This document shows positions 1 through 64,000 of a DNA stretch of 64,000 bases, in pieces. Position 1 is the stretch's first letter, and each line of letters opens with the position of its first letter. Origin of the DNA: a virus; IMG/VR virus record IMGVR_UViG_3300043411_001314, positions 1-64,000 of that record. One strand, written 5' to 3'. Made by a program: the position numbers and the translations under genes. The notes beneath the pieces are model-generated. The model made no database searches. It worked only from the letters and a program-made list of their open reading frames with translations, and was not told where the DNA came from.

Positions 1-192
1 GGTTGACATCGCCACGATTTGGTATCGAAAAGGTCGGGGCTAGTGCTGTTTGACGCGTTGTGGCGCGTTCTGGGGCCGTATGGTGCGGCTTTGGTGCCGT
101 TAGCTCGAGGCCCAGCGCCGGCCCGGCCCAGGCGCTTGATGTCCATCAGATTTCGTTGTACGGTGAGCTCTTCGACGGCATGAGGAGATCTG

Positions 193-432
193 ATGGGTGA
201 CTGGAAGTACGTCACGGACGACGAGTGGAGCGATGGCGACCGGGAGGCGATGGCGAGCCTGCTTGTCCCGTTCCGTGAGTCGGGTGCGGGATGCGTTTCG
301 GCCACCGGTCTGACCGACGACGACCGACCGGTCAAGTCCTACGCCTTGGCAAAGGTGAAGGGCCGGGATGTGGGGATCGTCGTGGACCATCGCGACGGCT
401 CGCTCGTGTGGGCGCATCGGAGTCAGCGATGA
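193..432 (+). CDS. hypothetical protein
   Basis: 79 aa ORF, GAGGAG RBS, ATGA overlap with next gene. Confidence 0.6.
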   Translation: MGDWKYVTDDEWSDGDREAMASLLVPFRESGAGCVSATGLTDDDRPVKSYALAKVKGRDVGIVVDHRDGSLVWAHRSQR

Positions 433-650
433 GGGCGCAGCGCCGGCGTGATGCCGAGCTCCTGGAAGCCCTGGCCCGGATCGAGGAGCTGCTCAAGCTG
501 CAGTTGAAGGCCCAGGCCCTGATCATGTCTCGAGCCTCCGGATGGCTCGGGACGAACGGGCGGCGTCACGTCAATGACGAGATGCTCGTTCGAGCCGTGG
601 ACGAGTTGGCCGACGTCGACGTCCCTTCGCTGAGGAGCGTGAACAAGTGA
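429..650 (+). CDS. hypothetical protein
   Basis: ATG at 429 overlaps upstream stop; DAELLEALARIEELL resembles the N-terminus of 790..1332. Confidence 0.55.
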   Translation: MRAQRRRDAELLEALARIEELLKLQLKAQALIMSRASGWLGTNGRRHVNDEMLVRAVDELADVDVPSLRSVNK

Positions 651-793
651 CGGAGCCATGGGAGTACTGCGTCATCCTCCTGCTGGTGAGCGGTCTGCTG
701 TCCTTCGGGCTGGGGACGTCTTTCACCAGGACTACCGCCGTCATGGCCGGCCTCTTGCTGTTCGCTCTCCTGACCCGGGATTACCTGGCATGA
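647..793 (+). CDS. small membrane protein (48 aa, not in ORF track)
   Basis: GTGA and ATGA overlaps on both sides; VTEPWEYCVILLLVSGLLSFGLG...MAGLLLFALL has two hydrophobic stretches. Confidence 0.55.
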   Translation: MTEPWEYCVILLLVSGLLSFGLGTSFTRTTAVMAGLLLFALLTRDYLA

Positions 794-1332
794 AGGCGCG
801 GACTGACGCCCTGATCCTCGATGCCTTGACCCGGATCGAGGAGTTGCTCTTGGGAGGGGGTGCCGGGGGCCGCGAGGACCCGGGGCCGGTCGCTGGCGTG
901 GGCAAGCACGCCGGGCCGGTTGCTAACACCCCCTCCCTCGTCGGGCCTGACCTCGACGCATCACTCCGGGTCTTCACCAACAGCCTCGGCCTCCCCATGT
1001 CCCAGGCGGAGGCGGTGGCCATCCTGGCAGATGCTCAGGAGATCCGGCAGGCTCGGGAAGCTCAGGAGCGGGCTGCCTCGTGGGATCGGATCCTCTGGAA
1101 CCGCCGGCCGAAGAACGTCAGCGACGTTGGCGACATCGACGAGATCGTGGCCCACAACGTGACGGTCCATATCGAGCAGATGGATGACCGCTGCTGGTGG
1201 ATCGGTATCACTTGGCCCGATGGGAGCTCCTGGGATGGGAACTTCCATGCCACCAAGAAGGGCGAGATGACCTTCGGGCAGCAGTGCCACCGTGACGGTG
1301 GATGGCCATCGGATGAGGAGCACGAGCAATGA
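790..1332 (+). CDS. hypothetical protein
   Basis: ATG at 790 in ORF 658..1332, coupled to upstream stop. Confidence 0.6.
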   Translation: MKARTDALILDALTRIEELLLGGGAGGREDPGPVAGVGKHAGPVANTPSLVGPDLDASLRVFTNSLGLPMSQAEAVAILADAQEIRQAREAQERAASWDRILWNRRPKNVSDVGDIDEIVAHNVTVHIEQMDDRCWWIGITWPDGSSWDGNFHATKKGEMTFGQQCHRDGGWPSDEEHEQ

Positions 1333-1533
1333 GGTGCCTCGCAGGTGCCCCGTGTGCTGGCCCCCAGACGTGCTCGAGCGGGTGTTCCCCGCCGACCAGT
1401 GCGACTGGGAGTACGTGGCGGGCGCAGGTTGCTGCGGCCGCCGACCGGCGACCGATCGACGACGAAGGAGACGTGGCGTGATCTTCTCGGGTTTGTGGTT
1501 GACGTTGTATCGGGAACGTGGTTAGATCCTTCC

Positions 1534-1956
1534 ATGACCATCACCACTGACCCCACCCCCTTCGCCACCATCGTCGACCTGTTCGACAGCGACGCCCCCG
1601 GGTGCCGCCGTGAGGCCCTGCGCCTCGCCCGGGACACCGGCCACCACCTGGAGCTGCGTGCCCTTCTCGACGCACGACGCGATGCCGACCGTCGCGAGCA
1701 GGCGGTCCGCGACGAGATCCGCACCTTCGAAGCTCGCCAGCGGCTCTCGACCCCGTGGCTCGAGGACATGGCCGACGACGCCACCAACCCTCAGGCTCGA
1801 CAGGCCCGGATCCTGCTCATGCTCCCGACGATCGACCAGCGCCAAGCGGCCCGTGGCGGGGCACACCGCTACATGAACGCCACGCCCGACGCCGGCCGCT
1901 ACTCCGATGCGCTCCTGTCGGTTGTCCACTCCATGCTCGCCGGATACCCGGCCTGA
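1534..1956 (+). CDS. hypothetical protein
   Basis: ATG at 1534 (MTITTDPTPF), phage-like codon usage. Confidence 0.6.
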   Translation: MTITTDPTPFATIVDLFDSDAPGCRREALRLARDTGHHLELRALLDARRDADRREQAVRDEIRTFEARQRLSTPWLEDMADDATNPQARQARILLMLPTIDQRQAARGGAHRYMNATPDAGRYSDALLSVVHSMLAGYPA

Positions 1957-2183
1957 TGGTCCCCACCCCCGAGTACCAGCGCAAGCGCCGTGCAGACGCG
2001 GCGCTTGCCGCTGGTCGGGAGCCAGGGCGGCCAGGGCGGCCCGCCACCCACCCGTGCGGCACGAACGCCGCTTACAAGCGACACCAGCGCAACGGCGAGC
2101 AACCGTGCGACGCCTGCCGTGCTGCGTGGTCTGCGTATCAGCGAGAGCTCTACGCCCGACGACGAAAGAAGAACGACCCGTGA
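1956..2183 (+). CDS. small CGT-H-CxxC zinc-binding protein
   Basis: PCGTNAAYKRHQRNGEQPCDAC; TGATG overlap. Confidence 0.65.
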   Translation: MVPTPEYQRKRRADAALAAGREPGRPGRPATHPCGTNAAYKRHQRNGEQPCDACRAAWSAYQRELYARRRKKNDP

Positions 2184-2605
2184 TCCCATCCCTGCAACTG
2201 GTGGCCTACGAGCCCCCCGACCCGGAGCCGATGGCGTGGCAGGACCACGGCGCGTGCCGTGGCGCCGACCCCGACCTGTTCTTCCCGGGGCCGAAACAGA
2301 ACGCCCGGGCCGCCAAGAAGATCTGCGCCGAGTGTGATGCCGACGTGCGGGCCGAGTGCCTGGCCTACGCGCTCGACAACGAGCCGCTGGGCGTGTGGGG
2401 CGGCATGTCCCCACGGGAACGCATGGCGGTCCGCACGGAGCCGATGAGCAAGGCGTCACGGTTCGCGGCGAGGTGCGGGACGGTCGGTGGCCGTTCGGCG
2501 CACCAGCGGCGCAACGAGTTGCCGTGTGATGCGTGCCGTGACGCCTACAACGAGCACGAGCGGGCGAAGGCGCTACGGCGTCGGCTGGCGGAGGGGCGAG
2601 GATGA
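2180..2605 (+). CDS. whiB: WhiB-family Fe-S transcription factor with C-terminal CGT-H-CxxC domain
   Basis: W..GAC.GADPDLFFP..AKKICAEC..RAECLAYAL..GVWGGMSPRER: four Cys and the GVWGG turn. Confidence 0.92.
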   Translation: MIPSLQLVAYEPPDPEPMAWQDHGACRGADPDLFFPGPKQNARAAKKICAECDADVRAECLAYALDNEPLGVWGGMSPRERMAVRTEPMSKASRFAARCGTVGGRSAHQRRNELPCDACRDAYNEHERAKALRRRLAEGRG

Positions 2606-3798
2606 GCGCCCGCTACATCGTGGGCGACGTGCGCGACGTGCTCGCCACGATCCCTGACGGGTCGATCGACCTCGTGTTGACCTCCCCGCCGTTCCTGGCG
2701 CTCAGGTCGTACCTGCCAGCCGATCACCCGGACAAGCACCGGGAGATCGGGTCGGAGCCTGACCCGGCGACGTTCCTCGACACGTTGCTCTTGCTCACGG
2801 CCGAGTGGGGCCGGGTGTTGGCGCCGCACGGGTCGATCTGCGTGGAGCTCGGGGACACGTACAGCGGCTCAGGCAACGGCGATGATCCGACGTACCACCC
2901 CGACGGCGGCAACTGGTCGCGTCGCACCCCCGCCCGAGGCTGGCCCCTCCCGAAGTCTCTGTGCGGGATCCCGCACCTGTACCACCTGTCCCTCGCCTAC
3001 GGGCGCAACCTGCTCACCGGCGAGGAGTCGCCCGCGGGTCGGTGGCGGGTGCGGAACGTGGTTGCGTGGTGCCGTCCGAACCCGCCGGTGGGTGCGTTGG
3101 GCGACAAGTTCCGACCGGCCACCAGCTACATGACGGTGGCGACGAGGGCGCAGAAGCGGTACTTCGACCTGGACGCCGTGCGGACGGCGCACAAAGACCC
3201 AACCAACAACCGCGCAGGGAAAGCAAAAGGTGGTGAGGACGTGAACCCGTCGCACGGGTGGGGCGACTCTCCTGGCGGCAAGCAGAACCCCGCGGGTGCC
3301 CCGCCGCTCGACTACTGGGTGATCCCCCCCGCCCCCTACAGCGGCAGCCACTATGCAACGTTCCCCGGTGCGTTGTGTGAGCGGCCTATCAAGTCGATGG
3401 TCCCGGCGAAGGTGTGCACCGTGTGCGGGGCACCATCGGAACGGATCACGTCGGAGCCGGAGTACGTGAGCACCACCGGCGGCAGAGTGGTCAACCACTT
3501 CGATGGGGACCGCAAGGGGGAAAGCGTGAACGCGTGGGAGGTCGACGGCGGCAACCCCGGGCACGTCGTGCGCTCCACCACCACCATCGGCTGGACGGAC
3601 TGCGGCCACGACTCGTGGCGTAACGGCGTCGTCCTCGACCCGTTCGCCGGCAGCGGAACCACCCTCATGGTTGCCACCGGCCACGGCCGCGACGCCATCG
3701 GCATCGACATCGACGCCCGCAACGCCGATCTGGCGCTCGACCGGGTGGGGCCGCTCATGCTCACGGTGGAGCACCTGGCCGACGAGGTGGCGTCGTGA
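2602..3798 (+). CDS. N4C/N6A DNA methyltransferase (beta class) with Cys-rich insertion
   Basis: TSPPF motif IV before VLDPFAGSGTT motif I; HYATFP; CTVC...DCGH insertion. Confidence 0.9.
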   Translation: MSARYIVGDVRDVLATIPDGSIDLVLTSPPFLALRSYLPADHPDKHREIGSEPDPATFLDTLLLLTAEWGRVLAPHGSICVELGDTYSGSGNGDDPTYHPDGGNWSRRTPARGWPLPKSLCGIPHLYHLSLAYGRNLLTGEESPAGRWRVRNVVAWCRPNPPVGALGDKFRPATSYMTVATRAQKRYFDLDAVRTAHKDPTNNRAGKAKGGEDVNPSHGWGDSPGGKQNPAGAPPLDYWVIPPAPYSGSHYATFPGALCERPIKSMVPAKVCTVCGAPSERITSEPEYVSTTGGRVVNHFDGDRKGESVNAWEVDGGNPGHVVRSTTTIGWTDCGHDSWRNGVVLDPFAGSGTTLMVATGHGRDAIGIDIDARNADLALDRVGPLMLTVEHLADEVAS

Positions 3799-3841
3799 CC
3801 GGGCTGATCATCTTCGTCGGCGTTGAGACTGGAGACTTGGC

Positions 3842-4144
3842 GTGACGGCCCGGTTGGCGATGCTGCTGACCCTTGCCTCCACGGTGGCCATGACGGCGTG
3901 TGGAGACGTCGCGCCGCCGTCGGACAAGCCAACCAGCCCCGTGACGAAGTCAGTTCTTGGTGAGCGGGTCATCATCGACCCGAAGATCGCTGACTTCCCG
4001 AAGGTGCTGCTGTGGTGCGAGGGCACGACGCTGTTCGCCCTGTCCAGAGTTGATGGCTCGGACTGGGACGACAACGCAGCCGGAGGAGGCGGTGTCGCCG
4101 TCGCCGTCAACGGTTGCCCGAACGGAGAGGTGCCGGGCCGATGA
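3842..4144 (+). CDS. putative lipoprotein
   Basis: hydrophobic signal ending MTAC (lipobox-like). Confidence 0.5.
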   Translation: MTARLAMLLTLASTVAMTACGDVAPPSDKPTSPVTKSVLGERVIIDPKIADFPKVLLWCEGTTLFALSRVDGSDWDDNAAGGGGVAVAVNGCPNGEVPGR

Positions 4145-4449
4145 GGTCAAGGAGCATCACGGACTGGATCGTCCCAGCCCGGGCCCTGAGTTGGGGGTTC
4201 CTTGACGGCTACCTGCCGCCGGCGCCCGAGGGGATGACCTGGGGCGGGTGGGCCAGTCGTGACTACGGGGGGGTCAAGCTCGGGCCGAAGCTCGAGTGGC
4301 CGATGCTCAAGCTGGAGCCCGTGACCTACCGGTTCGGGCAGGAACTGCGGCACATCCAGGGCGCATGGTGTGTGCCGGGCGTGGTGAAGCGCCCCACCAG
4401 CGAGATCCTCGGCGACTTCGACTGCGACCGCCCGGATCTCGGCCGATGA
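4141..4449 (+). CDS. hypothetical protein
   Basis: ATGA-coupled ORF. Confidence 0.5.
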   Translation: MRSRSITDWIVPARALSWGFLDGYLPPAPEGMTWGGWASRDYGGVKLGPKLEWPMLKLEPVTYRFGQELRHIQGAWCVPGVVKRPTSEILGDFDCDRPDLGR

Positions 4450-4778
4450 GCTCGGCCCCGGAGCGTCCAGGAATCAGTCCGCCGGCGGACCCGATCCCAG
4501 ACTGCGGGGGCATCGGGCCCCATCCGGCTTCGGCCCACGACCACGACTGCGTGGCTGAGCGCCGGTCGCTTTGGAAGAGCGGCGTTTCGATGGGGCTTGT
4601 AGCCCAGCCCGAACCGATCTGGCATGTCGTCGAACATCGTGGCCGGACCCCCGATTTTGTGCCGATCCGTTGCTCAGCCGATCAGGGGATCAACTTGCCG
4701 GGCCCGTCCGAACGCCGGCAGCCGACCTGCCTTGACTGCATCCGCATCCTTCAAGCCAGATGTTCAGGAGACACCTGA
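4446..4778 (+). CDS. hypothetical protein (Cys/His-rich)
   Basis: ATGA-coupled; WH..C..PTCLDC. Confidence 0.45.
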   Translation: MSSAPERPGISPPADPIPDCGGIGPHPASAHDHDCVAERRSLWKSGVSMGLVAQPEPIWHVVEHRGRTPDFVPIRCSADQGINLPGPSERRQPTCLDCIRILQARCSGDT

Positions 4779-4981
4779 TGCAAGAGAACGAACGACGCAA
4801 CATCCGGGTCTGGCCGGCCGGCACCCCCGCCAGCGTGTCCGGAAACTCCTGGACCGCCCTCGGATGGACCATCACCACGTGGGAGAAAACAAACCCGGAC
4901 GGCAGCCACACCTACGGCACCGACTACGACCTCCCCGAGCCCGCCACCTGGCAAGAAGCGGCCCGCCACCCATGCCCGTAG
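4778..4981 (+). CDS. hypothetical protein
   Basis: AGGAG RBS, TGATG overlap. Confidence 0.55.
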   Translation: MQENERRNIRVWPAGTPASVSGNSWTALGWTITTWEKTNPDGSHTYGTDYDLPEPATWQEAARHPCP

Positions 4982-5005
4982 CACTAGACGACAGGAAGAA
5001 GTGCG

Positions 5006-5188
5006 ATGAGTAAGCTCACCATTGAGGACTGGGTCGCCCTCGGCGTGGACATGGGTTGGGCCTCCGAGGTGCATTGCGCCACCCACGACGGCGTGAAGAA
5101 CGTCGGCGACGAGGCCGCCCTCTGGGACGAGGGGTACGACCCCTGCCAGCTGGTCGTGCGGATCCTGCCTGGAGGGTCAGATGCCTGA
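5006..5188 (+). CDS. hypothetical protein
   Basis: 60 aa, CATHDG motif, RBS. Confidence 0.6.
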   Translation: MSKLTIEDWVALGVDMGWASEVHCATHDGVKNVGDEAALWDEGYDPCQLVVRILPGGSDA

Positions 5189-5537
5189 GCTCAACGAGAT
5201 CGACATGGACAAGCTACGCAGGGACCTCTCCTACTCTTTGACGGATCGGATCCTGAAGGAGTTCCCGCCGAACGCGTACAGAGCCCCGGACCCCGTGACC
5301 ATGGAGTCCGTCATCGACGCCATGGCTGAGATCCAGGCTCACGTCGAGGCCGAGGTCGTGGCCCGACGGGATGCGATCCACGCTGCGTGCGTCGATGCCC
5401 TCGCCCGAGACTGCGGGGTCGTCGTTGATGAGGTGGCCTGCACGGCCAGCGCCTCACCGATGGTGCCGGCCGGCGAGATGTACGTCGTGAACCACCACCT
5501 CTTGGCTCAGTTCCAGGAGAGGGGGTCCTGGGTGTGA
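5181..5537 (+). CDS. hypothetical protein
   Basis: GGAGG RBS, coupled ORF. Confidence 0.6.
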   Translation: MPELNEIDMDKLRRDLSYSLTDRILKEFPPNAYRAPDPVTMESVIDAMAEIQAHVEAEVVARRDAIHAACVDALARDCGVVVDEVACTASASPMVPAGEMYVVNHHLLAQFQERGSWV

Positions 5538-5764
5538 GGACCGGGAAGATCTACAGCCCGCCAGAGGGGGTGCATGGCCCGACGCTGGGCCGTGACCTAC
5601 CCCAGGATTGCGACTACCTGCCGGCGGTGGGCGACCCCCGCGACGAGCGGCACGCCGAGATGTGGATGCCGTGCTGCGAGCTGGTGATGGCGACCTCGCT
5701 CTACTGGTGGCGCTCGCCGTCCACCATGTGGAACCAGGCCCAGGCGAACGGAGAGAGCCAGTGA
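5534..5764 (+). CDS. [15 protein letters not shown]-family protein (copy 1)
   Basis: shares [17 protein letters not shown] and YWWR with 15163..15498 and 46855..47172. Confidence 0.7.
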   Translation: MRTGKIYSPPEGVHGPTLGRDLPQDCDYLPAVGDPRDERHAEMWMPCCELVMATSLYWWRSPSTMWNQAQANGESQ

Positions 5765-6108
5765 GCTCCATCAACTTCATGCCCTGGCCAGCGAGATCCT
5801 CGGTCACCTTCAACGACGAGCTCGAGGTGGTCGAGGTGCGCAAGCCCTCATCCATGGTCCGCCTGGACGTTGAACACGACCAGGGCTGGACCGCCACCTG
5901 GAACCTGACCACGGCCGACTGGGTGAAGGTCCGTGACGCCGTGGAGGTCAAGCGGCTGGAGGACATGGAGGATCAGCTGTTCGCCGGCGGGCTCGTGTTC
6001 GCCCCGCAGTGGGACTACGTCGAGGAGATGATCCGCCAGCTTGTGGAGACCTTCGGGATCCCGGAGAACTTCCGGGTTGAGCCGACACCTCTGAGACGAG
6101 TCCGATGA
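5761..6108 (+). CDS. hypothetical protein
   Basis: GTGA-coupled, GGAGAG RBS. Confidence 0.6.
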   Translation: MSSINFMPWPARSSVTFNDELEVVEVRKPSSMVRLDVEHDQGWTATWNLTTADWVKVRDAVEVKRLEDMEDQLFAGGLVFAPQWDYVEEMIRQLVETFGIPENFRVEPTPLRRVR

Positions 6109-6206
6109 GGCTGGTCAGGGCGGACTGGAGCTCGAGTTGGGCGGGTCTACCGCTGTCACCGCTGCAGGGTCTGGTGGGTGCGCGGCTTCCGCCCCGGGCT
6201 CGTGCT

Positions 6207-6641
6207 TCAACGCTGGAGGTGGTCTCGATGAACGAGATCTGCAACCGCCTCATGGGCCATCTCGCTGAGTCCCACCCCCGGGGCTGGGGCGACCTCGTCA
6301 TCCTCTAGTCCAAGGAGGCCGCGAAGGTCCTCGGGTGCCAGCTCGCGCTCGCGCGTAACCCAATCGAGGTAGGCGCGGCCGAGGTCTGCCTCCGGGCTCC
6401 GGGTATACCCGGACCAGCCGGCGGCGGTGATGAGCTCCACCAGCAGGATCGGGCACTCCGCCAGGCCCCGGGTGTCGTCCCGGACCAGCACGCCAGACGA
6501 CCGGTCGTACACGTAGATGTCGACGCGGGTGGGGTTGATGAAGGTCGCGCTGACGACCACCGAGTTGATGATCCAGCGGGCCTCGAGGTGGTCGTCCTCA
6601 CCGAGGTACAGCCCGGGCCAGCGTCCCGTGACGGCCGTCAT
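6207..6641 (-). CDS. hypothetical protein downstream of C5 methyltransferase
   Basis: ATGA overlap with MTase stop. Confidence 0.6.
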   Translation of the reverse strand: MTAVTGRWPGLYLGEDDHLEARWIINSVVVSATFINPTRVDIYVYDRSSGVLVRDDTRGLAECPILLVELITAAGWSGYTRSPEADLGRAYLDWVTRERELAPEDLRGLLGLEDDEVAPAPGVGLSEMAHEAVADLVHRDHLQR

Positions 6642-7774
6642 CTCGTGGATCGAGGCTGAGGGGTAGCAAGAGCTCGAAGGACCTGCCGGGCTACGGCTTC
6701 CGCGAGCTTCGGTGGGACGGCGTTGCCGATCTGCCGGTACTGCGACGAGCGGGCTCCGGAGAAGCTCATGGCCTTCGGGAACGTCTGGATCGCTGCTGCC
6801 TCGGCGACGGTGATCCTGCGGGCGCCCGGGACCGTGCCGGTTCGTGGCGGCCCGCCCTCCATCAAGTGCTGGTGGTAGTCAGGCACGACCTCATCGAGGT
6901 CGATCCACGGCGTCTTGTTGCCGCCCATCGAGGCGAGGAGCGTGGGCGCCGGCCGATCAAGGTTCATCGGCCTTCCTCCACCGTTGAAGATTTGCCCATG
7001 GTACGGATCTGGTCGGGTCGACGGGTTCTTTGCGTAGGTGACGATGCTCCGGTTCGGAGTGCCGGCTGGCTCGGCGTCGATCACCTGACGAACCGCCTTG
7101 TGCGGCCACCTGCGACCAGGTCCATGCGTTCTCGTCGGCCACTCGAAGGTCAGCCCGGCGGCGACACCGACTACGAAGGTGCGCTCTCGGCGCTGGGGCA
7201 CGCCGTAGTCAGCGGCTTGGAGAACTCGGAAATCGACGTTGTAGCCGAGTCGGATCTCGTCATAGCCCTCGCCCAGGAGGGTGGACAGGGGAAGGTGCCC
7301 TCTGAATACATCGAGGACCCGTTCGAAGTCGGCACGCGCCGTCCCCTTCGTCAGCCCTGCGACGTTCTCCATCACGAACGCCTGCGGCTGAACCTCGTGA
7401 ACGACACGTGCGAACTGCGGGATGCCGTCTCGGGGATCGGCATGTCCACGACGGAACCCGCCGAGGCTCCAGGGCTGACACGGTGGTCCTCCGACCACCG
7501 CAGCGACTGCCCCGGCGAACGGCGTGAAGTCGACCTCGCAGATGTTGCGCCGGAGCATCAAGATCGAATCTCCACGGGCGGCGGCGTACGTGGACGCTGC
7601 GTCCGCATCGAGCTCAACGGCGGCGACGGCGTGGAAGCCGGCCGCCTCAAAGCCGAGCGAGAGACCACCGGCCCCGGCAAAGAGGTCGATGATCCCGGTC
7701 GCCTTGGCGGCAGGCGACAGGTCTGGTGGCACCTCGTCAAGCAGGGTCATCTGGGTGAACCTCTGGAACCTCAT
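6638..7774 (-). CDS. DNA (cytosine-5)-methyltransferase
   Basis: DLFAGAGG (I), GGPPCQPWS (IV), ENV (VI), QRRER (VIII), QIGNAVPP (X). Confidence 0.96.
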   Translation of the reverse strand: MRFQRFTQMTLLDEVPPDLSPAAKATGIIDLFAGAGGLSLGFEAAGFHAVAAVELDADAASTYAAARGDSILMLRRNICEVDFTPFAGAVAAVVGGPPCQPWSLGGFRRGHADPRDGIPQFARVVHEVQPQAFVMENVAGLTKGTARADFERVLDVFRGHLPLSTLLGEGYDEIRLGYNVDFRVLQAADYGVPQRRERTFVVGVAAGLTFEWPTRTHGPGRRWPHKAVRQVIDAEPAGTPNRSIVTYAKNPSTRPDPYHGQIFNGGGRPMNLDRPAPTLLASMGGNKTPWIDLDEVVPDYHQHLMEGGPPRTGTVPGARRITVAEAAAIQTFPKAMSFSGARSSQYRQIGNAVPPKLAEAVARQVLRALATPQPRSTR

Positions 7775-8084
7775 GGATCCAGCTCCTTCGCGGCGTGCTG
7801 CTGCTTGGGGAGGCTGGATCGAACATACGCGCGGGGAGTGACAATGAAGGTAGCCCGGCTTCGGCGCGGTTGCCGCAGCCCCCGACGTTGCGTCGTGGAC
7901 AACCGAGGTCGGCCCGCAGCTTCGCCGCAGCTTCAGGGTCCATGATCAACGAGACCTTAGGGCAGTCTGACCGGTGGGTTGTCCCTGGCATCCTGATCGG
8001 CTCGCCGGGTAGGTCGTAGACGGGTGGCTCATACCGGCACTCGGGGCACGGGATGTAGGAGCCGTCGGGCTGGAGGCCGGTCAC
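7737..8084 (-). CDS. hypothetical protein (CPEC, H..DC)
   Basis: GTGA-coupled to upstream gene; 3' end uncertain. Confidence 0.4.
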   Translation of the reverse strand: MTGLQPDGSYIPCPECRYEPPVYDLPGEPIRMPGTTHRSDCPKVSLIMDPEAAAKLRADLGCPRRNVGGCGNRAEAGLPSLSLPARMFDPASPSSSTPRRSWIHEVPEVHPDDPA

Positions 8085-8308
8085 GGCAGGGCGGCCCTCA
8101 CCGCAGCGTCCTTGGACTCGAGGAGCTTGCGGAGCGCCACGGACTTCTCCGGGCCTCCGGGGAGGTTCTGGTCAATGTGTTGGGCGAGCTCGCAGAACGG
8201 CCGGCTGACCGCGGCCAGGGCCTCAGGCAGGTGGCCGTACTCGAAGTAGCGCATGATCGGGGTCGCTGCGAGCAGGGATTTCGTGGTTGGGGTTTCCATG
8301 GTCGTCAC
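8081..8308 (-). CDS. small helical-hairpin phage protein, Acb2/Tad1-like candidate
   Basis: RYFEYGHLPEAL..VSRPFCELA..LPGGPEKSVALRKLLESKDAAVRA. Confidence 0.6.
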   Translation of the reverse strand: MTTMETPTTKSLLAATPIMRYFEYGHLPEALAAVSRPFCELAQHIDQNLPGGPEKSVALRKLLESKDAAVRAALP

Positions 8309-8724
8309 CCTATCCCAAACGCCTCGTTGAGTGCTCGGGTGCAACGGCCCCCGATTCCGCGGATCGACTGCTTGTCCTCCTCGCCCAGATCCTCGAACCC
8401 GTCATCCCCGAGGAGGGTCAGGGCCAGCTCGTAGAGGTCGCAGAGGTCGTAGAGCGGGACGGCCACCAGCGGCTCGATGGAGCCACCCTCTGGAGTTTCC
8501 GTAGATGCCTCCAGGTTGTGGGTGTGGCGCCAGTCGATGAGGGCCCTGCCGTAGATCCAGACCAGGGTGACGTTCAGAAGCAGGAGGCCCCATGTCCGCG
8601 TCTGGAGGATGAGGGCCAGCCAGAGGGCCTGGTTGGCCAGACCCACAGCCCAACCCTCCCAGCGCTTCTTGGCCACCAGGTGGAACCCGATGATCGTGAC
8701 GATGGATGTGGCGAGTGAGAGCAT
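8305..8724 (-). CDS. short PnuC-like membrane protein with acidic tail
   Basis: three TM segments with K.RW.GW...LANQALW...YG pattern. Confidence 0.55.
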   Translation of the reverse strand: MLSLATSIVTIIGFHLVAKKRWEGWAVGLANQALWLALILQTRTWGLLLLNVTLVWIYGRALIDWRHTHNLEASTETPEGGSIEPLVAVPLYDLCDLYELALTLLGDDGFEDLGEEDKQSIRGIGGRCTRALNEAFGIG

Positions 8725-8939
8725 CAGGTCTCCTGGCCGTAGTGATGGCTGTGTCTGTGCAGGATTCGGATCGTCCGGTACTGCCAGGCGGTGAAGGCAG
8801 CGGAGAAGGCGAAGTAGACGGCCTGAGGATACTGGCTGGCCGCCAAGGCCAGTAGGGCGGCGATGGCGCAGATGATCGAGGCGGCGACGGCCATCCGCCG
8901 CCATCTCCGGTCCCACTTGGCGGTGGAGAGGGTGCTCAT
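8724..8939 (-). CDS. small two-TM membrane protein
   Basis: two hydrophobic helices; coupled. Confidence 0.55.
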   Translation of the reverse strand: MSTLSTAKWDRRWRRMAVAASIICAIAALLALAASQYPQAVYFAFSAAFTAWQYRTIRILHRHSHHYGQET

Positions 8940-9217
8940 CGGGCCTGGCCCGTTCGCTCCGGCAGGTCGGTGTGGATGCCAGCGGTATCGGACGAGTACA
9001 CCACCGGGTTCTGCCACCAGTAGGGGTACTGCGGCGCCACTGGCGGGACGACCCAGATCGGTGCCGGCGCTGGAGACACGGGCGGTCCGTCCCAGAGCGT
9101 CCTGACAGCGCGGGCATCCAGGCATCGCTGATGTCGCTTCCGCCAGGGCTCCAGGGCCTCCATGGCGCTGTCGCCGTCGAGCTCGATCTTCGCCCCACAG
9201 GAGCATGTTTCCTTCAT
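8936..9217 (-). CDS. hypothetical protein (CSCGA zinc-ribbon start)
   Basis: AAGGA RBS; MKETCSCGAKIE..WRKRH.C. Confidence 0.6.
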   Translation of the reverse strand: MKETCSCGAKIELDGDSAMEALEPWRKRHQRCLDARAVRTLWDGPPVSPAPAPIWVVPPVAPQYPYWWQNPVVYSSDTAGIHTDLPERTGQAR

Positions 9218-9236
9218 GGAAGAATCCTTTCCTTTA

Positions 9237-9270
9237 TGTTCGGTGTTCGGTACCCACCGGACACCGAACA
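9237..9270. promoter_or_regulatory. intergenic inverted repeat (operator or terminator)
   Basis: TGTTCGGTGTTCGGT-ACCC-ACCGGACACCGAACA, 15-bp arms with one G-T pair. Confidence 0.45.
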
Positions 9271-9299
9271 CGAGATGTCCCAGCCATTGAGACAGTTCT

Positions 9300-9581
9300 T
9301 CACAGGTCGTCGTCCCGTTCAGCGAGGGCGGCCAGGGTCCAGAACCCGTCGGGGTCGAGGTCGGCAAGGAGCTCGGGGTCGGCGGGGATCACAGCCACCT
9401 CGACCTCGCGCCGGCCGGCCCACTGGACGACCCGGTTGAGGGCTGAGTACGTCCGGTGTGTTCGACATCTACTCATCAAGGCGACGGCCAGCTCCTCGAT
9501 GACCACGGCGTACAGCGGCCGGTCCAGGAAGACGATCTCGGGCTCGTCGCCGTAGGTGATGGCCCACGTCCATACGGTCAT
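9300..9581 (-). CDS. hypothetical protein
   Basis: GGGGGAG RBS, ATG at 9581. Confidence 0.5.
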   Translation of the reverse strand: MTVWTWAITYGDEPEIVFLDRPLYAVVIEELAVALMSRCRTHRTYSALNRVVQWAGRREVEVAVIPADPELLADLDPDGFWTLAALAERDDDL

Positions 9582-9735
9582 AGAGCTCCCCCCATTGCCA
9601 TCACTTCTTTCTCCTCCAATGCAGCCAAGCATGAAAGTGAGCAGGCGTCCAGGTCTCTTCGTCGACCGCGGCTCCCTCGCTCCAGCACCCAGTGCTGGGA
9701 TCCGTTGATTTCCTGGCGGCAGTTGGAGCATCGTG

Positions 9736-10056
9736 TCATGGATCTTCTTTGGTCGAAGCCAGTGTGAGCGGGCCAAGATGCCTGTCGAGGTCGGACTTGA
9801 GCGTGTCCAGCAGGTTGCGATACTCGAGGTGGCGAGCGATGTGTTTTGCGGCTTTGGGGCCGTGCGCTCGGAGCAGGTTGGCGTGGTGTTCATCGGTCGT
9901 TTCCCACCGGGCGTTCGAGGGCGCGTTGGTGATCTGGGCGTCCACGTAACGGGCGAGGACCACGGCCTGGTGGGAGACCATCTCGTCGGACACCACCTTG
10001 ATCGCGTTGCGCAGCACCGCTTCGTGAGTGCGGCGCTCGACCATAACTCCGGTCAT
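9736..10056 (-). CDS. hypothetical protein
   Basis: ATGA-coupled. Confidence 0.55.
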   Translation of the reverse strand: MTGVMVERRTHEAVLRNAIKVVSDEMVSHQAVVLARYVDAQITNAPSNARWETTDEHHANLLRAHGPKAAKHIARHLEYRNLLDTLKSDLDRHLGPLTLASTKEDP

Positions 10057-10241
10057 TGGGGCTGGGGCCAGAGCTGCTTGATGATGTCCATGATGCCCGC
10101 TACGTCCGCCGTCACGGTCATGGTGTACCCGGACTTCAGGACGACGATCGTGCCCCCCGAGTCGGGGTCTACGTCCAGGGCGGCGAGCTCGGTGTCGTTG
10201 ACGGCGACATCGAATCCGTCCAGGCGCTCCAGGGTGATCAT
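10053..10241 (-). CDS. hypothetical protein (FlbD-like small beta fold possible)
   Basis: MITLERLDG..VAVN..L......GTIVVLKSG pattern. Confidence 0.5.
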   Translation of the reverse strand: MITLERLDGFDVAVNDTELAALDVDPDSGGTIVVLKSGYTMTVTADVAGIMDIIKQLWPQPQ

Positions 10242-10555
10242 GTGGAAGCCGTCCATGTTTCCTCCACACCACCTTCCTCGGCCTCGAACGTGAAGTCGAG
10301 CTCGAGCGACCCGTCCTCTTGCCTCGTGAGGTGCACGTTGATCCCGCTGGCAGCCTTGCCTTCGGCCCACGCTAGAGCCTCCTTCGGGTTGAGGCCGGTC
10401 CTCAGCCCGGCACTGGCCAGGACCGCCACCACGCAGGCGTCGACCACCCGGTCAGCTAGGCGGACCTGACCGGTGAGGTGGGCGACGAGGGCCTCGGACA
10501 TATCCGACATGTCTTCGGCGTCGAGTGGGGTCCAGTTGTTGGTGATGGTCGTCAT
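10238..10555 (-). CDS. hypothetical protein
   Basis: coupled ORF with AGGA RBS. Confidence 0.6.
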   Translation of the reverse strand: MTTITNNWTPLDAEDMSDMSEALVAHLTGQVRLADRVVDACVVAVLASAGLRTGLNPKEALAWAEGKAASGINVHLTRQEDGSLELDFTFEAEEGGVEETWTAST

Positions 10556-10989
10556 GGGGCTTCCTGGGTGAGGTCGAGGTTCTCGATGATGGATGTGGCG
10601 TTTCGCACGGCCGAGGCCATGAAGTTGACCCGAGCTCTGAGACGATTGTTTTCGTTGTGGAGCATCTGGATGGTGGTGGCGTACTCCGGGTCCATGTCCT
10701 CGGGGGCCGGCCAGCGGATCGGGATGGGAGCGTCGAAGGTGGACTCCACGTACCGGAGGCTGTTGTCGTCGCCCGGCAACTGGCCGAGGAACGACACGGT
10801 CTCATCCGACGCCGACTTCGGCTCGGTCGACACCGTGAGCCAAGCCCCGTACATGATGTGGCTCGTCAGGTTGTGGGGGTCGGGTCTCGTGTAGTGGCAG
10901 TACACGACATCACCCGGCTTGACGTGACGTGCCTGGGTGAGGGACACGATGTGGGCAGTGGATTCTCCGCGATCTGGTAGCTCAGCCAT
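10552..10989 (-). CDS. hypothetical protein with C-terminal coiled coil
   Basis: coupled ORF. Confidence 0.6.
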   Translation of the reverse strand: MAELPDRGESTAHIVSLTQARHVKPGDVVYCHYTRPDPHNLTSHIMYGAWLTVSTEPKSASDETVSFLGQLPGDDNSLRYVESTFDAPIPIRWPAPEDMDPEYATTIQMLHNENNRLRARVNFMASAVRNATSIIENLDLTQEAP

Positions 10990-11506
10990 GGTCACCCTCG
11001 CCGAAGTTGGCCCAGCCGTGCGGGAGGCCCCACTTGTGCATCGCCACACCCACGGCGGCCTCGGCGGTGGTGCTGGGCCAGTTCACCATGGTCATGCTTG
11101 TCGCCTCGTGCTCGCTGAGTACGTGGACGAGCTCGTCGATGAAGTACATCGAGATGGAGTGGCAGCCACTCGCATCGACCACCACGCGACCCAACTTCCC
11201 CATGGCCCGGAGCCCGAGGATCGTCGGGCCGCCGGGGCCTTCCGGGTGCTTGGGGAGGAGGATCGTCAGGAGGTCTGCGTCGTTGGCCGCCGGCTGGCGC
11301 TTCCGGTCGAAGGCGGTCATCTCCCCGTCGACCACGATCACCGCGTGCGGGTAGTACGCGACGTGCCGGCGTGGGCCCATGGAGTTGCTGTACCGGTGGT
11401 CGTCGTCTCGGGCCAGGGAGAAGGTGCCGTTCTCCGCCTGGGTTACCAGGACGGGGGCGTCCCACTGGTTGGTGGTCGGGATGATCTCTACGTCGATGCC
11501 GTTCAC
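10982..11506 (-). CDS. hypothetical protein
   Basis: GAGGAG RBS, GTGA overlap. Confidence 0.6.
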   Translation of the reverse strand: MNGIDVEIIPTTNQWDAPVLVTQAENGTFSLARDDDHRYSNSMGPRRHVAYYPHAVIVVDGEMTAFDRKRQPAANDADLLTILLPKHPEGPGGPTILGLRAMGKLGRVVVDASGCHSISMYFIDELVHVLSEHEATSMTMVNWPSTTAEAAVGVAMHKWGLPHGWANFGEGDHG

Positions 11507-11745
11507 TTGCTCTCCTCGTTGAGGTCGATGAGTTCTGATGTGGGCAGTACTTCGAAGGTTGCGGTCCAGCAGAGCATCTTGATCTCGATGCTGCCGTTCT
11601 TGGCGATGATGTCGCGCACGTCCTGCCAGGTGAGGGGCTCATCCGAGGCTTCGGCGATTGCCCGGTAGGCCGCTACCTCGGTGCGGCACACGTTGACCAC
11701 GCTGCCGTCTTCGGCGACGATTGCCCAGCCGGCCATCATTGCCAC
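11503..11745 (-). CDS. hypothetical protein
   Basis: coupled ORF. Confidence 0.55.
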   Translation of the reverse strand: MAMMAGWAIVAEDGSVVNVCRTEVAAYRAIAEASDEPLTWQDVRDIIAKNGSIEIKMLCWTATFEVLPTSELIDLNEESK

Positions 11746-12023
11746 TCCCCCTCGCGTATCTGATCACGTACCCGGGTGGCCAGGCTGTCGCGCAGGGCTT
11801 GGAGCCGGGCCTTGGTCACCTCGTGCTCGGCTCGCTCGAGCCGTAGGCGTGCCTCGCATGCTATGACCCGTCGAGCCTCGACCTCGGGTGAACGTTCGAC
11901 GATCACCCGTTCGGCCCGCATGCGCCAGGCGACCGCTCGGGCGCGGGCCAGCTTGAGCTCGTTGCGCTGCACCCAGTTCAGGACCATGAGTCCGATGGCA
12001 AGGATTGCCCAAAATGTGGTCAC
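11736..12023 (-). CDS. membrane-anchored coiled-coil protein
   Basis: N-terminal TM helix followed by heptads. Confidence 0.55.
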   Translation of the reverse strand: MTTFWAILAIGLMVLNWVQRNELKLARARAVAWRMRAERVIVERSPEVEARRVIACEARLRLERAEHEVTKARLQALRDSLATRVRDQIREGEWQ

Positions 12024-12433
12024 CCCGGTCCTCCGTTCGCCAGTTCGAGTAGCACGTCGGCGTGGCAGGGCTGGTCAAGCGGGCACCAGCACGCCAGGTC
12101 ATGACCGCGTAGCTCGGCCTTCACGTCACTTGCGCTGATCCATCCCGAGCCGGTGCGGGGTGACGGGTAGCCCTCCCACGCGAAACCATTGTCGTGGTCG
12201 GTGACCAGGTGGTCCCGAAACGCCCCTCGAAACGCCTTGACCGCGAACTCCGCCGCCGCCGCTTTGTCGAGGAAGAACCACCCTGTGGTGGGGCTCCGAA
12301 CTCCCCAGAACCCATCGCGCGTTTCGATCAGTCGGTAGGGGTTCCCCCACTTCGACGGGCGTGCCACGACGATGGCCCCCTCGGGCTTGCGCCAGCCCTT
12401 GGTGCGACGCAGCTGGATCCGTTGCGGGCTCAC
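12020..12433 (-). CDS. DUF4326-family protein
   Basis: RIQLRRTKGWRKP..V.RPSKWGNPY...LRGHDLACWCPLDQPCHADVL. Confidence 0.9.
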   Translation of the reverse strand: MSPQRIQLRRTKGWRKPEGAIVVARPSKWGNPYRLIETRDGFWGVRSPTTGWFFLDKAAAAEFAVKAFRGAFRDHLVTDHDNGFAWEGYPSPRTGSGWISASDVKAELRGHDLACWCPLDQPCHADVLLELANGGPG

Positions 12434-12624
12434 CCTTCCTCCCATTCGATTGTCACCGTCACCAGATCGCCCACCAGTGGGCCGGCTACCCCTGCCTCTG
12501 TTGCCTGCGGCCATCGGATGCCGATGTACTCGTAGGCGGTCCATCCGTCGCCCTCCACCCACTCCATGTCGGATCCCTTGACCGCGACAACAGCCAGATT
12601 CTTGGTCATGCGCTTCGTCATCAC
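12430..12624 (-). CDS. hypothetical protein
   Basis: coupled ORF. Confidence 0.5.
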   Translation of the reverse strand: MMTKRMTKNLAVVAVKGSDMEWVEGDGWTAYEYIGIRWPQATEAGVAGPLVGDLVTVTIEWEEG

Positions 12625-13136
12625 AGGTCCTTCAGGATCGCAGCGTCACCCTTGGCGGCCCAGAGGGCGGCCTCGAGCTCGGCGACCCGCAGCTTGAGCT
12701 TCTCGGCCTCAGCGACGGCCTCCTGGTGGAGCGCGTAGGGGGCCTTGCCCTCGGGGTTCAGGATGGTGACCGCTACCTGGATGGTCCCCTCGGGGTCGAC
12801 CAGCCTCATCTCGAGGTAGTTGATGGCGTCGGGGTTGTTCGACAGGCTGGCCCGGGCGAGTCCGGCCGCCCACCGAGAGAGGACCTCGGCTGGCTCGACG
12901 GCCATGCCGTCGGGGTCGAGGGCCCACAGCTTGCCGGCGTCGTCGGTGTGGAGTCGGGCGTTCGGGACGTCCTCGGGGTCGAGCTCGGCCCGGGGAGCGT
13001 CGTCGGGGATCTCGAAGCGGAGGGCGGTCATGTTGGTGGTCAGGAACTTGGTGTCCGGCCACATCTGGCCAATCGCCCACATCAGGTTGCCGGCGATGTC
13101 CATAGGGAGGGGGAGTCGGATGAGTACTTCAGTCAT
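12621..13136 (-). CDS. hypothetical protein
   Basis: AGGA RBS, 171 aa. Confidence 0.6.
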   Translation of the reverse strand: MTEVLIRLPLPMDIAGNLMWAIGQMWPDTKFLTTNMTALRFEIPDDAPRAELDPEDVPNARLHTDDAGKLWALDPDGMAVEPAEVLSRWAAGLARASLSNNPDAINYLEMRLVDPEGTIQVAVTILNPEGKAPYALHQEAVAEAEKLKLRVAELEAALWAAKGDAAILKDL

Positions 13137-13143
13137 GGGGGTC

Positions 13144-13362
13144 CTATCTGTTCTTGGGGGGTCGTGTTCCGAGGTGCCAGAGCCCGCAGTTGAGGCACTG
13201 GTAGGCGTGGAGGCCGAGGGGGTGCTTGTTGTTGCGCCTGGCCCGGGAGCGAATCCCCCCGGCCGCGGCTTTGGCTGTGGGCCCGTCCGGGTACTGGAGC
13301 TTGCGCATGCAGGTGATCTGCTGCTTCGCCTTCGCCCGTTTCTTCGAGCCGCGGTGCTTCAT
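13144..13362 (-). CDS. small basic Zn-binding protein
   Basis: C.RK..Y...A......AYQCLNCGLWHL. Confidence 0.65.
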   Translation of the reverse strand: MKHRGSKKRAKAKQQITCMRKLQYPDGPTAKAAAGGIRSRARRNNKHPLGLHAYQCLNCGLWHLGTRPPKNR

Positions 13363-13426
13363 GGGCCTAGTAGCTCTTTGATCACCGCCATCGCTGCGAG
13401 TGCTGCGAGGCACCACGTCTGGCGGG

Positions 13427-13636
13427 TCACGGGGTGGTGTCCTTCGCTCGCCACTCCGCCCAGAAGTTGGCGAGGATCACCCTGCACTCGTCGGCGTCGG
13501 CAAGCTCGGCCTCGGTCGGGTCGTCGGGATCGGCTGCGATCATCCGGGCGAGCGCCTGGGTAGCGTTGTGCTCGTCGAACGGGCGCCACTCGGTGTCGCC
13601 GCACGTGAAGGTGATCTCGTAGGTGATGTCGGTCAT
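13427..13636 (-). CDS. hypothetical protein
   Basis: GGAGG RBS, coupled. Confidence 0.55.
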   Translation of the reverse strand: MTDITYEITFTCGDTEWRPFDEHNATQALARMIAADPDDPTEAELADADECRVILANFWAEWRAKDTTP

Positions 13637-13950
13637 GCGTCCTCCAGGTCGATCTCGACCCCCTGCTGCAGGTCGTTGAGTTTCGCCCCGATGTCGAGGT
13701 CGATCTCCGTCCAGTCCTCGGCTGTCTTCGCCCCCAGTGGCTGGTAGGTGGCGCAGAGGTGGTTCACTTCGTCGGCTGTGAGGTACAGCGGGTACTGGCC
13801 GGGCTGGTTGACGGCCTGGGCTGAGACCCGGGCCTGCTCTGTGAGGTGAAAGGCCCTGGCTGTGGCGAGCTCGGCGCCGAGCCTTCGCACCTCCGCCCGG
13901 AGCTTGCCGTTCTGCTCTGTCAGGATGGCATGCTCGCGCTCCAGTGTCAT
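13633..13950 (-). CDS. hypothetical coiled-coil protein
   Basis: ATG at 13950 overlapping RusA stop. Confidence 0.55.
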   Translation of the reverse strand: MTLEREHAILTEQNGKLRAEVRRLGAELATARAFHLTEQARVSAQAVNQPGQYPLYLTADEVNHLCATYQPLGAKTAEDWTEIDLDIGAKLNDLQQGVEIDLEDA

Positions 13951-14321
13951 GTGCACTCCAAGATGTTGATGATGATCCCGTCGGATCTGGTGGGGTCCAG
14001 CCGCGGTGCCAGGTAGGTGATTGCGTGGACGTACTTGCCGCTGTCGTCGGGGAGAACGCCGGCGGCGACGAAGCCGTCGATGATCCCCTTGGCCGACGGC
14101 GCGATGGCGCCGGGGTCTGGAAGCGGATCCTCGGTGAGGCGGGCCTGGAAGGTGAGCTCGACGAGCTCGAGCTTGGGGATGCCCTTGAGCCGCACGGCTT
14201 GGATGCTGGCGTTCTTCCACTTCTGGCGCTCGCGGTGGGAGGTCATGTAGTGGTTCCGGCGCTCGTGGTTCTCGAGCGTTGGCCGGCCGAGCCAGTCGAT
14301 GGCGAAGGTCCAGGAGGTCAC
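13947..14321 (-). CDS. rusA: RusA-like Holliday junction resolvase
   Basis: PDPGAIAPSAKGIIDGFVAAGVLPDDS: D..K..D..DD pattern. Confidence 0.75.
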   Translation of the reverse strand: MTSWTFAIDWLGRPTLENHERRNHYMTSHRERQKWKNASIQAVRLKGIPKLELVELTFQARLTEDPLPDPGAIAPSAKGIIDGFVAAGVLPDDSGKYVHAITYLAPRLDPTRSDGIIINILECT

Positions 14322-15166
14322 GGGTCCTCGCTGAGGACTTCGACTGTGCCGGAGCCGTCCCAGCCGATCGCTGGGTCATGGACGTTCGCCAAGAGAACGC
14401 CGTCGTGGTCCGTGAACGCCAGGCATCCGTCAGCCCCGTAGCGGGTTCCGCCGACCTCAGGGAACCCCACTAGCCGCCTCTGGTCGGCAACGACTTCCCA
14501 CCACGGCACCCGCTCCGTCTCGGGCTCCGGCACGGCCCGGGGAGCACGCACCTCCACCCACGTCCTGTCGGATGCGTTGTCGGAGCCACACACGAACCAC
14601 GGGAAGTCGACGCACGTCCGCACGGCCTCGCCGAGCACGTTCGGCGCCAAGGCGAGCCACGTCGGCACCCCGTCCTCGTCCGTCAGACCGGACAGCACCG
14701 CACCCGGCCACGGCGGGACGGGGGGTGGGGTGGTGCTTTCCGGCCGACCAGCACCCACCCATGCGTCGTATCCGCTGAACAGGCCGCGTCTGGCGTTCGT
14801 TGTCTCCGGTGAATCCCCACCCTCGGACTCGGTGTATCGGCCGATCAGTCGCATGGCGTCCCCAAGGGACGACGGGGTGCGCGTGGGGGGTGGGTCCTCC
14901 GTGTCGCCGTTCAGCATGGCGTCCTCGATCCGGCCCACCACTTCGGGCGTCAACCATTCCGGGGCGGGGGGCTCCTGGTGCCACGTCCACGAGGTGGGGA
15001 TGCGGTAGGTGATGCCAGCGCGAAGCGACCCAGCGAACTGATCGGCCGTCTGGTTGGCCGTCGGGAAGTCCCCCGCCCTGCCCATCGCCCGCACCTCTAC
15101 CCCTGCGGCGACCGCTGCGGCCAACTCGTCGGGGTCGGCGCAGTCACGCCACTCCGGGGCGGTCAC
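14318..15166 (-). CDS. modular hypothetical protein (paralogue of 47169..48599)
   Basis: [71 protein letters not shown]. Confidence 0.75.
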
Positions 15167-15498
15167 GGGGTCACCACCCTGGTGAGGGCATCGGTGGGAA
15201 ACGGGCGCTCGTCGTCGTGGTCGCCGTCGATGGCGACGAAAGGCCAACCGCCCTTAGGTGCCACCACCACCGTGCCGGTGAGCTGCACCCGGTCGCCCAC
15301 CTTGAGCGGCGGGAAGCGCCACCAGTAGAGGTACTCGTCGACGGCAGCGCCACTAGCCAGCCAGCGGTCAGCGGACGCCGTATGGGGGTCCCAGGTCGCC
15401 CCCAGCCGCTCGCACCCGTCGGGCAGGTCGCGGCCCAGTGTCGGGCCGTGCACACCCTCGGGGGGTTGGTAGGTCGGAACCTCGTTGCTCTCGTTCAT
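15163..15498 (-). CDS. [15 protein letters not shown]-family protein (copy 2)
   Basis: paralogue of 46855..47172; C-terminal [12 protein letters not shown]3/KOW-like segment. Confidence 0.75.
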
Positions 15499-16790
15499 CG
15501 CTCCATGTCCTCTCGCTCGATCAGTCCATCGGGCAGCCCGCACACCTCGGCCCACAGGCCGATCAGCAGATCCCGCTGCGCCGCCGTGTAGGGGCCGTCG
15601 TCGGTGGCGAGATCCCACGTCACAACCGCCCTGGCCGCACCCCAGGCCGCACCCCTGGCCGCATCCCTGGCCGCACCCCTGGCCGCATCCCAGGCCGCAC
15701 CCCAGGCCGCACCCCAGGCCGCATCCCTGGCCGCACCCCTGGCCGCACCCCAGGCCGCACCCCAGGCCGCATCCCTGGCCGCACCCCTGGCCGCACCCCA
15801 GGCCGCATCCCTGGCCGCATCCCTGGCCGCACCCCTGGCCGCACCCCAGGCCGCAGCCAACCGCTTCGCCTCGTTGGGGGTGAGGGTCGCGGCACGTCGC
15901 ACCAGCGCCACGACCGCCCGCCACTGCGGCCCGAACGTCTCGATCAGGTCGGCGTCGGTGATGTCCCAGCCTGCACGGGCCAGCTGCACCACCTCGCCTT
16001 CCGTGCGGGTGATGGCGTCGTTCCATGTCGTGGACCAGCGATCGAGCCGGGCCTCGACCTGCTCGATTAGGTAGGCGTCACCGGGCACCGGGCAGCACCG
16101 ACGGATCGCACCGTGCAGGCACATCGCCTGCTTGTTGCCGTAGGCGCCTTTCCGCCAGTGGCCTGCCAGGGTGTCGGCCAGCTTGTCGCCGCCAACGTGG
16201 ATCACTGTCTCGTTCATCGCTGCTTCCTCTCTCGTCGGTCCATCACTCGTTCCGTCACACCCGCCGCCGTCGCCAGCGCGGCCAGCGGGCCAATCGGCAG
16301 GGACGCGGTATCGGGCAATGTTGGGATCGCCCTCGGATGGGAGGTATAGATCTTTGGCTGGCAGCCAGGCGCATCCCTCGTCGGACTGGTACTCCACAAC
16401 CCCGGCCCGGTGCGCCTCGTCGGCTTCCTTGTGGGTCGCCGGGGTGCGCCAGCCGTCTTCATGGACGGGGGTGTCCATCCGGTACTTCCACCCGGCGAGG
16501 TACGCGTCCCACGCCCGTCGTTCTTCCGTCGTCATCTTCCGAAGAACGAAGTCCATGTCCCGGGCGTGAAGCCAGATGTGGCCCATGATGTTCTCGATCA
16601 GCTCTTGGTGGTCGAGGACCACGGCCATGACTTCATTCACCATGTCGTCCGTGGTGTGGAACGTCGAGCCGGCGAACCCGTCGAGCGCCAGCCCGATCCG
16701 CTCCCGCAGCCAGGCGTCAGCGTACTGGGGGTCCTGCATGCGGCTGGCGAGGTACTCATCGGCGCCCGTCGGGGCTTGATCTGTCTCCAT
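15495..16790 (-). CDS. hypothetical protein with AAW/AAR tetrapeptide repeats; probably two fused genes (internal start 16217)
   Basis: 431 aa ORF; internal GAGAGGAAG RBS before MNETVIH. Confidence 0.65.
15629..15857 (-). repeat. 12-bp tandem repeat, about 19 units, encoding AA[W/R][G/D]
   Basis: GCG GCC (T/A)GG G(G/A)T reiterated. Confidence 0.95.
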
Positions 16791-16838
16791 AGGGGATCAG
16801 CATACTCCATCCCATATCGGGCCCGTCAATGACCTTCG

Positions 16839-16866
16839 TGAACGCCCCCCCGTCAGCTGCCGATGA
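16839..16866 (+). promoter_or_regulatory. sigma28/WhiG-type late promoter
   Basis: TGAA-N16-GCCGATGA upstream of 16918. Confidence 0.75.
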
Positions 16867-16917
16867 ATGGTCAGGAACTGGCGCAGCCGATGCTGCCCTG
16901 ACAGATCGGAGAAGTTC

Positions 16918-17343
16918 ATGTCCTACACTGGTCAGATCGCCCCTGATGGCAGACGGTACGCCGATGGTGACCCCGCCACCCCCACGGTGACCCCGACCCC
17001 GGCCGGCAAGATGGTCACCCACGGTTCGTTCGATGCGGTCACCGCCGACCTCGGCGACCTGGACGGCCTCCTGGTCCGCATCGCCCTCGACGCCGTCGTC
17101 ACCGCCACGGATGCCACGGTGACCTCGGCTACCGCTGCGTTCTCGTCGGCCGATGTGGGCGCTGAGATCTCCGGCGTGGGCATCCCTGCCAACGCGACCA
17201 TCGCCAGCGTCACCAACGCCACCACCATCGAGCTGTCGGCCGTGGCCACCGCCTCGGGTACTGGCGTGGACATCACCATCACCCGGAATCTCGCCGACGT
17301 GGTGGCCGACCACACCACCCGCATCGAGGTCCTCGAGCCCTGA
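16918..17343 (+). CDS. putative virion (tail-associated) protein
   Basis: T/A/S-rich beta module also inserted in the tail tube protein; GGAG RBS. Confidence 0.7.
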   Translation: MSYTGQIAPDGRRYADGDPATPTVTPTPAGKMVTHGSFDAVTADLGDLDGLLVRIALDAVVTATDATVTSATAAFSSADVGAEISGVGIPANATIASVTNATTIELSAVATASGTGVDITITRNLADVVADHTTRIEVLEP

Positions 17344-17406
17344 GCCTGGGCCTGGCGCCGCCAAGGCTCCTACCTGGGGCGTGGGTGTCCTGTGGCTGAG
17401 CTGCCA

Positions 17407-17442
17407 CGAAACAGCCCCCTGCTTCGGCCGGGGGCTGTTTCG
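17407..17442. terminator. intrinsic terminator-like hairpin
   Basis: CGAAACAGCCCCC-loop-GGGGGCTGTTTCG. Confidence 0.65.
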
Positions 17443-17448
17443 CGCAAG

Positions 17449-17477
17449 TGAACGCCCTCGCTGCGATCTGCCGATAG
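17449..17477 (+). promoter_or_regulatory. sigma28/WhiG-type late promoter (leaderless)
   Basis: TGAA-N17-GCCGATAG, GTG start 7 nt downstream. Confidence 0.7.
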
Positions 17478-17484
17478 GGGGAAT

Positions 17485-18933
17485 GTGGAGATTGAGCTGA
17501 CGACCCAAATCGGTGCCGACGGGATCCGCTACACCACCGGGGAGCAGCCCACTGACCCGGCGCCCTACCGGCGAGACCAGCCGACCCAAGCCGACCTGGC
17601 CACCCCGGACCTGCCGGGCGGCGTCGGGTTTCGCTCTGGTCTCAACGTGTGGAAGGCCAAGGTTCAGGCGGCTACCTCCGCATCCCCCGTGGATGTGGTG
17701 GTGATCCATGACTCCCTGTGGGACATCGGTGACGCCTCAACGCCGTCGGCTGCCCAGATGCTGCACCGAGCGCTCAACGCCGCCGCCGGTGTCTACGGCG
17801 CCGACCCGATCGGCACATCCACGCTGCCGCTGCCGGTGCACGGTCACCCGGGGGCGGGGACTGGGTCCACCTCATCGCAGGGTGTGGTGGCCACTACCGC
17901 CACAGGCAAGCAGGGTTCGACGCTCAGCAACGGGAACGTCCTCACCCACGTCGCCACCGCCACCGGGTTCAGCGTCCTATACCGCACTGACCCCACCTAC
18001 GGCTCCATGACGATTCGGGACGGCGCCGGGGGCACCGTCCTCGCCACGATCGACTGCGCGGCGACCGCCAAGTCCGGCCGCCTCTGGACCTCCGGCGCCC
18101 TGTCGGATGCCTCCCACACCCTGCACATCACGTCGACCGGCACCACCCGTGTCGAGATGGTCATGCCGACCCGTTCCACCAAGGTCCGCACCTGGCCCGC
18201 CGGGTGGGGCGGCGCCACCACCGACGACTTCATGGACAACGCGGACCGGGCGCTCGACCTCATCGACACCTTGGAGACGGCCGGGACGCTCGGTCTGGTG
18301 ATCGTCGCCATGGGGACCAATGACGACGGCGAGCCGTCGGATGTGTCCACCCTGGTTGACCTAGTCCGCACCCACACGACTGCTGACGTGGTGCTCTGGT
18401 TGCCGTACATGTCTGGGGCATTCGGCCAGGCTGAGTATGACGCGATGATCCCCTACGCCCGCGCCGCCGACGCCGTGCTCGTGGACGCCTCGGTGGTCGC
18501 AGATCAGATCGTCACGGTCGACGGCACTCACCCGGGCGGGGCCGGGCGGGCTGTCATGGCCGCCCACCTCGCGGCGGTCCTGTCCGGCGACCCGATCGGT
18601 GCTGCGATCCGCCTCGGAGCAGCCGTCGCCTCCGGGCGCGGGGCGACCACCACCCGGATGGAGGAGACGGGCCTCAACATCTCGGGTGACTCGTACATGC
18701 TGCGGACCGCTGCCGCCACGTTCGGGTTTGGGTCCGGGCTCTCCCTCCTGTTCGGGACCCCCGACGGCACCCTCCGGGCGTCTGCCCTTCAGGGCACCGA
18801 GAAGGCATCTGACCCTGCCGCTCCCGCCGCCAACACCGGGATCCTCTACTTCCGGGACAACGGGTCCGGCAAGACCCAGCTCTGCGTTCGCTTCGCCACC
18901 GGTGCCATCCAAGTCGTCGCCACTCAGCCCTGA
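17485..18933 (+). CDS. tail fibre/spike with SGNH/GDSL esterase-like domain
   Basis: VVIHDS (block I variant), GWGG, MGTND (block III), DGTHP (block V); C-terminal tail-fibre-like LYFRDNGSGKTQLCVRF. Confidence 0.75.
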   Translation: MEIELTTQIGADGIRYTTGEQPTDPAPYRRDQPTQADLATPDLPGGVGFRSGLNVWKAKVQAATSASPVDVVVIHDSLWDIGDASTPSAAQMLHRALNAAAGVYGADPIGTSTLPLPVHGHPGAGTGSTSSQGVVATTATGKQGSTLSNGNVLTHVATATGFSVLYRTDPTYGSMTIRDGAGGTVLATIDCAATAKSGRLWTSGALSDASHTLHITSTGTTRVEMVMPTRSTKVRTWPAGWGGATTDDFMDNADRALDLIDTLETAGTLGLVIVAMGTNDDGEPSDVSTLVDLVRTHTTADVVLWLPYMSGAFGQAEYDAMIPYARAADAVLVDASVVADQIVTVDGTHPGGAGRAVMAAHLAAVLSGDPIGAAIRLGAAVASGRGATTTRMEETGLNISGDSYMLRTAAATFGFGSGLSLLFGTPDGTLRASALQGTEKASDPAAPAANTGILYFRDNGSGKTQLCVRFATGAIQVVATQP

Positions 18934-18961
18934 GTGCCCAACCCCGAAGGAACCGACCGAC

Positions 18962-19336
18962 ATGATCCCCAACGACAACATCCGGTTTGCCATCTACGCA
19001 ACCCTCGGCCTGGCCTGCGCCGTACTACTGGGCACCGGGCTCCTCACCGAGGAGAACCTCACGGTCGCCGCCAAGTGGCTCGCCGGCTTCGGGGTCGGGG
19101 CCAGCGTGTTGGCCGCGACAAACGTCCGCAGGAAGGACGCCGAGGTGCGGCCGGCTGCCCCCGATGCCCCGCCAGCAGTGGCGCCGGCCATCGAGGCCGA
19201 GGAGCTTCCCTGCCTTGGGTGTGACGAGCCCGAGGTGACCCGGGCCGCCGAGGACCTGATCACCTACGCCGAGGCGCTTCGCATGGCGGAGGACGCCGCT
19301 ACAGAGGCGTACCGCCAAATCGAACTCGGGGGGTAA
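18962..19336 (+). CDS. holin
   Basis: IRFAIY..two TMs..LAATNV, directly upstream of endolysin. Confidence 0.75.
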   Translation: MIPNDNIRFAIYATLGLACAVLLGTGLLTEENLTVAAKWLAGFGVGASVLAATNVRRKDAEVRPAAPDAPPAVAPAIEAEELPCLGCDEPEVTRAAEDLITYAEALRMAEDAATEAYRQIELGG

Positions 19337-19340
19337 TCCC

Positions 19341-20147
19341 GTGAGCTGCAAGCGCCCGAACACACCCAGGTCTGATGCCAAGAGCATCGCCGAGCTCGAG
19401 GAGCCTCTTCGGTCGCGCATCTGGACGGCGGTGCAACATGCCCCCACCAAGGGCCTAGTCCTAGTCTCCGGCTACCGGGATCCTGGCCGCCAGTGGGATC
19501 TTCGCCATGACCGCTGCCCTGGCCGCGAGTGCGATCCGTCATGCAAGGGCTTCCCGGTCACCGCGGTGCCCGCCCAGCTCGCCATCTCCGGCAAGTGGGT
19601 CGGCGGCTCGAAGCACCAGCACCGCAAGGCTGCGGACATGGGTGGAAGAGACCTGGACTGGCTGATCCGCAACCGATTCGCGTACGGCCTCGGTCTGACC
19701 GTGTCGTCCGAGAACTGGCACTTCGAGGCGTCCGGCAGGGACGCCAGGACGGGTCGTCAAATCCCGGCGCCGTCCGTGCCGATAATGGTCTTCGGAGGGC
19801 TGGTTGCAGTGCCACCTCCACCCCAGATCGAAAGGCAGCTGTTCATGGCCCTCAGTGACGCCGAAGAGACAGAGATCCTGGACGGCATCCGAGAGATGCG
19901 GAAGAACCTCCCGCGCAAGGCGTTCGTTCTTCGCGACCCCCGCAACGCCAGCGTGTGGGTGTTCAGTGGCGCCGGCCGTTGGCACGTGCGCAACATGACC
20001 GGCCTGAACCTCCTCATCTGGACTGGGCAGGTCGCCGGCCTCGGCTCCGAGGGGATCCCCGTCGGCACCGCCGCGCAGTTCGATGCCATCCCCGAGATCG
20101 ACGCCCCCTTCGACTGGGACGAGCTTGAGAGCCGTCTGACCACCTGA
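19341..20147 (+). CDS. endolysin, M15-type Zn peptidase plus C-terminal domain
   Basis: SGYR..Q, SKHQHRKAAD, ENWHF; PPPP linker. Confidence 0.85.
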   Translation: MSCKRPNTPRSDAKSIAELEEPLRSRIWTAVQHAPTKGLVLVSGYRDPGRQWDLRHDRCPGRECDPSCKGFPVTAVPAQLAISGKWVGGSKHQHRKAADMGGRDLDWLIRNRFAYGLGLTVSSENWHFEASGRDARTGRQIPAPSVPIMVFGGLVAVPPPPQIERQLFMALSDAEETEILDGIREMRKNLPRKAFVLRDPRNASVWVFSGAGRWHVRNMTGLNLLIWTGQVAGLGSEGIPVGTAAQFDAIPEIDAPFDWDELESRLTT

Positions 20148-20148
20148 C

Positions 20149-20352
20149 ATGGGGCGCAATGAAGATCGACGCGAGTTCACAACGGATACCCGGATGAGCC
20201 TGCTCGAGGGGGACCTCGACCGACAGGACCTTCGGCTTGATCAGTTCGTGGCTGAGCTGAAGGGGCTTCGCCAGGTACTGGTGGGTATCCTCGTCTCCCT
20301 GACCACAGCGAGTATCCTTCTTGCTGTGAACCTTGCGGTGGGCCTCGGATGA
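20149..20352 (+). CDS. lysis-cassette membrane protein
   Basis: coiled coil plus C-terminal TM. Confidence 0.65.
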   Translation: MGRNEDRREFTTDTRMSLLEGDLDRQDLRLDQFVAELKGLRQVLVGILVSLTTASILLAVNLAVGLG

Positions 20353-20750
20353 GTGAAGAACTCCACCACGCTCGGCCGTCGTTGACGACCCGCCGGCTCC
20401 TTTGGACCACGTCCGTCGTCACCTGCGCCGTGCTGATCATCGGCGGCACCACGCTCTACCAGACCATTGGGGCCCGGGCGACGTCCGAACAGATTCGGTC
20501 AGCCAGCTACATCACCGCCTGCCGGTCTGAGCTCCGAGCCGAGGTCGACCTCGCCACCACTGAGGTGCAGGACGTCGTGCTGCGTGGCCTCGTCGAAGTC
20601 GCCGAGGACGACCACGCCGGGCTCCAGGTCGTACTCGAGGACGCAGACAGAGTGCTGGCCGCCGCCCGCCGGACGGCCGCCAAGTACGCCGACGGTGTCG
20701 CCCTGTCCAGGACAGACCCAGAGGCTTTCGTCGCTGCCTGTGAGCGCTAG
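20349..20750 (+). CDS. lysis-cassette membrane protein
   Basis: N-terminal TM, helical ectodomain with paired Cys. Confidence 0.65.
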   Translation: MSEELHHARPSLTTRRLLWTTSVVTCAVLIIGGTTLYQTIGARATSEQIRSASYITACRSELRAEVDLATTEVQDVVLRGLVEVAEDDHAGLQVVLEDADRVLAAARRTAAKYADGVALSRTDPEAFVAACER

Positions 20751-21040
20751 TGCTCAGCCACCTCGACCGGCTGTCTGCTGTTGAGGACCGGCTAGTCGAG
20801 GCCGAGGTCGACCTCGGGGAGCTTGCCACTTCCCATGATGGCGTCTTCGCCGTCACGTCCCACCTGGCAACCGAGGTCAAGCGCCTCGGCCGTCAGATGG
20901 TAGAGCGCGAAGCGGAGATCCTCGCCCTGAATGATCGCATGAGTATCCTGTTGTCATCCCGCGGTGAACTGCTTGGCCGGCTCGACGAGCTGGAGAGGTG
21001 GTACCGCTCCACCAAACCACAAGAAGGAAGAGTCGAATGA
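20750..21040 (+). CDS. coiled-coil hypothetical protein
   Basis: coupled ORF. Confidence 0.55.
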
Positions 21041-21420
21041 GCTACCAGGGAACGCAGATCGGTCCTGACGGCAAGCGCCGCCCCACTGGAGAGCCGGATC
21101 CGTTCGTGTCCGGCGTCGAGTTGCCGGTGGTCGAGGACGATGTCGTCGACCTCGCCGTCGCCTTCACCCCGCCGGAGTTCCTCGAGCTCCTCGGCCAGGA
21201 GCCGGCGCCCGAGCCCGAGCCGGAGCCGGAGCCGGAGGTCGCGCCGGAGCCGGCGCCCGATCCCGAGCCCGAGGTCGCTGCCGAAGCTGAGCCGGAGCCC
21301 GAGGTCACTGCCGAAGCTGAGCCGGAGCCCGAGGTCGCGCCGGAGCCCGGCGAGGTCTCCGCCCCGGACTACAGCGACTACGACCTCGTCGACGACGATG
21401 ACGACGACGACGAGGTCTGA
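21037..21420 (+). CDS. acidic Pro/Glu-repeat protein
   Basis: [15 protein letters not shown] then EPEPEV repeats and poly-Asp tail. Confidence 0.65.
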
Positions 21421-22163
21421 TCCCACTGCTCCATGAGCCGGCGGATCTCAACGACTGCCTGCGTGTGGAGCTTGGAGACGGTTCCGGCTGAGATGCCCAT
21501 GAGCTTGCCGATGTCCAACATCCGCATGGCTTTGAAGTAGTAGAGGCCGAACACGATCCGGGCGGGCCCGTCGATCTGGCGCACAGCGTCGGCGACGGCC
21601 GCCCGGAACTCGGCCGTGTCGATCAGGTCGTCCCCCGTCTGCCCGATGGACGACCGATCAGGCTTGGCCTCGGCCAGCAGAGGGAGATCGTGGATGTCGA
21701 CCGAGAAGGACGTCTCGGCTGCCGATCGTCGCAGGCGGTCAGCCTCCTCCACACTCACCTGCAGGTGGCCGGCCACCTCCATCAGGGTTGGCGTCCGGCC
21801 GAGCTTGTGGGTCAACCACTCCTCGGCGTGCTGGAGACGCCTGGCCTCATCGAAGACGGAGCGCGGGAGCGTCCCCTGCTGCCGGCCAGCGTCGTGGATC
21901 GCTCCCTTGATCCGACGCTGGGCGTAGGTCTCGAACTTGGCGCCCATGGCCGGGTCATACCGCTCGATGGCGTCGATGAGGCCGAACTGGCCGCTGGCCT
22001 TGGCGTCGTCGAGTCGGTCCCAGTCCCGGCTGTAGCTGGACTGGATGTGCCCCTTCGCCACCGTCTCAACCAGCGGCTGGTAGTGCACAACGAGGGCGTC
22101 TCGCTCGGCTCGCCCCCTGTTGGCGTGCCAGGCTTCCCACAGCTCCTCGATGGTCCGCTTCAC
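21378..22163 (-). CDS. RNA polymerase sigma factor, FliA/WhiG (sigma28) family
   Basis: ELW...[12 protein letters not shown]; [31 protein letters not shown] (region 2); [11 protein letters not shown] (region 3); [26 protein letters not shown] (region 4 HTH). Confidence 0.93.
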
Positions 22164-22351
22164 CGTCGCTCCAGGAGCTCGGCGAGGCTGGCGGCCTCGA
22201 TGCGTTGGTCGGCGCCGATCTCCTGGCAGGAGGCGTAGTGCCGTAGTGCCTGCACCACCATGGCGCGGCCGTTGCTGTCGAGTCGCCCCCGAGGCTTGCG
22301 CGGCCGGCCCTCCCGGTTGCTGATGTGCTCCATCAGGTTGATGACGTCCAC
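22160..22351 (-). CDS. small hypothetical protein between terminase and sigma factor
   Basis: GGAAGGA RBS, GTGA overlap with sigma start. Confidence 0.6.
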   Translation of the reverse strand: MDVINLMEHISNREGRPRKPRGRLDSNGRAMVVQALRHYASCQEIGADQRIEAASLAELLERR

Positions 22352-22365
22352 TTCGTTCCTTCCCC

Positions 22366-25320
22366 CTAGAGACCGAACCGGGCGATGACGGGCCCGGACG
22401 GCTTGCGTGCTTCAGCGAACATCGCCTCGATGGGCTGTTGGGCCCACCCGAGGGCGAACATGCGGCAACCATCCAAGATGTGGAAGGTGCCGATCGACCA
22501 GACGGATCGCCGGCGGCCGTACTTGTCGACGGGCTCCCTCGAGGAGGTCCACGTCTGGCCGTTCATCTGGTCGATCACCTCGTGGTCGTACGGGATCTTC
22601 AGCCGGCGCGTGTCCACCAAGTCGCGCAGCACGTCGGTGCTTGCGTCCTTGGCATGCTGGCGGATCGAGGCTTTCTCCAGGATGTCGCCGGGGTCGGACA
22701 GGTGGAGGTCGTCCACCATCTTCTCGTCGATCCCGATCACGACCTTCTCGGAGAAGTTGTAGCCCTTGATGACCGTGAGGGCGTCGCCGGCGGCGGAGGC
22801 CGCTGCAGCGTTGCGGGGATCGTCGGCCTCTTCGGCGATCACGAACCGGGCCGAGCCGGCCAGCTGCTGGATGTTCTGGAGGAGGCCGTGGCCAACGCCG
22901 GTGCGGTCCAGGGTGAAGGCCCGTGGCTTGTAGATGTTGATCAGGTGCATCACCACCCTCGCCTGGAGTGGGAGCGGGATCTGCTCGAGTCGGATCCTGG
23001 AGACGAGCTTGAACCGAGTCATCCCAGCGTCCGGGACAGCAATGTTGGCTCGGCGGTCGCGTTGTCGCTCCGCCTTGTCGGGGACGTACTCAGCCCACAC
23101 CACGATCTCAGTGGGGTCGGACACGACGCCGATGTCGGCACCCATCCAGAACACCGAGTGCATGGAGGTGTGCATCGTCGGTGGCTGGATCATCTGGGCC
23201 AGGACGTCGGCCATCTCCTCGGTCGACGCGTCGAGCTCCGAAACACCCTTGTCGGCGAGCCGGCCGATCACGTGGTCCGCCGAGATGTGGGTCTTGTAGT
23301 ACTCGTTGGTGTTGTAGTCCGAAGCCTCCATGACGTCACAGCCGGCCATGAGTCGGGTGAGTACGAAGATCCGGTTGGAGCTCGCCCCGGGCATGCCGTA
23401 GACGTTGCGGAGGAAGTCTGGGGAGCGGTCCGATCCGCCGTACTGCTTCACCTTGTCCGCCCTCTCTTCCTTCGACCAGCCCTCACGGTGGAGGCCGGTG
23501 ATGTTGAACACCTTGAAGCCTGAGTCGGGCCTCGAGTACTTGTCGAACGAGTCGCCCTGGATCCCCTTCGACACGCCGTGGATCTTCCACTTGTTGCCGG
23601 GGACGTCGTTGCGCACGATCTCGGGCATCTCCCGCCACGCCTGCTCGGACATGTCCTGAGCCTCATCGACGTGCAGGATGACGGGGTGGGTGCCCTTCAG
23701 GCCGATGCCTGACCGCTGGGGGAGGCGGGCGTACACCCGGGCCCCGTTCTGGAAGGTGGCCACGAACGGCTTGTGCTTGATGCCCGACCGGTTCCTCACC
23801 AGCATCTCCCGCAGGAGCCTGGTGCTGTTGATCCGGGCCTCAATGCGGTCCGTGAGGGACTCGACGTGCTGGCCCTCGGGGGCGGTGATCAGGAACTCTT
23901 GATCCGGGAAGTTGAAGGGGAACTGGCAGGCGTCGGCCATCACGGATTCCGATTTGCCGACCGACCTGGCGGAGGCGTCCATGGTGCGGGACTCCCGCTC
24001 GCGCCACCACGCCCATTGGGATGGCTGGGCCCGGTAGCAGTTGTCGCTCTTGTTGGGGTCCTTCCAGCAGTTGTGAACCGTGATGCCCTCAACGACGAAG
24101 CTGTGGTCTTCTTCGACGGATATATCCCACACATACTGCGCCCCGAAATCGGCAATCTCCTTGACCGCCGTCCACGCATGCCCCTCACCAGTGAACGTCT
24201 TCCCTAGACCTGTCTCGGATGTGACCTTCCAGTACGGGAGGCCCGGTGTGCCGAAGGATGAGGTGTACTCGCCGTAGTGGGTCATGCTGGCCGAGCGGCC
24301 CAGCGATGTGGCGAGGGAGCGCACCCCGAATGCAAGCTGACGGGACGTCGAGCTGTAGCAGCTGCCGCCAGTCGGAGTCGGGGTGCCGTCTCCGGCTGAT
24401 AGTCCATCGAAAAGAGCCTCGCGGCCCTCCGTTGGCAGTCCGAGAACCCAAGCTGGCAGCCGCTTATTACTAGACCTTCTCCCACCCTCGGCGGCGAGCC
24501 ACGAGGCCAGCTGCTGGGAATACACGGCAACGCGGTCGATGTTGTCGGAGCAGTTGTTCCCGTTGGTCACGCTATGGCGAAGGTTGAGGTTGTCGAGTCG
24601 ATCGGTCACTTCGTGGAGCACCCTCGGGTTGACGCTCCATGTAATCGAATAGCCAGCCCGATTGTCGCTGACGTTCCCCTCGGATAGCCAATGCCCAAAC
24701 AGCCAAAGCCAGTCAGGCTCCCATGGCCCGAAGGCGACCCGTAGCTTACCCACCTCAGGGAAAGGGGTAATCGGGAGGGGCTCGGCCTTCGACGGGCTAC
24801 CCCACCACCAGGATCTGTATTTGCCACCCCTGTAAGTCAAGTCCTTGAAGTCTTGGGGGGCGCGCCACTCCGCCGGCTCCAGTACCGAGTTGCGGTGTCC
24901 GTCGCCCCGTTCCGTGCCGCGTCGCGCCCGCCTCACCAACAGCTGGTGGTCCGGGGTTACCACGAGACCAGGATGCCCCTGCCCCCTTACGGTGACGACT
25001 TCCCTAACGCCGCGGTCGTAGACGGCCGACACCGGACGCCACCGGTTTTTGTGAGTGAGAACCAGCTGCCCGACGCGTACGTCTTGTATCGGGATCCACC
25101 CATCTCCAGTAATGACCAGCTGTCCCCCGCCGATGCAAAACTCAGCCTGGTCCAGCCCTGAGTGGTCCTGGAGGAGGACGGCGAGGTACTTCTCTTCCTC
25201 GGTGAGCGGCTCGACGGCGCGCGGGAGCTCGACGTCGAGCGGCTCGGGGTCGACGAGACCTTCCCACTCATCGGGCCGGTCGGTCTTCCTCCGGGTCGAC
25301 AGGTCGAGGGCGACGCTCAC
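22366..25320 (-). CDS. terL: terminase large subunit containing an intein
   Basis: Walker A SARSVGKS, Walker B ILHVDEAQ, nuclease MGADIG, LDRTGVG, HILDGCR. Confidence 0.88.
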   Translation of the reverse strand: MSVALDLSTRRKTDRPDEWEGLVDPEPLDVELPRAVEPLTEEEKYLAVLLQDHSGLDQAEFCIGGGQLVITGDGWIPIQDVRVGQLVLTHKNRWRPVSAVYDRGVREVVTVRGQGHPGLVVTPDHQLLVRRARRGTERGDGHRNSVLEPAEWRAPQDFKDLTYRGGKYRSWWWGSPSKAEPLPITPFPEVGKLRVAFGPWEPDWLWLFGHWLSEGNVSDNRAGYSITWSVNPRVLHEVTDRLDNLNLRHSVTNGNNCSDNIDRVAVYSQQLASWLAAEGGRRSSNKRLPAWVLGLPTEGREALFDGLSAGDGTPTPTGGSCYSSTSRQLAFGVRSLATSLGRSASMTHYGEYTSSFGTPGLPYWKVTSETGLGKTFTGEGHAWTAVKEIADFGAQYVWDISVEEDHSFVVEGITVHNCWKDPNKSDNCYRAQPSQWAWWRERESRTMDASARSVGKSESVMADACQFPFNFPDQEFLITAPEGQHVESLTDRIEARINSTRLLREMLVRNRSGIKHKPFVATFQNGARVYARLPQRSGIGLKGTHPVILHVDEAQDMSEQAWREMPEIVRNDVPGNKWKIHGVSKGIQGDSFDKYSRPDSGFKVFNITGLHREGWSKEERADKVKQYGGSDRSPDFLRNVYGMPGASSNRIFVLTRLMAGCDVMEASDYNTNEYYKTHISADHVIGRLADKGVSELDASTEEMADVLAQMIQPPTMHTSMHSVFWMGADIGVVSDPTEIVVWAEYVPDKAERQRDRRANIAVPDAGMTRFKLVSRIRLEQIPLPLQARVVMHLINIYKPRAFTLDRTGVGHGLLQNIQQLAGSARFVIAEEADDPRNAAAASAAGDALTVIKGYNFSEKVVIGIDEKMVDDLHLSDPGDILEKASIRQHAKDASTDVLRDLVDTRRLKIPYDHEVIDQMNGQTWTSSREPVDKYGRRRSVWSIGTFHILDGCRMFALGWAQQPIEAMFAEARKPSGPVIARFGL
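24070..25137 (-). mobile_element. intein (356 aa) with LAGLIDADG homing endonuclease
   Basis: starts CIGGGQLV..DG.IPIQDV, block B TPDH, LFGHWLSEG and LFDGLSAGDG, ends VWDISVEEDHSFVVEGITVHN followed by Cys. Confidence 0.93.
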
Positions 25321-25730
25321 TTGGCGCTGGACGCCTGACACGGCTGGCTGTAGTCGGGGTGGCAGAACCTGCGGTCACCGACGACGAGGTACCCGGGAGC
25401 GCCCTGGCCGCAGTTGTCGCATCGTGGGCCACCCTTACCATCACTGAAGAGCCACGGCTCCACCGCTTCGTAGGTTGCCCCAAATATATCACCCCTACAC
25501 GGGTAGAACTCGCCCTGCACGCCACGGATCAGGTAGTCGCCCATGCCGGCGCGCATGTCGCCTTCGAGGGTGGGGATCACCAGGGCCTTGAGGCCGTTGA
25601 CGTCGTCCAGTAGGAGTGAGTGGTCCTGGCCCACCGCGTCCATCCACACGGACGCCTTGAGCATCTGCACCTGGTCCACGAGGTGGTGCGCTTCGATGTC
25701 GACGGGCAGCTTTCGGTAGATGCTCGGCAT
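25317..25730 (-). CDS. conserved phage protein (YRK.PV / TLEG / GDY..G..GEFYPC family) with C-terminal Cys knuckle
   Basis: YRKLPVDIEA...IPTLEGDMRAGMGDYLIRGVQGEFYPCRGDIFGATYE. Confidence 0.8.
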   Translation of the reverse strand: MPSIYRKLPVDIEAHHLVDQVQMLKASVWMDAVGQDHSLLLDDVNGLKALVIPTLEGDMRAGMGDYLIRGVQGEFYPCRGDIFGATYEAVEPWLFSDGKGGPRCDNCGQGAPGYLVVGDRRFCHPDYSQPCQASSAK

Positions 25731-26281
25731 CAGCCCATCACCGCCCGGTAGATAGCGAGCGCCCACTTGGCGTCGCCCATGGCGGTGTGGCGGCCGGCCT
25801 CGTCGGGCTCGACGCCGAGGGCCCACGACAGAGAGTCGGACTTCCAGGGGAGGCGTGTGGCCGCATCAGGCGGATCCTCGCGAGCGTTGAGGTAGCCGAT
25901 CGCCAGGGCCTCGACGTCGATCAGGTGGTAGTGCCAGGTGTGATCGACGCCGTGCTGGGCCAGGAGCCTGCGGAGCCGCTCTTCGTCGAACGACACGACG
26001 GCGCCGGCGAGGTGGTAGCCGCTGGCGAGGGCGGCGAACTCCACGGCGAACTCGAAGGGGTCGGTGTGCATGATCGAGTCGGCCCGGCGCTTCTCGAACT
26101 GGCAGATGTCCAGCGCCACTGGGTCCGCCTGGGCCATCTGCTCCGAGGTGAGCCCGAGCTGCCAGACCTGGGTGTCTTCGACCTTGTCGGTCTCCGGGTT
26201 GTAGAGGATGGCCGCTACCTCCCAGATTGCATGGAGGTCGGGATCGAGCCCGAGGGTCTCGGTGTCTACGAACAGAATCAC
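25730..26281 (-). CDS. DEDDh 3'-5' exonuclease (DnaQ-like)
   Basis: FVDTETLGL, SFD, HTAMGDA. Confidence 0.88.
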   Translation of the reverse strand: MILFVDTETLGLDPDLHAIWEVAAILYNPETDKVEDTQVWQLGLTSEQMAQADPVALDICQFEKRRADSIMHTDPFEFAVEFAALASGYHLAGAVVSFDEERLRRLLAQHGVDHTWHYHLIDVEALAIGYLNAREDPPDAATRLPWKSDSLSWALGVEPDEAGRHTAMGDAKWALAIYRAVMG

Positions 26282-26490
26282 TTGATGTTGCCCTTCTTCT
26301 TGGATTGACGTGCTGCTGCCCTACGGAGGGCCCGGTTCCCTGGCTTCTGTTGTCCAGTGTCGAAGTGCCAATGGTTACTACTCGACAGGATCGGCGTCAC
26401 CCGGAAGCTCCCCTCGCTCTTGCCGTTGGTTCGAGCGTTCAGGTCTACGGCCGTCACATCCGGTCGTTGCGCTTCGACAGAGTCGACCAT
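26278..26490 (-). CDS. small basic hypothetical protein
   Basis: GGAG RBS; NRALRR motif. Confidence 0.45.
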   Translation of the reverse strand: MVDSVEAQRPDVTAVDLNARTNGKSEGSFRVTPILSSSNHWHFDTGQQKPGNRALRRAAARQSKKKGNIK

Positions 26491-26930
26491 TCCTCATCTC
26501 CTTCCCTGACTACGAACATCGCCCCGAACATCACACGGACGAGCTCTGGTTGATCTTCGATGAACCCGTTCGATCGGTTGCAGCACGGGATCAGGTTGTC
26601 GGGGTTGACCCTCGACCCACCCGACCCCGACTTGCGCCGCTCATGGATCCCCTGCACCCCCGGACATCTCCCGCCGATCGACAGGCCAAGACGCTCGAGC
26701 TCCGGGCAGATCCGACACCCGCCTGGCGCTGCCGCCTGGACGGCTGGGATCCGCTCGTTCTTCATGTGTTCGGCCCGCTTCTCGGACCGCTGTTTCATGG
26801 CCGGCTGCTGCTCAAGCCATTCGGCGAGCCGGGCCACATCATCCTCCAACCCGAGCTCGGGGTGCTCCTCGAGTACTGAGTGAATCCGGCGGAGGGTGGG
26901 GCGGGCCCACTGGGGGGCCTTGTGTGTCAC
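26454..26930 (-). CDS. HNH-like endonuclease
   Basis: CRIC..C...IHERRKSGSGGS..NPDNLIPCCNRSN. Confidence 0.7.
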   Translation of the reverse strand: MTHKAPQWARPTLRRIHSVLEEHPELGLEDDVARLAEWLEQQPAMKQRSEKRAEHMKNERIPAVQAAAPGGCRICPELERLGLSIGGRCPGVQGIHERRKSGSGGSRVNPDNLIPCCNRSNGFIEDQPELVRVMFGAMFVVREGDEEWSTLSKRNDRM

Positions 26931-27130
26931 GTCCCGTCCTTCGACCGCGGCAGCATGCCCTCGCTCCACAGCATGAGCCCGAAGGCGAAGTAGATGAGGT
27001 TGGGCCCACTCATCCCGGCTTCCTCGGAGGAGAGTGAGGAGAGCATGAGGGAGATGCCGATGATCCGGAGGGTGACCGAGGAGATCGCTGGATCGAGCCG
27101 TGTCTTACTCAGGAACCTCAAGACCCTCAT
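26927..27130 (-). CDS. small membrane protein
   Basis: two hydrophobic segments, coupled on both sides. Confidence 0.5.
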   Translation of the reverse strand: MRVLRFLSKTRLDPAISSVTLRIIGISLMLSSLSSEEAGMSGPNLIYFAFGLMLWSEGMLPRSKDGT

Positions 27131-27642
27131 CGCAGCATCCGCTTCGTCAGGTGGATCGTGTGCTCCGGCTGCTCGGCCAGGTAGTCGGAGATCGCCGCCG
27201 TGATCATCTGGACCCGCCACTCGGCGAAGTACCAGGGGTTGCGGCCGTAGGCTTCGGCGATCGCCTTCATCTCCGGCACCGTCGGGGAACAAGCGCCGGT
27301 GAGGAGGCGGTGGGCCTGGGACCGCGAGATCCCGGTCTTGGCGGAGATCCCCCTCAGCGACCGGCCGGCCGTGATGTGGCGCATCGCCAGTGCGAAGGGC
27401 TGGGTGGTGAAGCCACCGTTGCGCAGGTCCTGCAGCCGAGCCAGGGCCACCCGCTCCGAGGGGATCGTCCTGACGCCGCGACCATGCGTGGAGTCCTCGA
27501 CCTTGATGATGTCGGCGATGATCGCCCCCAGGACGTCCTCGTCCATGTGGCTTGCGATCGTCGACGCCCATTCCGGGTCACTCAGCGAGGGGCGGTCCCG
27601 CTTCATGGTGTCGACGATGTTGTCCCAGTCCGGAGAGGCCAT
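27127..27642 (-). CDS. XRE-type helix-turn-helix protein
   Basis: RSLRGISAKTGISRSQAHRLLTG..PTVPEMKAIAEAYG. Confidence 0.8.
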   Translation of the reverse strand: MASPDWDNIVDTMKRDRPSLSDPEWASTIASHMDEDVLGAIIADIIKVEDSTHGRGVRTIPSERVALARLQDLRNGGFTTQPFALAMRHITAGRSLRGISAKTGISRSQAHRLLTGACSPTVPEMKAIAEAYGRNPWYFAEWRVQMITAAISDYLAEQPEHTIHLTKRMLR

Positions 27643-27643
27643 G

Positions 27644-27826
27644 TCAGGGGGTGATGATCGCGATGCCGTAGGTGACGGGCCCGTCGAGGCGCCCGCCTTC
27701 CGCCTGCAGGGCATCGAGCGTGTCGGCGATCCCCCGCAGCTTCCCTACGAGCTCGTCGATGCTCTCTGAGCCGTCGAGGTCGTGGGCGAAGTTCCAGGTG
27801 GTGAGGGCTAGTGCTGTGCGCTGCAT
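27644..27826 (-). CDS. hypothetical protein
   Basis: GGAG RBS. Confidence 0.55.
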   Translation of the reverse strand: MQRTALALTTWNFAHDLDGSESIDELVGKLRGIADTLDALQAEGGRLDGPVTYGIAIITP

Positions 27827-27837
27827 GTTGTCTCCGA

Positions 27838-28503
27838 TCAGAGGTCCTGGACCCAGTACTGCTGGCTGTGGGTCCTGAAGTAGGCGTCGATCTCTTTGTA
27901 CTCAGGGCTGGCCACCTCGAGGATCCAGGTGATGATGTCCTCGGCGGTGTGGTGGATGAGCCGGCGCTCGTCTTCATCGACGGCGTTGGCGTAGACGGCG
28001 GCGATCGACATCAGCTGGTTCCAGAGCTCGAGGGCCCGATCCAGTTGGTGCTCGCGGTGGATCCCGAACAGACGGGCCTTCTCGCGTAGGAGTGCGATGT
28101 AGCTGGGCACCGAGCCCTCACCGCGGGTCTTCTCGCGGGTGACTGCGTCGATCCCCAGACCCTTCTTGGTCTGGCGGATCTCACCGGAGTACTCCTTGAT
28201 CCGCTTCTGCAGGTCCACGCCATCGACGGGCTTGTTGTTGTAGTCCATGCCGCGGGAGATGAACCTGTTCCACCGATAGGTCTGCACCTCCATGGCAACA
28301 ACTCGGTCAAGTTCCTGTATGTCGGAAATGTTGGAGAACTCAAAGGCTTTCGTGTACTGCTTCGAGAGGTGGTCGATGTGGTCGGCCTCCTCGTCGCCCA
28401 TCACCTCGAACGGGGCTCCACTTGGCAGCTGGACGTAGACCAGGTCGACCACTTGTCGGGGCACCCTTTCGAGCTTGGATCGGAGTTGGCGATACCGTAT
28501 CAC
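27838..28503 (-). CDS. helical phage protein, candidate terminase small subunit
   Basis: 221 aa all-helical, same strand and upstream of terL; weak sigma28-type motif upstream. Confidence 0.45.
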   Translation of the reverse strand: MIRYRQLRSKLERVPRQVVDLVYVQLPSGAPFEVMGDEEADHIDHLSKQYTKAFEFSNISDIQELDRVVAMEVQTYRWNRFISRGMDYNNKPVDGVDLQKRIKEYSGEIRQTKKGLGIDAVTREKTRGEGSVPSYIALLREKARLFGIHREHQLDRALELWNQLMSIAAVYANAVDEDERRLIHHTAEDIITWILEVASPEYKEIDAYFRTHSQQYWVQDL

Positions 28504-28536
28504 ACATCCCGAACTCTGGGACAGGAATCTGGGTGA

Positions 28537-29181
28537 TTATTCGGCGGGGGCGACCGGCTGCTTGTGGGCCATGTAGTCGGCGTCGCAGAGCAACACCCTG
28601 AATCTCGTCCAGGACCGCAGGGCCACCGGGTACTCGAGGTCTTCACCACAGACCGTGCATGCCCCGGGCTCGTCCTCCGTCGGCCGTTCCCGTTCTGGCG
28701 GCTGTGGGGCGGTCGGGCGGGTGTCCACCTCGACCTCATCCTCGACCACCTCAAGCTCCGGGACAACGAGCTCGTCGTCGTCCCCCTCGGGCTCGGGCTC
28801 CACATCGGGCTCCTCGCCCTCAGCCTCACCCTCGCCGACCTCATCCGGCCCGGGCTCAGGCTCCTCCTCTGGTGGGGGTAGGACCGCAGCTAGAGCCTTC
28901 ATCGCCTTCTTGGCGTTGGGCTCGTCGGCGGCCAGGGCCTCCATGGCGGTGATCACCGCATCCTCGAGGTCGGCCAGCCGGCCCATGGGGGCGAGCTCGA
29001 ACCCCTGGGCCAACATGAGCCGCTCACGGGGGATCAGGTCGCCGCTGTTGATGGCGTCCTCAATGAGGGGCTCGGCCACCACCCGCGCCACGTCGGGGTC
29101 GGTGAGGAGATCAGTTAGGAGGCGGTCGGCCACCTCCCGCAGTTTCTTGGTCGTGTCCCGGTCGATCCGGCGATCAGCCAT
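28537..29181 (-). CDS. acidic-linker protein with C-terminal CxxC domain
   Basis: E/P-rich linker, CTVCG..LC. Confidence 0.65.
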   Translation of the reverse strand: MADRRIDRDTTKKLREVADRLLTDLLTDPDVARVVAEPLIEDAINSGDLIPRERLMLAQGFELAPMGRLADLEDAVITAMEALAADEPNAKKAMKALAAVLPPPEEEPEPGPDEVGEGEAEGEEPDVEPEPEGDDDELVVPELEVVEDEVEVDTRPTAPQPPERERPTEDEPGACTVCGEDLEYPVALRSWTRFRVLLCDADYMAHKQPVAPAE

Positions 29182-29896
29182 CAAGGAACCAGTCGGTGTC
29201 GATCATCATCCATGAATCGGCGCCGGCGCCGGCACACGAGAGCCCCTCTATGGCCACCTGGCCGATCGTCCTGCTGTAGCGACCGTGGTAGTGGCCATGC
29301 ACGACCAGCCCTGGGGTGAGGTGCTCAACGACCTTGTCCAAGGCAGCCCTCGACAGGGCGCTGTCGCGGAGCTCCCCCGGTCCGACGCCAGGCAGGAAGA
29401 ACTGCTCCAGGCCACCGTTGTTCGGAGCGTCGTGGCAGAAGAGGATGTCGATGAAGGAGCCATCGAGGGCCCGGTCGACTTGGCGGTTGGTGATCGCCTC
29501 CTGGCGCCACCAGGACACGCCAGGCTTACGCCACTGCCGGTCGATGGAGATCGCCCCCCCGAAGGCCATACACCTGACCCCATCCAGGGTGAACCTGTAC
29601 CCACGTGGCATGTAGGTGATCCACGTCCCCGTCTTCGTGGCGACCGGGTCATCAGGGGTGGCCCCGAAGCCGATCTCGAGGATGTCGAAGTTCTCGTGGT
29701 TGCCGTCGAGCCACCAGAGCTCGATGCCGTACTTACCTAGGAGCTCGTCCGCCTGGCTCAGCGCCCCGAGGGACCAGGAGAACCCGAAGTCGCCGACCTG
29801 GATGATCAGGTCGGCGCCTTCGTCGACGGCCGCTGCACACAGCCTGGATAGGTGTTCGAGTGAGCCGTGGGTGTCGCCGGCGACCAGGATCTTCAC
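29174..29896 (-). CDS. calcineurin-like metallophosphoesterase
   Basis: GDTHG, VGDFG, DGNHEN, HDAP, HGHYH. Confidence 0.93.
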   Translation of the reverse strand: MKILVAGDTHGSLEHLSRLCAAAVDEGADLIIQVGDFGFSWSLGALSQADELLGKYGIELWWLDGNHENFDILEIGFGATPDDPVATKTGTWITYMPRGYRFTLDGVRCMAFGGAISIDRQWRKPGVSWWRQEAITNRQVDRALDGSFIDILFCHDAPNNGGLEQFFLPGVGPGELRDSALSRAALDKVVEHLTPGLVVHGHYHGRYSRTIGQVAIEGLSCAGAGADSWMMIDTDWFLDG

Positions 29897-29897
29897 G

Positions 29898-30176
29898 TCA
29901 ATCGAGGTCCAGGTAGGAGCGAATCCTGTTCCTTAGCTCGACTTCCTCGGGGGAGTCCTCGGGGGAGACATGCAGCACCTCCTGCGCTTCGAGGAGTAGC
30001 TCGCGCGCCTCCTCGGAGTTGCGATAAACGCCCTCTCCATGCGCCTCACAGAACCGTACCGAAGTGGTCACCATCGAGGGGTCCTCCGGCCTGATCACCA
30101 GGGTGCGCGTCGGGGCTGAATCGCACGATACTGATGCGCACACCGCTGCCGGGAAGGAGTGGATGTTGACCGTCAT
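29898..30176 (-). CDS. hypothetical Zn-binding protein
   Basis: C...C...FCEAH. Confidence 0.55.
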   Translation of the reverse strand: MTVNIHSFPAAVCASVSCDSAPTRTLVIRPEDPSMVTTSVRFCEAHGEGVYRNSEEARELLLEAQEVLHVSPEDSPEEVELRNRIRSYLDLD

Positions 30177-30370
30177 CAGCGCCAGTTCACCTTGTAGTAC
30201 GGATGCCCATCGAAGAGCTGGTGGGCCATCTTCTCGGCGTGATCCTCGTTGTAGTACCCCTCATGGGAGGTGGCGATCACCTTGCCGTTGGCGTCAGACG
30301 CCCTCCAGCCCCACCGCTCCGAGAGGCGCAGTGTCCGCCGGCGAGTGATCTCGACGTAGAGGGTTCTCAT
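30176..30370 (-). CDS. DUF1508/YegP-like protein
   Basis: WGWR..DANGKVIATSHEGY. Confidence 0.75.
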   Translation of the reverse strand: MRTLYVEITRRRTLRLSERWGWRASDANGKVIATSHEGYYNEDHAEKMAHQLFDGHPYYKVNWR

Positions 30371-31035
30371 GTCCGTACATCCTTCCGTACAGCCTTCAGG
30401 TGTTGTTCCCCGGCCCGGGTGATGCCGAGGTACTGGAGCCGCCGGCGGTCGTTGTGGACCGTCTTGACCCATTCCTTCTCGCGTGCCACGGCGATCGGCT
30501 CCCGGGTCTCCTGGGGCCTCACGTTGAGCTTGTCGGCCAGCTGGCGGGTGACGGCCTGGCTGTTCGGCCCATCGAGGGACAGGTCCTCCTCGACGAGCAC
30601 GGCCAGCATCTTGTCGACCATGTGGTCGACGGGCCCGGCGGTGAGGTAGGCCGGCGAGGGCATCTCATCGTCGGGACCCGGCACGATCTCCTCGGGCCCA
30701 TCCTCAGTGTCGAGGTAGGCGCCGGTCACGATGTTGTTCACAATGCTCTGCATGACCTCATTGGCCCCTCGGGTGGCCTCCTCGCGGCGGGCAGCATCTT
30801 CGGTGGCGGACCGCTCGAGGGCAGCGGACTGCTCGGGGGTCAGCTCGAACTCAGCCCGCGCCTGCTCGGGGAGGGGGCGCCGCCTGATCCCACCTGAGTG
30901 CTCCACTGCGTAGCAGGCGCCCGCCAGGGCGTCGATGAGGTACTTTACCCCGGGGGTGTCGGGGGTGTCCCAGACACCCCCCTCGGCCTCGATGGTGATC
31001 GTGATGTCGCCGACCGTGGCGGTGACTCGGCTCAC
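30367..31035 (-). CDS. protein with C-terminal winged-helix domain
   Basis: TRQLADKLNV..WV...DRRRLQYLGITRAG (MarR-like wing). Confidence 0.6.
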   Translation of the reverse strand: MSRVTATVGDITITIEAEGGVWDTPDTPGVKYLIDALAGACYAVEHSGGIRRRPLPEQARAEFELTPEQSAALERSATEDAARREEATRGANEVMQSIVNNIVTGAYLDTEDGPEEIVPGPDDEMPSPAYLTAGPVDHMVDKMLAVLVEEDLSLDGPNSQAVTRQLADKLNVRPQETREPIAVAREKEWVKTVHNDRRRLQYLGITRAGEQHLKAVRKDVRT

Positions 31036-31262
31036 TTGTCACCCCGAGCGCGACGGGCCCGGTCCTTGTTGTGCTGGATCAGCTTGTCGTAGGGGTTGCC
31101 GGCAGGGGCGACGGGAGCCGGAGCCTCTGCCGCGTCCTCGTCGGCTTCATCCTCGGTCTCGTCGTCGACGAGCTCCTCGTCCACGGCGTCGGGATCATCG
31201 TCGAGGTCGAGGCCCTTGATGAGCTCACCGCTGGTTGAATCATTCTTGTTCAGGAAGGACAT
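31032..31262 (-). CDS. small acidic protein
   Basis: 76 aa, D/E-rich. Confidence 0.55.
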   Translation of the reverse strand: MSFLNKNDSTSGELIKGLDLDDDPDAVDEELVDDETEDEADEDAAEAPAPVAPAGNPYDKLIQHNKDRARRARGDK

Positions 31263-31279
31263 GATGTCCCCGCTTTCTC

Positions 31280-31615
31280 TTATTGGCCGCGTAGTTCGCG
31301 GAGGTCGAACATCCCAGCCAGATCAGGCTCTTGATCCATGAGCAGTCTGGCATACCGGGATGTGAGATTGTTGTTCAGCTTGAACTGCCGGTCACCCTTG
31401 GTGCTTCTGATCAGCTTCCACCGGGCGACCTCCCACAGCATCTTGATCCCGGCCTTCTCGTGTCCTTCGTGCCGAAGCTCGAGGGCGAGATCCCGGATTG
31501 TATCGTAGACGTCTGGGTTGGCGGCATGGAACTGCTCGAAGGCGCGATCCAGCCTGGTTGTAGCGACTTGGTCGAAGAGGGTCGCCGGCCCGTCGTTGGT
31601 TGACGGGCGGGTCAC
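31280..31615 (-). CDS. conserved phage hypothetical protein
   Basis: FEQFHAANPDVY...GIKMLWEVARW..FKLNNN..SRYARL. Confidence 0.7.
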   Translation of the reverse strand: MTRPSTNDGPATLFDQVATTRLDRAFEQFHAANPDVYDTIRDLALELRHEGHEKAGIKMLWEVARWKLIRSTKGDRQFKLNNNLTSRYARLLMDQEPDLAGMFDLRELRGQ

Positions 31616-32364
31616 TTCGTCACCTGGAACACCAGCATGGCGCTGTAGTTGCGGTGGGAGTGTTCCTGGGTCGTCACGGTGGGTGAGTGGGGCGTGCCGT
31701 CGGGACAGGTGCTGGTGGGCGGTGTAGACCTCGTCATGGTCGCCCAGCACCCCTTCAGGTCGCCGGATGAGCGGAGCATGATCGCTGCCCCGCACCCGCC
31801 GCACCTGGAGCGCTCCGGTTGCCCGCGATGGGCGAGGAATAGGAACTCGTCCACCTGCTCGAGTCCGAGCCGGCTTTCGCCGTACTCGACCATGATGTGT
31901 GGTTGGTTCCAGTATCTGCCGGAACAGACCTGAGCTTGGCATTTGAACAGGATGGTCCCGCCTGGCCGCACGTACCTCGCTGCCTCCTTCATCATTGCCT
32001 TCATCAAGCTGTGGCGGAACTCGACTGTTTCGTATTCCTCTACTCCGTACCGCTCGTCCATTTCAGACGAGGATGAGCCCCTCAGTTGGTAAGGGGCGTC
32101 GATCGTGGCGGCGTCCACGGAGTTGTCATCCAGTGGCATCTTTGTTGCATTGAGACTCAGACCGGAGGGTGACTTGCTCGCGTTCAGGTCGGACGCCAGG
32201 AGTGTTGCCGGCTTCCACTGGGTCCAGAAGGCGCCCTCACCGTAGGTTGGGTCGACCACGGTCCACTGCTCATGGAGCCAGCCGACCTTGGCGATCGCAG
32301 CGATCAGTGCGCCGTTCGTCTTCCATCGGCTCGCCGACAAGACCGGCGGTTCCAGGACACCCAT
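31612..32364 (-). CDS. putative amino-DNA methyltransferase
   Basis: VDPTYGEGAFW (motif I variant), DAPY (DPPY-like), ..VRPGG..LFKCQ. Confidence 0.75.
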   Translation of the reverse strand: MGVLEPPVLSASRWKTNGALIAAIAKVGWLHEQWTVVDPTYGEGAFWTQWKPATLLASDLNASKSPSGLSLNATKMPLDDNSVDAATIDAPYQLRGSSSSEMDERYGVEEYETVEFRHSLMKAMMKEAARYVRPGGTILFKCQAQVCSGRYWNQPHIMVEYGESRLGLEQVDEFLFLAHRGQPERSRCGGCGAAIMLRSSGDLKGCWATMTRSTPPTSTCPDGTPHSPTVTTQEHSHRNYSAMLVFQVTK

Positions 32365-32370
32365 GCGGCG

Positions 32371-32399
32371 AGCTTATCGACTCGGCGGTCCCGTATCAA
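32371..32399 (-). promoter_or_regulatory. sigmaA-type leaderless promoter
   Basis: TTGATA-N17-TAAGCT, ATG 6 nt downstream. Confidence 0.7.
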
Positions 32400-32416
32400 G
32401 GGATCCGATCAGATCG

Positions 32417-32557
32417 TCAGCGATGCCGGTCCACGGTGCGTCCGAGATGGCGCACGACGGCGTCCACGATCATCACGCAGCACAACGCTCCAGCGGCGCC
32501 GGCGGTGAACCCGGAGGCGACCAGCACGATGGCTCGAGCGGGGGTGATGTGGGCCAT
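32417..32557 (-). CDS. small membrane peptide
   Basis: MAHITPARAIVLVASGFTAGAAGALCCVMIV; TGATG overlap. Confidence 0.45.
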   Translation of the reverse strand: MAHITPARAIVLVASGFTAGAAGALCCVMIVDAVVRHLGRTVDRHR

Positions 32558-32880
32558 CACGCCCCGATGGCTTCCTTGGCCCGCTCACGCAGAACGTCGG
32601 CGAGTGCTTCGCCGTGCTCGGCTGGCGCCCCGAGCGCGTCGACGAGCTGCGGCACCAGTACCGCCAGGATCCACCGGTCGACGTCGTCGACGGTCCCGAG
32701 GATCGCGTTGCGCTGCTGGACGAGCCGGCCGACCTGGTCGCGCAGCTGGGTGTTCTCGGCGAGGAGCCTGCAGATCGTGGTCTTGGACTGCTCAGCCTCG
32801 GCCTCGAGTTGGCGGAGCTCTGCGGCCGCCTCGACGGTCAGTGCCGGCCAGCGAGGGCCGTCCGCCCCCGGCTCAGACAT
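32557..32880 (-). CDS. coiled-coil hypothetical protein
   Basis: ATG at 32880, coupled. Confidence 0.55.
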   Translation of the reverse strand: MSEPGADGPRWPALTVEAAAELRQLEAEAEQSKTTICRLLAENTQLRDQVGRLVQQRNAILGTVDDVDRWILAVLVPQLVDALGAPAEHGEALADVLRERAKEAIGA

Positions 32881-33085
32881 CCTGGGCTCCAGGCATGCCG
32901 GAGGCCGCCAGGGCGAGCTCCTGCTGGCGCTCCCGGCGTTGCGTGGCGTAGCGGGCCCACTCCTCGTCCGAGCCGGCGAACACGATCGAGCAGGCGTGGC
33001 AGTAGAAGTTCCCAGCCCGCTCACGCGGCAGGGTTTCCACGGTGTCGTCGGCCCCGCACGTCGGGCACATCTTGGGTGGGATCAT
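32873..33085 (-). CDS. zinc-ribbon protein
   Basis: CPTC..CHAC. Confidence 0.65.
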   Translation of the reverse strand: MIPPKMCPTCGADDTVETLPRERAGNFYCHACSIVFAGSDEEWARYATQRRERQQELALAASGMPGAQDV

Positions 33086-34179
33086 CAGCTGGCCTTTCGG
33101 GTGTCAGGTTCTTCGGCAGAATCGCTCTCGGCGTTCACCGCTGAGCGTCGAAGTGTTGGTTTTGCTGGGGTTTCCGATCGCATGGCCTCGAGTCGGGCCT
33201 GGGTTTCTTCTTCGAGCTGGCGGGCCTGAGCCCGGGCCGCGGCGACGGCCGCGGGGTCGCCTGCCGAGCCGGGCGGCGGGGGCGGCGGGTCCCACCAGCG
33301 GGCCACGATCTCGTCATCGCTGAGGCCCGTGGCCAGGCTGGCAGCGATCCGCTGCCGGTCTGCGTGGCGGTCGGCGTCCTGGAGAATCCTCCGGGTGACC
33401 CCGGCTGCGTAGGAGCCGTGGTCGTCGGGTGCGTCCCGGTCCGCTGCGGCCAGCCCGATGCGTCGGGCGACCCGCCGAAGATTCTGATCAGGATTTCCCA
33501 TGCCACCCGGTTGAGGATCCGGGCCGGCGGGTTGTAGGTAGTCCTGAGACTTGGTGGGAGTGTTAGAGGGTGGAGGGTGGAGGGTGGAGGTACGCGTTAG
33601 CAACCCTTCCCCAAGGGGTTCCGTAAACCCTTCCTGGAAGGGTTCCGTAAGGGGTTCTGGGAACCCTTCCCCAAGGGGTTCCGTCGATCCGGCAAAGCCC
33701 TGGTCAGGGGCAACTTCCGGCATCCCGGCGAGAAGTGTCTTGATGGCTGTCGGGTGCATGGACACGATTTTGTCCGGGAAATACCCCCGAAGCTGTGCCG
33801 GCAGCTCCCTCAGGATGGCTTCCTTGACCGTTTCGGAGTGGATCGCGCCGAACTGACGGGCGGCTGACTTCAAGATGTTGGGCGATTTCAGGATCCCGTC
33901 GTGGCGCATGAAGGTGCGGATCAGCACCTCGTCGGTGTCCTCATCGAAGACCAGGAACCCGCGGTCGTGGAGCCCGATCACCAAGTCCTCGACCTGGGTC
34001 CGGGAGATGCCCTCGGCGAAGCGGGCCCACATCTTGGGGCGGTGCGCGATCACGCCACAGGAGTTCAGGTCCTGCTGGGAGAGTAGGAGCAGGTACATCC
34101 ACTGAGCCTTCGGGTTCAGCGCGTTGAAGTCAGGGTCCTGCCAGATGGCCGAGAGGATCGTGGCGTGGTTCCGTGCCAC
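33085..34179 (-). CDS. replication initiator protein
   Basis: MARNHATI..IWQDPDF..L...AQWMYLLLLSQ..LNSCGV N-terminal wHTH typical of actinophage initiators; internal iteron-like repeats. Confidence 0.75.
   Translation of the reverse strand: MARNHATILSAIWQDPDFNALNPKAQWMYLLLLSQQDLNSCGVIAHRPKMWARFAEGISRTQVEDLVIGLHDRGFLVFDEDTDEVLIRTFMRHDGILKSPNILKSAARQFGAIHSETVKEAILRELPAQLRGYFPDKIVSMHPTAIKTLLAGMPEVAPDQGFAGSTEPLGEGFPEPLTEPFQEGFTEPLGEGLLTRTSTLHPPPSNTPTKSQDYLQPAGPDPQPGGMGNPDQNLRRVARRIGLAAADRDAPDDHGSYAAGVTRRILQDADRHADRQRIAASLATGLSDDEIVARWWDPPPPPPGSAGDPAAVAAARAQARQLEEETQARLEAMRSETPAKPTLRRSAVNAESDSAEEPDTRKAS
33602..33684. repeat. palindromic iteron-like repeats, candidate replication origin
   Basis: AACCCTTCCCCAAGGGGTTCCGT twice, AACCCTTCCTGGAAGGGTTCCGT once, plus a half site. 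Confidence 0.7.
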
Positions 34180-34310
34180 GTCAGCAGGCGGCCGGGGTCG
34201 GGCGGTCCATGCGGGGCTCCTTCATGTTGGGCCCCTATCTCTACCGCGTCCGCATCGGTTCTGGCAATACCTATGAGGGGAGTTCATCGCGCCGGCCGAG
34301 TGAACCGGAG

Positions 34311-34339
34311 TGAATCACTACCCCTTCACCTGCCGAAGT
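34311..34339 (+). promoter_or_regulatory. sigma28/WhiG-type late promoter (leaderless)
   Basis: TGAA-N17-GCCGAAGT, in-frame GTG 6 nt downstream (34346). Confidence 0.65.
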
Positions 34340-34345
34340 AAGAGC

Positions 34346-36250
34346 GTGGCATCCATCAGCACCATCGAGTTTGGGCCCAACGGTGTTCCGATCGTGAACG
34401 CCTCCGGCCTGGACCTGTCCACCATCGCGGGCGCCCTCGGCGGACTCCCGATGAACGACCCGACCACTCGTCGGATCGTGGACACGCTCGGCGGCTGGTC
34501 CGGTGCGCAGCGGCAGCGTAAGCCGCGGCTCGGTGGGATCCTGGACCGAGATCGCTACCTGACGCCGGTCACCCACTTCGAGAAGATCCGCACCGCCCGA
34601 GACGCCCTCCGTGACGACGTGATCGGTGGGGCGGCCGACACCACCGAGGCCCTGGCCCTCTCTTCCTGCAGCCTCTTCTCGGACGACGTCGACCACCAGG
34701 ACGTGTGGAACCAGTGGGCGGCGAAGATCGACCTCGACTCCAAGCTCCGTGAGTTCTGGCGGATCCTCTACACCGACTCCCAGGCCGTGGTCGCCCTGTG
34801 GTGGGAGCAGCAGACCTTCAAGGTCCGGGGCGTCGGCGACGAGGGCCGCCAGCGGCGCAAGCGGATCTCCATCCTGGCTCCGTCGGCCTGGTCCTTCATC
34901 GACTCGACGAAGGTGGTGCCGGTCGGCAGTCAGATGTTCAACCGTGGCGCCCTGGCCTACATCGCCGACGCCGACGAGGCCGAGATGCTCGATCGGGTCA
35001 TCGAGGCGCGCGAGGGGATGGCTCCCCCGAAGAACTCCCGCGGCATGCCGGTCCGCTTCAGCGAGCGGTCTGGTGGTCCGACGGCGCCGGCGGCGTTCGA
35101 CCCCGAGGACGACGCCGTGGCCGCCCGCCTGATCCGCCGGCGGTACAACCCACCCGAGCATGAGCGGACGAGACTCACCCAGCACGGCATCGCGTGGGAC
35201 AACCTGTTCCTCCTCGACAGCCGGATGGTGTTCCGCCACACCCTCACGAAGCCCGACTACGACCTGTTCCCAGACATCCGCCTGGAGGGCGCCTTCCCGC
35301 TCCTCGACCTGAAGGCCCAGCTCCGCCAGATGGACCGGGCCTTCCTCGTGGGTGGCGCCGCCTACATCCTGGTACTGACCCAGGGCTCGGACGCCCACCC
35401 CGGCCAACAGCCCGAGATCGACGCGCTGAAGGCCGGCGCCGCCATGCTCGGGTCGCTCCCACTCCTGGTTGGTGATCACCGACTGAACCTCGAGATCGTC
35501 ACCCCACCCATCGAAGCCACGATCAACAAGGCCAAGTGGGACACGATCGACGCCCGGCTCACCAGCCTGGCGTTCCGCACCTTCGCCGCCGGCGGCAGCG
35601 ACATGGACGACCCGATGAAGACGGGCCGCATCGTGGCCCGGGGGCTTGAGGGCCGCCGGCGCATGATGCGGCGTTCGATCGAGCAGAACGTGCTCAGCCC
35701 GATCTTCGAGTCCTCGCCGGAGCTCCTCACGCCGGCCAAGCTCCGGTTCCACCCGGCGCAGATCCACCTGGCGTTCGACCAGGGGTGGGCGAACCTCCTC
35801 CTCGACCTCCGTGAGGCCAACGAGCTCTCCCGTGAGACCATGCTCTCTCAGCTCGAGTTTGACCAGGCCGACGAGGCCATCGAGCGCGAGCGTGAGCGCA
35901 AGCTCTACGACGACATCTTCCAGACGTTCGTCCCTCACGGTGCCAACCCCAACGGTGGCGACCCAGAGGGCGATCCTGGCTCCACAAGGCTCGCTCAACG
36001 TATGGGTGGTCGCCGGCGAGGCGGGAACCGCGCCGGCGGCGGTGCAGCGCCCGGCTCAGGCCAAGGGCAGGAGTCGAGGGATCCCCGTCGGTCCCGTGAG
36101 CGGCCGGCCAACGACCTGCTGATGGACATGACGCGCGACGAGCTCATCGCCGAAGCGGCCCAGTGGGGGGTCCAGGGCCGGCACCAGATGAAGAAGCAGG
36201 ACCTGGTCGACGCCATCAGTGATGCACAGAACGGAACCGAAGATGACTGA
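34346..36250 (+). CDS. portal protein (putative) with C-terminal Rho-N/HeH-like domain
   Basis: large ORF before protease; LSRETMLSQLEFD..E.ERE portal crown-like; DMTRDELIAEA..GVQGRHQMKKQDLVDAI. Confidence 0.7.
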   Translation: MASISTIEFGPNGVPIVNASGLDLSTIAGALGGLPMNDPTTRRIVDTLGGWSGAQRQRKPRLGGILDRDRYLTPVTHFEKIRTARDALRDDVIGGAADTTEALALSSCSLFSDDVDHQDVWNQWAAKIDLDSKLREFWRILYTDSQAVVALWWEQQTFKVRGVGDEGRQRRKRISILAPSAWSFIDSTKVVPVGSQMFNRGALAYIADADEAEMLDRVIEAREGMAPPKNSRGMPVRFSERSGGPTAPAAFDPEDDAVAARLIRRRYNPPEHERTRLTQHGIAWDNLFLLDSRMVFRHTLTKPDYDLFPDIRLEGAFPLLDLKAQLRQMDRAFLVGGAAYILVLTQGSDAHPGQQPEIDALKAGAAMLGSLPLLVGDHRLNLEIVTPPIEATINKAKWDTIDARLTSLAFRTFAAGGSDMDDPMKTGRIVARGLEGRRRMMRRSIEQNVLSPIFESSPELLTPAKLRFHPAQIHLAFDQGWANLLLDLREANELSRETMLSQLEFDQADEAIERERERKLYDDIFQTFVPHGANPNGGDPEGDPGSTRLAQRMGGRRRGGNRAGGGAAPGSGQGQESRDPRRSRERPANDLLMDMTRDELIAEAAQWGVQGRHQMKKQDLVDAISDAQNGTEDD

Positions 36251-37892
36251 CTCAAGCATCATCCAGCCAGGCTCCGATGGCCGGCTTCACATCCTGAGCC
36301 CGCTGGTGGTCTGCGACCAACTCCCAGACTGGGACCAACTCGACGACGTCCAACCGTCTGCCGACAAGGTGTACCTGCGGGCCCGCTACGTCCACGGTGG
36401 CCTGCCGGCGAACCAGAACGGCCACATCTTCCGCACGGAGCAGCTGGTCGACGCCCATCGCAACCTCCCGCACACCTACCTCAACTGGCTCCACCGGACC
36501 AAGCACACCATCGGCTGCTTCGTGGCGTCCCGGCTGGTGGACGAGGCCACCGGCGCGGTCATCGCCGACGCCAAGGCGGTCGACGCCTACGACTCAACCC
36601 CCTACGTCGACACCGTGGCCGCCTTGTGGCGGTTCGCGTACCCCGACGAGTACAAGGCGGTGCGCCGGGCCTATGACGCCGGCATGGGTTTCGTGTCGTG
36701 TGAAGCCTTCCCTCAGCAGAACACCTGCCCGACCTGCGACGCCACCTACGACTGGAAGGGCTACGTCTCTGACTCGTACTGCGAGCACCTCAACCGTCGG
36801 CGGGCGCCCCGCTGGCTGGAGGGCCCCACCTTCGTCGGCGGAGCCGTCGTGGTTCCTCCGGCCCGCCCGGGCTGGAAGGAGGCGTCCATCACCCGGATCG
36901 CCGACTGGATGCACAAGGATCCTTCCGCCGCCAGGGACCTGTTCACCCAGGTGGCTGCTGTCGCCCCCCACCTGTCCCAACTCGAGCTCGAGGCCATGAT
37001 GGGCGTGATCGTGGAGAACACGTCCCCAGACCTGCTGTCGGACCCCACCTCGGTCATCGCCCCACTGTGGGACAACCTCGCCGGCCGCTACGCCGGTCGG
37101 GTGGATCTGGTTCCCCCGGTTCCTGTTGCCGCCGCCGCTGCCGCCGGCGTGCTAGCCGCCGAGAACCTGGCGCCAGTGGAGCTCCACCGCTCCATGAACC
37201 TCGCTCATCGCCGGCCGCAGTCCCCGCCAACCGTTCGCCGGATGGCCATGGAGCTCGCGTCCCACCGGGTCGGAGACTCCGCCAAGTTCGACTCACTCGG
37301 TGGTGAAGTGGTGGCCGAGTGGGTCGAGCTCACAGCGGATGCCATGGCCGCCATCGACGCCGAGGGGGTGCACCCATCCAAGCCGTCCAAGCCGTCGGCT
37401 GTCATCGTGGTCCGTCCCTCCGTTGACGTGGCCGCCGACCTAGCGGCTGTGGCCGGCCTCCCGGTCGACGAGATCCATGTGACCATGGCGTTTCTGGGCC
37501 CGGTCGTCGACGGGGTGCTGGAGGGGTCGAGCTTCGGGCCCGACGAGATCGCCTCTGTCATCCGGTCTGTGGTCTCCAATAAGGCTCCACTGTCGGCGAC
37601 CGTGAACGGTCAAGGGGTATTCAACACCGGTGGCGGTGAGGTCGCCGTGTGGGCGGCCGTCGACTGCCCCGGGCTGGCCGAGCTCCACGTCGAGTTGATC
37701 GACGCCCTCCACCGGGTTGAGGCCCCCCACTCCCGCCAGCACGGGTTCACGGCCCACTCCACCGTCGCCGTTCAGCCGGCCGATGCACCAGTCCCCACTG
37801 TTCCCTCCGGCATGGCCTGGGCGGTGGACAGCGTGGAGTTGTGGTGGGAGGAGCTCGAGCCCCTGGTGATCCCATTCGATCAAGGGTCTTGA
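36243..37892 (+). CDS. prohead protease-like protein fused to a C-terminal 2H phosphoesterase
   Basis: NQNGHIF, LNWLH..IG, VSCE, CPTC..YCEHL, F.GGAVV.PP.RPGW; C-terminal HVTMAFLG and GFTAHSTVA. Confidence 0.75.
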   Translation: MTDSSIIQPGSDGRLHILSPLVVCDQLPDWDQLDDVQPSADKVYLRARYVHGGLPANQNGHIFRTEQLVDAHRNLPHTYLNWLHRTKHTIGCFVASRLVDEATGAVIADAKAVDAYDSTPYVDTVAALWRFAYPDEYKAVRRAYDAGMGFVSCEAFPQQNTCPTCDATYDWKGYVSDSYCEHLNRRRAPRWLEGPTFVGGAVVVPPARPGWKEASITRIADWMHKDPSAARDLFTQVAAVAPHLSQLELEAMMGVIVENTSPDLLSDPTSVIAPLWDNLAGRYAGRVDLVPPVPVAAAAAAGVLAAENLAPVELHRSMNLAHRRPQSPPTVRRMAMELASHRVGDSAKFDSLGGEVVAEWVELTADAMAAIDAEGVHPSKPSKPSAVIVVRPSVDVAADLAAVAGLPVDEIHVTMAFLGPVVDGVLEGSSFGPDEIASVIRSVVSNKAPLSATVNGQGVFNTGGGEVAVWAAVDCPGLAELHVELIDALHRVEAPHSRQHGFTAHSTVAVQPADAPVPTVPSGMAWAVDSVELWWEELEPLVIPFDQGS

Positions 37893-37925
37893 CCGGGCAT
37901 GTCGTAATCTGATAGTCCTTCATCC

Positions 37926-38141
37926 GTGATCGAACCCGGCGACAAGATCAGATTCAGGCCGCGGCCCAACTCCAACCACTCCGATGGGGTGGTCATCGCC
38001 GTGGACGGAACGATCGTGCACATCGCTGATGAGTCCAAGCGGAACCGGTTCATCCCAGTCGACCGGGTGTTGGTCCGATCCGTCGGGCCGCGTGGTGGTC
38101 TGTCGTGGGTGCCCGCCGTCGTTGTCACACCCGGTTCGTAA
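37926..38141 (+). CDS. small SH3/KOW-like protein
   Basis: IEPGDKIRF...GVVIAVDG. Confidence 0.5.
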   Translation: MIEPGDKIRFRPRPNSNHSDGVVIAVDGTIVHIADESKRNRFIPVDRVLVRSVGPRGGLSWVPAVVVTPGS

Positions 38142-38150
38142 TCTGCCGGC

Positions 38151-39182
38151 ATGGATAAGCAGACCCAGACGATGATCCTCGACGCAATCGCCCCTCACGC
38201 CATCTCCCTGCCCGTTGCCCAGGAGGTCGATGAGAAGGTCTGGCTCGAACAGCGCCGGAAGGGCATCGGTGGATCCGACGCCGGCACTGTGCTCGGGATC
38301 AACCCCTACCAGGGCCCGTTCGAGCTCTGGCTGTTGAAGACCAACCAGATCCCCGACCCAGACCTGTCCGACCGTGAGGCTGTCTACTGGGGGCACACCC
38401 TGGAGTCGATCGTCTGCGACGAGTTCGGACTCCGCAATGGCGTCCCGGTGATGAAGCCGAAGGTGATGTTCCAGAGCATCGAACGCCCCTGGCAACAGGT
38501 CAGCCTCGATGCCCTCACCCTGGATCCTGAAACCGGCGAGCCGGCCATCTTCGAGGCGAAGACGGCCTCGGAGTACTTGGCTTCCGAGTGGGCTGACGAC
38601 AGTGTGCCCCAGCACTACGAGGCCCAGTGCTACCACGCAGCGGCGGTGACCGGGATCCGCAACGTCTGGATCGGCTGCCTCATCGGCGGCCAGCGGTTCA
38701 GTGGTGAACGTGGGGCCGGCACGCGGGTCACTATCGACGAAGAGGTGCTGGCCGACGTGTGCGCCGCTGAGGAGCGGTTCTGGCATCAACACGTCCTGGG
38801 TGGTACCCAGCCACCACCCGACGCCTCGACGTCGTGCACCGACCTCCTTCGGGCTATGTGGGAGGCCAAGGAAGGCGAGGTCGAGCTTCCACCCAGGGGG
38901 CTCGACGTCGCCATCGGCTACCTGGACGCCCATCGTCGGCTGAATGCAGCGAAGGACGAGAAGGCCGAGCTCGGCAACTGGCTACGCCAGGAGATGGCGG
39001 CCAACACCATCGGCATGGTCCAGGGCGTCCAGGTGGCCACATTCAACAAGCAGCCCGACAACAGATTCGACCTCGAGACGTTCAAGGGTGATCACCCCGA
39101 CCTCTACGAGAAGTACTTCAAGAAGGGCAGCACCCGCGCCCTTCGAGTGAACCCCAAGCTCGCAAACATGAAGGAGAGTTGA
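38151..39182 (+). CDS. YqaJ-like recombination exonuclease
   Basis: WLEQRRKGIGGSD, WG..LE, SLDA, FEAKT, Y.AQ. Confidence 0.93.
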   Translation: MDKQTQTMILDAIAPHAISLPVAQEVDEKVWLEQRRKGIGGSDAGTVLGINPYQGPFELWLLKTNQIPDPDLSDREAVYWGHTLESIVCDEFGLRNGVPVMKPKVMFQSIERPWQQVSLDALTLDPETGEPAIFEAKTASEYLASEWADDSVPQHYEAQCYHAAAVTGIRNVWIGCLIGGQRFSGERGAGTRVTIDEEVLADVCAAEERFWHQHVLGGTQPPPDASTSCTDLLRAMWEAKEGEVELPPRGLDVAIGYLDAHRRLNAAKDEKAELGNWLRQEMAANTIGMVQGVQVATFNKQPDNRFDLETFKGDHPDLYEKYFKKGSTRALRVNPKLANMKES

Positions 39183-39183
39183 C

Positions 39184-40059
39184 ATGGCAGCCCCCAAGCA
39201 GTCCCTGGCCGACGCAGCGAAGGGTGCCGCCAGCGGCGAACCCACGAGCGCCGTCGTACCCAAGGCACCCGAACCGCCCAGCATCGTCAAGATGTTGGAG
39301 TCGCCCGCGCAGCTGGAAGAGCTCCGCAAGGCCCTCCCCCCCGGCCTGAGCGTCGAGCGGTTCGCTCGCATGGCGCTCACGCTGGTGAAGTCCGATCCGG
39401 AAATGCTGGAGCTCGGCTCCACGCCCGAGGGGACCAAGTCGCTGATCACGGCGTTCCACCGCTGCGCCCAACTCGGGCTCGAGGTCGGCCCGGACCTGGG
39501 GCAGGCGTACCTGCTCCCCTTCCGCATGCGCGACACCCTTACCCTGCAGTTCATCCTGGGCTACAAGGGCATCCTAACCATGGCTCGTCGCAGCGGCGCC
39601 CTCCGCCGGCTCGACGTCCACGAGGTCTACCAGAACGACGAGTTCGAGTACTCCTACGGCCTCAACGGAACCCTGCATCACCGTCCCACCCTGGAGAAGG
39701 ATCGTGGGCCCATCATCTGCTACTACGGCTTCGCCGAGTTCACAGATGGCGGCTACTACTACACGGTGCTGACCCTCGACGACATCGACTCTCGCAAGCA
39801 ACGGTCGGCCTCAGTCAAGGCCGGGCGGAAGTCGCCCTGGGACACCGATCCGATCGCCATGTCCAAGAAGACGGTCGTCCGCGCCATGGCCCCGTATCTC
39901 CCCCTCTCCGTCGAGGCCCAGGACGCCATCGCTGACGACGAGAAGATGGTGGTCGGCGACCAGCTGTCCTACATCGACGTGGGCACCGTGGACCACACGC
40001 CCATGCGGGACACCCAGGAGCCGGTCCAGGAGGTCATCGAGGTGGACGCCGGTGGCTGA
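39184..40059 (+). CDS. recT: RecT single-strand annealing protein
   Basis: AQLGLE..LGQAYLLPF, FILGYKG, VYQNDEF, SPWDTD..AMSKKTVVR. Confidence 0.95.
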   Translation: MAAPKQSLADAAKGAASGEPTSAVVPKAPEPPSIVKMLESPAQLEELRKALPPGLSVERFARMALTLVKSDPEMLELGSTPEGTKSLITAFHRCAQLGLEVGPDLGQAYLLPFRMRDTLTLQFILGYKGILTMARRSGALRRLDVHEVYQNDEFEYSYGLNGTLHHRPTLEKDRGPIICYYGFAEFTDGGYYYTVLTLDDIDSRKQRSASVKAGRKSPWDTDPIAMSKKTVVRAMAPYLPLSVEAQDAIADDEKMVVGDQLSYIDVGTVDHTPMRDTQEPVQEVIEVDAGG

Positions 40060-40342
40060 GGACACGTTGTTCGGGCCGGCTGAAACCCCAGTGCGGATCT
40101 CGGCCGATCGGAAACGCACCCTTCGCAACACCTCAGCGCTGACGGCTGGCAAACACCCGGTGACAGGACTGCGCTTATCTTGGGTGGATGGTCAAACATG
40201 CGGCAACTGCGACCACCACTTCAGCCACACCCGCAACAAGACCTGGCACAAGTGCGACCTCAACGCCACCCGTGGCGCTGGTACCGACATCCGGGTGTCC
40301 TGGCCGGCCTGCACCGCATGGGTAGCTGAACAGGACTCGTGA
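40052..40342 (+). CDS. Cys-rich hypothetical protein
   Basis: GKHP..TCGNCDH..WHKC..TDIRVSWPAC. Confidence 0.7.
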   Translation: MAEDTLFGPAETPVRISADRKRTLRNTSALTAGKHPVTGLRLSWVDGQTCGNCDHHFSHTRNKTWHKCDLNATRGAGTDIRVSWPACTAWVAEQDS

Positions 40343-40387
40343 TCCATCTCCCGCTCACCGAGTGGGATCAACAGAAAGGAAGCGGCT

Positions 40388-40516
40388 ATGCCGACGGAAG
40401 AGGAAATCAGAGAGCAGTTCGACTACCGGTCCCACCCTCCGGTGACCAGCGTCGACCTCGATGAAACCGAGGAGTCCGACGAGGAGTCCGACGACGTGGA
40501 CGACAAGACCGAGTGA
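40388..40516 (+). CDS. small acidic peptide
   Basis: GAAAGGA RBS, GTGA overlap with dnaB. Confidence 0.5.
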   Translation: MPTEEEIREQFDYRSHPPVTSVDLDETEESDEESDDVDDKTE

Positions 40517-41841
40517 GCGGCGGGGCCCGAGAGACCCCGTGCAACCTTGACGCCGAAGAGTCGCTGCTCGGGGCAATGATGCTGTCCCGAGCAGCGATCG
40601 ACGTCGCCTCGGAGCGGCTCTCTCCAGATGACTTCTACAAGCCCGCGCACGGCCACATCTACGACGCGATCACGTCCCTCGCCGGCCGGGCCGATGCCGT
40701 CGACCCCATCACGGTGGCCGACCACCTGGAGCGGGCCGACCTCCTTGAAGCCGTCGGCGGGGCGTCCCGACTCCTGGAGCTCCAGGCCGGCACGCCGGCC
40801 ACGTCGAGCGCCGGCCGCTACGCCAAGATCATCGAGGACCACTCGATCCTCCGCCGTCTGGCCGGGGTGGCGGGTGAGATCTCCGAGATCGCCTACAGCT
40901 CCCCCGACGACGTGCCGAAGGCGATCGACCAGGCCGAGACACTGGTGTTCGAGATTGCCCAGCACCGCGACACCGACACCACCAGCGCCCTCCCCGAGCT
41001 TCTCGACGCCACACTCGACTCCCTGGAGGCGCTCGCTGAGCGGGGGGATGAGATCACCGGCACCCCAACCGGCTACACCGACTTCGACGAGCTCACCGCT
41101 GGGCTCCAACCGAACGCCCTCATCGTACTCGGGGCCCGCCCCGGCATGGGCAAGACCAGCTTCGCCCTCGGCATGGCCTCCCACGCCGCCCTCGACCACC
41201 AGCTACCGGTCCTGTTCTTCTCCCTGGAGATGTCCAGAGTCGAGCTCACCCAGCGACTGCTGTGTGCGCACGCCGGCGTCGACTCCGTGAAGCTCCGCAA
41301 CGGTCGCCTCAATGAGTCCGACTGGAAGCGGATCGGGACGTCGGTCGGCAAGCTCGGGGACTCCCGCCTGTGGATCGACGACAACGCTCACGCCAGTGTC
41401 ATGGAGATCCGGGCCAAGGCCCGCCGCCTGCAGTCCAAGGTGGGCCAGCTGGGCATGATCGTGGTCGACTACATCCAGCTGATGAGCGGCACCGGTAGGT
41501 TCGAGAACCGCCAGACCGAGGTGGCCGAGATCAGCCGTGGCCTCAAGATCCTGGCCCGCGAGCTGCAGTGTCCGGTGGTCGCCCTGGCCCAGCTGAACCG
41601 GGCCCTTGAGCAGCGAGCAGACAAGCGCCCCATGCTCGCCGACCTTCGCGAGTCGGGCAGCCTTGAGGCCGACGCCGACATCGTGGTGTTCCTCTACCGG
41701 GACGAGCTCTACGACAACCAGTCACCAGACCGAGGTACCGCCGAGGTGTTGGTGATGAAGCATCGGGCCGGCCCCACCGGTATGGTGCGTCTGGCGTTCC
41801 TGGAGCACTACACCAAGTTCGCCAACATGGCTAGACCCTGA
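40513..41841 (+). CDS. dnaB: replicative DNA helicase
   Basis: AEESLLGAM, GARPGMGKT, FSLEM, VDYIQLM, QLNR..EQRADKRP.LADLRESG, KHRAGPTG. Confidence 0.97.
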   Translation: MSGGARETPCNLDAEESLLGAMMLSRAAIDVASERLSPDDFYKPAHGHIYDAITSLAGRADAVDPITVADHLERADLLEAVGGASRLLELQAGTPATSSAGRYAKIIEDHSILRRLAGVAGEISEIAYSSPDDVPKAIDQAETLVFEIAQHRDTDTTSALPELLDATLDSLEALAERGDEITGTPTGYTDFDELTAGLQPNALIVLGARPGMGKTSFALGMASHAALDHQLPVLFFSLEMSRVELTQRLLCAHAGVDSVKLRNGRLNESDWKRIGTSVGKLGDSRLWIDDNAHASVMEIRAKARRLQSKVGQLGMIVVDYIQLMSGTGRFENRQTEVAEISRGLKILARELQCPVVALAQLNRALEQRADKRPMLADLRESGSLEADADIVVFLYRDELYDNQSPDRGTAEVLVMKHRAGPTGMVRLAFLEHYTKFANMARP

Positions 41842-41843
41842 GG

Positions 41844-42761
41844 TCAGGTCACTCGGAAGAACCCGAAGGTCGCTTCTGTGTTGATGGAGTTCGTCGTATC
41901 CTGGCTGCACGCCAGGCCCATGTGGGTCGGCGTGAACCCGGGGTTGAAGGTGACGAGCTCAACCCACACGTAGCCATCGTCCGAGTAGTAGGCCGTGGCG
42001 CTCGACGCCGACGCGACGGTGACTCGGCCGTACTTGGCATCGCCGCGCCCAGCATGAGAACCGGGGCTGGTGTAGAACGCCCCAGCGTAGGACTGGTTGC
42101 CCACCCACCACTTCTGTAGGCCGTCCCATACTTGGCCGACATACCAGACGGACGACCCGGAGGTGAGGCCGTTGGACAGGATGATCCCGCCGTTCCGGTG
42201 GTAGTTCACGGGGGCTCCGCGGGAGGCGAGCTGGAAGGTGATGGTGTACGGGAAAGAGCCGGGCGGGGCCTGGACTACCCCGATGAGGTTGTTGTTCGTG
42301 CCGACGCCCTTCAGGTGTAGGCACCCGGAAACGAACGAGTTGGTGTCCTTCGTGGTGGCAGCTGTTGGGGTGTCAGACCAGGTGACCGTCGACCACCCGT
42401 CGAACTCGTCGTCGTAGGCGGACGGCGAAGACGGTGGAGCCGGCTCGTGGAGGTGGGAGACCTCGAAGTCGGCGGCAGTGGGAGCATGGACCCAGGCGAC
42501 CGCCGAGGCGTGAGCCGCAGCGGTGGTTCCCTCCCTGCCCCGCACTACCGTCGCGGTGGTCGCTGCCGTGGAGTGGGCGGTGATGTGCACGATCTCTCGT
42601 GCCCCGCCGGCGCCTGGGTCGAGGGTGATGGCGATCACCTTCCCAGACCCACCAACGACCTCCGGGAACCCAGCGAACTCGGCGGAGGTCAGTGAGGTGG
42701 TCGAGTCGGACGCCGAGGAACTCAGCGTGCCCTGCATGAAATCAAATCGGAGCCGAGGCAT
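41844..42761 (-). CDS. minor tail / receptor-binding protein
   Basis: EIVHIT..ATVVRGREGTTA.AH N-terminal module; lectin-like C-terminus (YYSDDG..W). Confidence 0.7.
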   Translation of the reverse strand: MPRLRFDFMQGTLSSSASDSTTSLTSAEFAGFPEVVGGSGKVIAITLDPGAGGAREIVHITAHSTAATTATVVRGREGTTAAAHASAVAWVHAPTAADFEVSHLHEPAPPSSPSAYDDEFDGWSTVTWSDTPTAATTKDTNSFVSGCLHLKGVGTNNNLIGVVQAPPGSFPYTITFQLASRGAPVNYHRNGGIILSNGLTSGSSVWYVGQVWDGLQKWWVGNQSYAGAFYTSPGSHAGRGDAKYGRVTVASASSATAYYSDDGYVWVELVTFNPGFTPTHMGLACSQDTTNSINTEATFGFFRVT

Positions 42762-42774
42762 GGTGTTCCTTTGG

Positions 42775-42984
42775 TCAGGCGAGGCGGACGTAGCCGGTGG
42801 CGACGGTGTACACGTCGAAGAGTGCTGGGCAGTCGGTGCGGCGGATGGCGGCGGTGAGTGAGGCGATCACGTCGAGCAGCCGGGCGATCAGATCCCGCGA
42901 CTCGGGGTGCGTGCGGGCGTGCGCCCGGGCGTGGGTGTCGAGCACGGCGAGCGGTGCGTGAGCGTCGAGCGGGTGGACCATCAC
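42775..42984 (-). CDS. hypothetical protein
   Basis: ARAHARTHPESRDLI shared with 47169..48599. Confidence 0.55.
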   Translation of the reverse strand: MMVHPLDAHAPLAVLDTHARAHARTHPESRDLIARLLDVIASLTAAIRRTDCPALFDVYTVATGYVRLA

Positions 42985-42989
42985 GCCCC

Positions 42990-43328
42990 CTAGGTGTCGC
43001 TGGTGTCGGTGAGGTCGCGGAGTAGGCGGCGGATCAGCGCCGTGGTCTGGCGGGTGAGCCGTGCGACCTGGGCGCGTTGCTGCGCCGCGGTCGGCGTGTC
43101 GATCGCCAGGTACGTGCGGTTGGCGTCGAGCGCCCGACGGAGCCGGTCCTCGATGGTGCGCTGGTTGCGGTCGGCGGGTGACTCGACGGGCAACCCGGTG
43201 ACCTGCTCGGTGGACGTGACGTTGCCGTCGGCGTCGTAGACGGTGCGGGTGCCGGTGCCGTCGCCGTTGTCGGTCACCTGCTCGATGATGTTCCCATTGC
43301 CGTCCTCGTGGGTGAAGTAGACGGACAT
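42990..43328 (-). CDS. tail-fibre-associated protein
   Basis: follows tail fibre; NRTYLAI..PT.AQ..AQV..LTRQ. Confidence 0.6.
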   Translation of the reverse strand: MSVYFTHEDGNGNIIEQVTDNGDGTGTRTVYDADGNVTSTEQVTGLPVESPADRNQRTIEDRLRRALDANRTYLAIDTPTAAQQRAQVARLTRQTTALIRRLLRDLTDTSDT

Positions 43329-43333
43329 TGCGG

Positions 43334-44734
43334 TCACGCTCCTCTCAGGGCCAGCCAGGGGCCGAAGTCCGACCACGACGTCGCCGGGCACGTGGCGGGC
43401 ATCGCCCCAGTAGTGACACCCGTCGCGGTGCGGGTGATGTTGTTGCGGGTGATGTTCGATCCCATCGTGTTGGGGGTCCATGGCGGATCGACCACGAAGC
43501 TCCCGCCGCCGCCGCCGACGCAGTGGACGGTCGGCGCCGTCGTGAGCGCATCGAGCAGGACCCCCGCCCAGTACAGGGTGGGGACCGTCGGCGACACCGA
43601 CGCAGCGACAGTGCGGTACCCGGTCGTCGTCGACATATTGAGGGTGCCGAGATCGGCGATCAGTGCCAGCCCGTCAGGGAGCAGGGTGGTTGGGTCCGAC
43701 GGGTACAGCCCGAACCGCCACGTCGAAGTCCCCACCACCGTCTGGTTCAGGGCGAGGGCGTCGTAGCTGCCAGGCTCGACGAACACCGGGACGAGAGCCA
43801 TCCGCCCGGTGACAATCATGAAGTGGTAGGTGGCGTTCGCCGCGCGGGTCTGGAGCCCGTGGTACTGGCCGGACTGTGCGGGCAGGATCAAGCCGGGCCT
43901 GCCCCACGTCTGATCGCCTCGCAGGAACGTGGCCGACGACGCCGTACCCGACCCGAGGCGTGCGGTGGCGACGGTGCCCGACGAGATATCTGCGGCCCCG
44001 TGAACGTGGCTCGTCGGGGTGCGGGCATCGGACAGCCGCGAGTCGTTGCCCTGCGCTGCGGTGCCCGCCGTGGTGCCGTAGGAGACGGCCAGGGTGCGGT
44101 TGGCCGACAGGTCCCCACCACCGGTGAGCCCGGTCCCGGCAGAGATCGTGCGAGAGGTTGGGGCGGCGCCCACGTCGGCGGCGTCGAGCACCACCGCGCC
44201 CGTCTCGCCGTTCACCGAATCGACCGCACCACCACCGGCGCCGATCGGCCCCACTTCCGCGCCAGCCTCGTCGCGGACATACAGCCCGTCGGTGCGGGCG
44301 ACGAGGCGCTGCGACCCCGCTGCGGGGTTGGTCACGTCCGCGGTCTCGGGGAGGTCCACGAACCCGTTGGCGGTGAGTGTCACGATCGTCCCGGTCGACC
44401 CGACCCCCACGACATCAGACAGGTCGACCGCCCCGCCGGCGGGAGCCTCGATGTCATACACCGGGTACTCCACCCCGCCGATCACCTCGAGCACCTGGTA
44501 CGTCCAGTTGACCGGGACCACGTCGGGGTCGTCCGTGGCGGGAAGGCTGATGCTGATCGCGCCGTCCTCAAGCCACACCCGTCGAGCGGTGGGGAGTACG
44601 ATGGCATCGGACGTCGTGGTGATGCGAGTGGCGCGCGGTGTAAACACCACATACCCACTACCCGGGTCTCCGGTGGCGATGTCCACCCAAGTCCCAGTGA
44701 CGGTGCAGGTTTGGTAATCAACGGGGAGAGGCAT
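43334..44734 (-). CDS. tail fibre protein
   Basis: LPATDDPDVVPVNWTY N-terminal domain, VDSVNGETGAVVL, AGTGLTGGGDLSANRTL, H.H..ADI, TFLRGDQTW. Confidence 0.88.
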   Translation of the reverse strand: MPLPVDYQTCTVTGTWVDIATGDPGSGYVVFTPRATRITTTSDAIVLPTARRVWLEDGAISISLPATDDPDVVPVNWTYQVLEVIGGVEYPVYDIEAPAGGAVDLSDVVGVGSTGTIVTLTANGFVDLPETADVTNPAAGSQRLVARTDGLYVRDEAGAEVGPIGAGGGAVDSVNGETGAVVLDAADVGAAPTSRTISAGTGLTGGGDLSANRTLAVSYGTTAGTAAQGNDSRLSDARTPTSHVHGAADISSGTVATARLGSGTASSATFLRGDQTWGRPGLILPAQSGQYHGLQTRAANATYHFMIVTGRMALVPVFVEPGSYDALALNQTVVGTSTWRFGLYPSDPTTLLPDGLALIADLGTLNMSTTTGYRTVAASVSPTVPTLYWAGVLLDALTTAPTVHCVGGGGGSFVVDPPWTPNTMGSNITRNNITRTATGVTTGAMPATCPATSWSDFGPWLALRGA

Positions 44735-45060
44735 CAAACAATCACGATCGTCTTGTCGGCTTTCAGGCTGATGTCTTGGAACTCCCAGGAGTCCAATCCA
44801 CCCGGGCCCAGGAACGTAGCCTTCACTCTGTAGGACCCAGCTTCACACCCGGTTGTGTCCCAGTTGTATCGCCAGACCTCATGGTTGTCGTCCCATGTCA
44901 ACGGTTCATCCTCCACGGTGTAGACGGTCCCGGTTTTGAGCCATACAGAGATGGTCGCGTCCGTCACATCAGCGGGGACCAACGGGGACGACAAGGTTGG
45001 GGATCTGTCGTAGCTGGCCGCCACGGCGATCCGAGCGATCTCACCCACGTATACGGTCAT
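44734..45060 (-). CDS. small Ig-like tail protein
   Basis: YVGE...YNWDTTG..AGSYRV. Confidence 0.6.
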   Translation of the reverse strand: MTVYVGEIARIAVAASYDRSPTLSSPLVPADVTDATISVWLKTGTVYTVEDEPLTWDDNHEVWRYNWDTTGCEAGSYRVKATFLGPGGLDSWEFQDISLKADKTIVIV

Positions 45061-45647
45061 CAGGAGGTCCTTGTCGCTACAGAGTCTTGGAGGGTGATGG
45101 TTGCGGTCATGTCTAGGGTGGAGATGGACACTGCCATGTCGAGGAGGGAGAAGGAGACGGCGTCGTCCATGACGGAGATGGTGATCGTGACCGGCCTGAT
45201 GGTGGCGGCGATTGCCTCCCAAACCCCGCTCCCTTGGCCGACGAACGCAAAGCCGCCCGTCCCGGCGCCAACCCGCGACGCGGCCGAGGTTGCCCAGCCT
45301 GGGAGCAGGAACCCGCCGTAGCCAGAACCGGACCTACTGGTGGCCGAGAAGCCGACGCCAACAAGCAGGGCCCCGCCGACACCGGCGCCAGTCCTAGTGG
45401 TGGCCGAGGTTGCCCAGCCTGGGAGCAGGAACCCGCCGACACCGGCGCCAGTCCTAGTGGTGGTGCCGGTGGCCGACCCGACGACATGGATGAGCGAGCT
45501 CGAGGAGCCGCCGGCGGACTTGGTCCCCCCGGTGGTCCCGATCGCGACGATGAACCCGGCAGCGGATGCCCCATACGACGGAGGCGTGGAGCCGGAGTGA
45601 GTTTCGCCGTAGACCTGTTCGCCGTAGATTTCCTGCCCATAGGCCAC
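45060..45647 (-). CDS. Gly/Thr-rich tail protein with 20-aa repeats
   Basis: YGQEIYGEQVYGE start; TTRTGAGVGGFLLPGWATSA repeats (60-bp period). Confidence 0.65.
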   Translation of the reverse strand: MAYGQEIYGEQVYGETHSGSTPPSYGASAAGFIVAIGTTGGTKSAGGSSSSLIHVVGSATGTTTRTGAGVGGFLLPGWATSATTRTGAGVGGALLVGVGFSATSRSGSGYGGFLLPGWATSAASRVGAGTGGFAFVGQGSGVWEAIAATIRPVTITISVMDDAVSFSLLDMAVSISTLDMTATITLQDSVATRTS

Positions 45648-45655
45648 GGTTCACC

Positions 45656-46261
45656 TCAAGGAATCGCGACACTGATGGACGAAATCGTGTAGGTGCCCTG
45701 GCCGCCATAGGTCTCAAACGTGGCCTCCTGGACGGCCGCTCGCCCGGCAGCGGAGATGGTGATGGCCGCCCCACCAGAGGAGGCCGCCAGCTTGAAGGTG
45801 TCGCCAGAGACATCCCGCACCCAATACGTGGATCCCTCGGTTGTGCCTGTCGGCAGGGCCCCGTAGGTCTTCAACACCACGACGCTGTCGCCGTCGGAGA
45901 ACGTGTGCCCCGGGGCGGTGAAGGCGCCGCTCGTGGCGGCGGTCGCCAGTTGCGGGTCGCCAACGGGGCCCAGTGGGATGGAGCCCAGGAACGTGCCGGC
46001 CGTGATGGCGGACCAGAACCCGGCGAAGCCGACCGTCGCCCCGGCCGGCACGTCGAAGGCTGCGGGGGCGACGCTGGTGGTGAGGACGCCTGATGCGGCG
46101 GCGCCCCAGGTTACGGCCTTGCGGGCGTAGGCGGGGCTCCCACCAGTGAGTTCGCTGGTCCCACCCGTCCCGGGGAAGGCGGAGTGCAGGCTGATGTGGG
46201 TGATGTTGGATGCGAGCTCGTTGAGCGTCAGGTTCCTCGCGGCATCAACAAGATCGGTCAC
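45656..46261 (-). CDS. minor tail protein
   Basis: ISLHSA.PG..G.SE.TGGSPAYARKAVTW..FDVPAG.TV...GFW. Confidence 0.75.
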   Translation of the reverse strand: MTDLVDAARNLTLNELASNITHISLHSAFPGTGGTSELTGGSPAYARKAVTWGAAASGVLTTSVAPAAFDVPAGATVGFAGFWSAITAGTFLGSIPLGPVGDPQLATAATSGAFTAPGHTFSDGDSVVVLKTYGALPTGTTEGSTYWVRDVSGDTFKLAASSGGAAITISAAGRAAVQEATFETYGGQGTYTISSISVAIP

Positions 46262-46295
46262 GGTGGTCCCCTGGGTGGTCGTCGCGTCTTAGGTG

Positions 46296-46323
46296 TTATC
46301 GGCCCTCGGCCAGGATGGATTCA
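46296..46323 (-). promoter_or_regulatory. sigma28/WhiG-type late promoter
   Basis: TGAA-N16-GCCGATAA on the minus strand upstream of the tail-fibre block. Confidence 0.8.
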
Positions 46324-46544
46324 CCTGGGTCGGCGATGGTGTAGGAGTTGGACCTGGCGTTCCGCGTGAGCCGGCCGGCGTCCTCGAGTTGCTGGAAGAG
46401 CTGGGTGATCCGTTGCCGCGACAGCAGGAGGTCGGCGGCGATGTCGGCCTGCTTCATGCGGAGGATCCCCCCGGTGGAGTAGACCCAGAGAAGCTCGTGG
46501 AGGTCCTCGAGGCTGATCGCCCCGCCGGTATGTTGATTGGGCAT
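46296..46544 (-). CDS. winged-helix DNA-binding protein
   Basis: MKQADIAADLLLSRQRITQLFQQLEDAGRL (Crp-like HTH). Confidence 0.75.
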   Translation of the reverse strand: MPNQHTGGAISLEDLHELLWVYSTGGILRMKQADIAADLLLSRQRITQLFQQLEDAGRLTRNARSNSYTIADPGESILAEGR

Positions 46545-46553
46545 GCCCGCCCC

Positions 46554-46582
46554 TTGATTGGAATCAGGGAATCAGATACGGT
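46554..46582 (+). promoter_or_regulatory. sigmaA-type leaderless promoter with GGAATCAG tandem repeat in spacer
   Basis: TTGATT-N17-TACGGT, ATG 6 nt downstream. Confidence 0.65.
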
Positions 46583-46588
46583 GGGGGC

Positions 46589-46858
46589 ATGCGCTCAGCA
46601 ACCCTCATCACCGAACGGTACACCCAGACGAGGCCGGCCATGAGATGCCCCCTCTGCTCTCGGGCCATCCGCGTCGGCCAGTACACCCTCCGCCTGAAGA
46701 CCGGCGCCCGATGGGACACCAACGTCCACGCTTCCTGCCTGAAGGAGTGGGTGGTCGGTGTCCCGGAGGACGAGACACCACCCTTGGCGGTGGAGGCCGA
46801 GTTCCAGCGGATCAGGCGCGAGCTCGTCGGGTTCTGCTCAGGAGGGGATGGCCGATGA
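46589..46858 (+). CDS. Zn-finger hypothetical protein
   Basis: CPLC..I..G...HASC. Confidence 0.65.
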   Translation: MRSATLITERYTQTRPAMRCPLCSRAIRVGQYTLRLKTGARWDTNVHASCLKEWVVGVPEDETPPLAVEAEFQRIRRELVGFCSGGDGR

Positions 46859-47172
46859 ACGAGGTACCGACCTACACACCCCCCGAGGGTGTGCACGGCC
46901 CGACACTGGGCCGCGACCTGCCCGACGGGTGCGAGCGGAAGCCTGCCGGGTCCCCCACGGCGAGGTGGCTGTGTGGTGCGGCTCCCGCGGCGTACAGGGA
47001 CACCCTCTTCTGGTGGCGCTTCCCGCCGTTCGAGCCGGGCGACCGGGTGCAGCTCACCGGGACGGTGGGGGAGACGGACGACGGATGGCACGTCGTCGTC
47101 CTCGACGGCGACAACGACGATTCCACGCGGTGGTTCCCCACCGCCGCCCTCACCCGTGTGGTGACCCCGTGA
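46855..47172 (+). CDS. [15 protein letters not shown]-family protein (copy 3)
   Basis: paralogue of 15163..15498. Confidence 0.75.
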   Translation: MNEVPTYTPPEGVHGPTLGRDLPDGCERKPAGSPTARWLCGAAPAAYRDTLFWWRFPPFEPGDRVQLTGTVGETDDGWHVVVLDGDNDDSTRWFPTAALTRVVTP

Positions 47173-48599
47173 CCGCCCCGGAGTGGCGTGACTGCGCCGA
47201 CCCCGACGAGTTGGCCGCAGCGGTCGCCGCAGGGGTTGAGGTGTTGTTGGTCGTCCAGTCCTTCGATCCCCGGCCGACCAACTGTGTGACGGATACGGAG
47301 TTCGCTGACAACATGAATGTGGGCGCCGCCTATCGCGTCCCCACCGCGTGGACGTACCTCGGGACGTTCCCGAGGCGCCCGGAGCCCCCCGCCCCCGACG
47401 ACACCACGGAGCCACCGTGCCAGAAGTGCGGTCACTACGAGCCAGACGTCGTGGTCCCGTCGCCGCTGTGGAACTACGTCATGCGGGGCAACGACATCGA
47501 CGGCCCGGCGCTCTATGGCGATCTGGTGTGTGCTCGGTGCTTCATCGGGCTTGCGGTCGAGGCCGGGGTGGAGCACGGCTGGCGGCTCACAACCACCGCC
47601 ATGCCTGAGGGTCTGGTCTACGAAACGCCGTCGGGCCGCGTGTGGGACCACTCCGCATGGATGTGGGTGGAACCCCCCGCCACCGACAACCTCGCGGCCC
47701 GTGCCCGCCGACACGCCGACACGCACCCCGAGAGCCGGGACCTGATCGAGGAGTTGCTGGGGGCGTGGGACCAGCTTGCCGACCGTGCGGCCGAGGCCCA
47801 GGCGGCGGCATGGGACCAGCGGCTCAACTGGACGGGTAAATGGCCCACACCCCCGGACGGATGCGAGGCGGTGTTCCTGCCGACCGACGTGGTGGACCAC
47901 TACGTCAGCGCCGAGCCACCCTCCGGGCGGTGGGAGCGACAAGCGTCCTTCGTGGTCGACGCCTGCCGCGAGGCGCAGGCCCGCCGTGGCACCACCCCCA
48001 CCACCCCAGGCGGCGACCCGCGGGACGCCGTGCGCTTGCTCGACCTGGCGTGGGGTGTGATCGCCAACGCCGACGGGTGGGACGACGACACCTCATGGCG
48101 GCAGGCGGCTGAGCGGTGGCGCGACGGGTACCACCGGTTCCTCGACGCACTGCGCGAGGAACCCACCGCGCCCCCGGCCCCCACCCCGCCCCCCGCCCCG
48201 CCGTGGCCGGGTGTGGTGCTGTCCGGTCTCTGCGACGAGGACGGGCAGCCGACGTGGCTCGCCCTGGCTGGGGACGTGCGCGGCGAGCAGGCTCGGCAGT
48301 ACCGGGATGATGAGTGGTGCGGGTCCTACAACGAGACGGACGAGTGGTCCGAAACCGCGTGGGTGGAGGTGCGTGCTCCCCGGGCCGTGCCGGAGCCCGA
48401 GACGGAGCGGGTGCCGGTGCTCGACGCCATCCGCGACCGGATCGAGCTGACGCACCCCGAAGGCGAGTTCCTGGCGGTCGGGGTGGAGTTGCGCGAGGAC
48501 GGCGACCTCGTGGCCATCGAGCAACAGGAACCGTGGGGCAAGGCCCAGCCCGTCGCCCCCGATGGCACCGTTGAGGTGCTGAGGGACGGCGGGCGGTGA
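47169..48599 (+). CDS. modular hypothetical protein (paralogue of 14318..15166 with extra modules)
   Basis: shared terminal blocks; internal CQKC..C..C, HPESRDLI and AWGVIANA..W modules. Confidence 0.75.
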   Translation: MTAPEWRDCADPDELAAAVAAGVEVLLVVQSFDPRPTNCVTDTEFADNMNVGAAYRVPTAWTYLGTFPRRPEPPAPDDTTEPPCQKCGHYEPDVVVPSPLWNYVMRGNDIDGPALYGDLVCARCFIGLAVEAGVEHGWRLTTTAMPEGLVYETPSGRVWDHSAWMWVEPPATDNLAARARRHADTHPESRDLIEELLGAWDQLADRAAEAQAAAWDQRLNWTGKWPTPPDGCEAVFLPTDVVDHYVSAEPPSGRWERQASFVVDACREAQARRGTTPTTPGGDPRDAVRLLDLAWGVIANADGWDDDTSWRQAAERWRDGYHRFLDALREEPTAPPAPTPPPAPPWPGVVLSGLCDEDGQPTWLALAGDVRGEQARQYRDDEWCGSYNETDEWSETAWVEVRAPRAVPEPETERVPVLDAIRDRIELTHPEGEFLAVGVELREDGDLVAIEQQEPWGKAQPVAPDGTVEVLRDGGR

Positions 48600-48826
48600 G
48601 CGGCCCGCTTGACCTTGTGGTGCTTCTAGACCCCTGCGCCCCCCGCCCCGTGTACCACGCCATCGGCAACTACCGGGACCAGCACCCGGAGGGCCTGACC
48701 GTGGCGTGTGGCGCCATGTGGGCGCCGCGGAACCGGTGGGGCTTCATGGACTACGGCCTCTCGGCACGGCTGCGCCGGGAACACGCTCGGCTGTTCGCCC
48801 GGCCGTGCAAGCGGTGCTTCGGATGA
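48596..48826 (+). CDS. Zn-binding hypothetical protein
   Basis: YH...ACG...PCKRCF. Confidence 0.6.
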   Translation: MSGPLDLVVLLDPCAPRPVYHAIGNYRDQHPEGLTVACGAMWAPRNRWGFMDYGLSARLRREHARLFARPCKRCFG

Positions 48827-48993
48827 CCCGTCAGACGTGGTGCCTCGCAGCACTCGCAGCGATGGCGGCGGCCGGGTGCTGGCACGCCGGCCGCACCGGT
48901 GAGGCCGTGTGGTCGGCGCTGTTCGGCCTGCTCGGCGGCGGGTTCCTGTTTCTGATCGGTTGGACATGGCATGACGAAGGAGTGAGCGAGTGA
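48823..48993 (+). CDS. small membrane protein (TRQTWCLAALA family)
   Basis: two TMs; ATGA-coupled. Confidence 0.6.
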   Translation: MTRQTWCLAALAAMAAAGCWHAGRTGEAVWSALFGLLGGGFLFLIGWTWHDEGVSE

Positions 48994-49256
48994 AGGCAAC
49001 AACGACCTACCGAAAGGTGGGCACGCTGCGGTACGAGTGCGCCGGATGCGACAACACGGCCGAGGTCCCCGTGCGAGTGGAGATCTTCACCGAACCCATC
49101 GGCCCTACGTGGGTCAAGACGACCACGCGACTGCCGAAGCTCCCGGATCTCACGCCCGACGGGTGGATGGTGTCCGACCCATACACGCACCTGACGTACT
49201 GCCCAACGTGTTGGGCGCAGATCGACGCGGATGTGGCCGAGAAGGCGCAGGGATGA
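48990..49256 (+). CDS. Zn-ribbon hypothetical protein
   Basis: CAGC...PDGW...YCPTC. Confidence 0.65.
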   Translation: MKATTTYRKVGTLRYECAGCDNTAEVPVRVEIFTEPIGPTWVKTTTRLPKLPDLTPDGWMVSDPYTHLTYCPTCWAQIDADVAEKAQG

Positions 49257-49492
49257 CCGCCGCCAGTCAGGGCGCAACGAATCGCCGCAAGGGCCACGAG
49301 ACGGAGCGGGTGCCCGCGTGGGAGGCGGTCAAGGATGGGCGTCGAGTCGTGGGAGCATCCGAGCCTTTCGAGGCGCACTACATCTGGCGAAGCGGTCCGG
49401 ACCGGGCGTTCATCGGGGAGCGGACGATGGATAGGGCGGTCCTGATCGCCCCCGATGGCACGGTCGAGGTGCTGAAGGACGGCGGGCAGTGA
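49253..49492 (+). CDS. stand-alone ETERVP..DGTVEVL module protein
   Basis: same terminal motifs as the C-termini of 14318..15166 and 47169..48599. Confidence 0.65.
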   Translation: MTAASQGATNRRKGHETERVPAWEAVKDGRRVVGASEPFEAHYIWRSGPDRAFIGERTMDRAVLIAPDGTVEVLKDGGQ

Positions 49493-49689
49493 GCGGCGAC
49501 CTGAGCGTGCGGCTCACCCACCACGACCCCGGCGCCAACGTGCGCGTGGAGGTGGGCGAGGAGGGCACCGTCTGGCTGTGGCTCGTCACGGACGAGGACC
49601 AGCCCGCAGAGGACGCCACGTTGACCCCGGCCGAGGCGCGATCCCTGGCCGCTGCGCTGAACCACATCGCCACCGAGGCCACCCCGTGA
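49489..49689 (+). CDS. hypothetical protein
   Basis: LTPAEARSLAAAL motif. Confidence 0.6.
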   Translation: MSGDLSVRLTHHDPGANVRVEVGEEGTVWLWLVTDEDQPAEDATLTPAEARSLAAALNHIATEATP

Positions 49690-49736
49690 CCCGCCAGGCG
49701 TGGTGTCTGGCGGTGCTCGCGGTCGCGGCAGCGGCC

Positions 49737-49764
49737 TTGACCCGATCGGGTGGGGTGATACTGT
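49737..49764 (+). promoter_or_regulatory. sigmaA-type promoter with extended -10
   Basis: TTGACC-N16-TACTGT preceded by TGA. Confidence 0.6.
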
Positions 49765-49795
49765 ATCAGTAGCCCCGATCTCGACAGGAGACAGA

Positions 49796-50398
49796 GTGAC
49801 CGTCTACAGCCCCGCCTCAGAGGTCGAGCGCATCGCCCGCAGCCTCATCCCGTTTCACCACTCCCATCTCGCCGGCGTGCGGATCGAGTACGTGTTTCGG
49901 GAGAAACCAGCGGTGTCGGGCGGCGTCACCACCTGGGGCTCGGCTCGTAAGATGTCCGGCCTCGCGGCGCTGCTCGGTACGCCAGGCGCCCTGGACTCCT
50001 CACACCTGGACTTCTTCGTGATCGAGATCGCTCGGCCGGTGTGGGACGAGATCGGTTCAGCCCAACGCAAGGCGCTGGTCGACCACGAGCTCTCCCACTG
50101 TGGCCTGAAGATCGACGACGAGACAGGCAACGTGAAGCTGGTGATGCTCACCCACGACCTCGAGGAGTTCTCCGGGGTGCTGCGCCGGCACGGCATGTGG
50201 AAGCAGGACATCGCCAGGTTCCTCGGCGATGTGGGCCCGGCCCAGTTGGCCATGTTCAGCGACACGCTCGAGTTGGTGGACGCAGACTCCTTCGACCCGT
50301 CGAACCCGGCCCACTCTGGCGCCCCTTCGAACCCGGTGGAGAGCACGCCGGATTCGACCCCCTTCCCAACCACCCCAGACATCCAAGGAACAACATGA
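49796..50398 (+). CDS. putative phage metallopeptidase
   Basis: DFFVIEI...W......ALVDHELSHC...HDLEEF..V.RRHG.W. Confidence 0.85.
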   Translation: MTVYSPASEVERIARSLIPFHHSHLAGVRIEYVFREKPAVSGGVTTWGSARKMSGLAALLGTPGALDSSHLDFFVIEIARPVWDEIGSAQRKALVDHELSHCGLKIDDETGNVKLVMLTHDLEEFSGVLRRHGMWKQDIARFLGDVGPAQLAMFSDTLELVDADSFDPSNPAHSGAPSNPVESTPDSTPFPTTPDIQGTT

Positions 50399-50799
50399 AG
50401 AAGCTCGTCCTCATCCTCGCGGCCCTGGCGCTGTCCGTTCTGGCCTGCACGCCGTCCGCCGAGGTGATCGAACGCGACGCCGTCGACCGCATCGCTGACG
50501 CCCTCGACATCACCGACCTGAAGTGCGAGGAGGTCCGCGCTCACCCCAACCAGGAGAACGTGTGGATCCTCTACTGCGACAAGTCCGGGCCCGGCGCCCC
50601 GAGCTCCGACTGGGCCCTCGTCGACGCAGCGGTGCGCTACTCCGGCTCCAACGCCACGGCAACCTCCTCCGCCACGTTCGAGTCCGCCGGCTACGTGGTG
50701 ACCTACAAGCAGACCTGCAAGTGGGTCAGCCGCAACAACAACTGGACCGTCTCGTCCTGCACCGCCCCGCTCCGCACGTCGTCCTTCCCGCTCGGATGA
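50395..50799 (+). CDS. lipoprotein
   Basis: MKKLVLILAALALSVLAC lipobox; four further Cys. Confidence 0.75.
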   Translation: MKKLVLILAALALSVLACTPSAEVIERDAVDRIADALDITDLKCEEVRAHPNQENVWILYCDKSGPGAPSSDWALVDAAVRYSGSNATATSSATFESAGYVVTYKQTCKWVSRNNNWTVSSCTAPLRTSSFPLG

Positions 50800-50836
50800 G
50801 CGACGCCCCCAACCCCAACCCTGAGAAGGAATAGCT

Positions 50837-51295
50837 ATGGACAACACCGTGACCCTCGTGGGCAACGCAACCAGGGAGCCAGAAGTTCGCTACACCCCCA
50901 GCGGACAGACCGTGGTCACCTTCGGCCTGGCGGTCAATCGCCGCTGGCAGAACAAGACCACCAACGAATGGGAGGAGCAGGTCTCCTTCTTCGACGTCAA
51001 GTGCTGGGGTCAGATGGGCGAGAACGTCGCCGAGTCGGTGCCCCGCGGTACCCGCGTCGTCGTCACCGGTCGCCTCGAGCAGCGCTCGTGGGAGTCCGAC
51101 GCTGGCGAGAAGCGCTCCAAGGTGGAGGTGGTGGCCGATGAGGTCGCCCCCAGCCTCCGCTGGGCCACCGCCCAAGTGCAGAAGATCGAGCGCCAGGGGT
51201 CCGGTGGTTCGGGTGGCGCTGGCTACCAGGCGCAGGCGGGGGGCGGGGGTCGCCAGGCCCCGGTCGACAACTACGGGGACGAGGAGCCGTTCTGA
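50837..51295 (+). CDS. ssb: single-stranded DNA-binding protein
   Basis: TLVGN.TREPE.RYTPSG, GRLEQRSWE, acidic DEEPF tail. Confidence 0.97.
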   Translation: MDNTVTLVGNATREPEVRYTPSGQTVVTFGLAVNRRWQNKTTNEWEEQVSFFDVKCWGQMGENVAESVPRGTRVVVTGRLEQRSWESDAGEKRSKVEVVADEVAPSLRWATAQVQKIERQGSGGSGGAGYQAQAGGGGRQAPVDNYGDEEPF

Positions 51296-51296
51296 T

Positions 51297-51524
51297 ATGT
51301 CGGACCTGATGGAGTGTCCCGACGTCCGCACGACGGACCACGAGGACAACGACGGGTGCGCCCATGTGGTGGTGCCGGCCTCGGCCGTCACCGAGGCGTA
51401 CATCACCGGCGCCCCGGTGACCGCCCTGTGCGGGAAGACGTGGGTCCCGAGCAGGGACCCCAACAGGTACCCGATGTGCCAGACCTGCAAGGAACGGCTT
51501 GAGTCCTTCAGGGCGCCCACGTAG
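51297..51524 (+). CDS. DUF3039-family protein
   Basis: AH.V....VTEAYITG.PV.ALCGKTWVPSRDP..YP.C..CKE. Confidence 0.85.
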   Translation: MSDLMECPDVRTTDHEDNDGCAHVVVPASAVTEAYITGAPVTALCGKTWVPSRDPNRYPMCQTCKERLESFRAPT

Positions 51525-51555
51525 ACTGGCCGTCATTGACAGTGCGGTGCAACCC

Positions 51556-51591
51556 AAGAAGGCCCCCCCGCTCCGGCGGGGGGGCCTTCTT
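51556..51591. terminator. intrinsic terminator
   Basis: AAGAAGGCCCCCCCGC-TCCG-GCGGGGGGGCCTTCTT. Confidence 0.85.
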
Positions 51592-51603
51592 GTCGTTGGT
51601 GAG

Positions 51604-51631
51604 TGAATGAGACTTTCGGTGCCTCCGATAA
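51604..51631 (+). promoter_or_regulatory. sigma28/WhiG-type late promoter (leaderless)
   Basis: TGAA-N16-TCCGATAA, GTG 7 nt downstream. Confidence 0.75.
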
Positions 51632-51638
51632 CTGAATC

Positions 51639-52343
51639 GTGGATGTTTCACCAGAAGCGAAGCGGGTCGCACACGACCTTCTGATTGACCTGACGGGTGA
51701 TCATCCAGCCGATTGCGTCATCTGCGCGACGGCCAACCACGATCTAGGAGACGCCCACGTGGCCGAGATCACCGAAGCTGACGTCACCGCCGCGGTGGCC
51801 AAGGCCGTAGCAGACAAGGAAGCCGAGTTCCAGGCGCAGATCTCCGATCTCCAAGCCAAGCTCGACTCCCGCGAGACCGAGTCCAAGGTTGCCGACCTTC
51901 AACGGCAGCTTGACGCCGAGGCGATCGCCCGCAAGGCCGCCGAGGATCAGCTCAACGACACCGTCGCCTTCCTGAGCGCCGAGCATGTCCGCCTCGAGGA
52001 TGAGGCTCGCATCGAGGCCGCCAAGGCCGAGCGTGTCCAGGCCGTCCGCGACCTGGACCTCTTCCCCGAGGATCAGCTCGAGGGTCGCATCGAGGCGAAC
52101 GCCGACCGCTGGGCGGCCATGGACGCCGACCAGTGGGGTGAGCAGCTCGCCGACTACCAGGCCGTGAAGGCCCGGATCGTCGACGCCCTGGGCGCCTCCC
52201 ACAACCCCGTCGGTGACGCCAAGGAGCCCGGGCAGTCCGCCCTCGGCGGCGCCGGCGTGAAGGACTCCAAGGACGACGGGGACTCCCGGAGCCTGGTGAC
52301 CGACATCATGTCCGACCGCTACGCCATCACCGGCAGAATCTGA
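51639..52343 (+). CDS. capsid scaffolding protein
   Basis: acidic coiled coil upstream of capsid genes. Confidence 0.7.
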   Translation: MDVSPEAKRVAHDLLIDLTGDHPADCVICATANHDLGDAHVAEITEADVTAAVAKAVADKEAEFQAQISDLQAKLDSRETESKVADLQRQLDAEAIARKAAEDQLNDTVAFLSAEHVRLEDEARIEAAKAERVQAVRDLDLFPEDQLEGRIEANADRWAAMDADQWGEQLADYQAVKARIVDALGASHNPVGDAKEPGQSALGGAGVKDSKDDGDSRSLVTDIMSDRYAITGRI

Positions 52344-52356
52344 AAGGCCAAGTTCG

Positions 52357-52917
52357 ATGAGCTCCCTTGGACGCAACTTCTCGTTCCTCCAGTCGCCGCT
52401 GCCCGAGCACCGTCTCGGCCGGTACAAGACTGGCGCAACCGTCTTCCCGCAGGGCGCGCCCGTGGTCGCCACCGGCGCCATGGACACCGCCGACAAGCGT
52501 CGCACCGTGGCCCTGGCTGCGGCTGACGCTGACGTCGCCACCGTCACCGGTGGCCTCGGCGGCATCCTCGTGTGGGATGAGGCATGGACCAACTTCCACG
52601 GCTACGACCCGGTGCTGACCACGGCTTCGGACATCGACACCGTTCCCACCTACACGCCCGCTCAGGTCGTGCACGGCACCGAGGTCCGGGTCCAGTTCCG
52701 CAACACCATCGACCGATCGTTCCTGGGCCTCCGGGACTACGACGGCCGGACCATCATCAACCTCACCAGCATGGTGCTCGGTGACTACCTCACGCCCGGT
52801 GCCGGCGACGACACCAACGGCTACTGGAAGCGGACCACCACCGCCGGTGATGGTTGGCTTCGTGTTACCGCAATCGACACCACCAACGGGCTCGTCGAAG
52901 CCCAGATGCTCTTCTGA
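52357..52917 (+). CDS. head decoration / minor capsid protein
   Basis: beta-rich, between scaffold and major capsid. Confidence 0.6.
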   Translation: MSSLGRNFSFLQSPLPEHRLGRYKTGATVFPQGAPVVATGAMDTADKRRTVALAAADADVATVTGGLGGILVWDEAWTNFHGYDPVLTTASDIDTVPTYTPAQVVHGTEVRVQFRNTIDRSFLGLRDYDGRTIINLTSMVLGDYLTPGAGDDTNGYWKRTTTAGDGWLRVTAIDTTNGLVEAQMLF

Positions 52918-52931
52918 GAGGGGAGAACACA

Positions 52932-53867
52932 ATGGGCAGCATCCGACAGATCGGATACAAGGATTTCGGCGGCAAGAACGCCGAACTCGCGCAGAAGATT
53001 GCGATCCTGGACGCCGAGGCTCGCGAGAACTGGTACAACGACGAGTGGCGTGCCGAGCACATCCACGACGTCCAGACCACCATCTTCGAGGGCTTCACCC
53101 ACGAGAGCCTCCTGGGCCTCATGTCGACGGTCGAGACCGTCGACGAGGGCGAGCGCATCGTCATCGAAGAGGTCCGGGGCCTGAAGGTCTGGTTCGTGTC
53201 CGCTGGTGGTCAGATCGACGAGTCGACCATCACCAGCGAGTCGGCCGAGCTTCGCCGGGACTTCGTGGGCTACCACGTCAACGAGCGCACCGAGAAGATC
53301 CGCTCCGGGTTCTCCCGGCAGATGGCGACCATGGCGACGCTGGCGATCAGCCAGATGGACGCCGCCATCAACCAGCGTCTCCTCGGGGCCTTCCAGGCCG
53401 CGATCGACAACGCCTCGCCGTACTACATCAGCGGCGCCGGTCTCTCCCTGCCGGCACTGAACACCGCCATCACCGAGGTCGTCGATGAGACCCTCGATGG
53501 TCCGGTGACGGTCGTCGGCCGTGGCACCATGGTCGACCAGATCGTGAACGAACTCCAAGACCTGAACGGGTTCACCCCCGCCAGCAACGAGGAGATCCTT
53601 CGCACCGGCCGGCTCGGTGAGTACCGGGGCACCAACATCGTCCGCCTGAAGAACCACAAGGATGCCGACGGCAACTCCTTCTTCCCGGACAACGAGATGT
53701 TCGTGCTCGGGGCCGACGCCTCGAAGACGGGCTTCTGGGGTGGCATGCACTCCGCCGAGTGGACCACCCCCGAGGGCTTCTACACCAACATCCTCGGCGT
53801 GCGCACCTTCGGGTGTGCGGTCCACCACCCGGAGCGTGCTCGCCGGATCGTGGACACCTCGCTCTGA
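52932..53867 (+). CDS. major capsid protein (HK97-like, putative)
   Basis: 311 aa, GGGAG RBS, GRLGEYRGTNIV P-domain-like motif, followed by terminator. Confidence 0.8.
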   Translation: MGSIRQIGYKDFGGKNAELAQKIAILDAEARENWYNDEWRAEHIHDVQTTIFEGFTHESLLGLMSTVETVDEGERIVIEEVRGLKVWFVSAGGQIDESTITSESAELRRDFVGYHVNERTEKIRSGFSRQMATMATLAISQMDAAINQRLLGAFQAAIDNASPYYISGAGLSLPALNTAITEVVDETLDGPVTVVGRGTMVDQIVNELQDLNGFTPASNEEILRTGRLGEYRGTNIVRLKNHKDADGNSFFPDNEMFVLGADASKTGFWGGMHSAEWTTPEGFYTNILGVRTFGCAVHHPERARRIVDTSL

Positions 53868-53890
53868 TCCCTCCCGGTCACGAGTGATGC

Positions 53891-53920
53891 AGAGGCCGGG
53901 CCTTCGGGGCCCGGCCTCTT
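53891..53920 (+). terminator. intrinsic terminator
   Basis: AGAGGCCGGGCC-TTCGG-GGCCCGGCCTCTT. Confidence 0.8.
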
Positions 53921-53927
53921 CGCGTTG

Positions 53928-53955
53928 CGAATGACTGGATCGGATGGGCCGATAA
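53928..53955 (+). promoter_or_regulatory. sigma28/WhiG-type late promoter
   Basis: CGAA-N16-GCCGATAA just after the capsid terminator. Confidence 0.75.
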
Positions 53956-54002
53956 CAGTTCGTAGACGCCGCGCCCCAGCGGCGTGATGGAAGGATGGAA
54001 TC

Positions 54003-54554
54003 ATGACTGTGGAACTGGAAACCTGGGTGAACGAGACCCGAGCGACGTGGCTGGTCAATCGGCTGAACCCCGATGGCACCACCCGCCAGGAGATGGTGCG
54101 TGGCAACGCCACGGTGATGCTCACCCCCCAGGAGCGTGAGCTCAACCAGTCGAACGCCAAGCCGGCGCTGGACCCGTTCCTGAACGGCACGTTCACCTGC
54201 CTCGCCGGCGACTCGGCACCGGAGAGCTCCAACCGCCTCACCGACGACGACATCGAGGAGCTCCTCTCGGGACACTGGAAGCGTGCGGCCAAGCGCCTCG
54301 AGGAGATCACCTCCGAGGCCGCCCTCACCCGTGTGCTCAACGTCGCCCTGGAGTCCGGCGCCGGCGCCAAGCGCATCGAGATGGTCCGCGACCGGATCCT
54401 GGAGATCAACCCCCGACGGGTGTTCCCCACCCAGTCCCGCTCGATCTCGCCGCAGTCTGAGCTGCAGGGCGTGGCCAAGCCGACCGACCTGATCCCCGAG
54501 CCCCCGAAGACGAACTTCCAGGAGCTCGCCGGCAACCTGATGGCGAACCTGTGA
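54003..54554 (+). CDS. head-associated hypothetical protein
   Basis: position in the structural block; GGA RBS. Confidence 0.65.
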   Translation: MTVELETWVNETRATWLVNRLNPDGTTRQEMVRGNATVMLTPQERELNQSNAKPALDPFLNGTFTCLAGDSAPESSNRLTDDDIEELLSGHWKRAAKRLEEITSEAALTRVLNVALESGAGAKRIEMVRDRILEINPRRVFPTQSRSISPQSELQGVAKPTDLIPEPPKTNFQELAGNLMANL

Positions 54555-54587
54555 TGAGTGTCCCAGGGTTTGGAACGGAGATGTCCA

Positions 54588-55079
54588 GTGGAGATTGAGC
54601 TCCTCGTACCCAATCTGAAGAACTCCCTGAACGCCCCAGGCGAGGCGCTCTTCCAGGCGTCCGACAGTGAGTGGGTCGGGGCTCTGTCCAACGCGTTCTG
54701 GTGGGGCCGCATGAAGGGCTTCTTCACCGACTGGCGCACCGACACCGACGGCGAGAACATCGTCCCGGTGGTCGACGGCGGTGAAGAGATCCCGATGGAG
54801 CTCGCCCAGATCGTGGTGGCCATCGCCTCCCTCAACGCGCTCGAGGCCAAGCTCCTGTCCATGGAGACCAAGACCGTGGCCAAGGCCGGCCCCGTCGAGT
54901 ACGAGACCGGTCGGTCGGCCCAGGTGCTCACCGAGCTCCTCAAGCAGAAGCGCCGCGAGTTCGACGAGCTCAAGGCCGAGCTCGTCGGCTCCCGCTTCGC
55001 CATCTACGGCGGCATCATCGACATGGTGCTGAGCCGTGAAGGTGCCTACATGTCCGGCTACGCCTCCTTCGTGAACTGA
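54588..55079 (+). CDS. head-tail adaptor (putative)
   Basis: AKAGPVEYE beta hairpin, synteny. Confidence 0.6.
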   Translation: MEIELLVPNLKNSLNAPGEALFQASDSEWVGALSNAFWWGRMKGFFTDWRTDTDGENIVPVVDGGEEIPMELAQIVVAIASLNALEAKLLSMETKTVAKAGPVEYETGRSAQVLTELLKQKRREFDELKAELVGSRFAIYGGIIDMVLSREGAYMSGYASFVN

Positions 55080-55540
55080 TGGCCGGCGCCGACCCGAGGG
55101 GGTCCTTCAGCGGCGACGTGTTCAGGACGGCGATCCGTGCCGCCATGTCCATGGGGTCCCCGACGGTCGTCGAGGACCGAGCCACCTTCCACTTCGCCGA
55201 CGGCCGCACCTTCACCGTCGCCGATGACGCCGGCGACCCCTACGACTGGACTCTGGCCCCGGACGGCGGCCTGGCCGCCCGCGCCTCAGTGCAGGTGCTG
55301 TGCGCCATCGACACCAAGTCGGCCGTAGGTGCTCGAGGTCAGCCCCGTACGCCGGTCGGCGAGTTCGACGAGGACACAGCCACCCTCTACCTGTTCGAGG
55401 ACGAGTGGGCCCTAGTCTCCGACTTCACGTCAGTGGACCTGGGCGGCTCGACCTACGTCCGCATCAAGCGGCTCATCCCGCTTGGGCTCTTCGATGTTCA
55501 GGTGGAGCAGGTGCACGTCCGGGCGGTGGACGAGTCGTGA
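55079..55540 (+). CDS. head-tail stopper (putative)
   Basis: DDAGDPY, beta-rich, synteny. Confidence 0.55.
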   Translation: MAGADPRGSFSGDVFRTAIRAAMSMGSPTVVEDRATFHFADGRTFTVADDAGDPYDWTLAPDGGLAARASVQVLCAIDTKSAVGARGQPRTPVGEFDEDTATLYLFEDEWALVSDFTSVDLGGSTYVRIKRLIPLGLFDVQVEQVHVRAVDES

Positions 55541-56055
55541 GCACCTTCGAAGGTGGCCTCCTCGACCGGGTGGTGTTCGACTCGTTCGTGCACATGATCC
55601 GTGACTCCCTCAACCAGCTCGGCTGGTTCGACGTCGTGGACTCGGGGCGGACGCCCATCACCCTGATCACCACACCCGTGTCGCTCCATGACGAGATCCA
55701 GCCGAACACCATCGCCATCCAGTTCGAGGACCAGTTCGACGAGCCGGCCGAGATCGGCTCCAACCTGACGTTCGACAACACCATGGCCTGGGTGGAGATC
55801 TACCCGGAGTCCATGGCCATCGGGCGCCACATCGCCGGCGACGTGCGGGACATCCTGCGAGGCAAGATGCCGTCGATCGACCGGACGGACCCGAGCTTCG
55901 AGGTCCTCGACTTCCCTAGCGGCGTCGATCCGCCGGCAGTGCTCTTCCTGGCCGACATCTCCAAGGTGGAGGTCCATCGCGACCGGGAGCCCACCACCAC
56001 GGCAGGCCGGTTCTGGTTCGCTGTATCAGCGATTCTTGAGGAGGAGAGACCATGA
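55537..56055 (+). CDS. tail terminator (putative)
   Basis: P.TIAI...EIGS...WVEIY..S..GR.IAGDVRDIL, synteny. Confidence 0.6.
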   Translation: MSTFEGGLLDRVVFDSFVHMIRDSLNQLGWFDVVDSGRTPITLITTPVSLHDEIQPNTIAIQFEDQFDEPAEIGSNLTFDNTMAWVEIYPESMAIGRHIAGDVRDILRGKMPSIDRTDPSFEVLDFPSGVDPPAVLFLADISKVEVHRDREPTTTAGRFWFAVSAILEEERP

Positions 56056-56309
56056 CGGCGTTGGAGGATGTGACCGAGCTGGTTCGCCGACACCAGAAGC
56101 GGTGCGCCCGCACCATCCTGGAGGCCAAGGACGCCGGCGCCACCGACGACGTCCTGCGCAAGGTGGTGCTCGACGCCATCGGCGACTTCGCCGACCTCGT
56201 GGTGTCCGTGTTGCCATCAGTCACCCGCGAGGACATCATGCTGAACGGGTACGCACTGGAACTGCTCGAGCAGATCCACACCTCAGTGGGCGCGGCAGCG
56301 GAGTCCTGA
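56052..56309 (+). CDS. hypothetical protein
   Basis: GAGGAG RBS, coupled. Confidence 0.6.
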   Translation: MTALEDVTELVRRHQKRCARTILEAKDAGATDDVLRKVVLDAIGDFADLVVSVLPSVTREDIMLNGYALELLEQIHTSVGAAAES

Positions 56310-57250
56310 TGGCGAAGAAGGTGGCCCTCTCCAAGGGTCAGTTTCACGATCTCGTCCCCTTCGCGTCCGCCGCCCTCAACGACATAGCGGTACAGGGGTC
56401 CGGGTTCGCCGGATCACTCATCGCCACAGCGGTAGCGGAGACGGTCGACCAGTCGACCAGGGCGGTGGCCAAGCAGCTGGCCGAGGTGGCTCGCGTCATC
56501 AGTGAGGGCCTGGAGCCGGAGGAGTTCCGTAAGGCCCACCAACGGATCGGCGAGGCCGCCCAGAGGTCCGTGGTCGCCTCCTACAACGCCTCGAGGAACG
56601 GCCAGACGCGAGGCGCTTCCGGCTACCGCTCCGATGAGCGCTACTCCGGTGGCAAGCTGCTCGGCGCCTTGAACAGCCCGGACTTCTTCCGCGCCACAGC
56701 GGCGGGCCTGGAGTTCATCAACGTCGGCATGCTCAACGACCAGGCCGCCCAGTGGGCGCGCCTCAACTTCGGCGCCCAGCCCCGGGGCCGCGGTTCACGA
56801 CGTCAGTTCAGCGTGCAGGTCGGCCAGATGATCCTGGCGACCATCGGGTTCAACGAACCAGCGCGGCCCGGGTTCCTGCTGCCGAAGGGCTACTTCTGGA
56901 AGGACGGTCAGCCCGTCCGCCCAGGCCCCCCCACACCTGGGACGGAGTTCTACCTCGCCGGTACTGGTCCCCGGAAGGGGAAGGACCGGGTTCGGGGTGC
57001 CGCCGACGGCGAACGTGGCAGCTTCAACGCCATGGTCGGCCCGAAGCGTTCCCTCGGCATCGAGGCCCGGAACTTCCTGGATGCCGGCCTCTATACCATC
57101 GCTCATGAGATCGGCCCTGCCTACATCAAGATCGTCAACGACATGTACCGTCGCGGCGAGTCGACTGTTCGTCCGGCGCCCATCACCTTCAAGGTGCACA
57201 CGAATGCGACGTTCCGACGTTCGTCGACTTCAGGCTTGAAGTGGGACTGA
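56309..57250 (+). CDS. neck/tail completion protein (HK97 gp10-like, putative)
   Basis: WARLNFG...GIEARNFLDAG. Confidence 0.55.
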   Translation: MAKKVALSKGQFHDLVPFASAALNDIAVQGSGFAGSLIATAVAETVDQSTRAVAKQLAEVARVISEGLEPEEFRKAHQRIGEAAQRSVVASYNASRNGQTRGASGYRSDERYSGGKLLGALNSPDFFRATAAGLEFINVGMLNDQAAQWARLNFGAQPRGRGSRRQFSVQVGQMILATIGFNEPARPGFLLPKGYFWKDGQPVRPGPPTPGTEFYLAGTGPRKGKDRVRGAADGERGSFNAMVGPKRSLGIEARNFLDAGLYTIAHEIGPAYIKIVNDMYRRGESTVRPAPITFKVHTNATFRRSSTSGLKWD

Positions 57251-57253
57251 TCC

Positions 57254-57282
57254 TTGACTCACCACTGGGTGGTCTGTAGGAT
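57254..57282 (+). promoter_or_regulatory. sigmaA-type promoter for the tRNA pair
   Basis: TTGACT-N17-TAGGAT. Confidence 0.75.
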
Positions 57283-57370
57283 TTCAACCGTGCGCACCAC
57301 CCTGCTCCCACCCGTCCCGCGATGGCGGGGCTGACGGCCTGATTGGTCGGTCACACCCCGCGCGAGTCTC

Positions 57371-57444
57371 CGGGGTGTGGTGTAGTGGTAGCACGGGTAG
57401 TTTGGGACTATCTGGTGGGGGTTCGATTCCCTCCACCCCGACCA
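57371..57444 (+). tRNA. tRNA-Pro(TGG)
   Basis: CGGGGTG/CACCCCG acceptor, GGTAG-TTTGGGA-CTATC anticodon arm, TTCGATT T-loop, A73, encoded CCA. Confidence 0.92.
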
Positions 57445-57463
57445 GCAGGCTTCATCCATTCCT

Positions 57464-57537
57464 ACGGGTGTAGCTCAGTGGTAGAGCAGCGGCTTCCAAT
57501 CCCGCCGGCGAGGGTTCGACTCCTTCCACCCGTGCCA
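57464..57537 (+). tRNA. tRNA-Trp(CCA) with C31-C39 mismatch (alternative register Gly-TCC)
   Basis: A1-T72, G73 discriminator, GCGGC-TTCCAAT-CCCGC arm, TTCGACT T-loop, encoded CCA. Confidence 0.8.
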
Positions 57538-57546
57538 CGCAGGCGC

Positions 57547-57575
57547 TGAATGAACCCCCCTCCAGGGGCCGATGA
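57547..57575 (+). promoter_or_regulatory. sigma28/WhiG-type late promoter
   Basis: TGAA-N17-GCCGATGA upstream of the tail tube gene. Confidence 0.75.
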
Positions 57576-57616
57576 ACGTTCGTAACCAAGTTCGTTCACC
57601 AACCCTGGAGTGATCT

Positions 57617-59014
57617 GTGAGCGTCAAAGCAGGCAAGGTTCTTACTGTCGGCAACGGCTTCCTCGTGGATCGCCTCCAGTCGACCGGTGGGTCCGGCGTC
57701 AACTTCCCCGAGGAGAGAATCCTCGAAACCGGCAACGAGCTGGCGGTCGACACCGTCTCGGACACCCCGCAGGTGTCGATCGAGCTCGAGTCGCTGGACA
57801 CCACGGTCGAGACCGAGGCGATCCTGATCAACGTCGACGAGACCACGCTGTCCGACGGCGACATCATCGACCTCCGTGACGCCAAGCCGCTGGACATCGT
57901 GTCCCCGGTGAAGGGCGCCGGTACGTCGAAGGACACCGTGGCCGGCGTGATCTGGGGTCAGTGCCAGCTGGAGTCCGCCACCTGGCGGTACGGTGTTCGC
58001 CAGAACGCCACCCAGTCGTTCTCGCTGACCTCCGACTCCCAGTACATCGGCGTCTACACGCCGTACCGTCAGGAGTGGGCTGCGGCCGGCACCGGCCCGT
58101 ACGCCTTCACCAACACCGCCATCAAGACGGTGGAGAAGGGCTCGGACCTGTACGCCCTGGCCGTGTGCATCCATGAGTCGGACGGCACCTACACCCCGCT
58201 GTTCCATGGTGCGGACTACACCAACACCAACGCCGGGTTCACCCTCGTCTCCGCTGCACCCGGTGGCTCGACCGTGACCGCCTGCTACTTCTCGGCGACG
58301 GACACCACGTTCGCTCAGACCGTGCACCCGACCCCGTCGGTGAAGCCGGCGGCTGTGCGCGGCAAGGACATCGAGTTCTACCTCGGCGTTGGCCCGACCC
58401 GCGTCTTCACTGGGTCCACCACGAACGCTGACGCCACGCTGACGGCTGCTGGCGGTGCGTTCACCTCGGCTGACGTCGGGGCTCTCATCGAAGCGACTGG
58501 CGTCACCGCCGGCACCACCATCGCGTCGGTGACCAACTCGACCACCGTGGAGCTCTCAGCCAACGCCACCGCCACCGGCAGCGTCGATGTCACCCTTCGG
58601 CCACCGCTGGTGTGGTGGAGAGGCGTCCAGTCGGTGGACGTCTCCTGGCGTGTCCAGATGGAGCGTGAAGAGGAGCTCGGCAACCCACACAACGTGGCGT
58701 CGGACTACGACGTGCCTGAGGTCGGTGGCTCGATCACCATGCGCCCGTCCACCATCGACTACCTGGTGGAGAAGGCAGCGCAGATCGCCGGCGTGCCCAC
58801 CACGCAGATCTCGAACCTCCTCCAGTCTGCGCTCCTCGAGCTGCAGATCCGGATCAACCACCCGTCGACGGGCTCTCGCCTGAAGACCTTCCGCTGCCGT
58901 GACGCCCGTGTGCGTCCGCCGGCGTTCGGTGCCCGGGTGAACCAGAAGGTGGAGCCGCAGTTCCAGTGGACCTCGGCTTCCGGCGACCTGGAGATCATCA
59001 AGGGCGCCCCGTAA
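57617..59014 (+). CDS. major tail (tube) protein with inserted beta module
   Basis: two tube-like repeats (ILETGN, EEELGN), upstream of chaperone and tape measure. Confidence 0.8.
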   Translation: MSVKAGKVLTVGNGFLVDRLQSTGGSGVNFPEERILETGNELAVDTVSDTPQVSIELESLDTTVETEAILINVDETTLSDGDIIDLRDAKPLDIVSPVKGAGTSKDTVAGVIWGQCQLESATWRYGVRQNATQSFSLTSDSQYIGVYTPYRQEWAAAGTGPYAFTNTAIKTVEKGSDLYALAVCIHESDGTYTPLFHGADYTNTNAGFTLVSAAPGGSTVTACYFSATDTTFAQTVHPTPSVKPAAVRGKDIEFYLGVGPTRVFTGSTTNADATLTAAGGAFTSADVGALIEATGVTAGTTIASVTNSTTVELSANATATGSVDVTLRPPLVWWRGVQSVDVSWRVQMEREEELGNPHNVASDYDVPEVGGSITMRPSTIDYLVEKAAQIAGVPTTQISNLLQSALLELQIRINHPSTGSRLKTFRCRDARVRPPAFGARVNQKVEPQFQWTSASGDLEIIKGAP

Positions 59015-59020
59015 TCGAGG

Positions 59021-59061
59021 CGGGGGCGATGCCGTAGGCAGGGGACACGGCATCGCCCCCG
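59021..59061 (+). terminator. GC-rich hairpin after the tail tube gene
   Basis: CGGGGGCGATGCCGT...ACGGCATCGCCCCCG, no U-tract. Confidence 0.55.
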
Positions 59062-59107
59062 ACGGTGGCCAGCATTTCGAAGGAACAACGGAAGGACAAG
59101 GATCAAC

Positions 59108-59971
59108 ATGCGCCTCAGCGACATGTACAAGACCAGTGAGGAAGTCACGTTCATGCAGGGGTCCGACGCCGAAGAGACGGTGGCGGTCGTCAAGCTGAAC
59201 GAGCCGGAGCAGGCCACCTTGGCCCGCAAAGCCGGTGCCGCCCGAGCCCGGGCCATCGCCGAGCTCCGAGACCCGGAGTCGGATCTCTCACTGGAGCTTC
59301 GGATGGTCCTCGTCGGCATGACCGAGGACGAGTTGATCTCCCAGATCATCGACGAGGATCTCGAGCAGAAGCTCCTGTCGGTCCACGAGGAGCTCGCCGC
59401 ATCGGATGAGTGGTCGACTGACGACTACCTCCACGGCCTCGAGGAGGCGTGGAACGGCTCGGCCGACGAGCCTGGCCTCAAGGTCACCGGCGCCGACACC
59501 GAAGAGGGCCAGCGGGTCCTCAACGAGTTGTCCCGCTTCCACACCAAGGTAGGGGAGCTCATCGCTGCTGAGCGGGCGGATCTCCGCGCTGGGTTCGAGG
59601 GGCTCGACATGGAGTTCCTCCTCGACAAGGCGTACGCAGCCTGCGTGAAGCGCAAGGCCGACCAGGTGTTCATGGACGAGTACGTCCGCCGGCGCACCTA
59701 CATGTCGACCCGTGTCGGATCCGCCCCCGAGGATCGCCGCAAGTACTACTTCGACTCGATCGAGGACTACGACGACTGCGATGAGCTGATGATCAAGCAG
59801 CGGTTGATGAAGGCGTACGCCGAGATGGCCGTGGAGGGTGTGGAGGGAAAAGAATCGCCGGGTCACCCCGGTTCCTCGCCCTCGTCCGAAGCTCCCGCCA
59901 CGGAGCCGGTGTCGGCTCGCTCCGCCCGTCCGGCTGCGAAGCGTTCGAAGACGTCCCGAGCGAGTGGGTAA
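59108..59971 (+). CDS. tail assembly chaperone (G-like)
   Basis: between tube and tape measure; slippery G GGA AAA near 3' end. Confidence 0.8.
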   Translation: MRLSDMYKTSEEVTFMQGSDAEETVAVVKLNEPEQATLARKAGAARARAIAELRDPESDLSLELRMVLVGMTEDELISQIIDEDLEQKLLSVHEELAASDEWSTDDYLHGLEEAWNGSADEPGLKVTGADTEEGQRVLNELSRFHTKVGELIAAERADLRAGFEGLDMEFLLDKAYAACVKRKADQVFMDEYVRRRTYMSTRVGSAPEDRRKYYFDSIEDYDDCDELMIKQRLMKAYAEMAVEGVEGKESPGHPGSSPSSEAPATEPVSARSARPAAKRSKTSRASG

Positions 59972-60195
59972 TGGCCGTCGCCCACGCTGACCACATCCTG
60001 GAGCTCCAGGCGAACCTCGACGGCAAAGAGATGCCGCCGGAGTGGATGTGGACTCTGCCGTGGGAGATGGAGCGCCACATGAAGAAGGTGGTTGCCGCCC
60101 GCAAGGAGAAGTACGGGAAGGACGACGACGACGAGGACATGGAGGGGGAAGGCTGGACCCGCAATGAGATGATCCCTGACGCGTGGCGCGACTGA
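59845..60195 (+). CDS. tail assembly chaperone -1 frameshift extension (GT-like)
   Basis: -1 frame from GGGAAAA (59845-59851) is open into ORF 59971..60195 (PPEWMW). Confidence 0.8.
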   Translation, partial: GKRIAGSPRFLALVRSSRHGAGVGSLRPSGCEAFEDVPSEWVMAVAHADHILELQANLDGKEMPPEWMWTLPWEMERHMKKVVAARKEKYGKDDDDEDMEGEGWTRNEMIPDAWRD

Positions 60196-60207
60196 GAGGT
60201 GTGAGCA

Positions 60208-63200
60208 GTGGAGACTTACAAGCTGAACTTCAAGGTCGGGATCGACAAGACCGACGTCACCGCGTTCATCAGGGACATGAATCGTGCCGCCGCCGAGGCG
60301 TCATCTTCCATCGCCAAGGCTGCTTCCGGCGCCCAGGCGAAGGTGGGCGCCGGAGCTCCTGGCGCTGTAGCCACCCGGGGTATTGCCGACATCGAAGGTC
60401 AGCTGCGCGGCAGGGTTGGCTTGGCCGAGCGGTCCGGCCTGTTCTCCACCGGCCAAATACGGGACCTTCAGGGTGCCGTCAACGAGATCGTCCGACTTGC
60501 CAGGTCGGGGGTCCGCAAGGACGTCACCGCCGCTGGGCGCAACCTCACGTCCGACCTCGGTGCGTCGGGCGGTAAGGCGTACCGGTCGCGTGTCGGCGGC
60601 GTCGAGCAGTCGGTCTACCGTCGCGCCGAGGCCGAGGCCCAGGCCGCCGAGGCCGCCACTCAGGCCGCCGCCGAAGAGGGGCGACTGAACGCTTGGCGTA
60701 AGAACGCCCGGGCCCGCCTTCAGGGGTCCATCTCCACCGAGAACGCCGCCCGCGCCGAGTCGGCCAAGGCCGCCGAGCTCGAGGCCGCTGCCCGACTGAA
60801 GGAGGCCAATGAGGCGGAGAAGCAGGCCGCAGCGGCCAAGGCCAGGGCTGACAAGGCCCGCCCCATCTACGGCCCCCCGAAGCCGCCGAAAAGCGGGGTC
60901 GCCCCAGGTGTCGCCGCGGCCGAACGGCAGGCCAAGGAGCTCGCCGCTGCCCAGGCCAAGCTCGACAGGGAGCAGGCCAGGGCCCAGGCCAAGGCCGCCG
61001 CCGCCGCCTCTGAGCCGGAAGATGCCGTCCTGAAGAGGTTTGGTCTCCTCCCAGAGGGGGGGCTGGACTATTACTCCAAGGTGATGGGTGGCCCTGGCCC
61101 TGGCCTTGGTTGGGCTCGCCTCAACGCCGGACCCACGTCGGCGCTCGATCGCTACCGCGACCTGAACACCGGCATCGGCCGTAACGAGTTCGCGAACAAC
61201 ACCGTCCTCGATGGGGATGACAAGACCCTCGCCGAGATGTCGGCCGAGGCCCGCGCCAACCTGACCTCGCTTGAGCGGATGCGTCAGGCCACCGAGGAGC
61301 TGGCCAAGGCCGAGCAGTACCTGGCAGACCTCATGGGCCTGTCAAGCCGCGACATGTCCGGCAAGCTCCGCGCCGCCGCCGGGCCCGGTCGTCTGGCCGA
61401 ACTCCTGGAGCTCCGTGCGAAAAGGGAGGGGACCGCCGGGCTTCAAGACCTTGAGGGGTTTGAGGCCGCCGCCGACCAACGCCGGGCCAACGAGGTCAAG
61501 GAAGCCAAGAACAGGTACATCACCGACGACGACCTCGACGCCGCCGTCGGCGTGAAGGTGGAATCGGAGAGGCACACCAACGTCATCCGCGGCCGTGCCG
61601 CCGACGAGAAGCGCAGCAACCAGCGGCTGATCGAGGCCGACGCGGAACGAATCGTCGCGACCAACTTGGCATCCTCGGCTTCGAAGCGCATGGCTGCCGA
61701 CATGATGCGTGCGGCGGGGGTGGGACGCGAACGTGAGGCGACGCCGACGCAGCGTTTCCAGGCGTGGATCGCCAACCGCGGGGGCGGCGACAACCTGCCC
61801 CGCCCAGCCACCGACTTCATGCAGGGCAAGCAGCTGGCTGCTTCCCGCATCATGACCACCGCCTCCTTCGCCGCCTCTGGTGGCCTGCTGTACGGCGCCA
61901 TGAGCCTCGGGTCCGACATCATGCGGGAGTCGACCGAGCTCCAGGTCGAGCTCGGGATCATCGAGTCCCAGATCAACTCCCTGGACGCCACCGCCAACAA
62001 GGTGTCGCTCGAGAAGCTCCGCGACGAGCTCCACAAGACGTCCGTGGCGTCGGGTGTGGAGATGAACGAGGTTGCCAACGTCACCCGCCAGCTCGCCGGG
62101 GCATTCGCCGACCCGGAGACCGGGAACGCCAACTTCGCCCTCGCCCAGAAGGAGGCGGACGTCGCCCTGCGGTACTCGAAGATCTCTGGGATCCCCCAGC
62201 AGGAGATCACCGACTCCATGTCGGCCATCTCCCTGGCCTTCCGGGATGTCGACACCGACGTACCGCTTGGGTTCGAGCGGATTCTCGACACGGTCCTGGC
62301 GCTGGAGAACCGCTTCGGCGTTCTCAGCCCGGAGATCGTCAAGTTCACCGCCGATCTTGCCCCCCTCGGCAAGGAGCTCGGCTTCACCCAGGAGCAGCTG
62401 TCCGGCCTCGGCGCCGTCGCCCAGTCGCGGTCCGGGCGCTCCGGCACGGTGCTGTCCGAGCAGCTCGGCCGGATCCTGCCGTCCCTCCAGGACCAACAGA
62501 AGAAGCTGTATGAGCTGTTCAGCTTGAACGCAAACACCGAGGGTGCCGTTGGCGATCTGATGAAGGGGTTCTCGGAGGGTGACACCCCCGAGGTCCTGCG
62601 GACCCTGGTGAAGAACTACGACAAGTTGACGAAGGAGCAGCAGAACGAGATGGCGTCTCTCGTCGGCTCCCGCCGCGAGGCCGCCACCTTCTACGCCCTG
62701 TTGGATTCGCCGAAGCTGACCGAGGATGTCCTCAACGGGGACTTCGTCGCCGGCGGTGAGTTCGAGAATCGCTGGGACAGCTACGAGCAGACCGTCACCC
62801 TGTCAACCCAGCGGATGCGTCGGGCGGTAGAGGAGTTCGGCCAGAAGCTGTTCGACGCTGGCATCGACGACCTGTTGATCAAGGGTGCTCAGTTCGGCAC
62901 CGTCATAGCCGCCGCCCTGTCTGGCGCTGTCAGCTGGATGACCAAGCTGAACGACCTGATGGGTGGTCACCTGACCACGGTACTGCTCGCCGTGGGGGCG
63001 TGGAGAACCTTCGGGCCCTACGTCGCCAAGGCGGTGGCGGCGATGAAGGGATCAGCGGCCTTCGGCGGCCTCATGGGGCGGAGCGGAGCGGTTCCCGGGG
63101 CGGCCGGCCCCATGGTCGGAGCGGGGCCGTTCGGTGGCATGCTGTACGCCGCCCCCCCCGTCCAGGGCCCCCCCGCCCCGGGCACTCCTGGCGCCCCCCG

Positions 63201-64000
63201 CCAGCCCCTTCGTTCGAGAATCGGTGGCTCGGCCGTCCTGGGTCAACTGTCGACGGCCGTCGCCGGATATGCAGTCCTCGAGCTCGGCGCCGAGATCGAC
63301 GAGGTCAAGAAGCAAATCGACGTCGCCCGGACGGATCTTCGGTCCAAGATCGCCGAGGCGCTTGACAGCGGGGTGACCGAGGAGGAGCTGCGCCGGCGCA
63401 TCGACTCGGCACCCCAGTACGACTCCGGCCTCTTCACGGAGTGGAGCGGCATCTCGGGGATCAGCTCCGGGATCCCCCTGCCAAACGTCAAGAACATCAT
63501 CGGCAAGATCTTCGGCGTGAACACGGACGCCAAGGCACCTGGACTCGAGGAGTTGGAGGGGGAGCTGACGGCTCGGGCGGCCGAGCGGCAGGTTGCGGAA
63601 GGCCAGGCCCTCATCGACGCATTCAATGAGGCATTCTCCAGTTCCGGAGAGAATGGCCTCATCGCTTCATGGGAAAACCTTGGGTTCAAGATTGACCGGG
63701 ATAAGGATCGGCTCCCCCCGGAAGTGAAAGCTGCCCTAGCTCTCCCGGGGATGGACAAGGTCGGCATCGACAGCGGTTTCTCAATGGACAACCTTGTCCA
63801 GCTGCTACTGCTCAGGCAGCAGAATCCGGACCAGAAGATCTACCAGCAGCTTCTGGACTTCATCATCAACCAGGCAAGCATGGACCCAGAGCTGTTGAAG
63901 TTGATCAACGCGGCGACGTCGGCGTTCGATGACAAGACGGCCAAGGACGCGGCCTCAGCTGAGCTCGAGACCGAGGTTAGCGAAGCTCGTACGGCGTTCG
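60208..64000 (+). CDS. tape measure protein (partial, runs off window)
   Basis: GTG GAG ACT TAC AAG CTG start after GAGGT; over 1260 aa Ala-rich helical open frame; GFTQEQLSGL..SGRSG..L.EQL.RI core. Confidence 0.9.
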   Translation, partial: METYKLNFKVGIDKTDVTAFIRDMNRAAAEASSSIAKAASGAQAKVGAGAPGAVATRGIADIEGQLRGRVGLAERSGLFSTGQIRDLQGAVNEIVRLARSGVRKDVTAAGRNLTSDLGASGGKAYRSRVGGVEQSVYRRAEAEAQAAEAATQAAAEEGRLNAWRKNARARLQGSISTENAARAESAKAAELEAAARLKEANEAEKQAAAAKARADKARPIYGPPKPPKSGVAPGVAAAERQAKELAAAQAKLDREQARAQAKAAAAASEPEDAVLKRFGLLPEGGLDYYSKVMGGPGPGLGWARLNAGPTSALDRYRDLNTGIGRNEFANNTVLDGDDKTLAEMSAEARANLTSLERMRQATEELAKAEQYLADLMGLSSRDMSGKLRAAAGPGRLAELLELRAKREGTAGLQDLEGFEAAADQRRANEVKEAKNRYITDDDLDAAVGVKVESERHTNVIRGRAADEKRSNQRLIEADAERIVATNLASSASKRMAADMMRAAGVGREREATPTQRFQAWIANRGGGDNLPRPATDFMQGKQLAASRIMTTASFAASGGLLYGAMSLGSDIMRESTELQVELGIIESQINSLDATANKVSLEKLRDELHKTSVASGVEMNEVANVTRQLAGAFADPETGNANFALAQKEADVALRYSKISGIPQQEITDSMSAISLAFRDVDTDVPLGFERILDTVLALENRFGVLSPEIVKFTADLAPLGKELGFTQEQLSGLGAVAQSRSGRSGTVLSEQLGRILPSLQDQQKKLYELFSLNANTEGAVGDLMKGFSEGDTPEVLRTLVKNYDKLTKEQQNEMASLVGSRREAATFYALLDSPKLTEDVLNGDFVAGGEFENRWDSYEQTVTLSTQRMRRAVEEFGQKLFDAGIDDLLIKGAQFGTVIAAALSGAVSWMTKLNDLMGGHLTTVLLAVGAWRTFGPYVAKAVAAMKGSAAFGGLMGRSGAVPGAAGPMVGAGPFGGMLYAAPPVQGPPAPGTPGAPRQPLRSRIGGSAVLGQLSTAVAGYAVLELGAEIDEVKKQIDVARTDLRSKIAEALDSGVTEEELRRRIDSAPQYDSGLFTEWSGISGISSGIPLPNVKNIIGKIFGVNTDAKAPGLEELEGELTARAAERQVAEGQALIDAFNEAFSSSGENGLIASWENLGFKIDRDKDRLPPEVKAALALPGMDKVGIDSGFSMDNLVQLLLLRQQNPDQKIYQQLLDFIINQASMDPELLKLINAATSAFDDKTAKDAASAELETEVSEARTAF

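Follow-up and report, generated by a model that had tools for sequence, protein, structure and literature searches.

The genome studied here raises the question of how a tailed phage could switch on virion genes that are dispersed over separate blocks, and whether a sigma factor encoded by the phage itself is involved. The stretch analyzed (the window) covers the initial 64 kb of the 117.5-kb genome of an uncultured tailed phage, with a GC content of 66% and a completeness of around 80% (CheckV), in which five separate blocks, distributed over both strands, hold the structural genes. The initial annotation of this DNA had described a phage sigma factor and a matching motif in front of virion-type gene blocks, and this observation was confirmed. 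We consider it probable that this factor, derived from the WhiG/FliA family, reads six promoters carrying the motif to switch on the virion genes, in such a way that the late genes would be turned on by a sigma factor that the phage has borrowed and in part rewired.

The sigma gene, g48 (21378..22163, minus strand), encodes a protein of 261 aa with a poly-Ser C-terminus, and its GTG start is backed by two homologues (258 and 261 aa) with the same start position. Sigma regions 2, 3 and 4, already noticed in this ORF, were all found with Pfam (Sigma70_r2, r3 and r4), giving a sigma2-sigma3-sigma4 architecture without region 1 like that of actinobacterial WhiG. The top NCBIfam match was WhiG (NF004935), with 156.4 bits against a cut-off of 343, and the FliA_WhiG model (TIGR02479) gave 139.6 bits against a cut-off of 189.6, in such a way that the assignment to the FliA/WhiG group stands as the best family match, but g48 is a WhiG/FliA-like sigma factor of group 3 that scores under both curated family thresholds. 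The closest solved structures were 6pfv and 6pfj (E 1e-33), entered simply as "RNA polymerase sigma factor", which we take to be the Streptomyces WhiG from the RsiG-WhiG complex, followed by FliA chains. Among 120 proteins listed, the nearest named cellular relatives were actinobacterial WhiG proteins (32-39% identity). A tblastn search against 50,697 phage records matched 34 of them, with less than 30% identity in the best 30 of the 34 and no actinobacteriophage isolate among those 30, and full-text literature searches turned up no description of a WhiG-type sigma in a phage. The protein probably has its origin in the actinobacterial WhiG/FliA (sigma28) family.

The gene lies beside the terminase gene. 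The large terminase gene terL (22366..25320, minus strand), with an intein at about residues 58-418, is directly upstream and co-directional, with only a small ORF, g49 (22160..22351, minus strand, 63 aa), in between, and the order terL-g49-sigma is kept in two related metagenomic contigs, L002 and L003. The terL block has no strong motif site. The weaker ACAA-N16-GCCGAATA site that had been proposed to precede it is present at 28565 (minus strand), but its -35 box is poor and its TAA serves as the stop of the ORF upstream. This motif-free unit, which ends with the sigma gene, would probably be read by the host housekeeping sigma.

The motif coordinates of the initial annotation were all correct, and six strong sites share the form TGAAYS-N14/15-GCCGAT[AG][AG] (CGAA at 53928), each on the coding strand at 7-51 nt from the downstream start codon and all facing virion-type gene blocks. 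P1 (TGAACG-N14-GCCGATGA, 16839..16866, plus strand) lies 51 nt upstream of g40 (16918-17343, ATG start), and P2 (TGAACG-N15-GCCGATAG, 17449..17477, plus strand) is followed after 7 nt by the GTG of g41 (17485-18933). The labels of these two genes, "tail protein" for g40 and "tail spike/lysis" for g41, were not borne out, as Pfam and PHROGs gave no match for either and the only lead, from Atlas, was a fairly confident one to an SGNH hydrolase. P3 (TGAATC-N14-GCCGATAA, 46296..46323, minus strand) shares bases with the g86 stop codon and is separated by 34 nt from g85, which opens the tail-fibre block g85-g79 (41844-46261, minus strand). P4 (TGAATG-N14-TCCGATAA, 51604..51631, plus strand) is followed after 7 nt by a GTG at 51639 that opens a scaffold-like ORF (51639-52343), with g100 and the major capsid protein gene g101 (52932-53867) behind it. 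P5 (CGAATG-N14-GCCGATAA, 53928..53955, plus strand) lies 47 nt before g102 and heads the g102-g107 block (54003-57250), syntenic with the head-tail genes of Caudovirales GX15bay. Finally, P6 (TGAATG-N15-GCCGATGA, 57547..57575, plus strand), just 3' of the genes for tRNA-Pro and tRNA-Trp, with g108 (57617-59014) starting 41 nt further on, heads a tail block that extends to about 72.9 kb and includes a 1819-aa tape measure protein.

The claim that such a motif precedes each structural block except that of the terminase holds for these six sites, but the site of the portal block is weak by score. This site (TGAATC-N15-GCCGAAGT, 34311..34339, plus strand) lies 6 nt before an in-frame GTG at 34346 of the putative portal gene g71 (to 36250), and it reaches 12.8 bits and rank 11 in the full-model list. 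Its only support is its position and the presence of similar boxes in two relatives, L084 and GX15bay, where sigma28-like boxes with leaderless ATG starts occupy the portal-block position (TGAT-N16-GCCGATGA, then 7 nt and ATG in GX15bay), and this GCCGAAGT variant is the probable promoter of the portal block. A further candidate (GTGAACG-N14-GCCGAAGA, 33110..33137, minus strand), with 19.0 bits and rank 7 genome-wide, falls within the 3'-terminal part of g70, the gene of the replication initiator, with the small ORF g69 starting 24 nt further on, and faces non-structural downstream genes, which counts against the preferred reading.

Words of the GCCGA type are common in this genome (62 octamers are within one mismatch of GCCGATAA, 54 of them in genes), and the six sites could be chance matches in GC-rich DNA, an explanation that we consider very unlikely. 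When the whole 117.5-kb genome (234,924 positions) was scored with leave-one-out PWMs, each of the six sites ranked 5th to 7th, and under the full model they scored 22-27 bits, the next best site having 19.0. The fixed patterns GAAY-N15-KCCGATRR and GAAY-N16-KCCGATRR matched four times and twice, respectively, where 0.12 matches each (around 0.24 in total) were expected, having in mind that both PWM and pattern derive from the same six sites and that the pattern was chosen after these were known. The six matches are exactly the six strong sites, with none inside unrelated coding DNA. In shuffled sequences, four N15 matches were reached in none of 100 cases and two N16 matches in 1 of 100. Also against chance, all six sites precede a gene and are correctly oriented towards it, and the motif is kept at the three orthologous places (3/3) covered by L002.

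An unbiased dyad scan of the noncoding DNA placed GAAT..CCGAT 4th and TGAA..GCCGA 8th among dyads occurring at least four times, neither of which survives correction for the 262,144 dyads. The -10 octamer GCCGATAA alone (up to one mismatch) showed no noncoding enrichment (8/62, p = 0.087), and the signal is therefore carried by the combination of the two boxes. The genome-wide PWM found no strong site in the 53 kb beyond the window, which hold mostly minus-strand replication-type genes, and the motif-free blocks contain non-structural genes such as SSB, HNH/transposase-like, methyltransferase, RecE/RecT and DnaB genes. Since the genome is around 80% complete, part of the regulon may lie in unseen sequence.

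Three motif copies had been described as sitting just after terminators, and strong terminator-like hairpins were indeed found, all on the plus strand, ending 2-12 nt ahead of P2 (17402..17446, -32.5 kcal/mol, z -4.5), P4 (51555..51592, -44.3 kcal/mol, z -7.6) and P5 (53886..53926, after the capsid gene, -33.0 kcal/mol, z -5.1); they would insulate these promoters from read-through. The motif could instead be the site of another phage regulator or a conserved sequence linked to terminators, with the sigma factor acting on different promoters. To this we assign a low probability: although the motif was defined from six sites only and its -10 consensus is not enriched alone, its two boxes keep a fixed spacing of 14-15 nt and in every case precede a gene on its coding strand, and the -10 box is the consensus of the family of the co-encoded sigma.

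The distance to the start codons also argues for promoters. As had been noted, three sites lie 6-7 nt before a GTG (7, 6 and 7 nt at 17485, 34346 and 51639). In the open complex of Pseudomonas aeruginosa (Pa) sigma28, GCCGATAA spans -15 to -8 (PMC12784957), which sets +1 eight nt after the box. This is the first base of the GTG codons at 17485 and 51639, GTG 34346 being one nt short of it. The box-to-GTG/ATG distance corresponds to this sigma28 geometry here as well as in L002, L084 and GX15bay. Transcription from P2 and P4, and approximately that from the weak portal site, would begin at or beside the GTG, and the mRNAs should be leaderless. Four metatranscriptome runs yielded short, low-depth contigs only, too poor for 5' ends.

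The -35 side of the system departs from its cellular relatives. Actinobacterial WhiG promoters are given as T(A/C)AA-N16-GCCGATAA for WhiG2 and CTCA-N16-17-GCCGAACT for WhiG1 (PMC12871210). The phage sites share the -10 box GCCGAT[AG][AG] and, with 16-17 nt after the TGAA tetramer, the published spacing of N16 or N16-17, whereas 6/6 sites have TGAA or CGAA as their -35 box, in such a way that the published search rule, with -35 exactly T(A/C)AA, would call none of the six. In the sigma factor, the equivalents of Pa sigma28 Y76, R80 and D87, which contact the -10 box, are kept in 3/3 phage-clade proteins, and that of R104 is R, K and R in the three, while the equivalent of D93 is Gly in this clade and Asp in 117/117 cellular homologues. 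The region 4.2 helix that recognizes the -35 box is non-canonical in g48 (S-A-G-T-V-S-K-L-H): E-S-R-x-x-Q is found in 117/117 cellular WhiG-like homologues and A/T-G-T-V-S-K in 3/3 phage-clade proteins, and four residues invariant in cellular WhiG are replaced. In the Pa sigma28 structure, the base-specific -35 contacts come from S224 and Q228 in this helix (PMC12784957). What is new is that the phage sigma keeps the -10 contact residues while its -35 recognition helix is replaced, and this combination appears to fit a canonical -10 box next to a non-canonical TGAA -35 box. The initial annotation had spoken of a captured flagellar/sporulation sigma; a WhiG/FliA-type sigma on the phage it is, but, because of the sub-cut-off scores, the replaced helix residues and the TGAA box in place of T(A/C)AA, g48 looks like a rewired relative rather than a plain captured sigma28. 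Since both -35 box and recognition helix differ, the pair may operate in partial isolation from the WhiG regulon of the host.

Comparison with relatives bears on whether the host's own WhiG/FliA reads the boxes as sigma28-type promoters, the phage sigma being redundant or, for example, redirecting host genes. In favor of it are the -10 box and spacer, which match the actinobacterial consensus, and GX15bay (MK557849, from mangrove soil). The latter shares the structural module with our phage (homologous terL, portal-like, capsid and tail proteins, 25-47% identity) and has the portal box described above but no sigma in its 52-kb record, so promoters of this type might need no more than a host sigma, although this record breaks off within a gene and is perhaps not complete. 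Against it, besides the -35 boxes and a phage sigma whose departure from all 117 cellular homologues falls precisely on the helix that contacts the -35 box, sigma and motif co-occur in L002, whose sigma and terL are 53% and 85% identical to those studied here. In this contig the ortholog of P1 is TAAACG-N14-GTCGATAT, that of P2 is a hairpin followed by TGAACC-N14-GCCGATTA, 7 nt and the GTG of the g41 homologue, and that of P3 is TGAATC-N14-GTCGATAT. Furthermore, Streptomyces WhiG is kept inactive by RsiG and c-di-GMP during growth (PMC12871210), and the host of the phage may have no WhiG. On balance, a host reader seems rather unlikely. The sigma is also found in L003 (53% identical) and L084 (30%), the latter with a different helix (N-G-S-K-V-C-A). 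In L084 and GX15bay the structural genes form one block, in contrast to the five blocks on both strands here. That a sigma of its own allowed the virion genes of this phage to become dispersed, as the initial annotation proposed, would be an evolutionary interpretation.

In the preferred reading, the phage sigma and the host core RNA polymerase would use at least six TGAAYS-N14/15-GCCGAT[AG][AG] promoters, at the head of the g40 and g41 units and of the tail-fibre, scaffold/capsid, head-tail and tail blocks, the -10 box probably being read as in sigma28, whose contact residues are conserved. We infer that the sites are promoters, that the phage rather than the host sigma reads them, that they act late and that the specificity of the factor is altered. 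Unlike actinobacterial WhiG, g48 is phage-encoded, and its predicted targets are virion rather than sporulation or motility genes.

Phage sigmas for middle or late transcription include gp28 and gp33/34 of the Bacillus phage SPO1, gp55 of T4 and gp36 of phiEco32. The phage-encoded late sigma would be a known kind of system, of which a WhiG-type sigma with a replaced helix may be a variant: as in those phages, a sigma from an earlier unit is proposed to redirect the host core to a phage consensus before virion genes, but those factors are highly diverged or belong to other sigma70 subgroups, whereas g48 is a recognizable WhiG/FliA derivative that keeps the -10 box of the family. The SigF/SigG-like sigmas of Bacillus phages (such as the "sporulation sigma factor SigF-like" of B4/B5S) are also phage-carried group-3 homologues. 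Their main discussed role is to modulate sporulation of the host rather than to read a defined set of phage late promoters, and they differ from g48 in belonging to another subfamily, with about 24% identity over about 77% of its length.

The sigma factor encoded at 21378–22163(-) was studied together with its genomic surroundings. The viral record, whose first 64,000 bases make up the window, is linear, with 117,502 bases and an estimated completeness of around 80% (CheckV), and the GC content is 64–71% throughout. Genes were called with our own heuristic, a self-trained codon-usage model, and start codons are therefore provisional; the 213 genes obtained span 93% of the genome. The protein, of 261 aa, matches the Pfam families for sigma regions 2 (residues 24–97), 3 (107–152) and 4 (202–241), which is the sigma2+sigma3+sigma4 architecture of the FliA/WhiG group (around 240–280 aa, without regions 1.1/1.2). 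The initial annotation had assigned it to this group, and domains, best-ranked models and closest structures agree, although both scores fall below the curated cut-offs: the top NCBIfam model is WhiG NF004935 (156.4 bits, cut-off 343) and the second is FliA_WhiG TIGR02479 (139.6 bits, cut-off 189.6). The closest solved structures are 6pfv/6pfj (E 1e-33), labeled in their files just as "RNA polymerase sigma factor" and which we take to be Streptomyces WhiG from the RsiG complex, followed by FliA chains. No other sigma was detected in the genome with TIGR02479. Among the matches listed from 5.8 billion clustered proteins, two are close relatives, P0003 (78% identity) and P0004 (53%), and the remaining ones show 32–39% identity, those carrying a name being WhiG or FliA of Actinomycetota. 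A longer reading of 364 aa from an upstream ATG was rejected, its extra Arg/Pro/Ser-rich stretch being absent from every homologue. A run of eight serines ends the protein (21378–21420), as it does the 78% homologue, and the last 43 nt of its gene are shared with the convergent g47.

For the DNA-contacting residues, the protein was aligned to the Pseudomonas aeruginosa sigma28 chain and to 117 cellular WhiG-like matches. According to PMC12784957, Y76, R80, D87 and R104 of the P. aeruginosa protein contact the -10 element, and S224 and Q228 of the region 4.2 helix make the base-specific contacts with the -35 element. The first four residues have as equivalents Y80, R84, D91 and R108 in the phage protein. 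The three sigmas of the phage clade (this protein and its two close homologues) retain Y, R and D, and have R, K and R at the R104 position; in the cellular homologues, Y, R and D are found in 116–117 of 117 and R104 in 102 of 117. By contrast, the recognition helix of region 4.2, E-S-R-x-x-Q in every one of the 117 cellular homologues, is A/T-G-T-V-S-K in all three members of the phage clade, which also have Gly in place of an otherwise invariant Asp (P. aeruginosa D93). From the kept -10 contacts and the replaced -35 helix we infer that this sigma would read a canonical -10 box accompanied by a deviant -35 box.

The helix was further followed in a wider set of 152 sequences, made up of the trio and of 149 representatives taken at 50% identity. 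The ESRQ helix is present in 96 of the 152, and in a FastTree tree of 151 sequences, one fragment having been left out, those lacking it group with the phage clade. The trio has a support of 0.996 and is nested in a clade of 12–15 members (support 0.92–0.94). All these members come from metagenomic contigs, the longest of 118.6 kb, and their helices are non-canonical at the contact positions with the exception of P0177. This clade may represent a broader family of phage sigma28 derivatives, so far undescribed, in which every member follows a -35 code of its own. A tblastn search with the sigma against 50,697 phage records matched 34 of them, no actinobacteriophage isolate being included, and identity was below 30% in all of the best 30 of these 34. 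The full-text literature search returned no relevant report of a phage-encoded WhiG/FliA sigma or of an actinobacteriophage late-promoter sigma, and the word "phage" is absent from the WhiG preprint. That phages encode late sigmas is known; these sources contained no example of a WhiG/FliA derivative with that predicted role in an actinophage-like virus of high GC.

A sigma28-like motif had been described ahead of the structural blocks, and all its sites were recovered exactly at the positions assigned to them. Six of them are strong: gTGAACG-N14-GCCGATGA at 16839(+) (P1), gTGAACG-N15-GCCGATAG at 17449(+) (P2), gTGAATC-N14-GCCGATAA at 46323(-) (P3), gTGAATG-N14-TCCGATAA at 51604(+) (P4), gCGAATG-N14-GCCGATAA at 53928(+) (P5) and cTGAATG-N15-GCCGATGA at 57547(+) (P6). 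Their -10 boxes follow [GT]CCGAT[AG][AG] and lie 16–17 nt past the TGAA/CGAA, in such a way that the six predicted promoters show the GCCGATAA-type -10 and the 15–17 nt spacer of sigma28 promoters, but with TGAA (five sites) or CGAA (one site) at -35 instead of TAAA or T(A/C)AA. In PMC12871210, actinobacterial WhiG2 promoters are given as T(A/C)AA-N16-GCCGATAA and WhiG1 promoters as CTCA-N16-17-GCCGAACT. The phage sites agree with this description in their -10 box and in spacer length and depart from it at -35, and none of the six would pass the exact -35 rule of that source.

A position weight matrix (PWM) made from any five of the sites ranked the sixth 5th–7th among 234,924 whole-genome positions, and with the full matrix the six sites scored 22–27 bits and the next one 19.0. 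Fixed patterns gave 4 + 2 matches against 0.12 + 0.12 expected, and these were exactly the six sites, both matrix and fixed pattern having been picked after the sites were seen. In an unbiased dyad scan, words of the motif ranked 4th, 8th and 20th, not significant after correction for 262,144 dyads, and the literature -10 octamer alone, with one mismatch at most, showed no noncoding enrichment (8/62, p = 0.087). The looser pattern TGAA-N15-18-GCCGA had 13 matches against 1.87 expected, those within coding regions being probably due to chance; the sites at 40081 and 16864, with an 18-nt spacer, were left out of the count. A scan of 16–35 kb for consensus sigma70 promoters and terminators, ill-suited to this GC content, gave no promoters, and terminators at chance level. 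Judged from their sequence, the boxes are likely to be sigma28-type promoters.

The association of the motif with virion genes stood, as the six top PWM sites head the g40, g41, fiber, capsid, head-tail and tail blocks, and no strong PWM site was detected before the SSB, methylase or RecET/DnaB blocks, nor in 64–117.5 kb. The motif-free blocks are non-structural (methyltransferases, replication initiator, phosphoesterase, RecE, RecT, DnaB, SSB, HNH/transposase-like). At the sequence level, a consensus shared by virion genes but not by early or replication genes is what a late sigma would produce, with two caveats: no family match was obtained for g40 and g41, and a 19-bit site faces g69. This seventh-ranked site, GTGAACG-N14-GCCGAAGA at 33110–33137(-), scores 19.0 bits, lies within the end of the replication-initiator gene and faces small ORFs and a methyltransferase. 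Its GCCGAAG variant of the -10 is common to the weak site at 34311, before the putative portal gene g71, and resembles the WhiG1 box GCCGAACT of PMC12871210.

All six strong sites face a downstream gene, with 7–51 nt to the called start or to an alternative GTG at 51639. For g40 and g41, which follow P1 and P2, no family match was obtained, and an Atlas lead (0.87) points to SGNH hydrolases, some of them tailspikes. The block after P3 (41844–46261(-)) encodes a fiber-like protein (Pfam Gp80) and proteins with tail/tail-fiber PHROG matches, and the TAA of the P3 box doubles as the g86 stop codon. P4 is followed by a coiled-coil scaffold-like ORF, g100 and the major capsid protein (47% to that of GX15bay, Caudovirales MK557849 from mangrove soil), P5 by six head-tail genes syntenic with GX15bay, and P6 by a tail block including a tape measure protein of 1819 aa. 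The terminator-then-promoter arrangement was confirmed for three sites: a hairpin ends just before 17449 (-32.5 kcal/mol, z = -4.5), 51604 (-44.3 kcal/mol, z = -7.6) and 53928 (-33.0 kcal/mol, z = -5.1). P6, the predicted tail promoter, comes after two tRNA genes, tRNA-Pro(tgg) and tRNA-Trp(cca) (57371–57537(+)), which separate it from the head-tail block. By eye, a TTGACT-N18-TAGGAT box precedes the two tRNAs, and several gaps in 73–113 kb look tRNA-like.

Sequence searches of Pfam, PHROGs and PDB gave nothing useful for g41 and g71, the Atlas lead for g71 being portal (0.92–0.93). Equating g71 with the GX15bay ORF annotated "portal" was rejected, as they show no similarity; g71 matches the adjoining ORF, annotated "PhoH". 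The homologue of the GX15bay "portal protein" ORF is g72 (36243–37892(+)), which additionally has a 2'-5' RNA ligase (2H phosphoesterase) domain at its C-terminus, and both GX15bay annotations look misassigned. The virion genes are dispersed, as had been noted: terL and the genes for portal, capsid and tail, split here, stand side by side in GX15bay and in L084, a related metagenomic contig. Genes for a RecE-like exonuclease, a RecT-like annealing protein and a DnaB-like helicase (38151–41841(+)) come directly after the portal/MuF-like genes and set them apart from the remaining virion genes. The terL gene (22366–25320(-)) contains an intein of around 360 residues (about aa 58–418) matching inteins in methylase/helicase genes of mycobacteriophages and other phages; the terL of the related contigs L002 and L003 (85–87% identical) has no intein.

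In the open complex of P. aeruginosa sigma28 described in PMC12784957, GCCGATAA occupies -15 to -8, and therefore +1 would fall eight nt after the box. With this geometry, of the leaderless GTG starts proposed in the initial annotation, those at 17485 and 51639 fall exactly at the predicted +1, and that at 34346 is one nt short. The 234-aa product from 51639 aligns in register with a 235-aa GX15bay protein (E 0.008), which weakly supports this start over the called 51759. A GTTCGTA word is found 3–5 nt past the -10 box in P5 and P6 (53956–53975 and 57576–57600), around the predicted transcript start.

The boxes were also searched for in relatives. L002, a metagenome contig covered over 18.3 kb of its 28.5 kb, carries terL (85%), g49, the sigma (53%), the g40 and g41 homologues and the fiber block, and has boxes at the three orthologous places covered: TAAACG-N14-GTCGATAT before the g40 homologue, a hairpin and then TGAACC-N14-GCCGATTA, 7 nt and GTG before the g41 homologue, and TGAATC-N14-GTCGATAT before the g85 homologue, which belongs to the fiber block. 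The last two are its best PWM sites (16.8 and 13.5 bits), with scores below those of the window's own sites. At the position of the portal block, L084 (48 kb, from IMG/VR, sharing the structural module and with a sigma 30% identical) shows TGAG-N16-GCCGATTC followed by 6 nt and ATG, and GX15bay shows TGAT-N16-GCCGATGA followed by 7 nt and its annotated ATG, which raises the trust in the weak 34311 site. Such boxes could be read by a host sigma instead, an explanation that finds its main support in GX15bay, where there is a sigma28-like box yet no sigma in its 52 kb. In a PWM scan of GX15bay, the capsid and tail intergenic regions had no site above 15.3 bits; GTCGATGA and CTCGATAA boxes were seen by eye near two starts. 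On balance, we favor the phage sigma as the probable reader of the boxes.

The sigma gene is the last one in a terL-g49-sigma unit, an order common to L002 and L003, in which g49 is a small conserved gene without Pfam match. As for a late sigma, it lies outside its own predicted regulon, the only nearby box being the ACAA-N16-GCCGAATA at 28565(-) reported upstream of the terL unit, which is indeed present but weak, its TAA being a stop codon. A TG-n-TACGGT extended -10 was seen by eye in the 28453–28536 gap. Given the last position of the gene in the unit, the weak box and this extended -10, the sigma gene would be transcribed by the housekeeping sigma of the host; the phage sigma would then turn on six, perhaps eight, predicted promoters, and the hairpins would shield the units from read-through.

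More tentatively, and with slightly less than even confidence, we propose that an uncultured actinophage-like lineage took up a WhiG-type sigma whose -35 helix was rewired from E-S-R-x-x-Q to A/T-G-T-V-S-K with -10 reading kept, and that the late promoters co-evolved to TGAAYS-N14/15-GCCGATAA. The result would be a private pair free of the host WhiG regulon and of c-di-GMP/RsiG control, producing leaderless GUG-start mRNAs at exactly +1, and the virion module, contiguous in GX15bay and L084, would have been able to split into five blocks distributed over both strands, each with a promoter of its own. Timing late genes through a sigma that the phage itself encodes is a classic strategy, and the present arrangement suggests how a phage affords scattered virion genes, through a terminator and a predicted promoter per block, all answering to one factor. 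A small readable promoter set, paired with a sigma that carries substitutions at four normally invariant positions of its -35 helix, constitutes a natural experiment on -35 reading by sigma28, and, if the pair were orthogonal to host sigmas, it could serve actinobacteria as a compact expression switch.

Metagenomes of freshwater, wastewater, activated sludge and runoff contain near-identical DNA (14 runs), and the record may derive from one of these runs. The nucleotide search of phage records gave no close isolate phage, the sole match being 140 nt (44013–44152, 82–84% identity) between the tail protein gene g82 and minor tail genes of the Gordonia phages Phauci and Ali17, too short for naming a host. 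No close relatives were found in IMG/VR with single-protein queries of sigma and capsid and with our alignment A1, and A1 had no match in species genomes, hence neither prophage copy nor host hint there. Four metatranscriptome runs from three studies, compared with 45000–64000, gave 72–167 short contigs each, of low depth and many of them fitting only partly, and yielded no transcript 5' ends. Beyond the window, a word of the type CAAACGATA[CT]G occurs five times in a 399-nt noncoding region of the genome (114285–114683), a possible origin or operator array. A different repeat, AAA[TC]GGAC[AG]TT, is present in four copies in the gap after the sigma gene of L084 (3700–4020).
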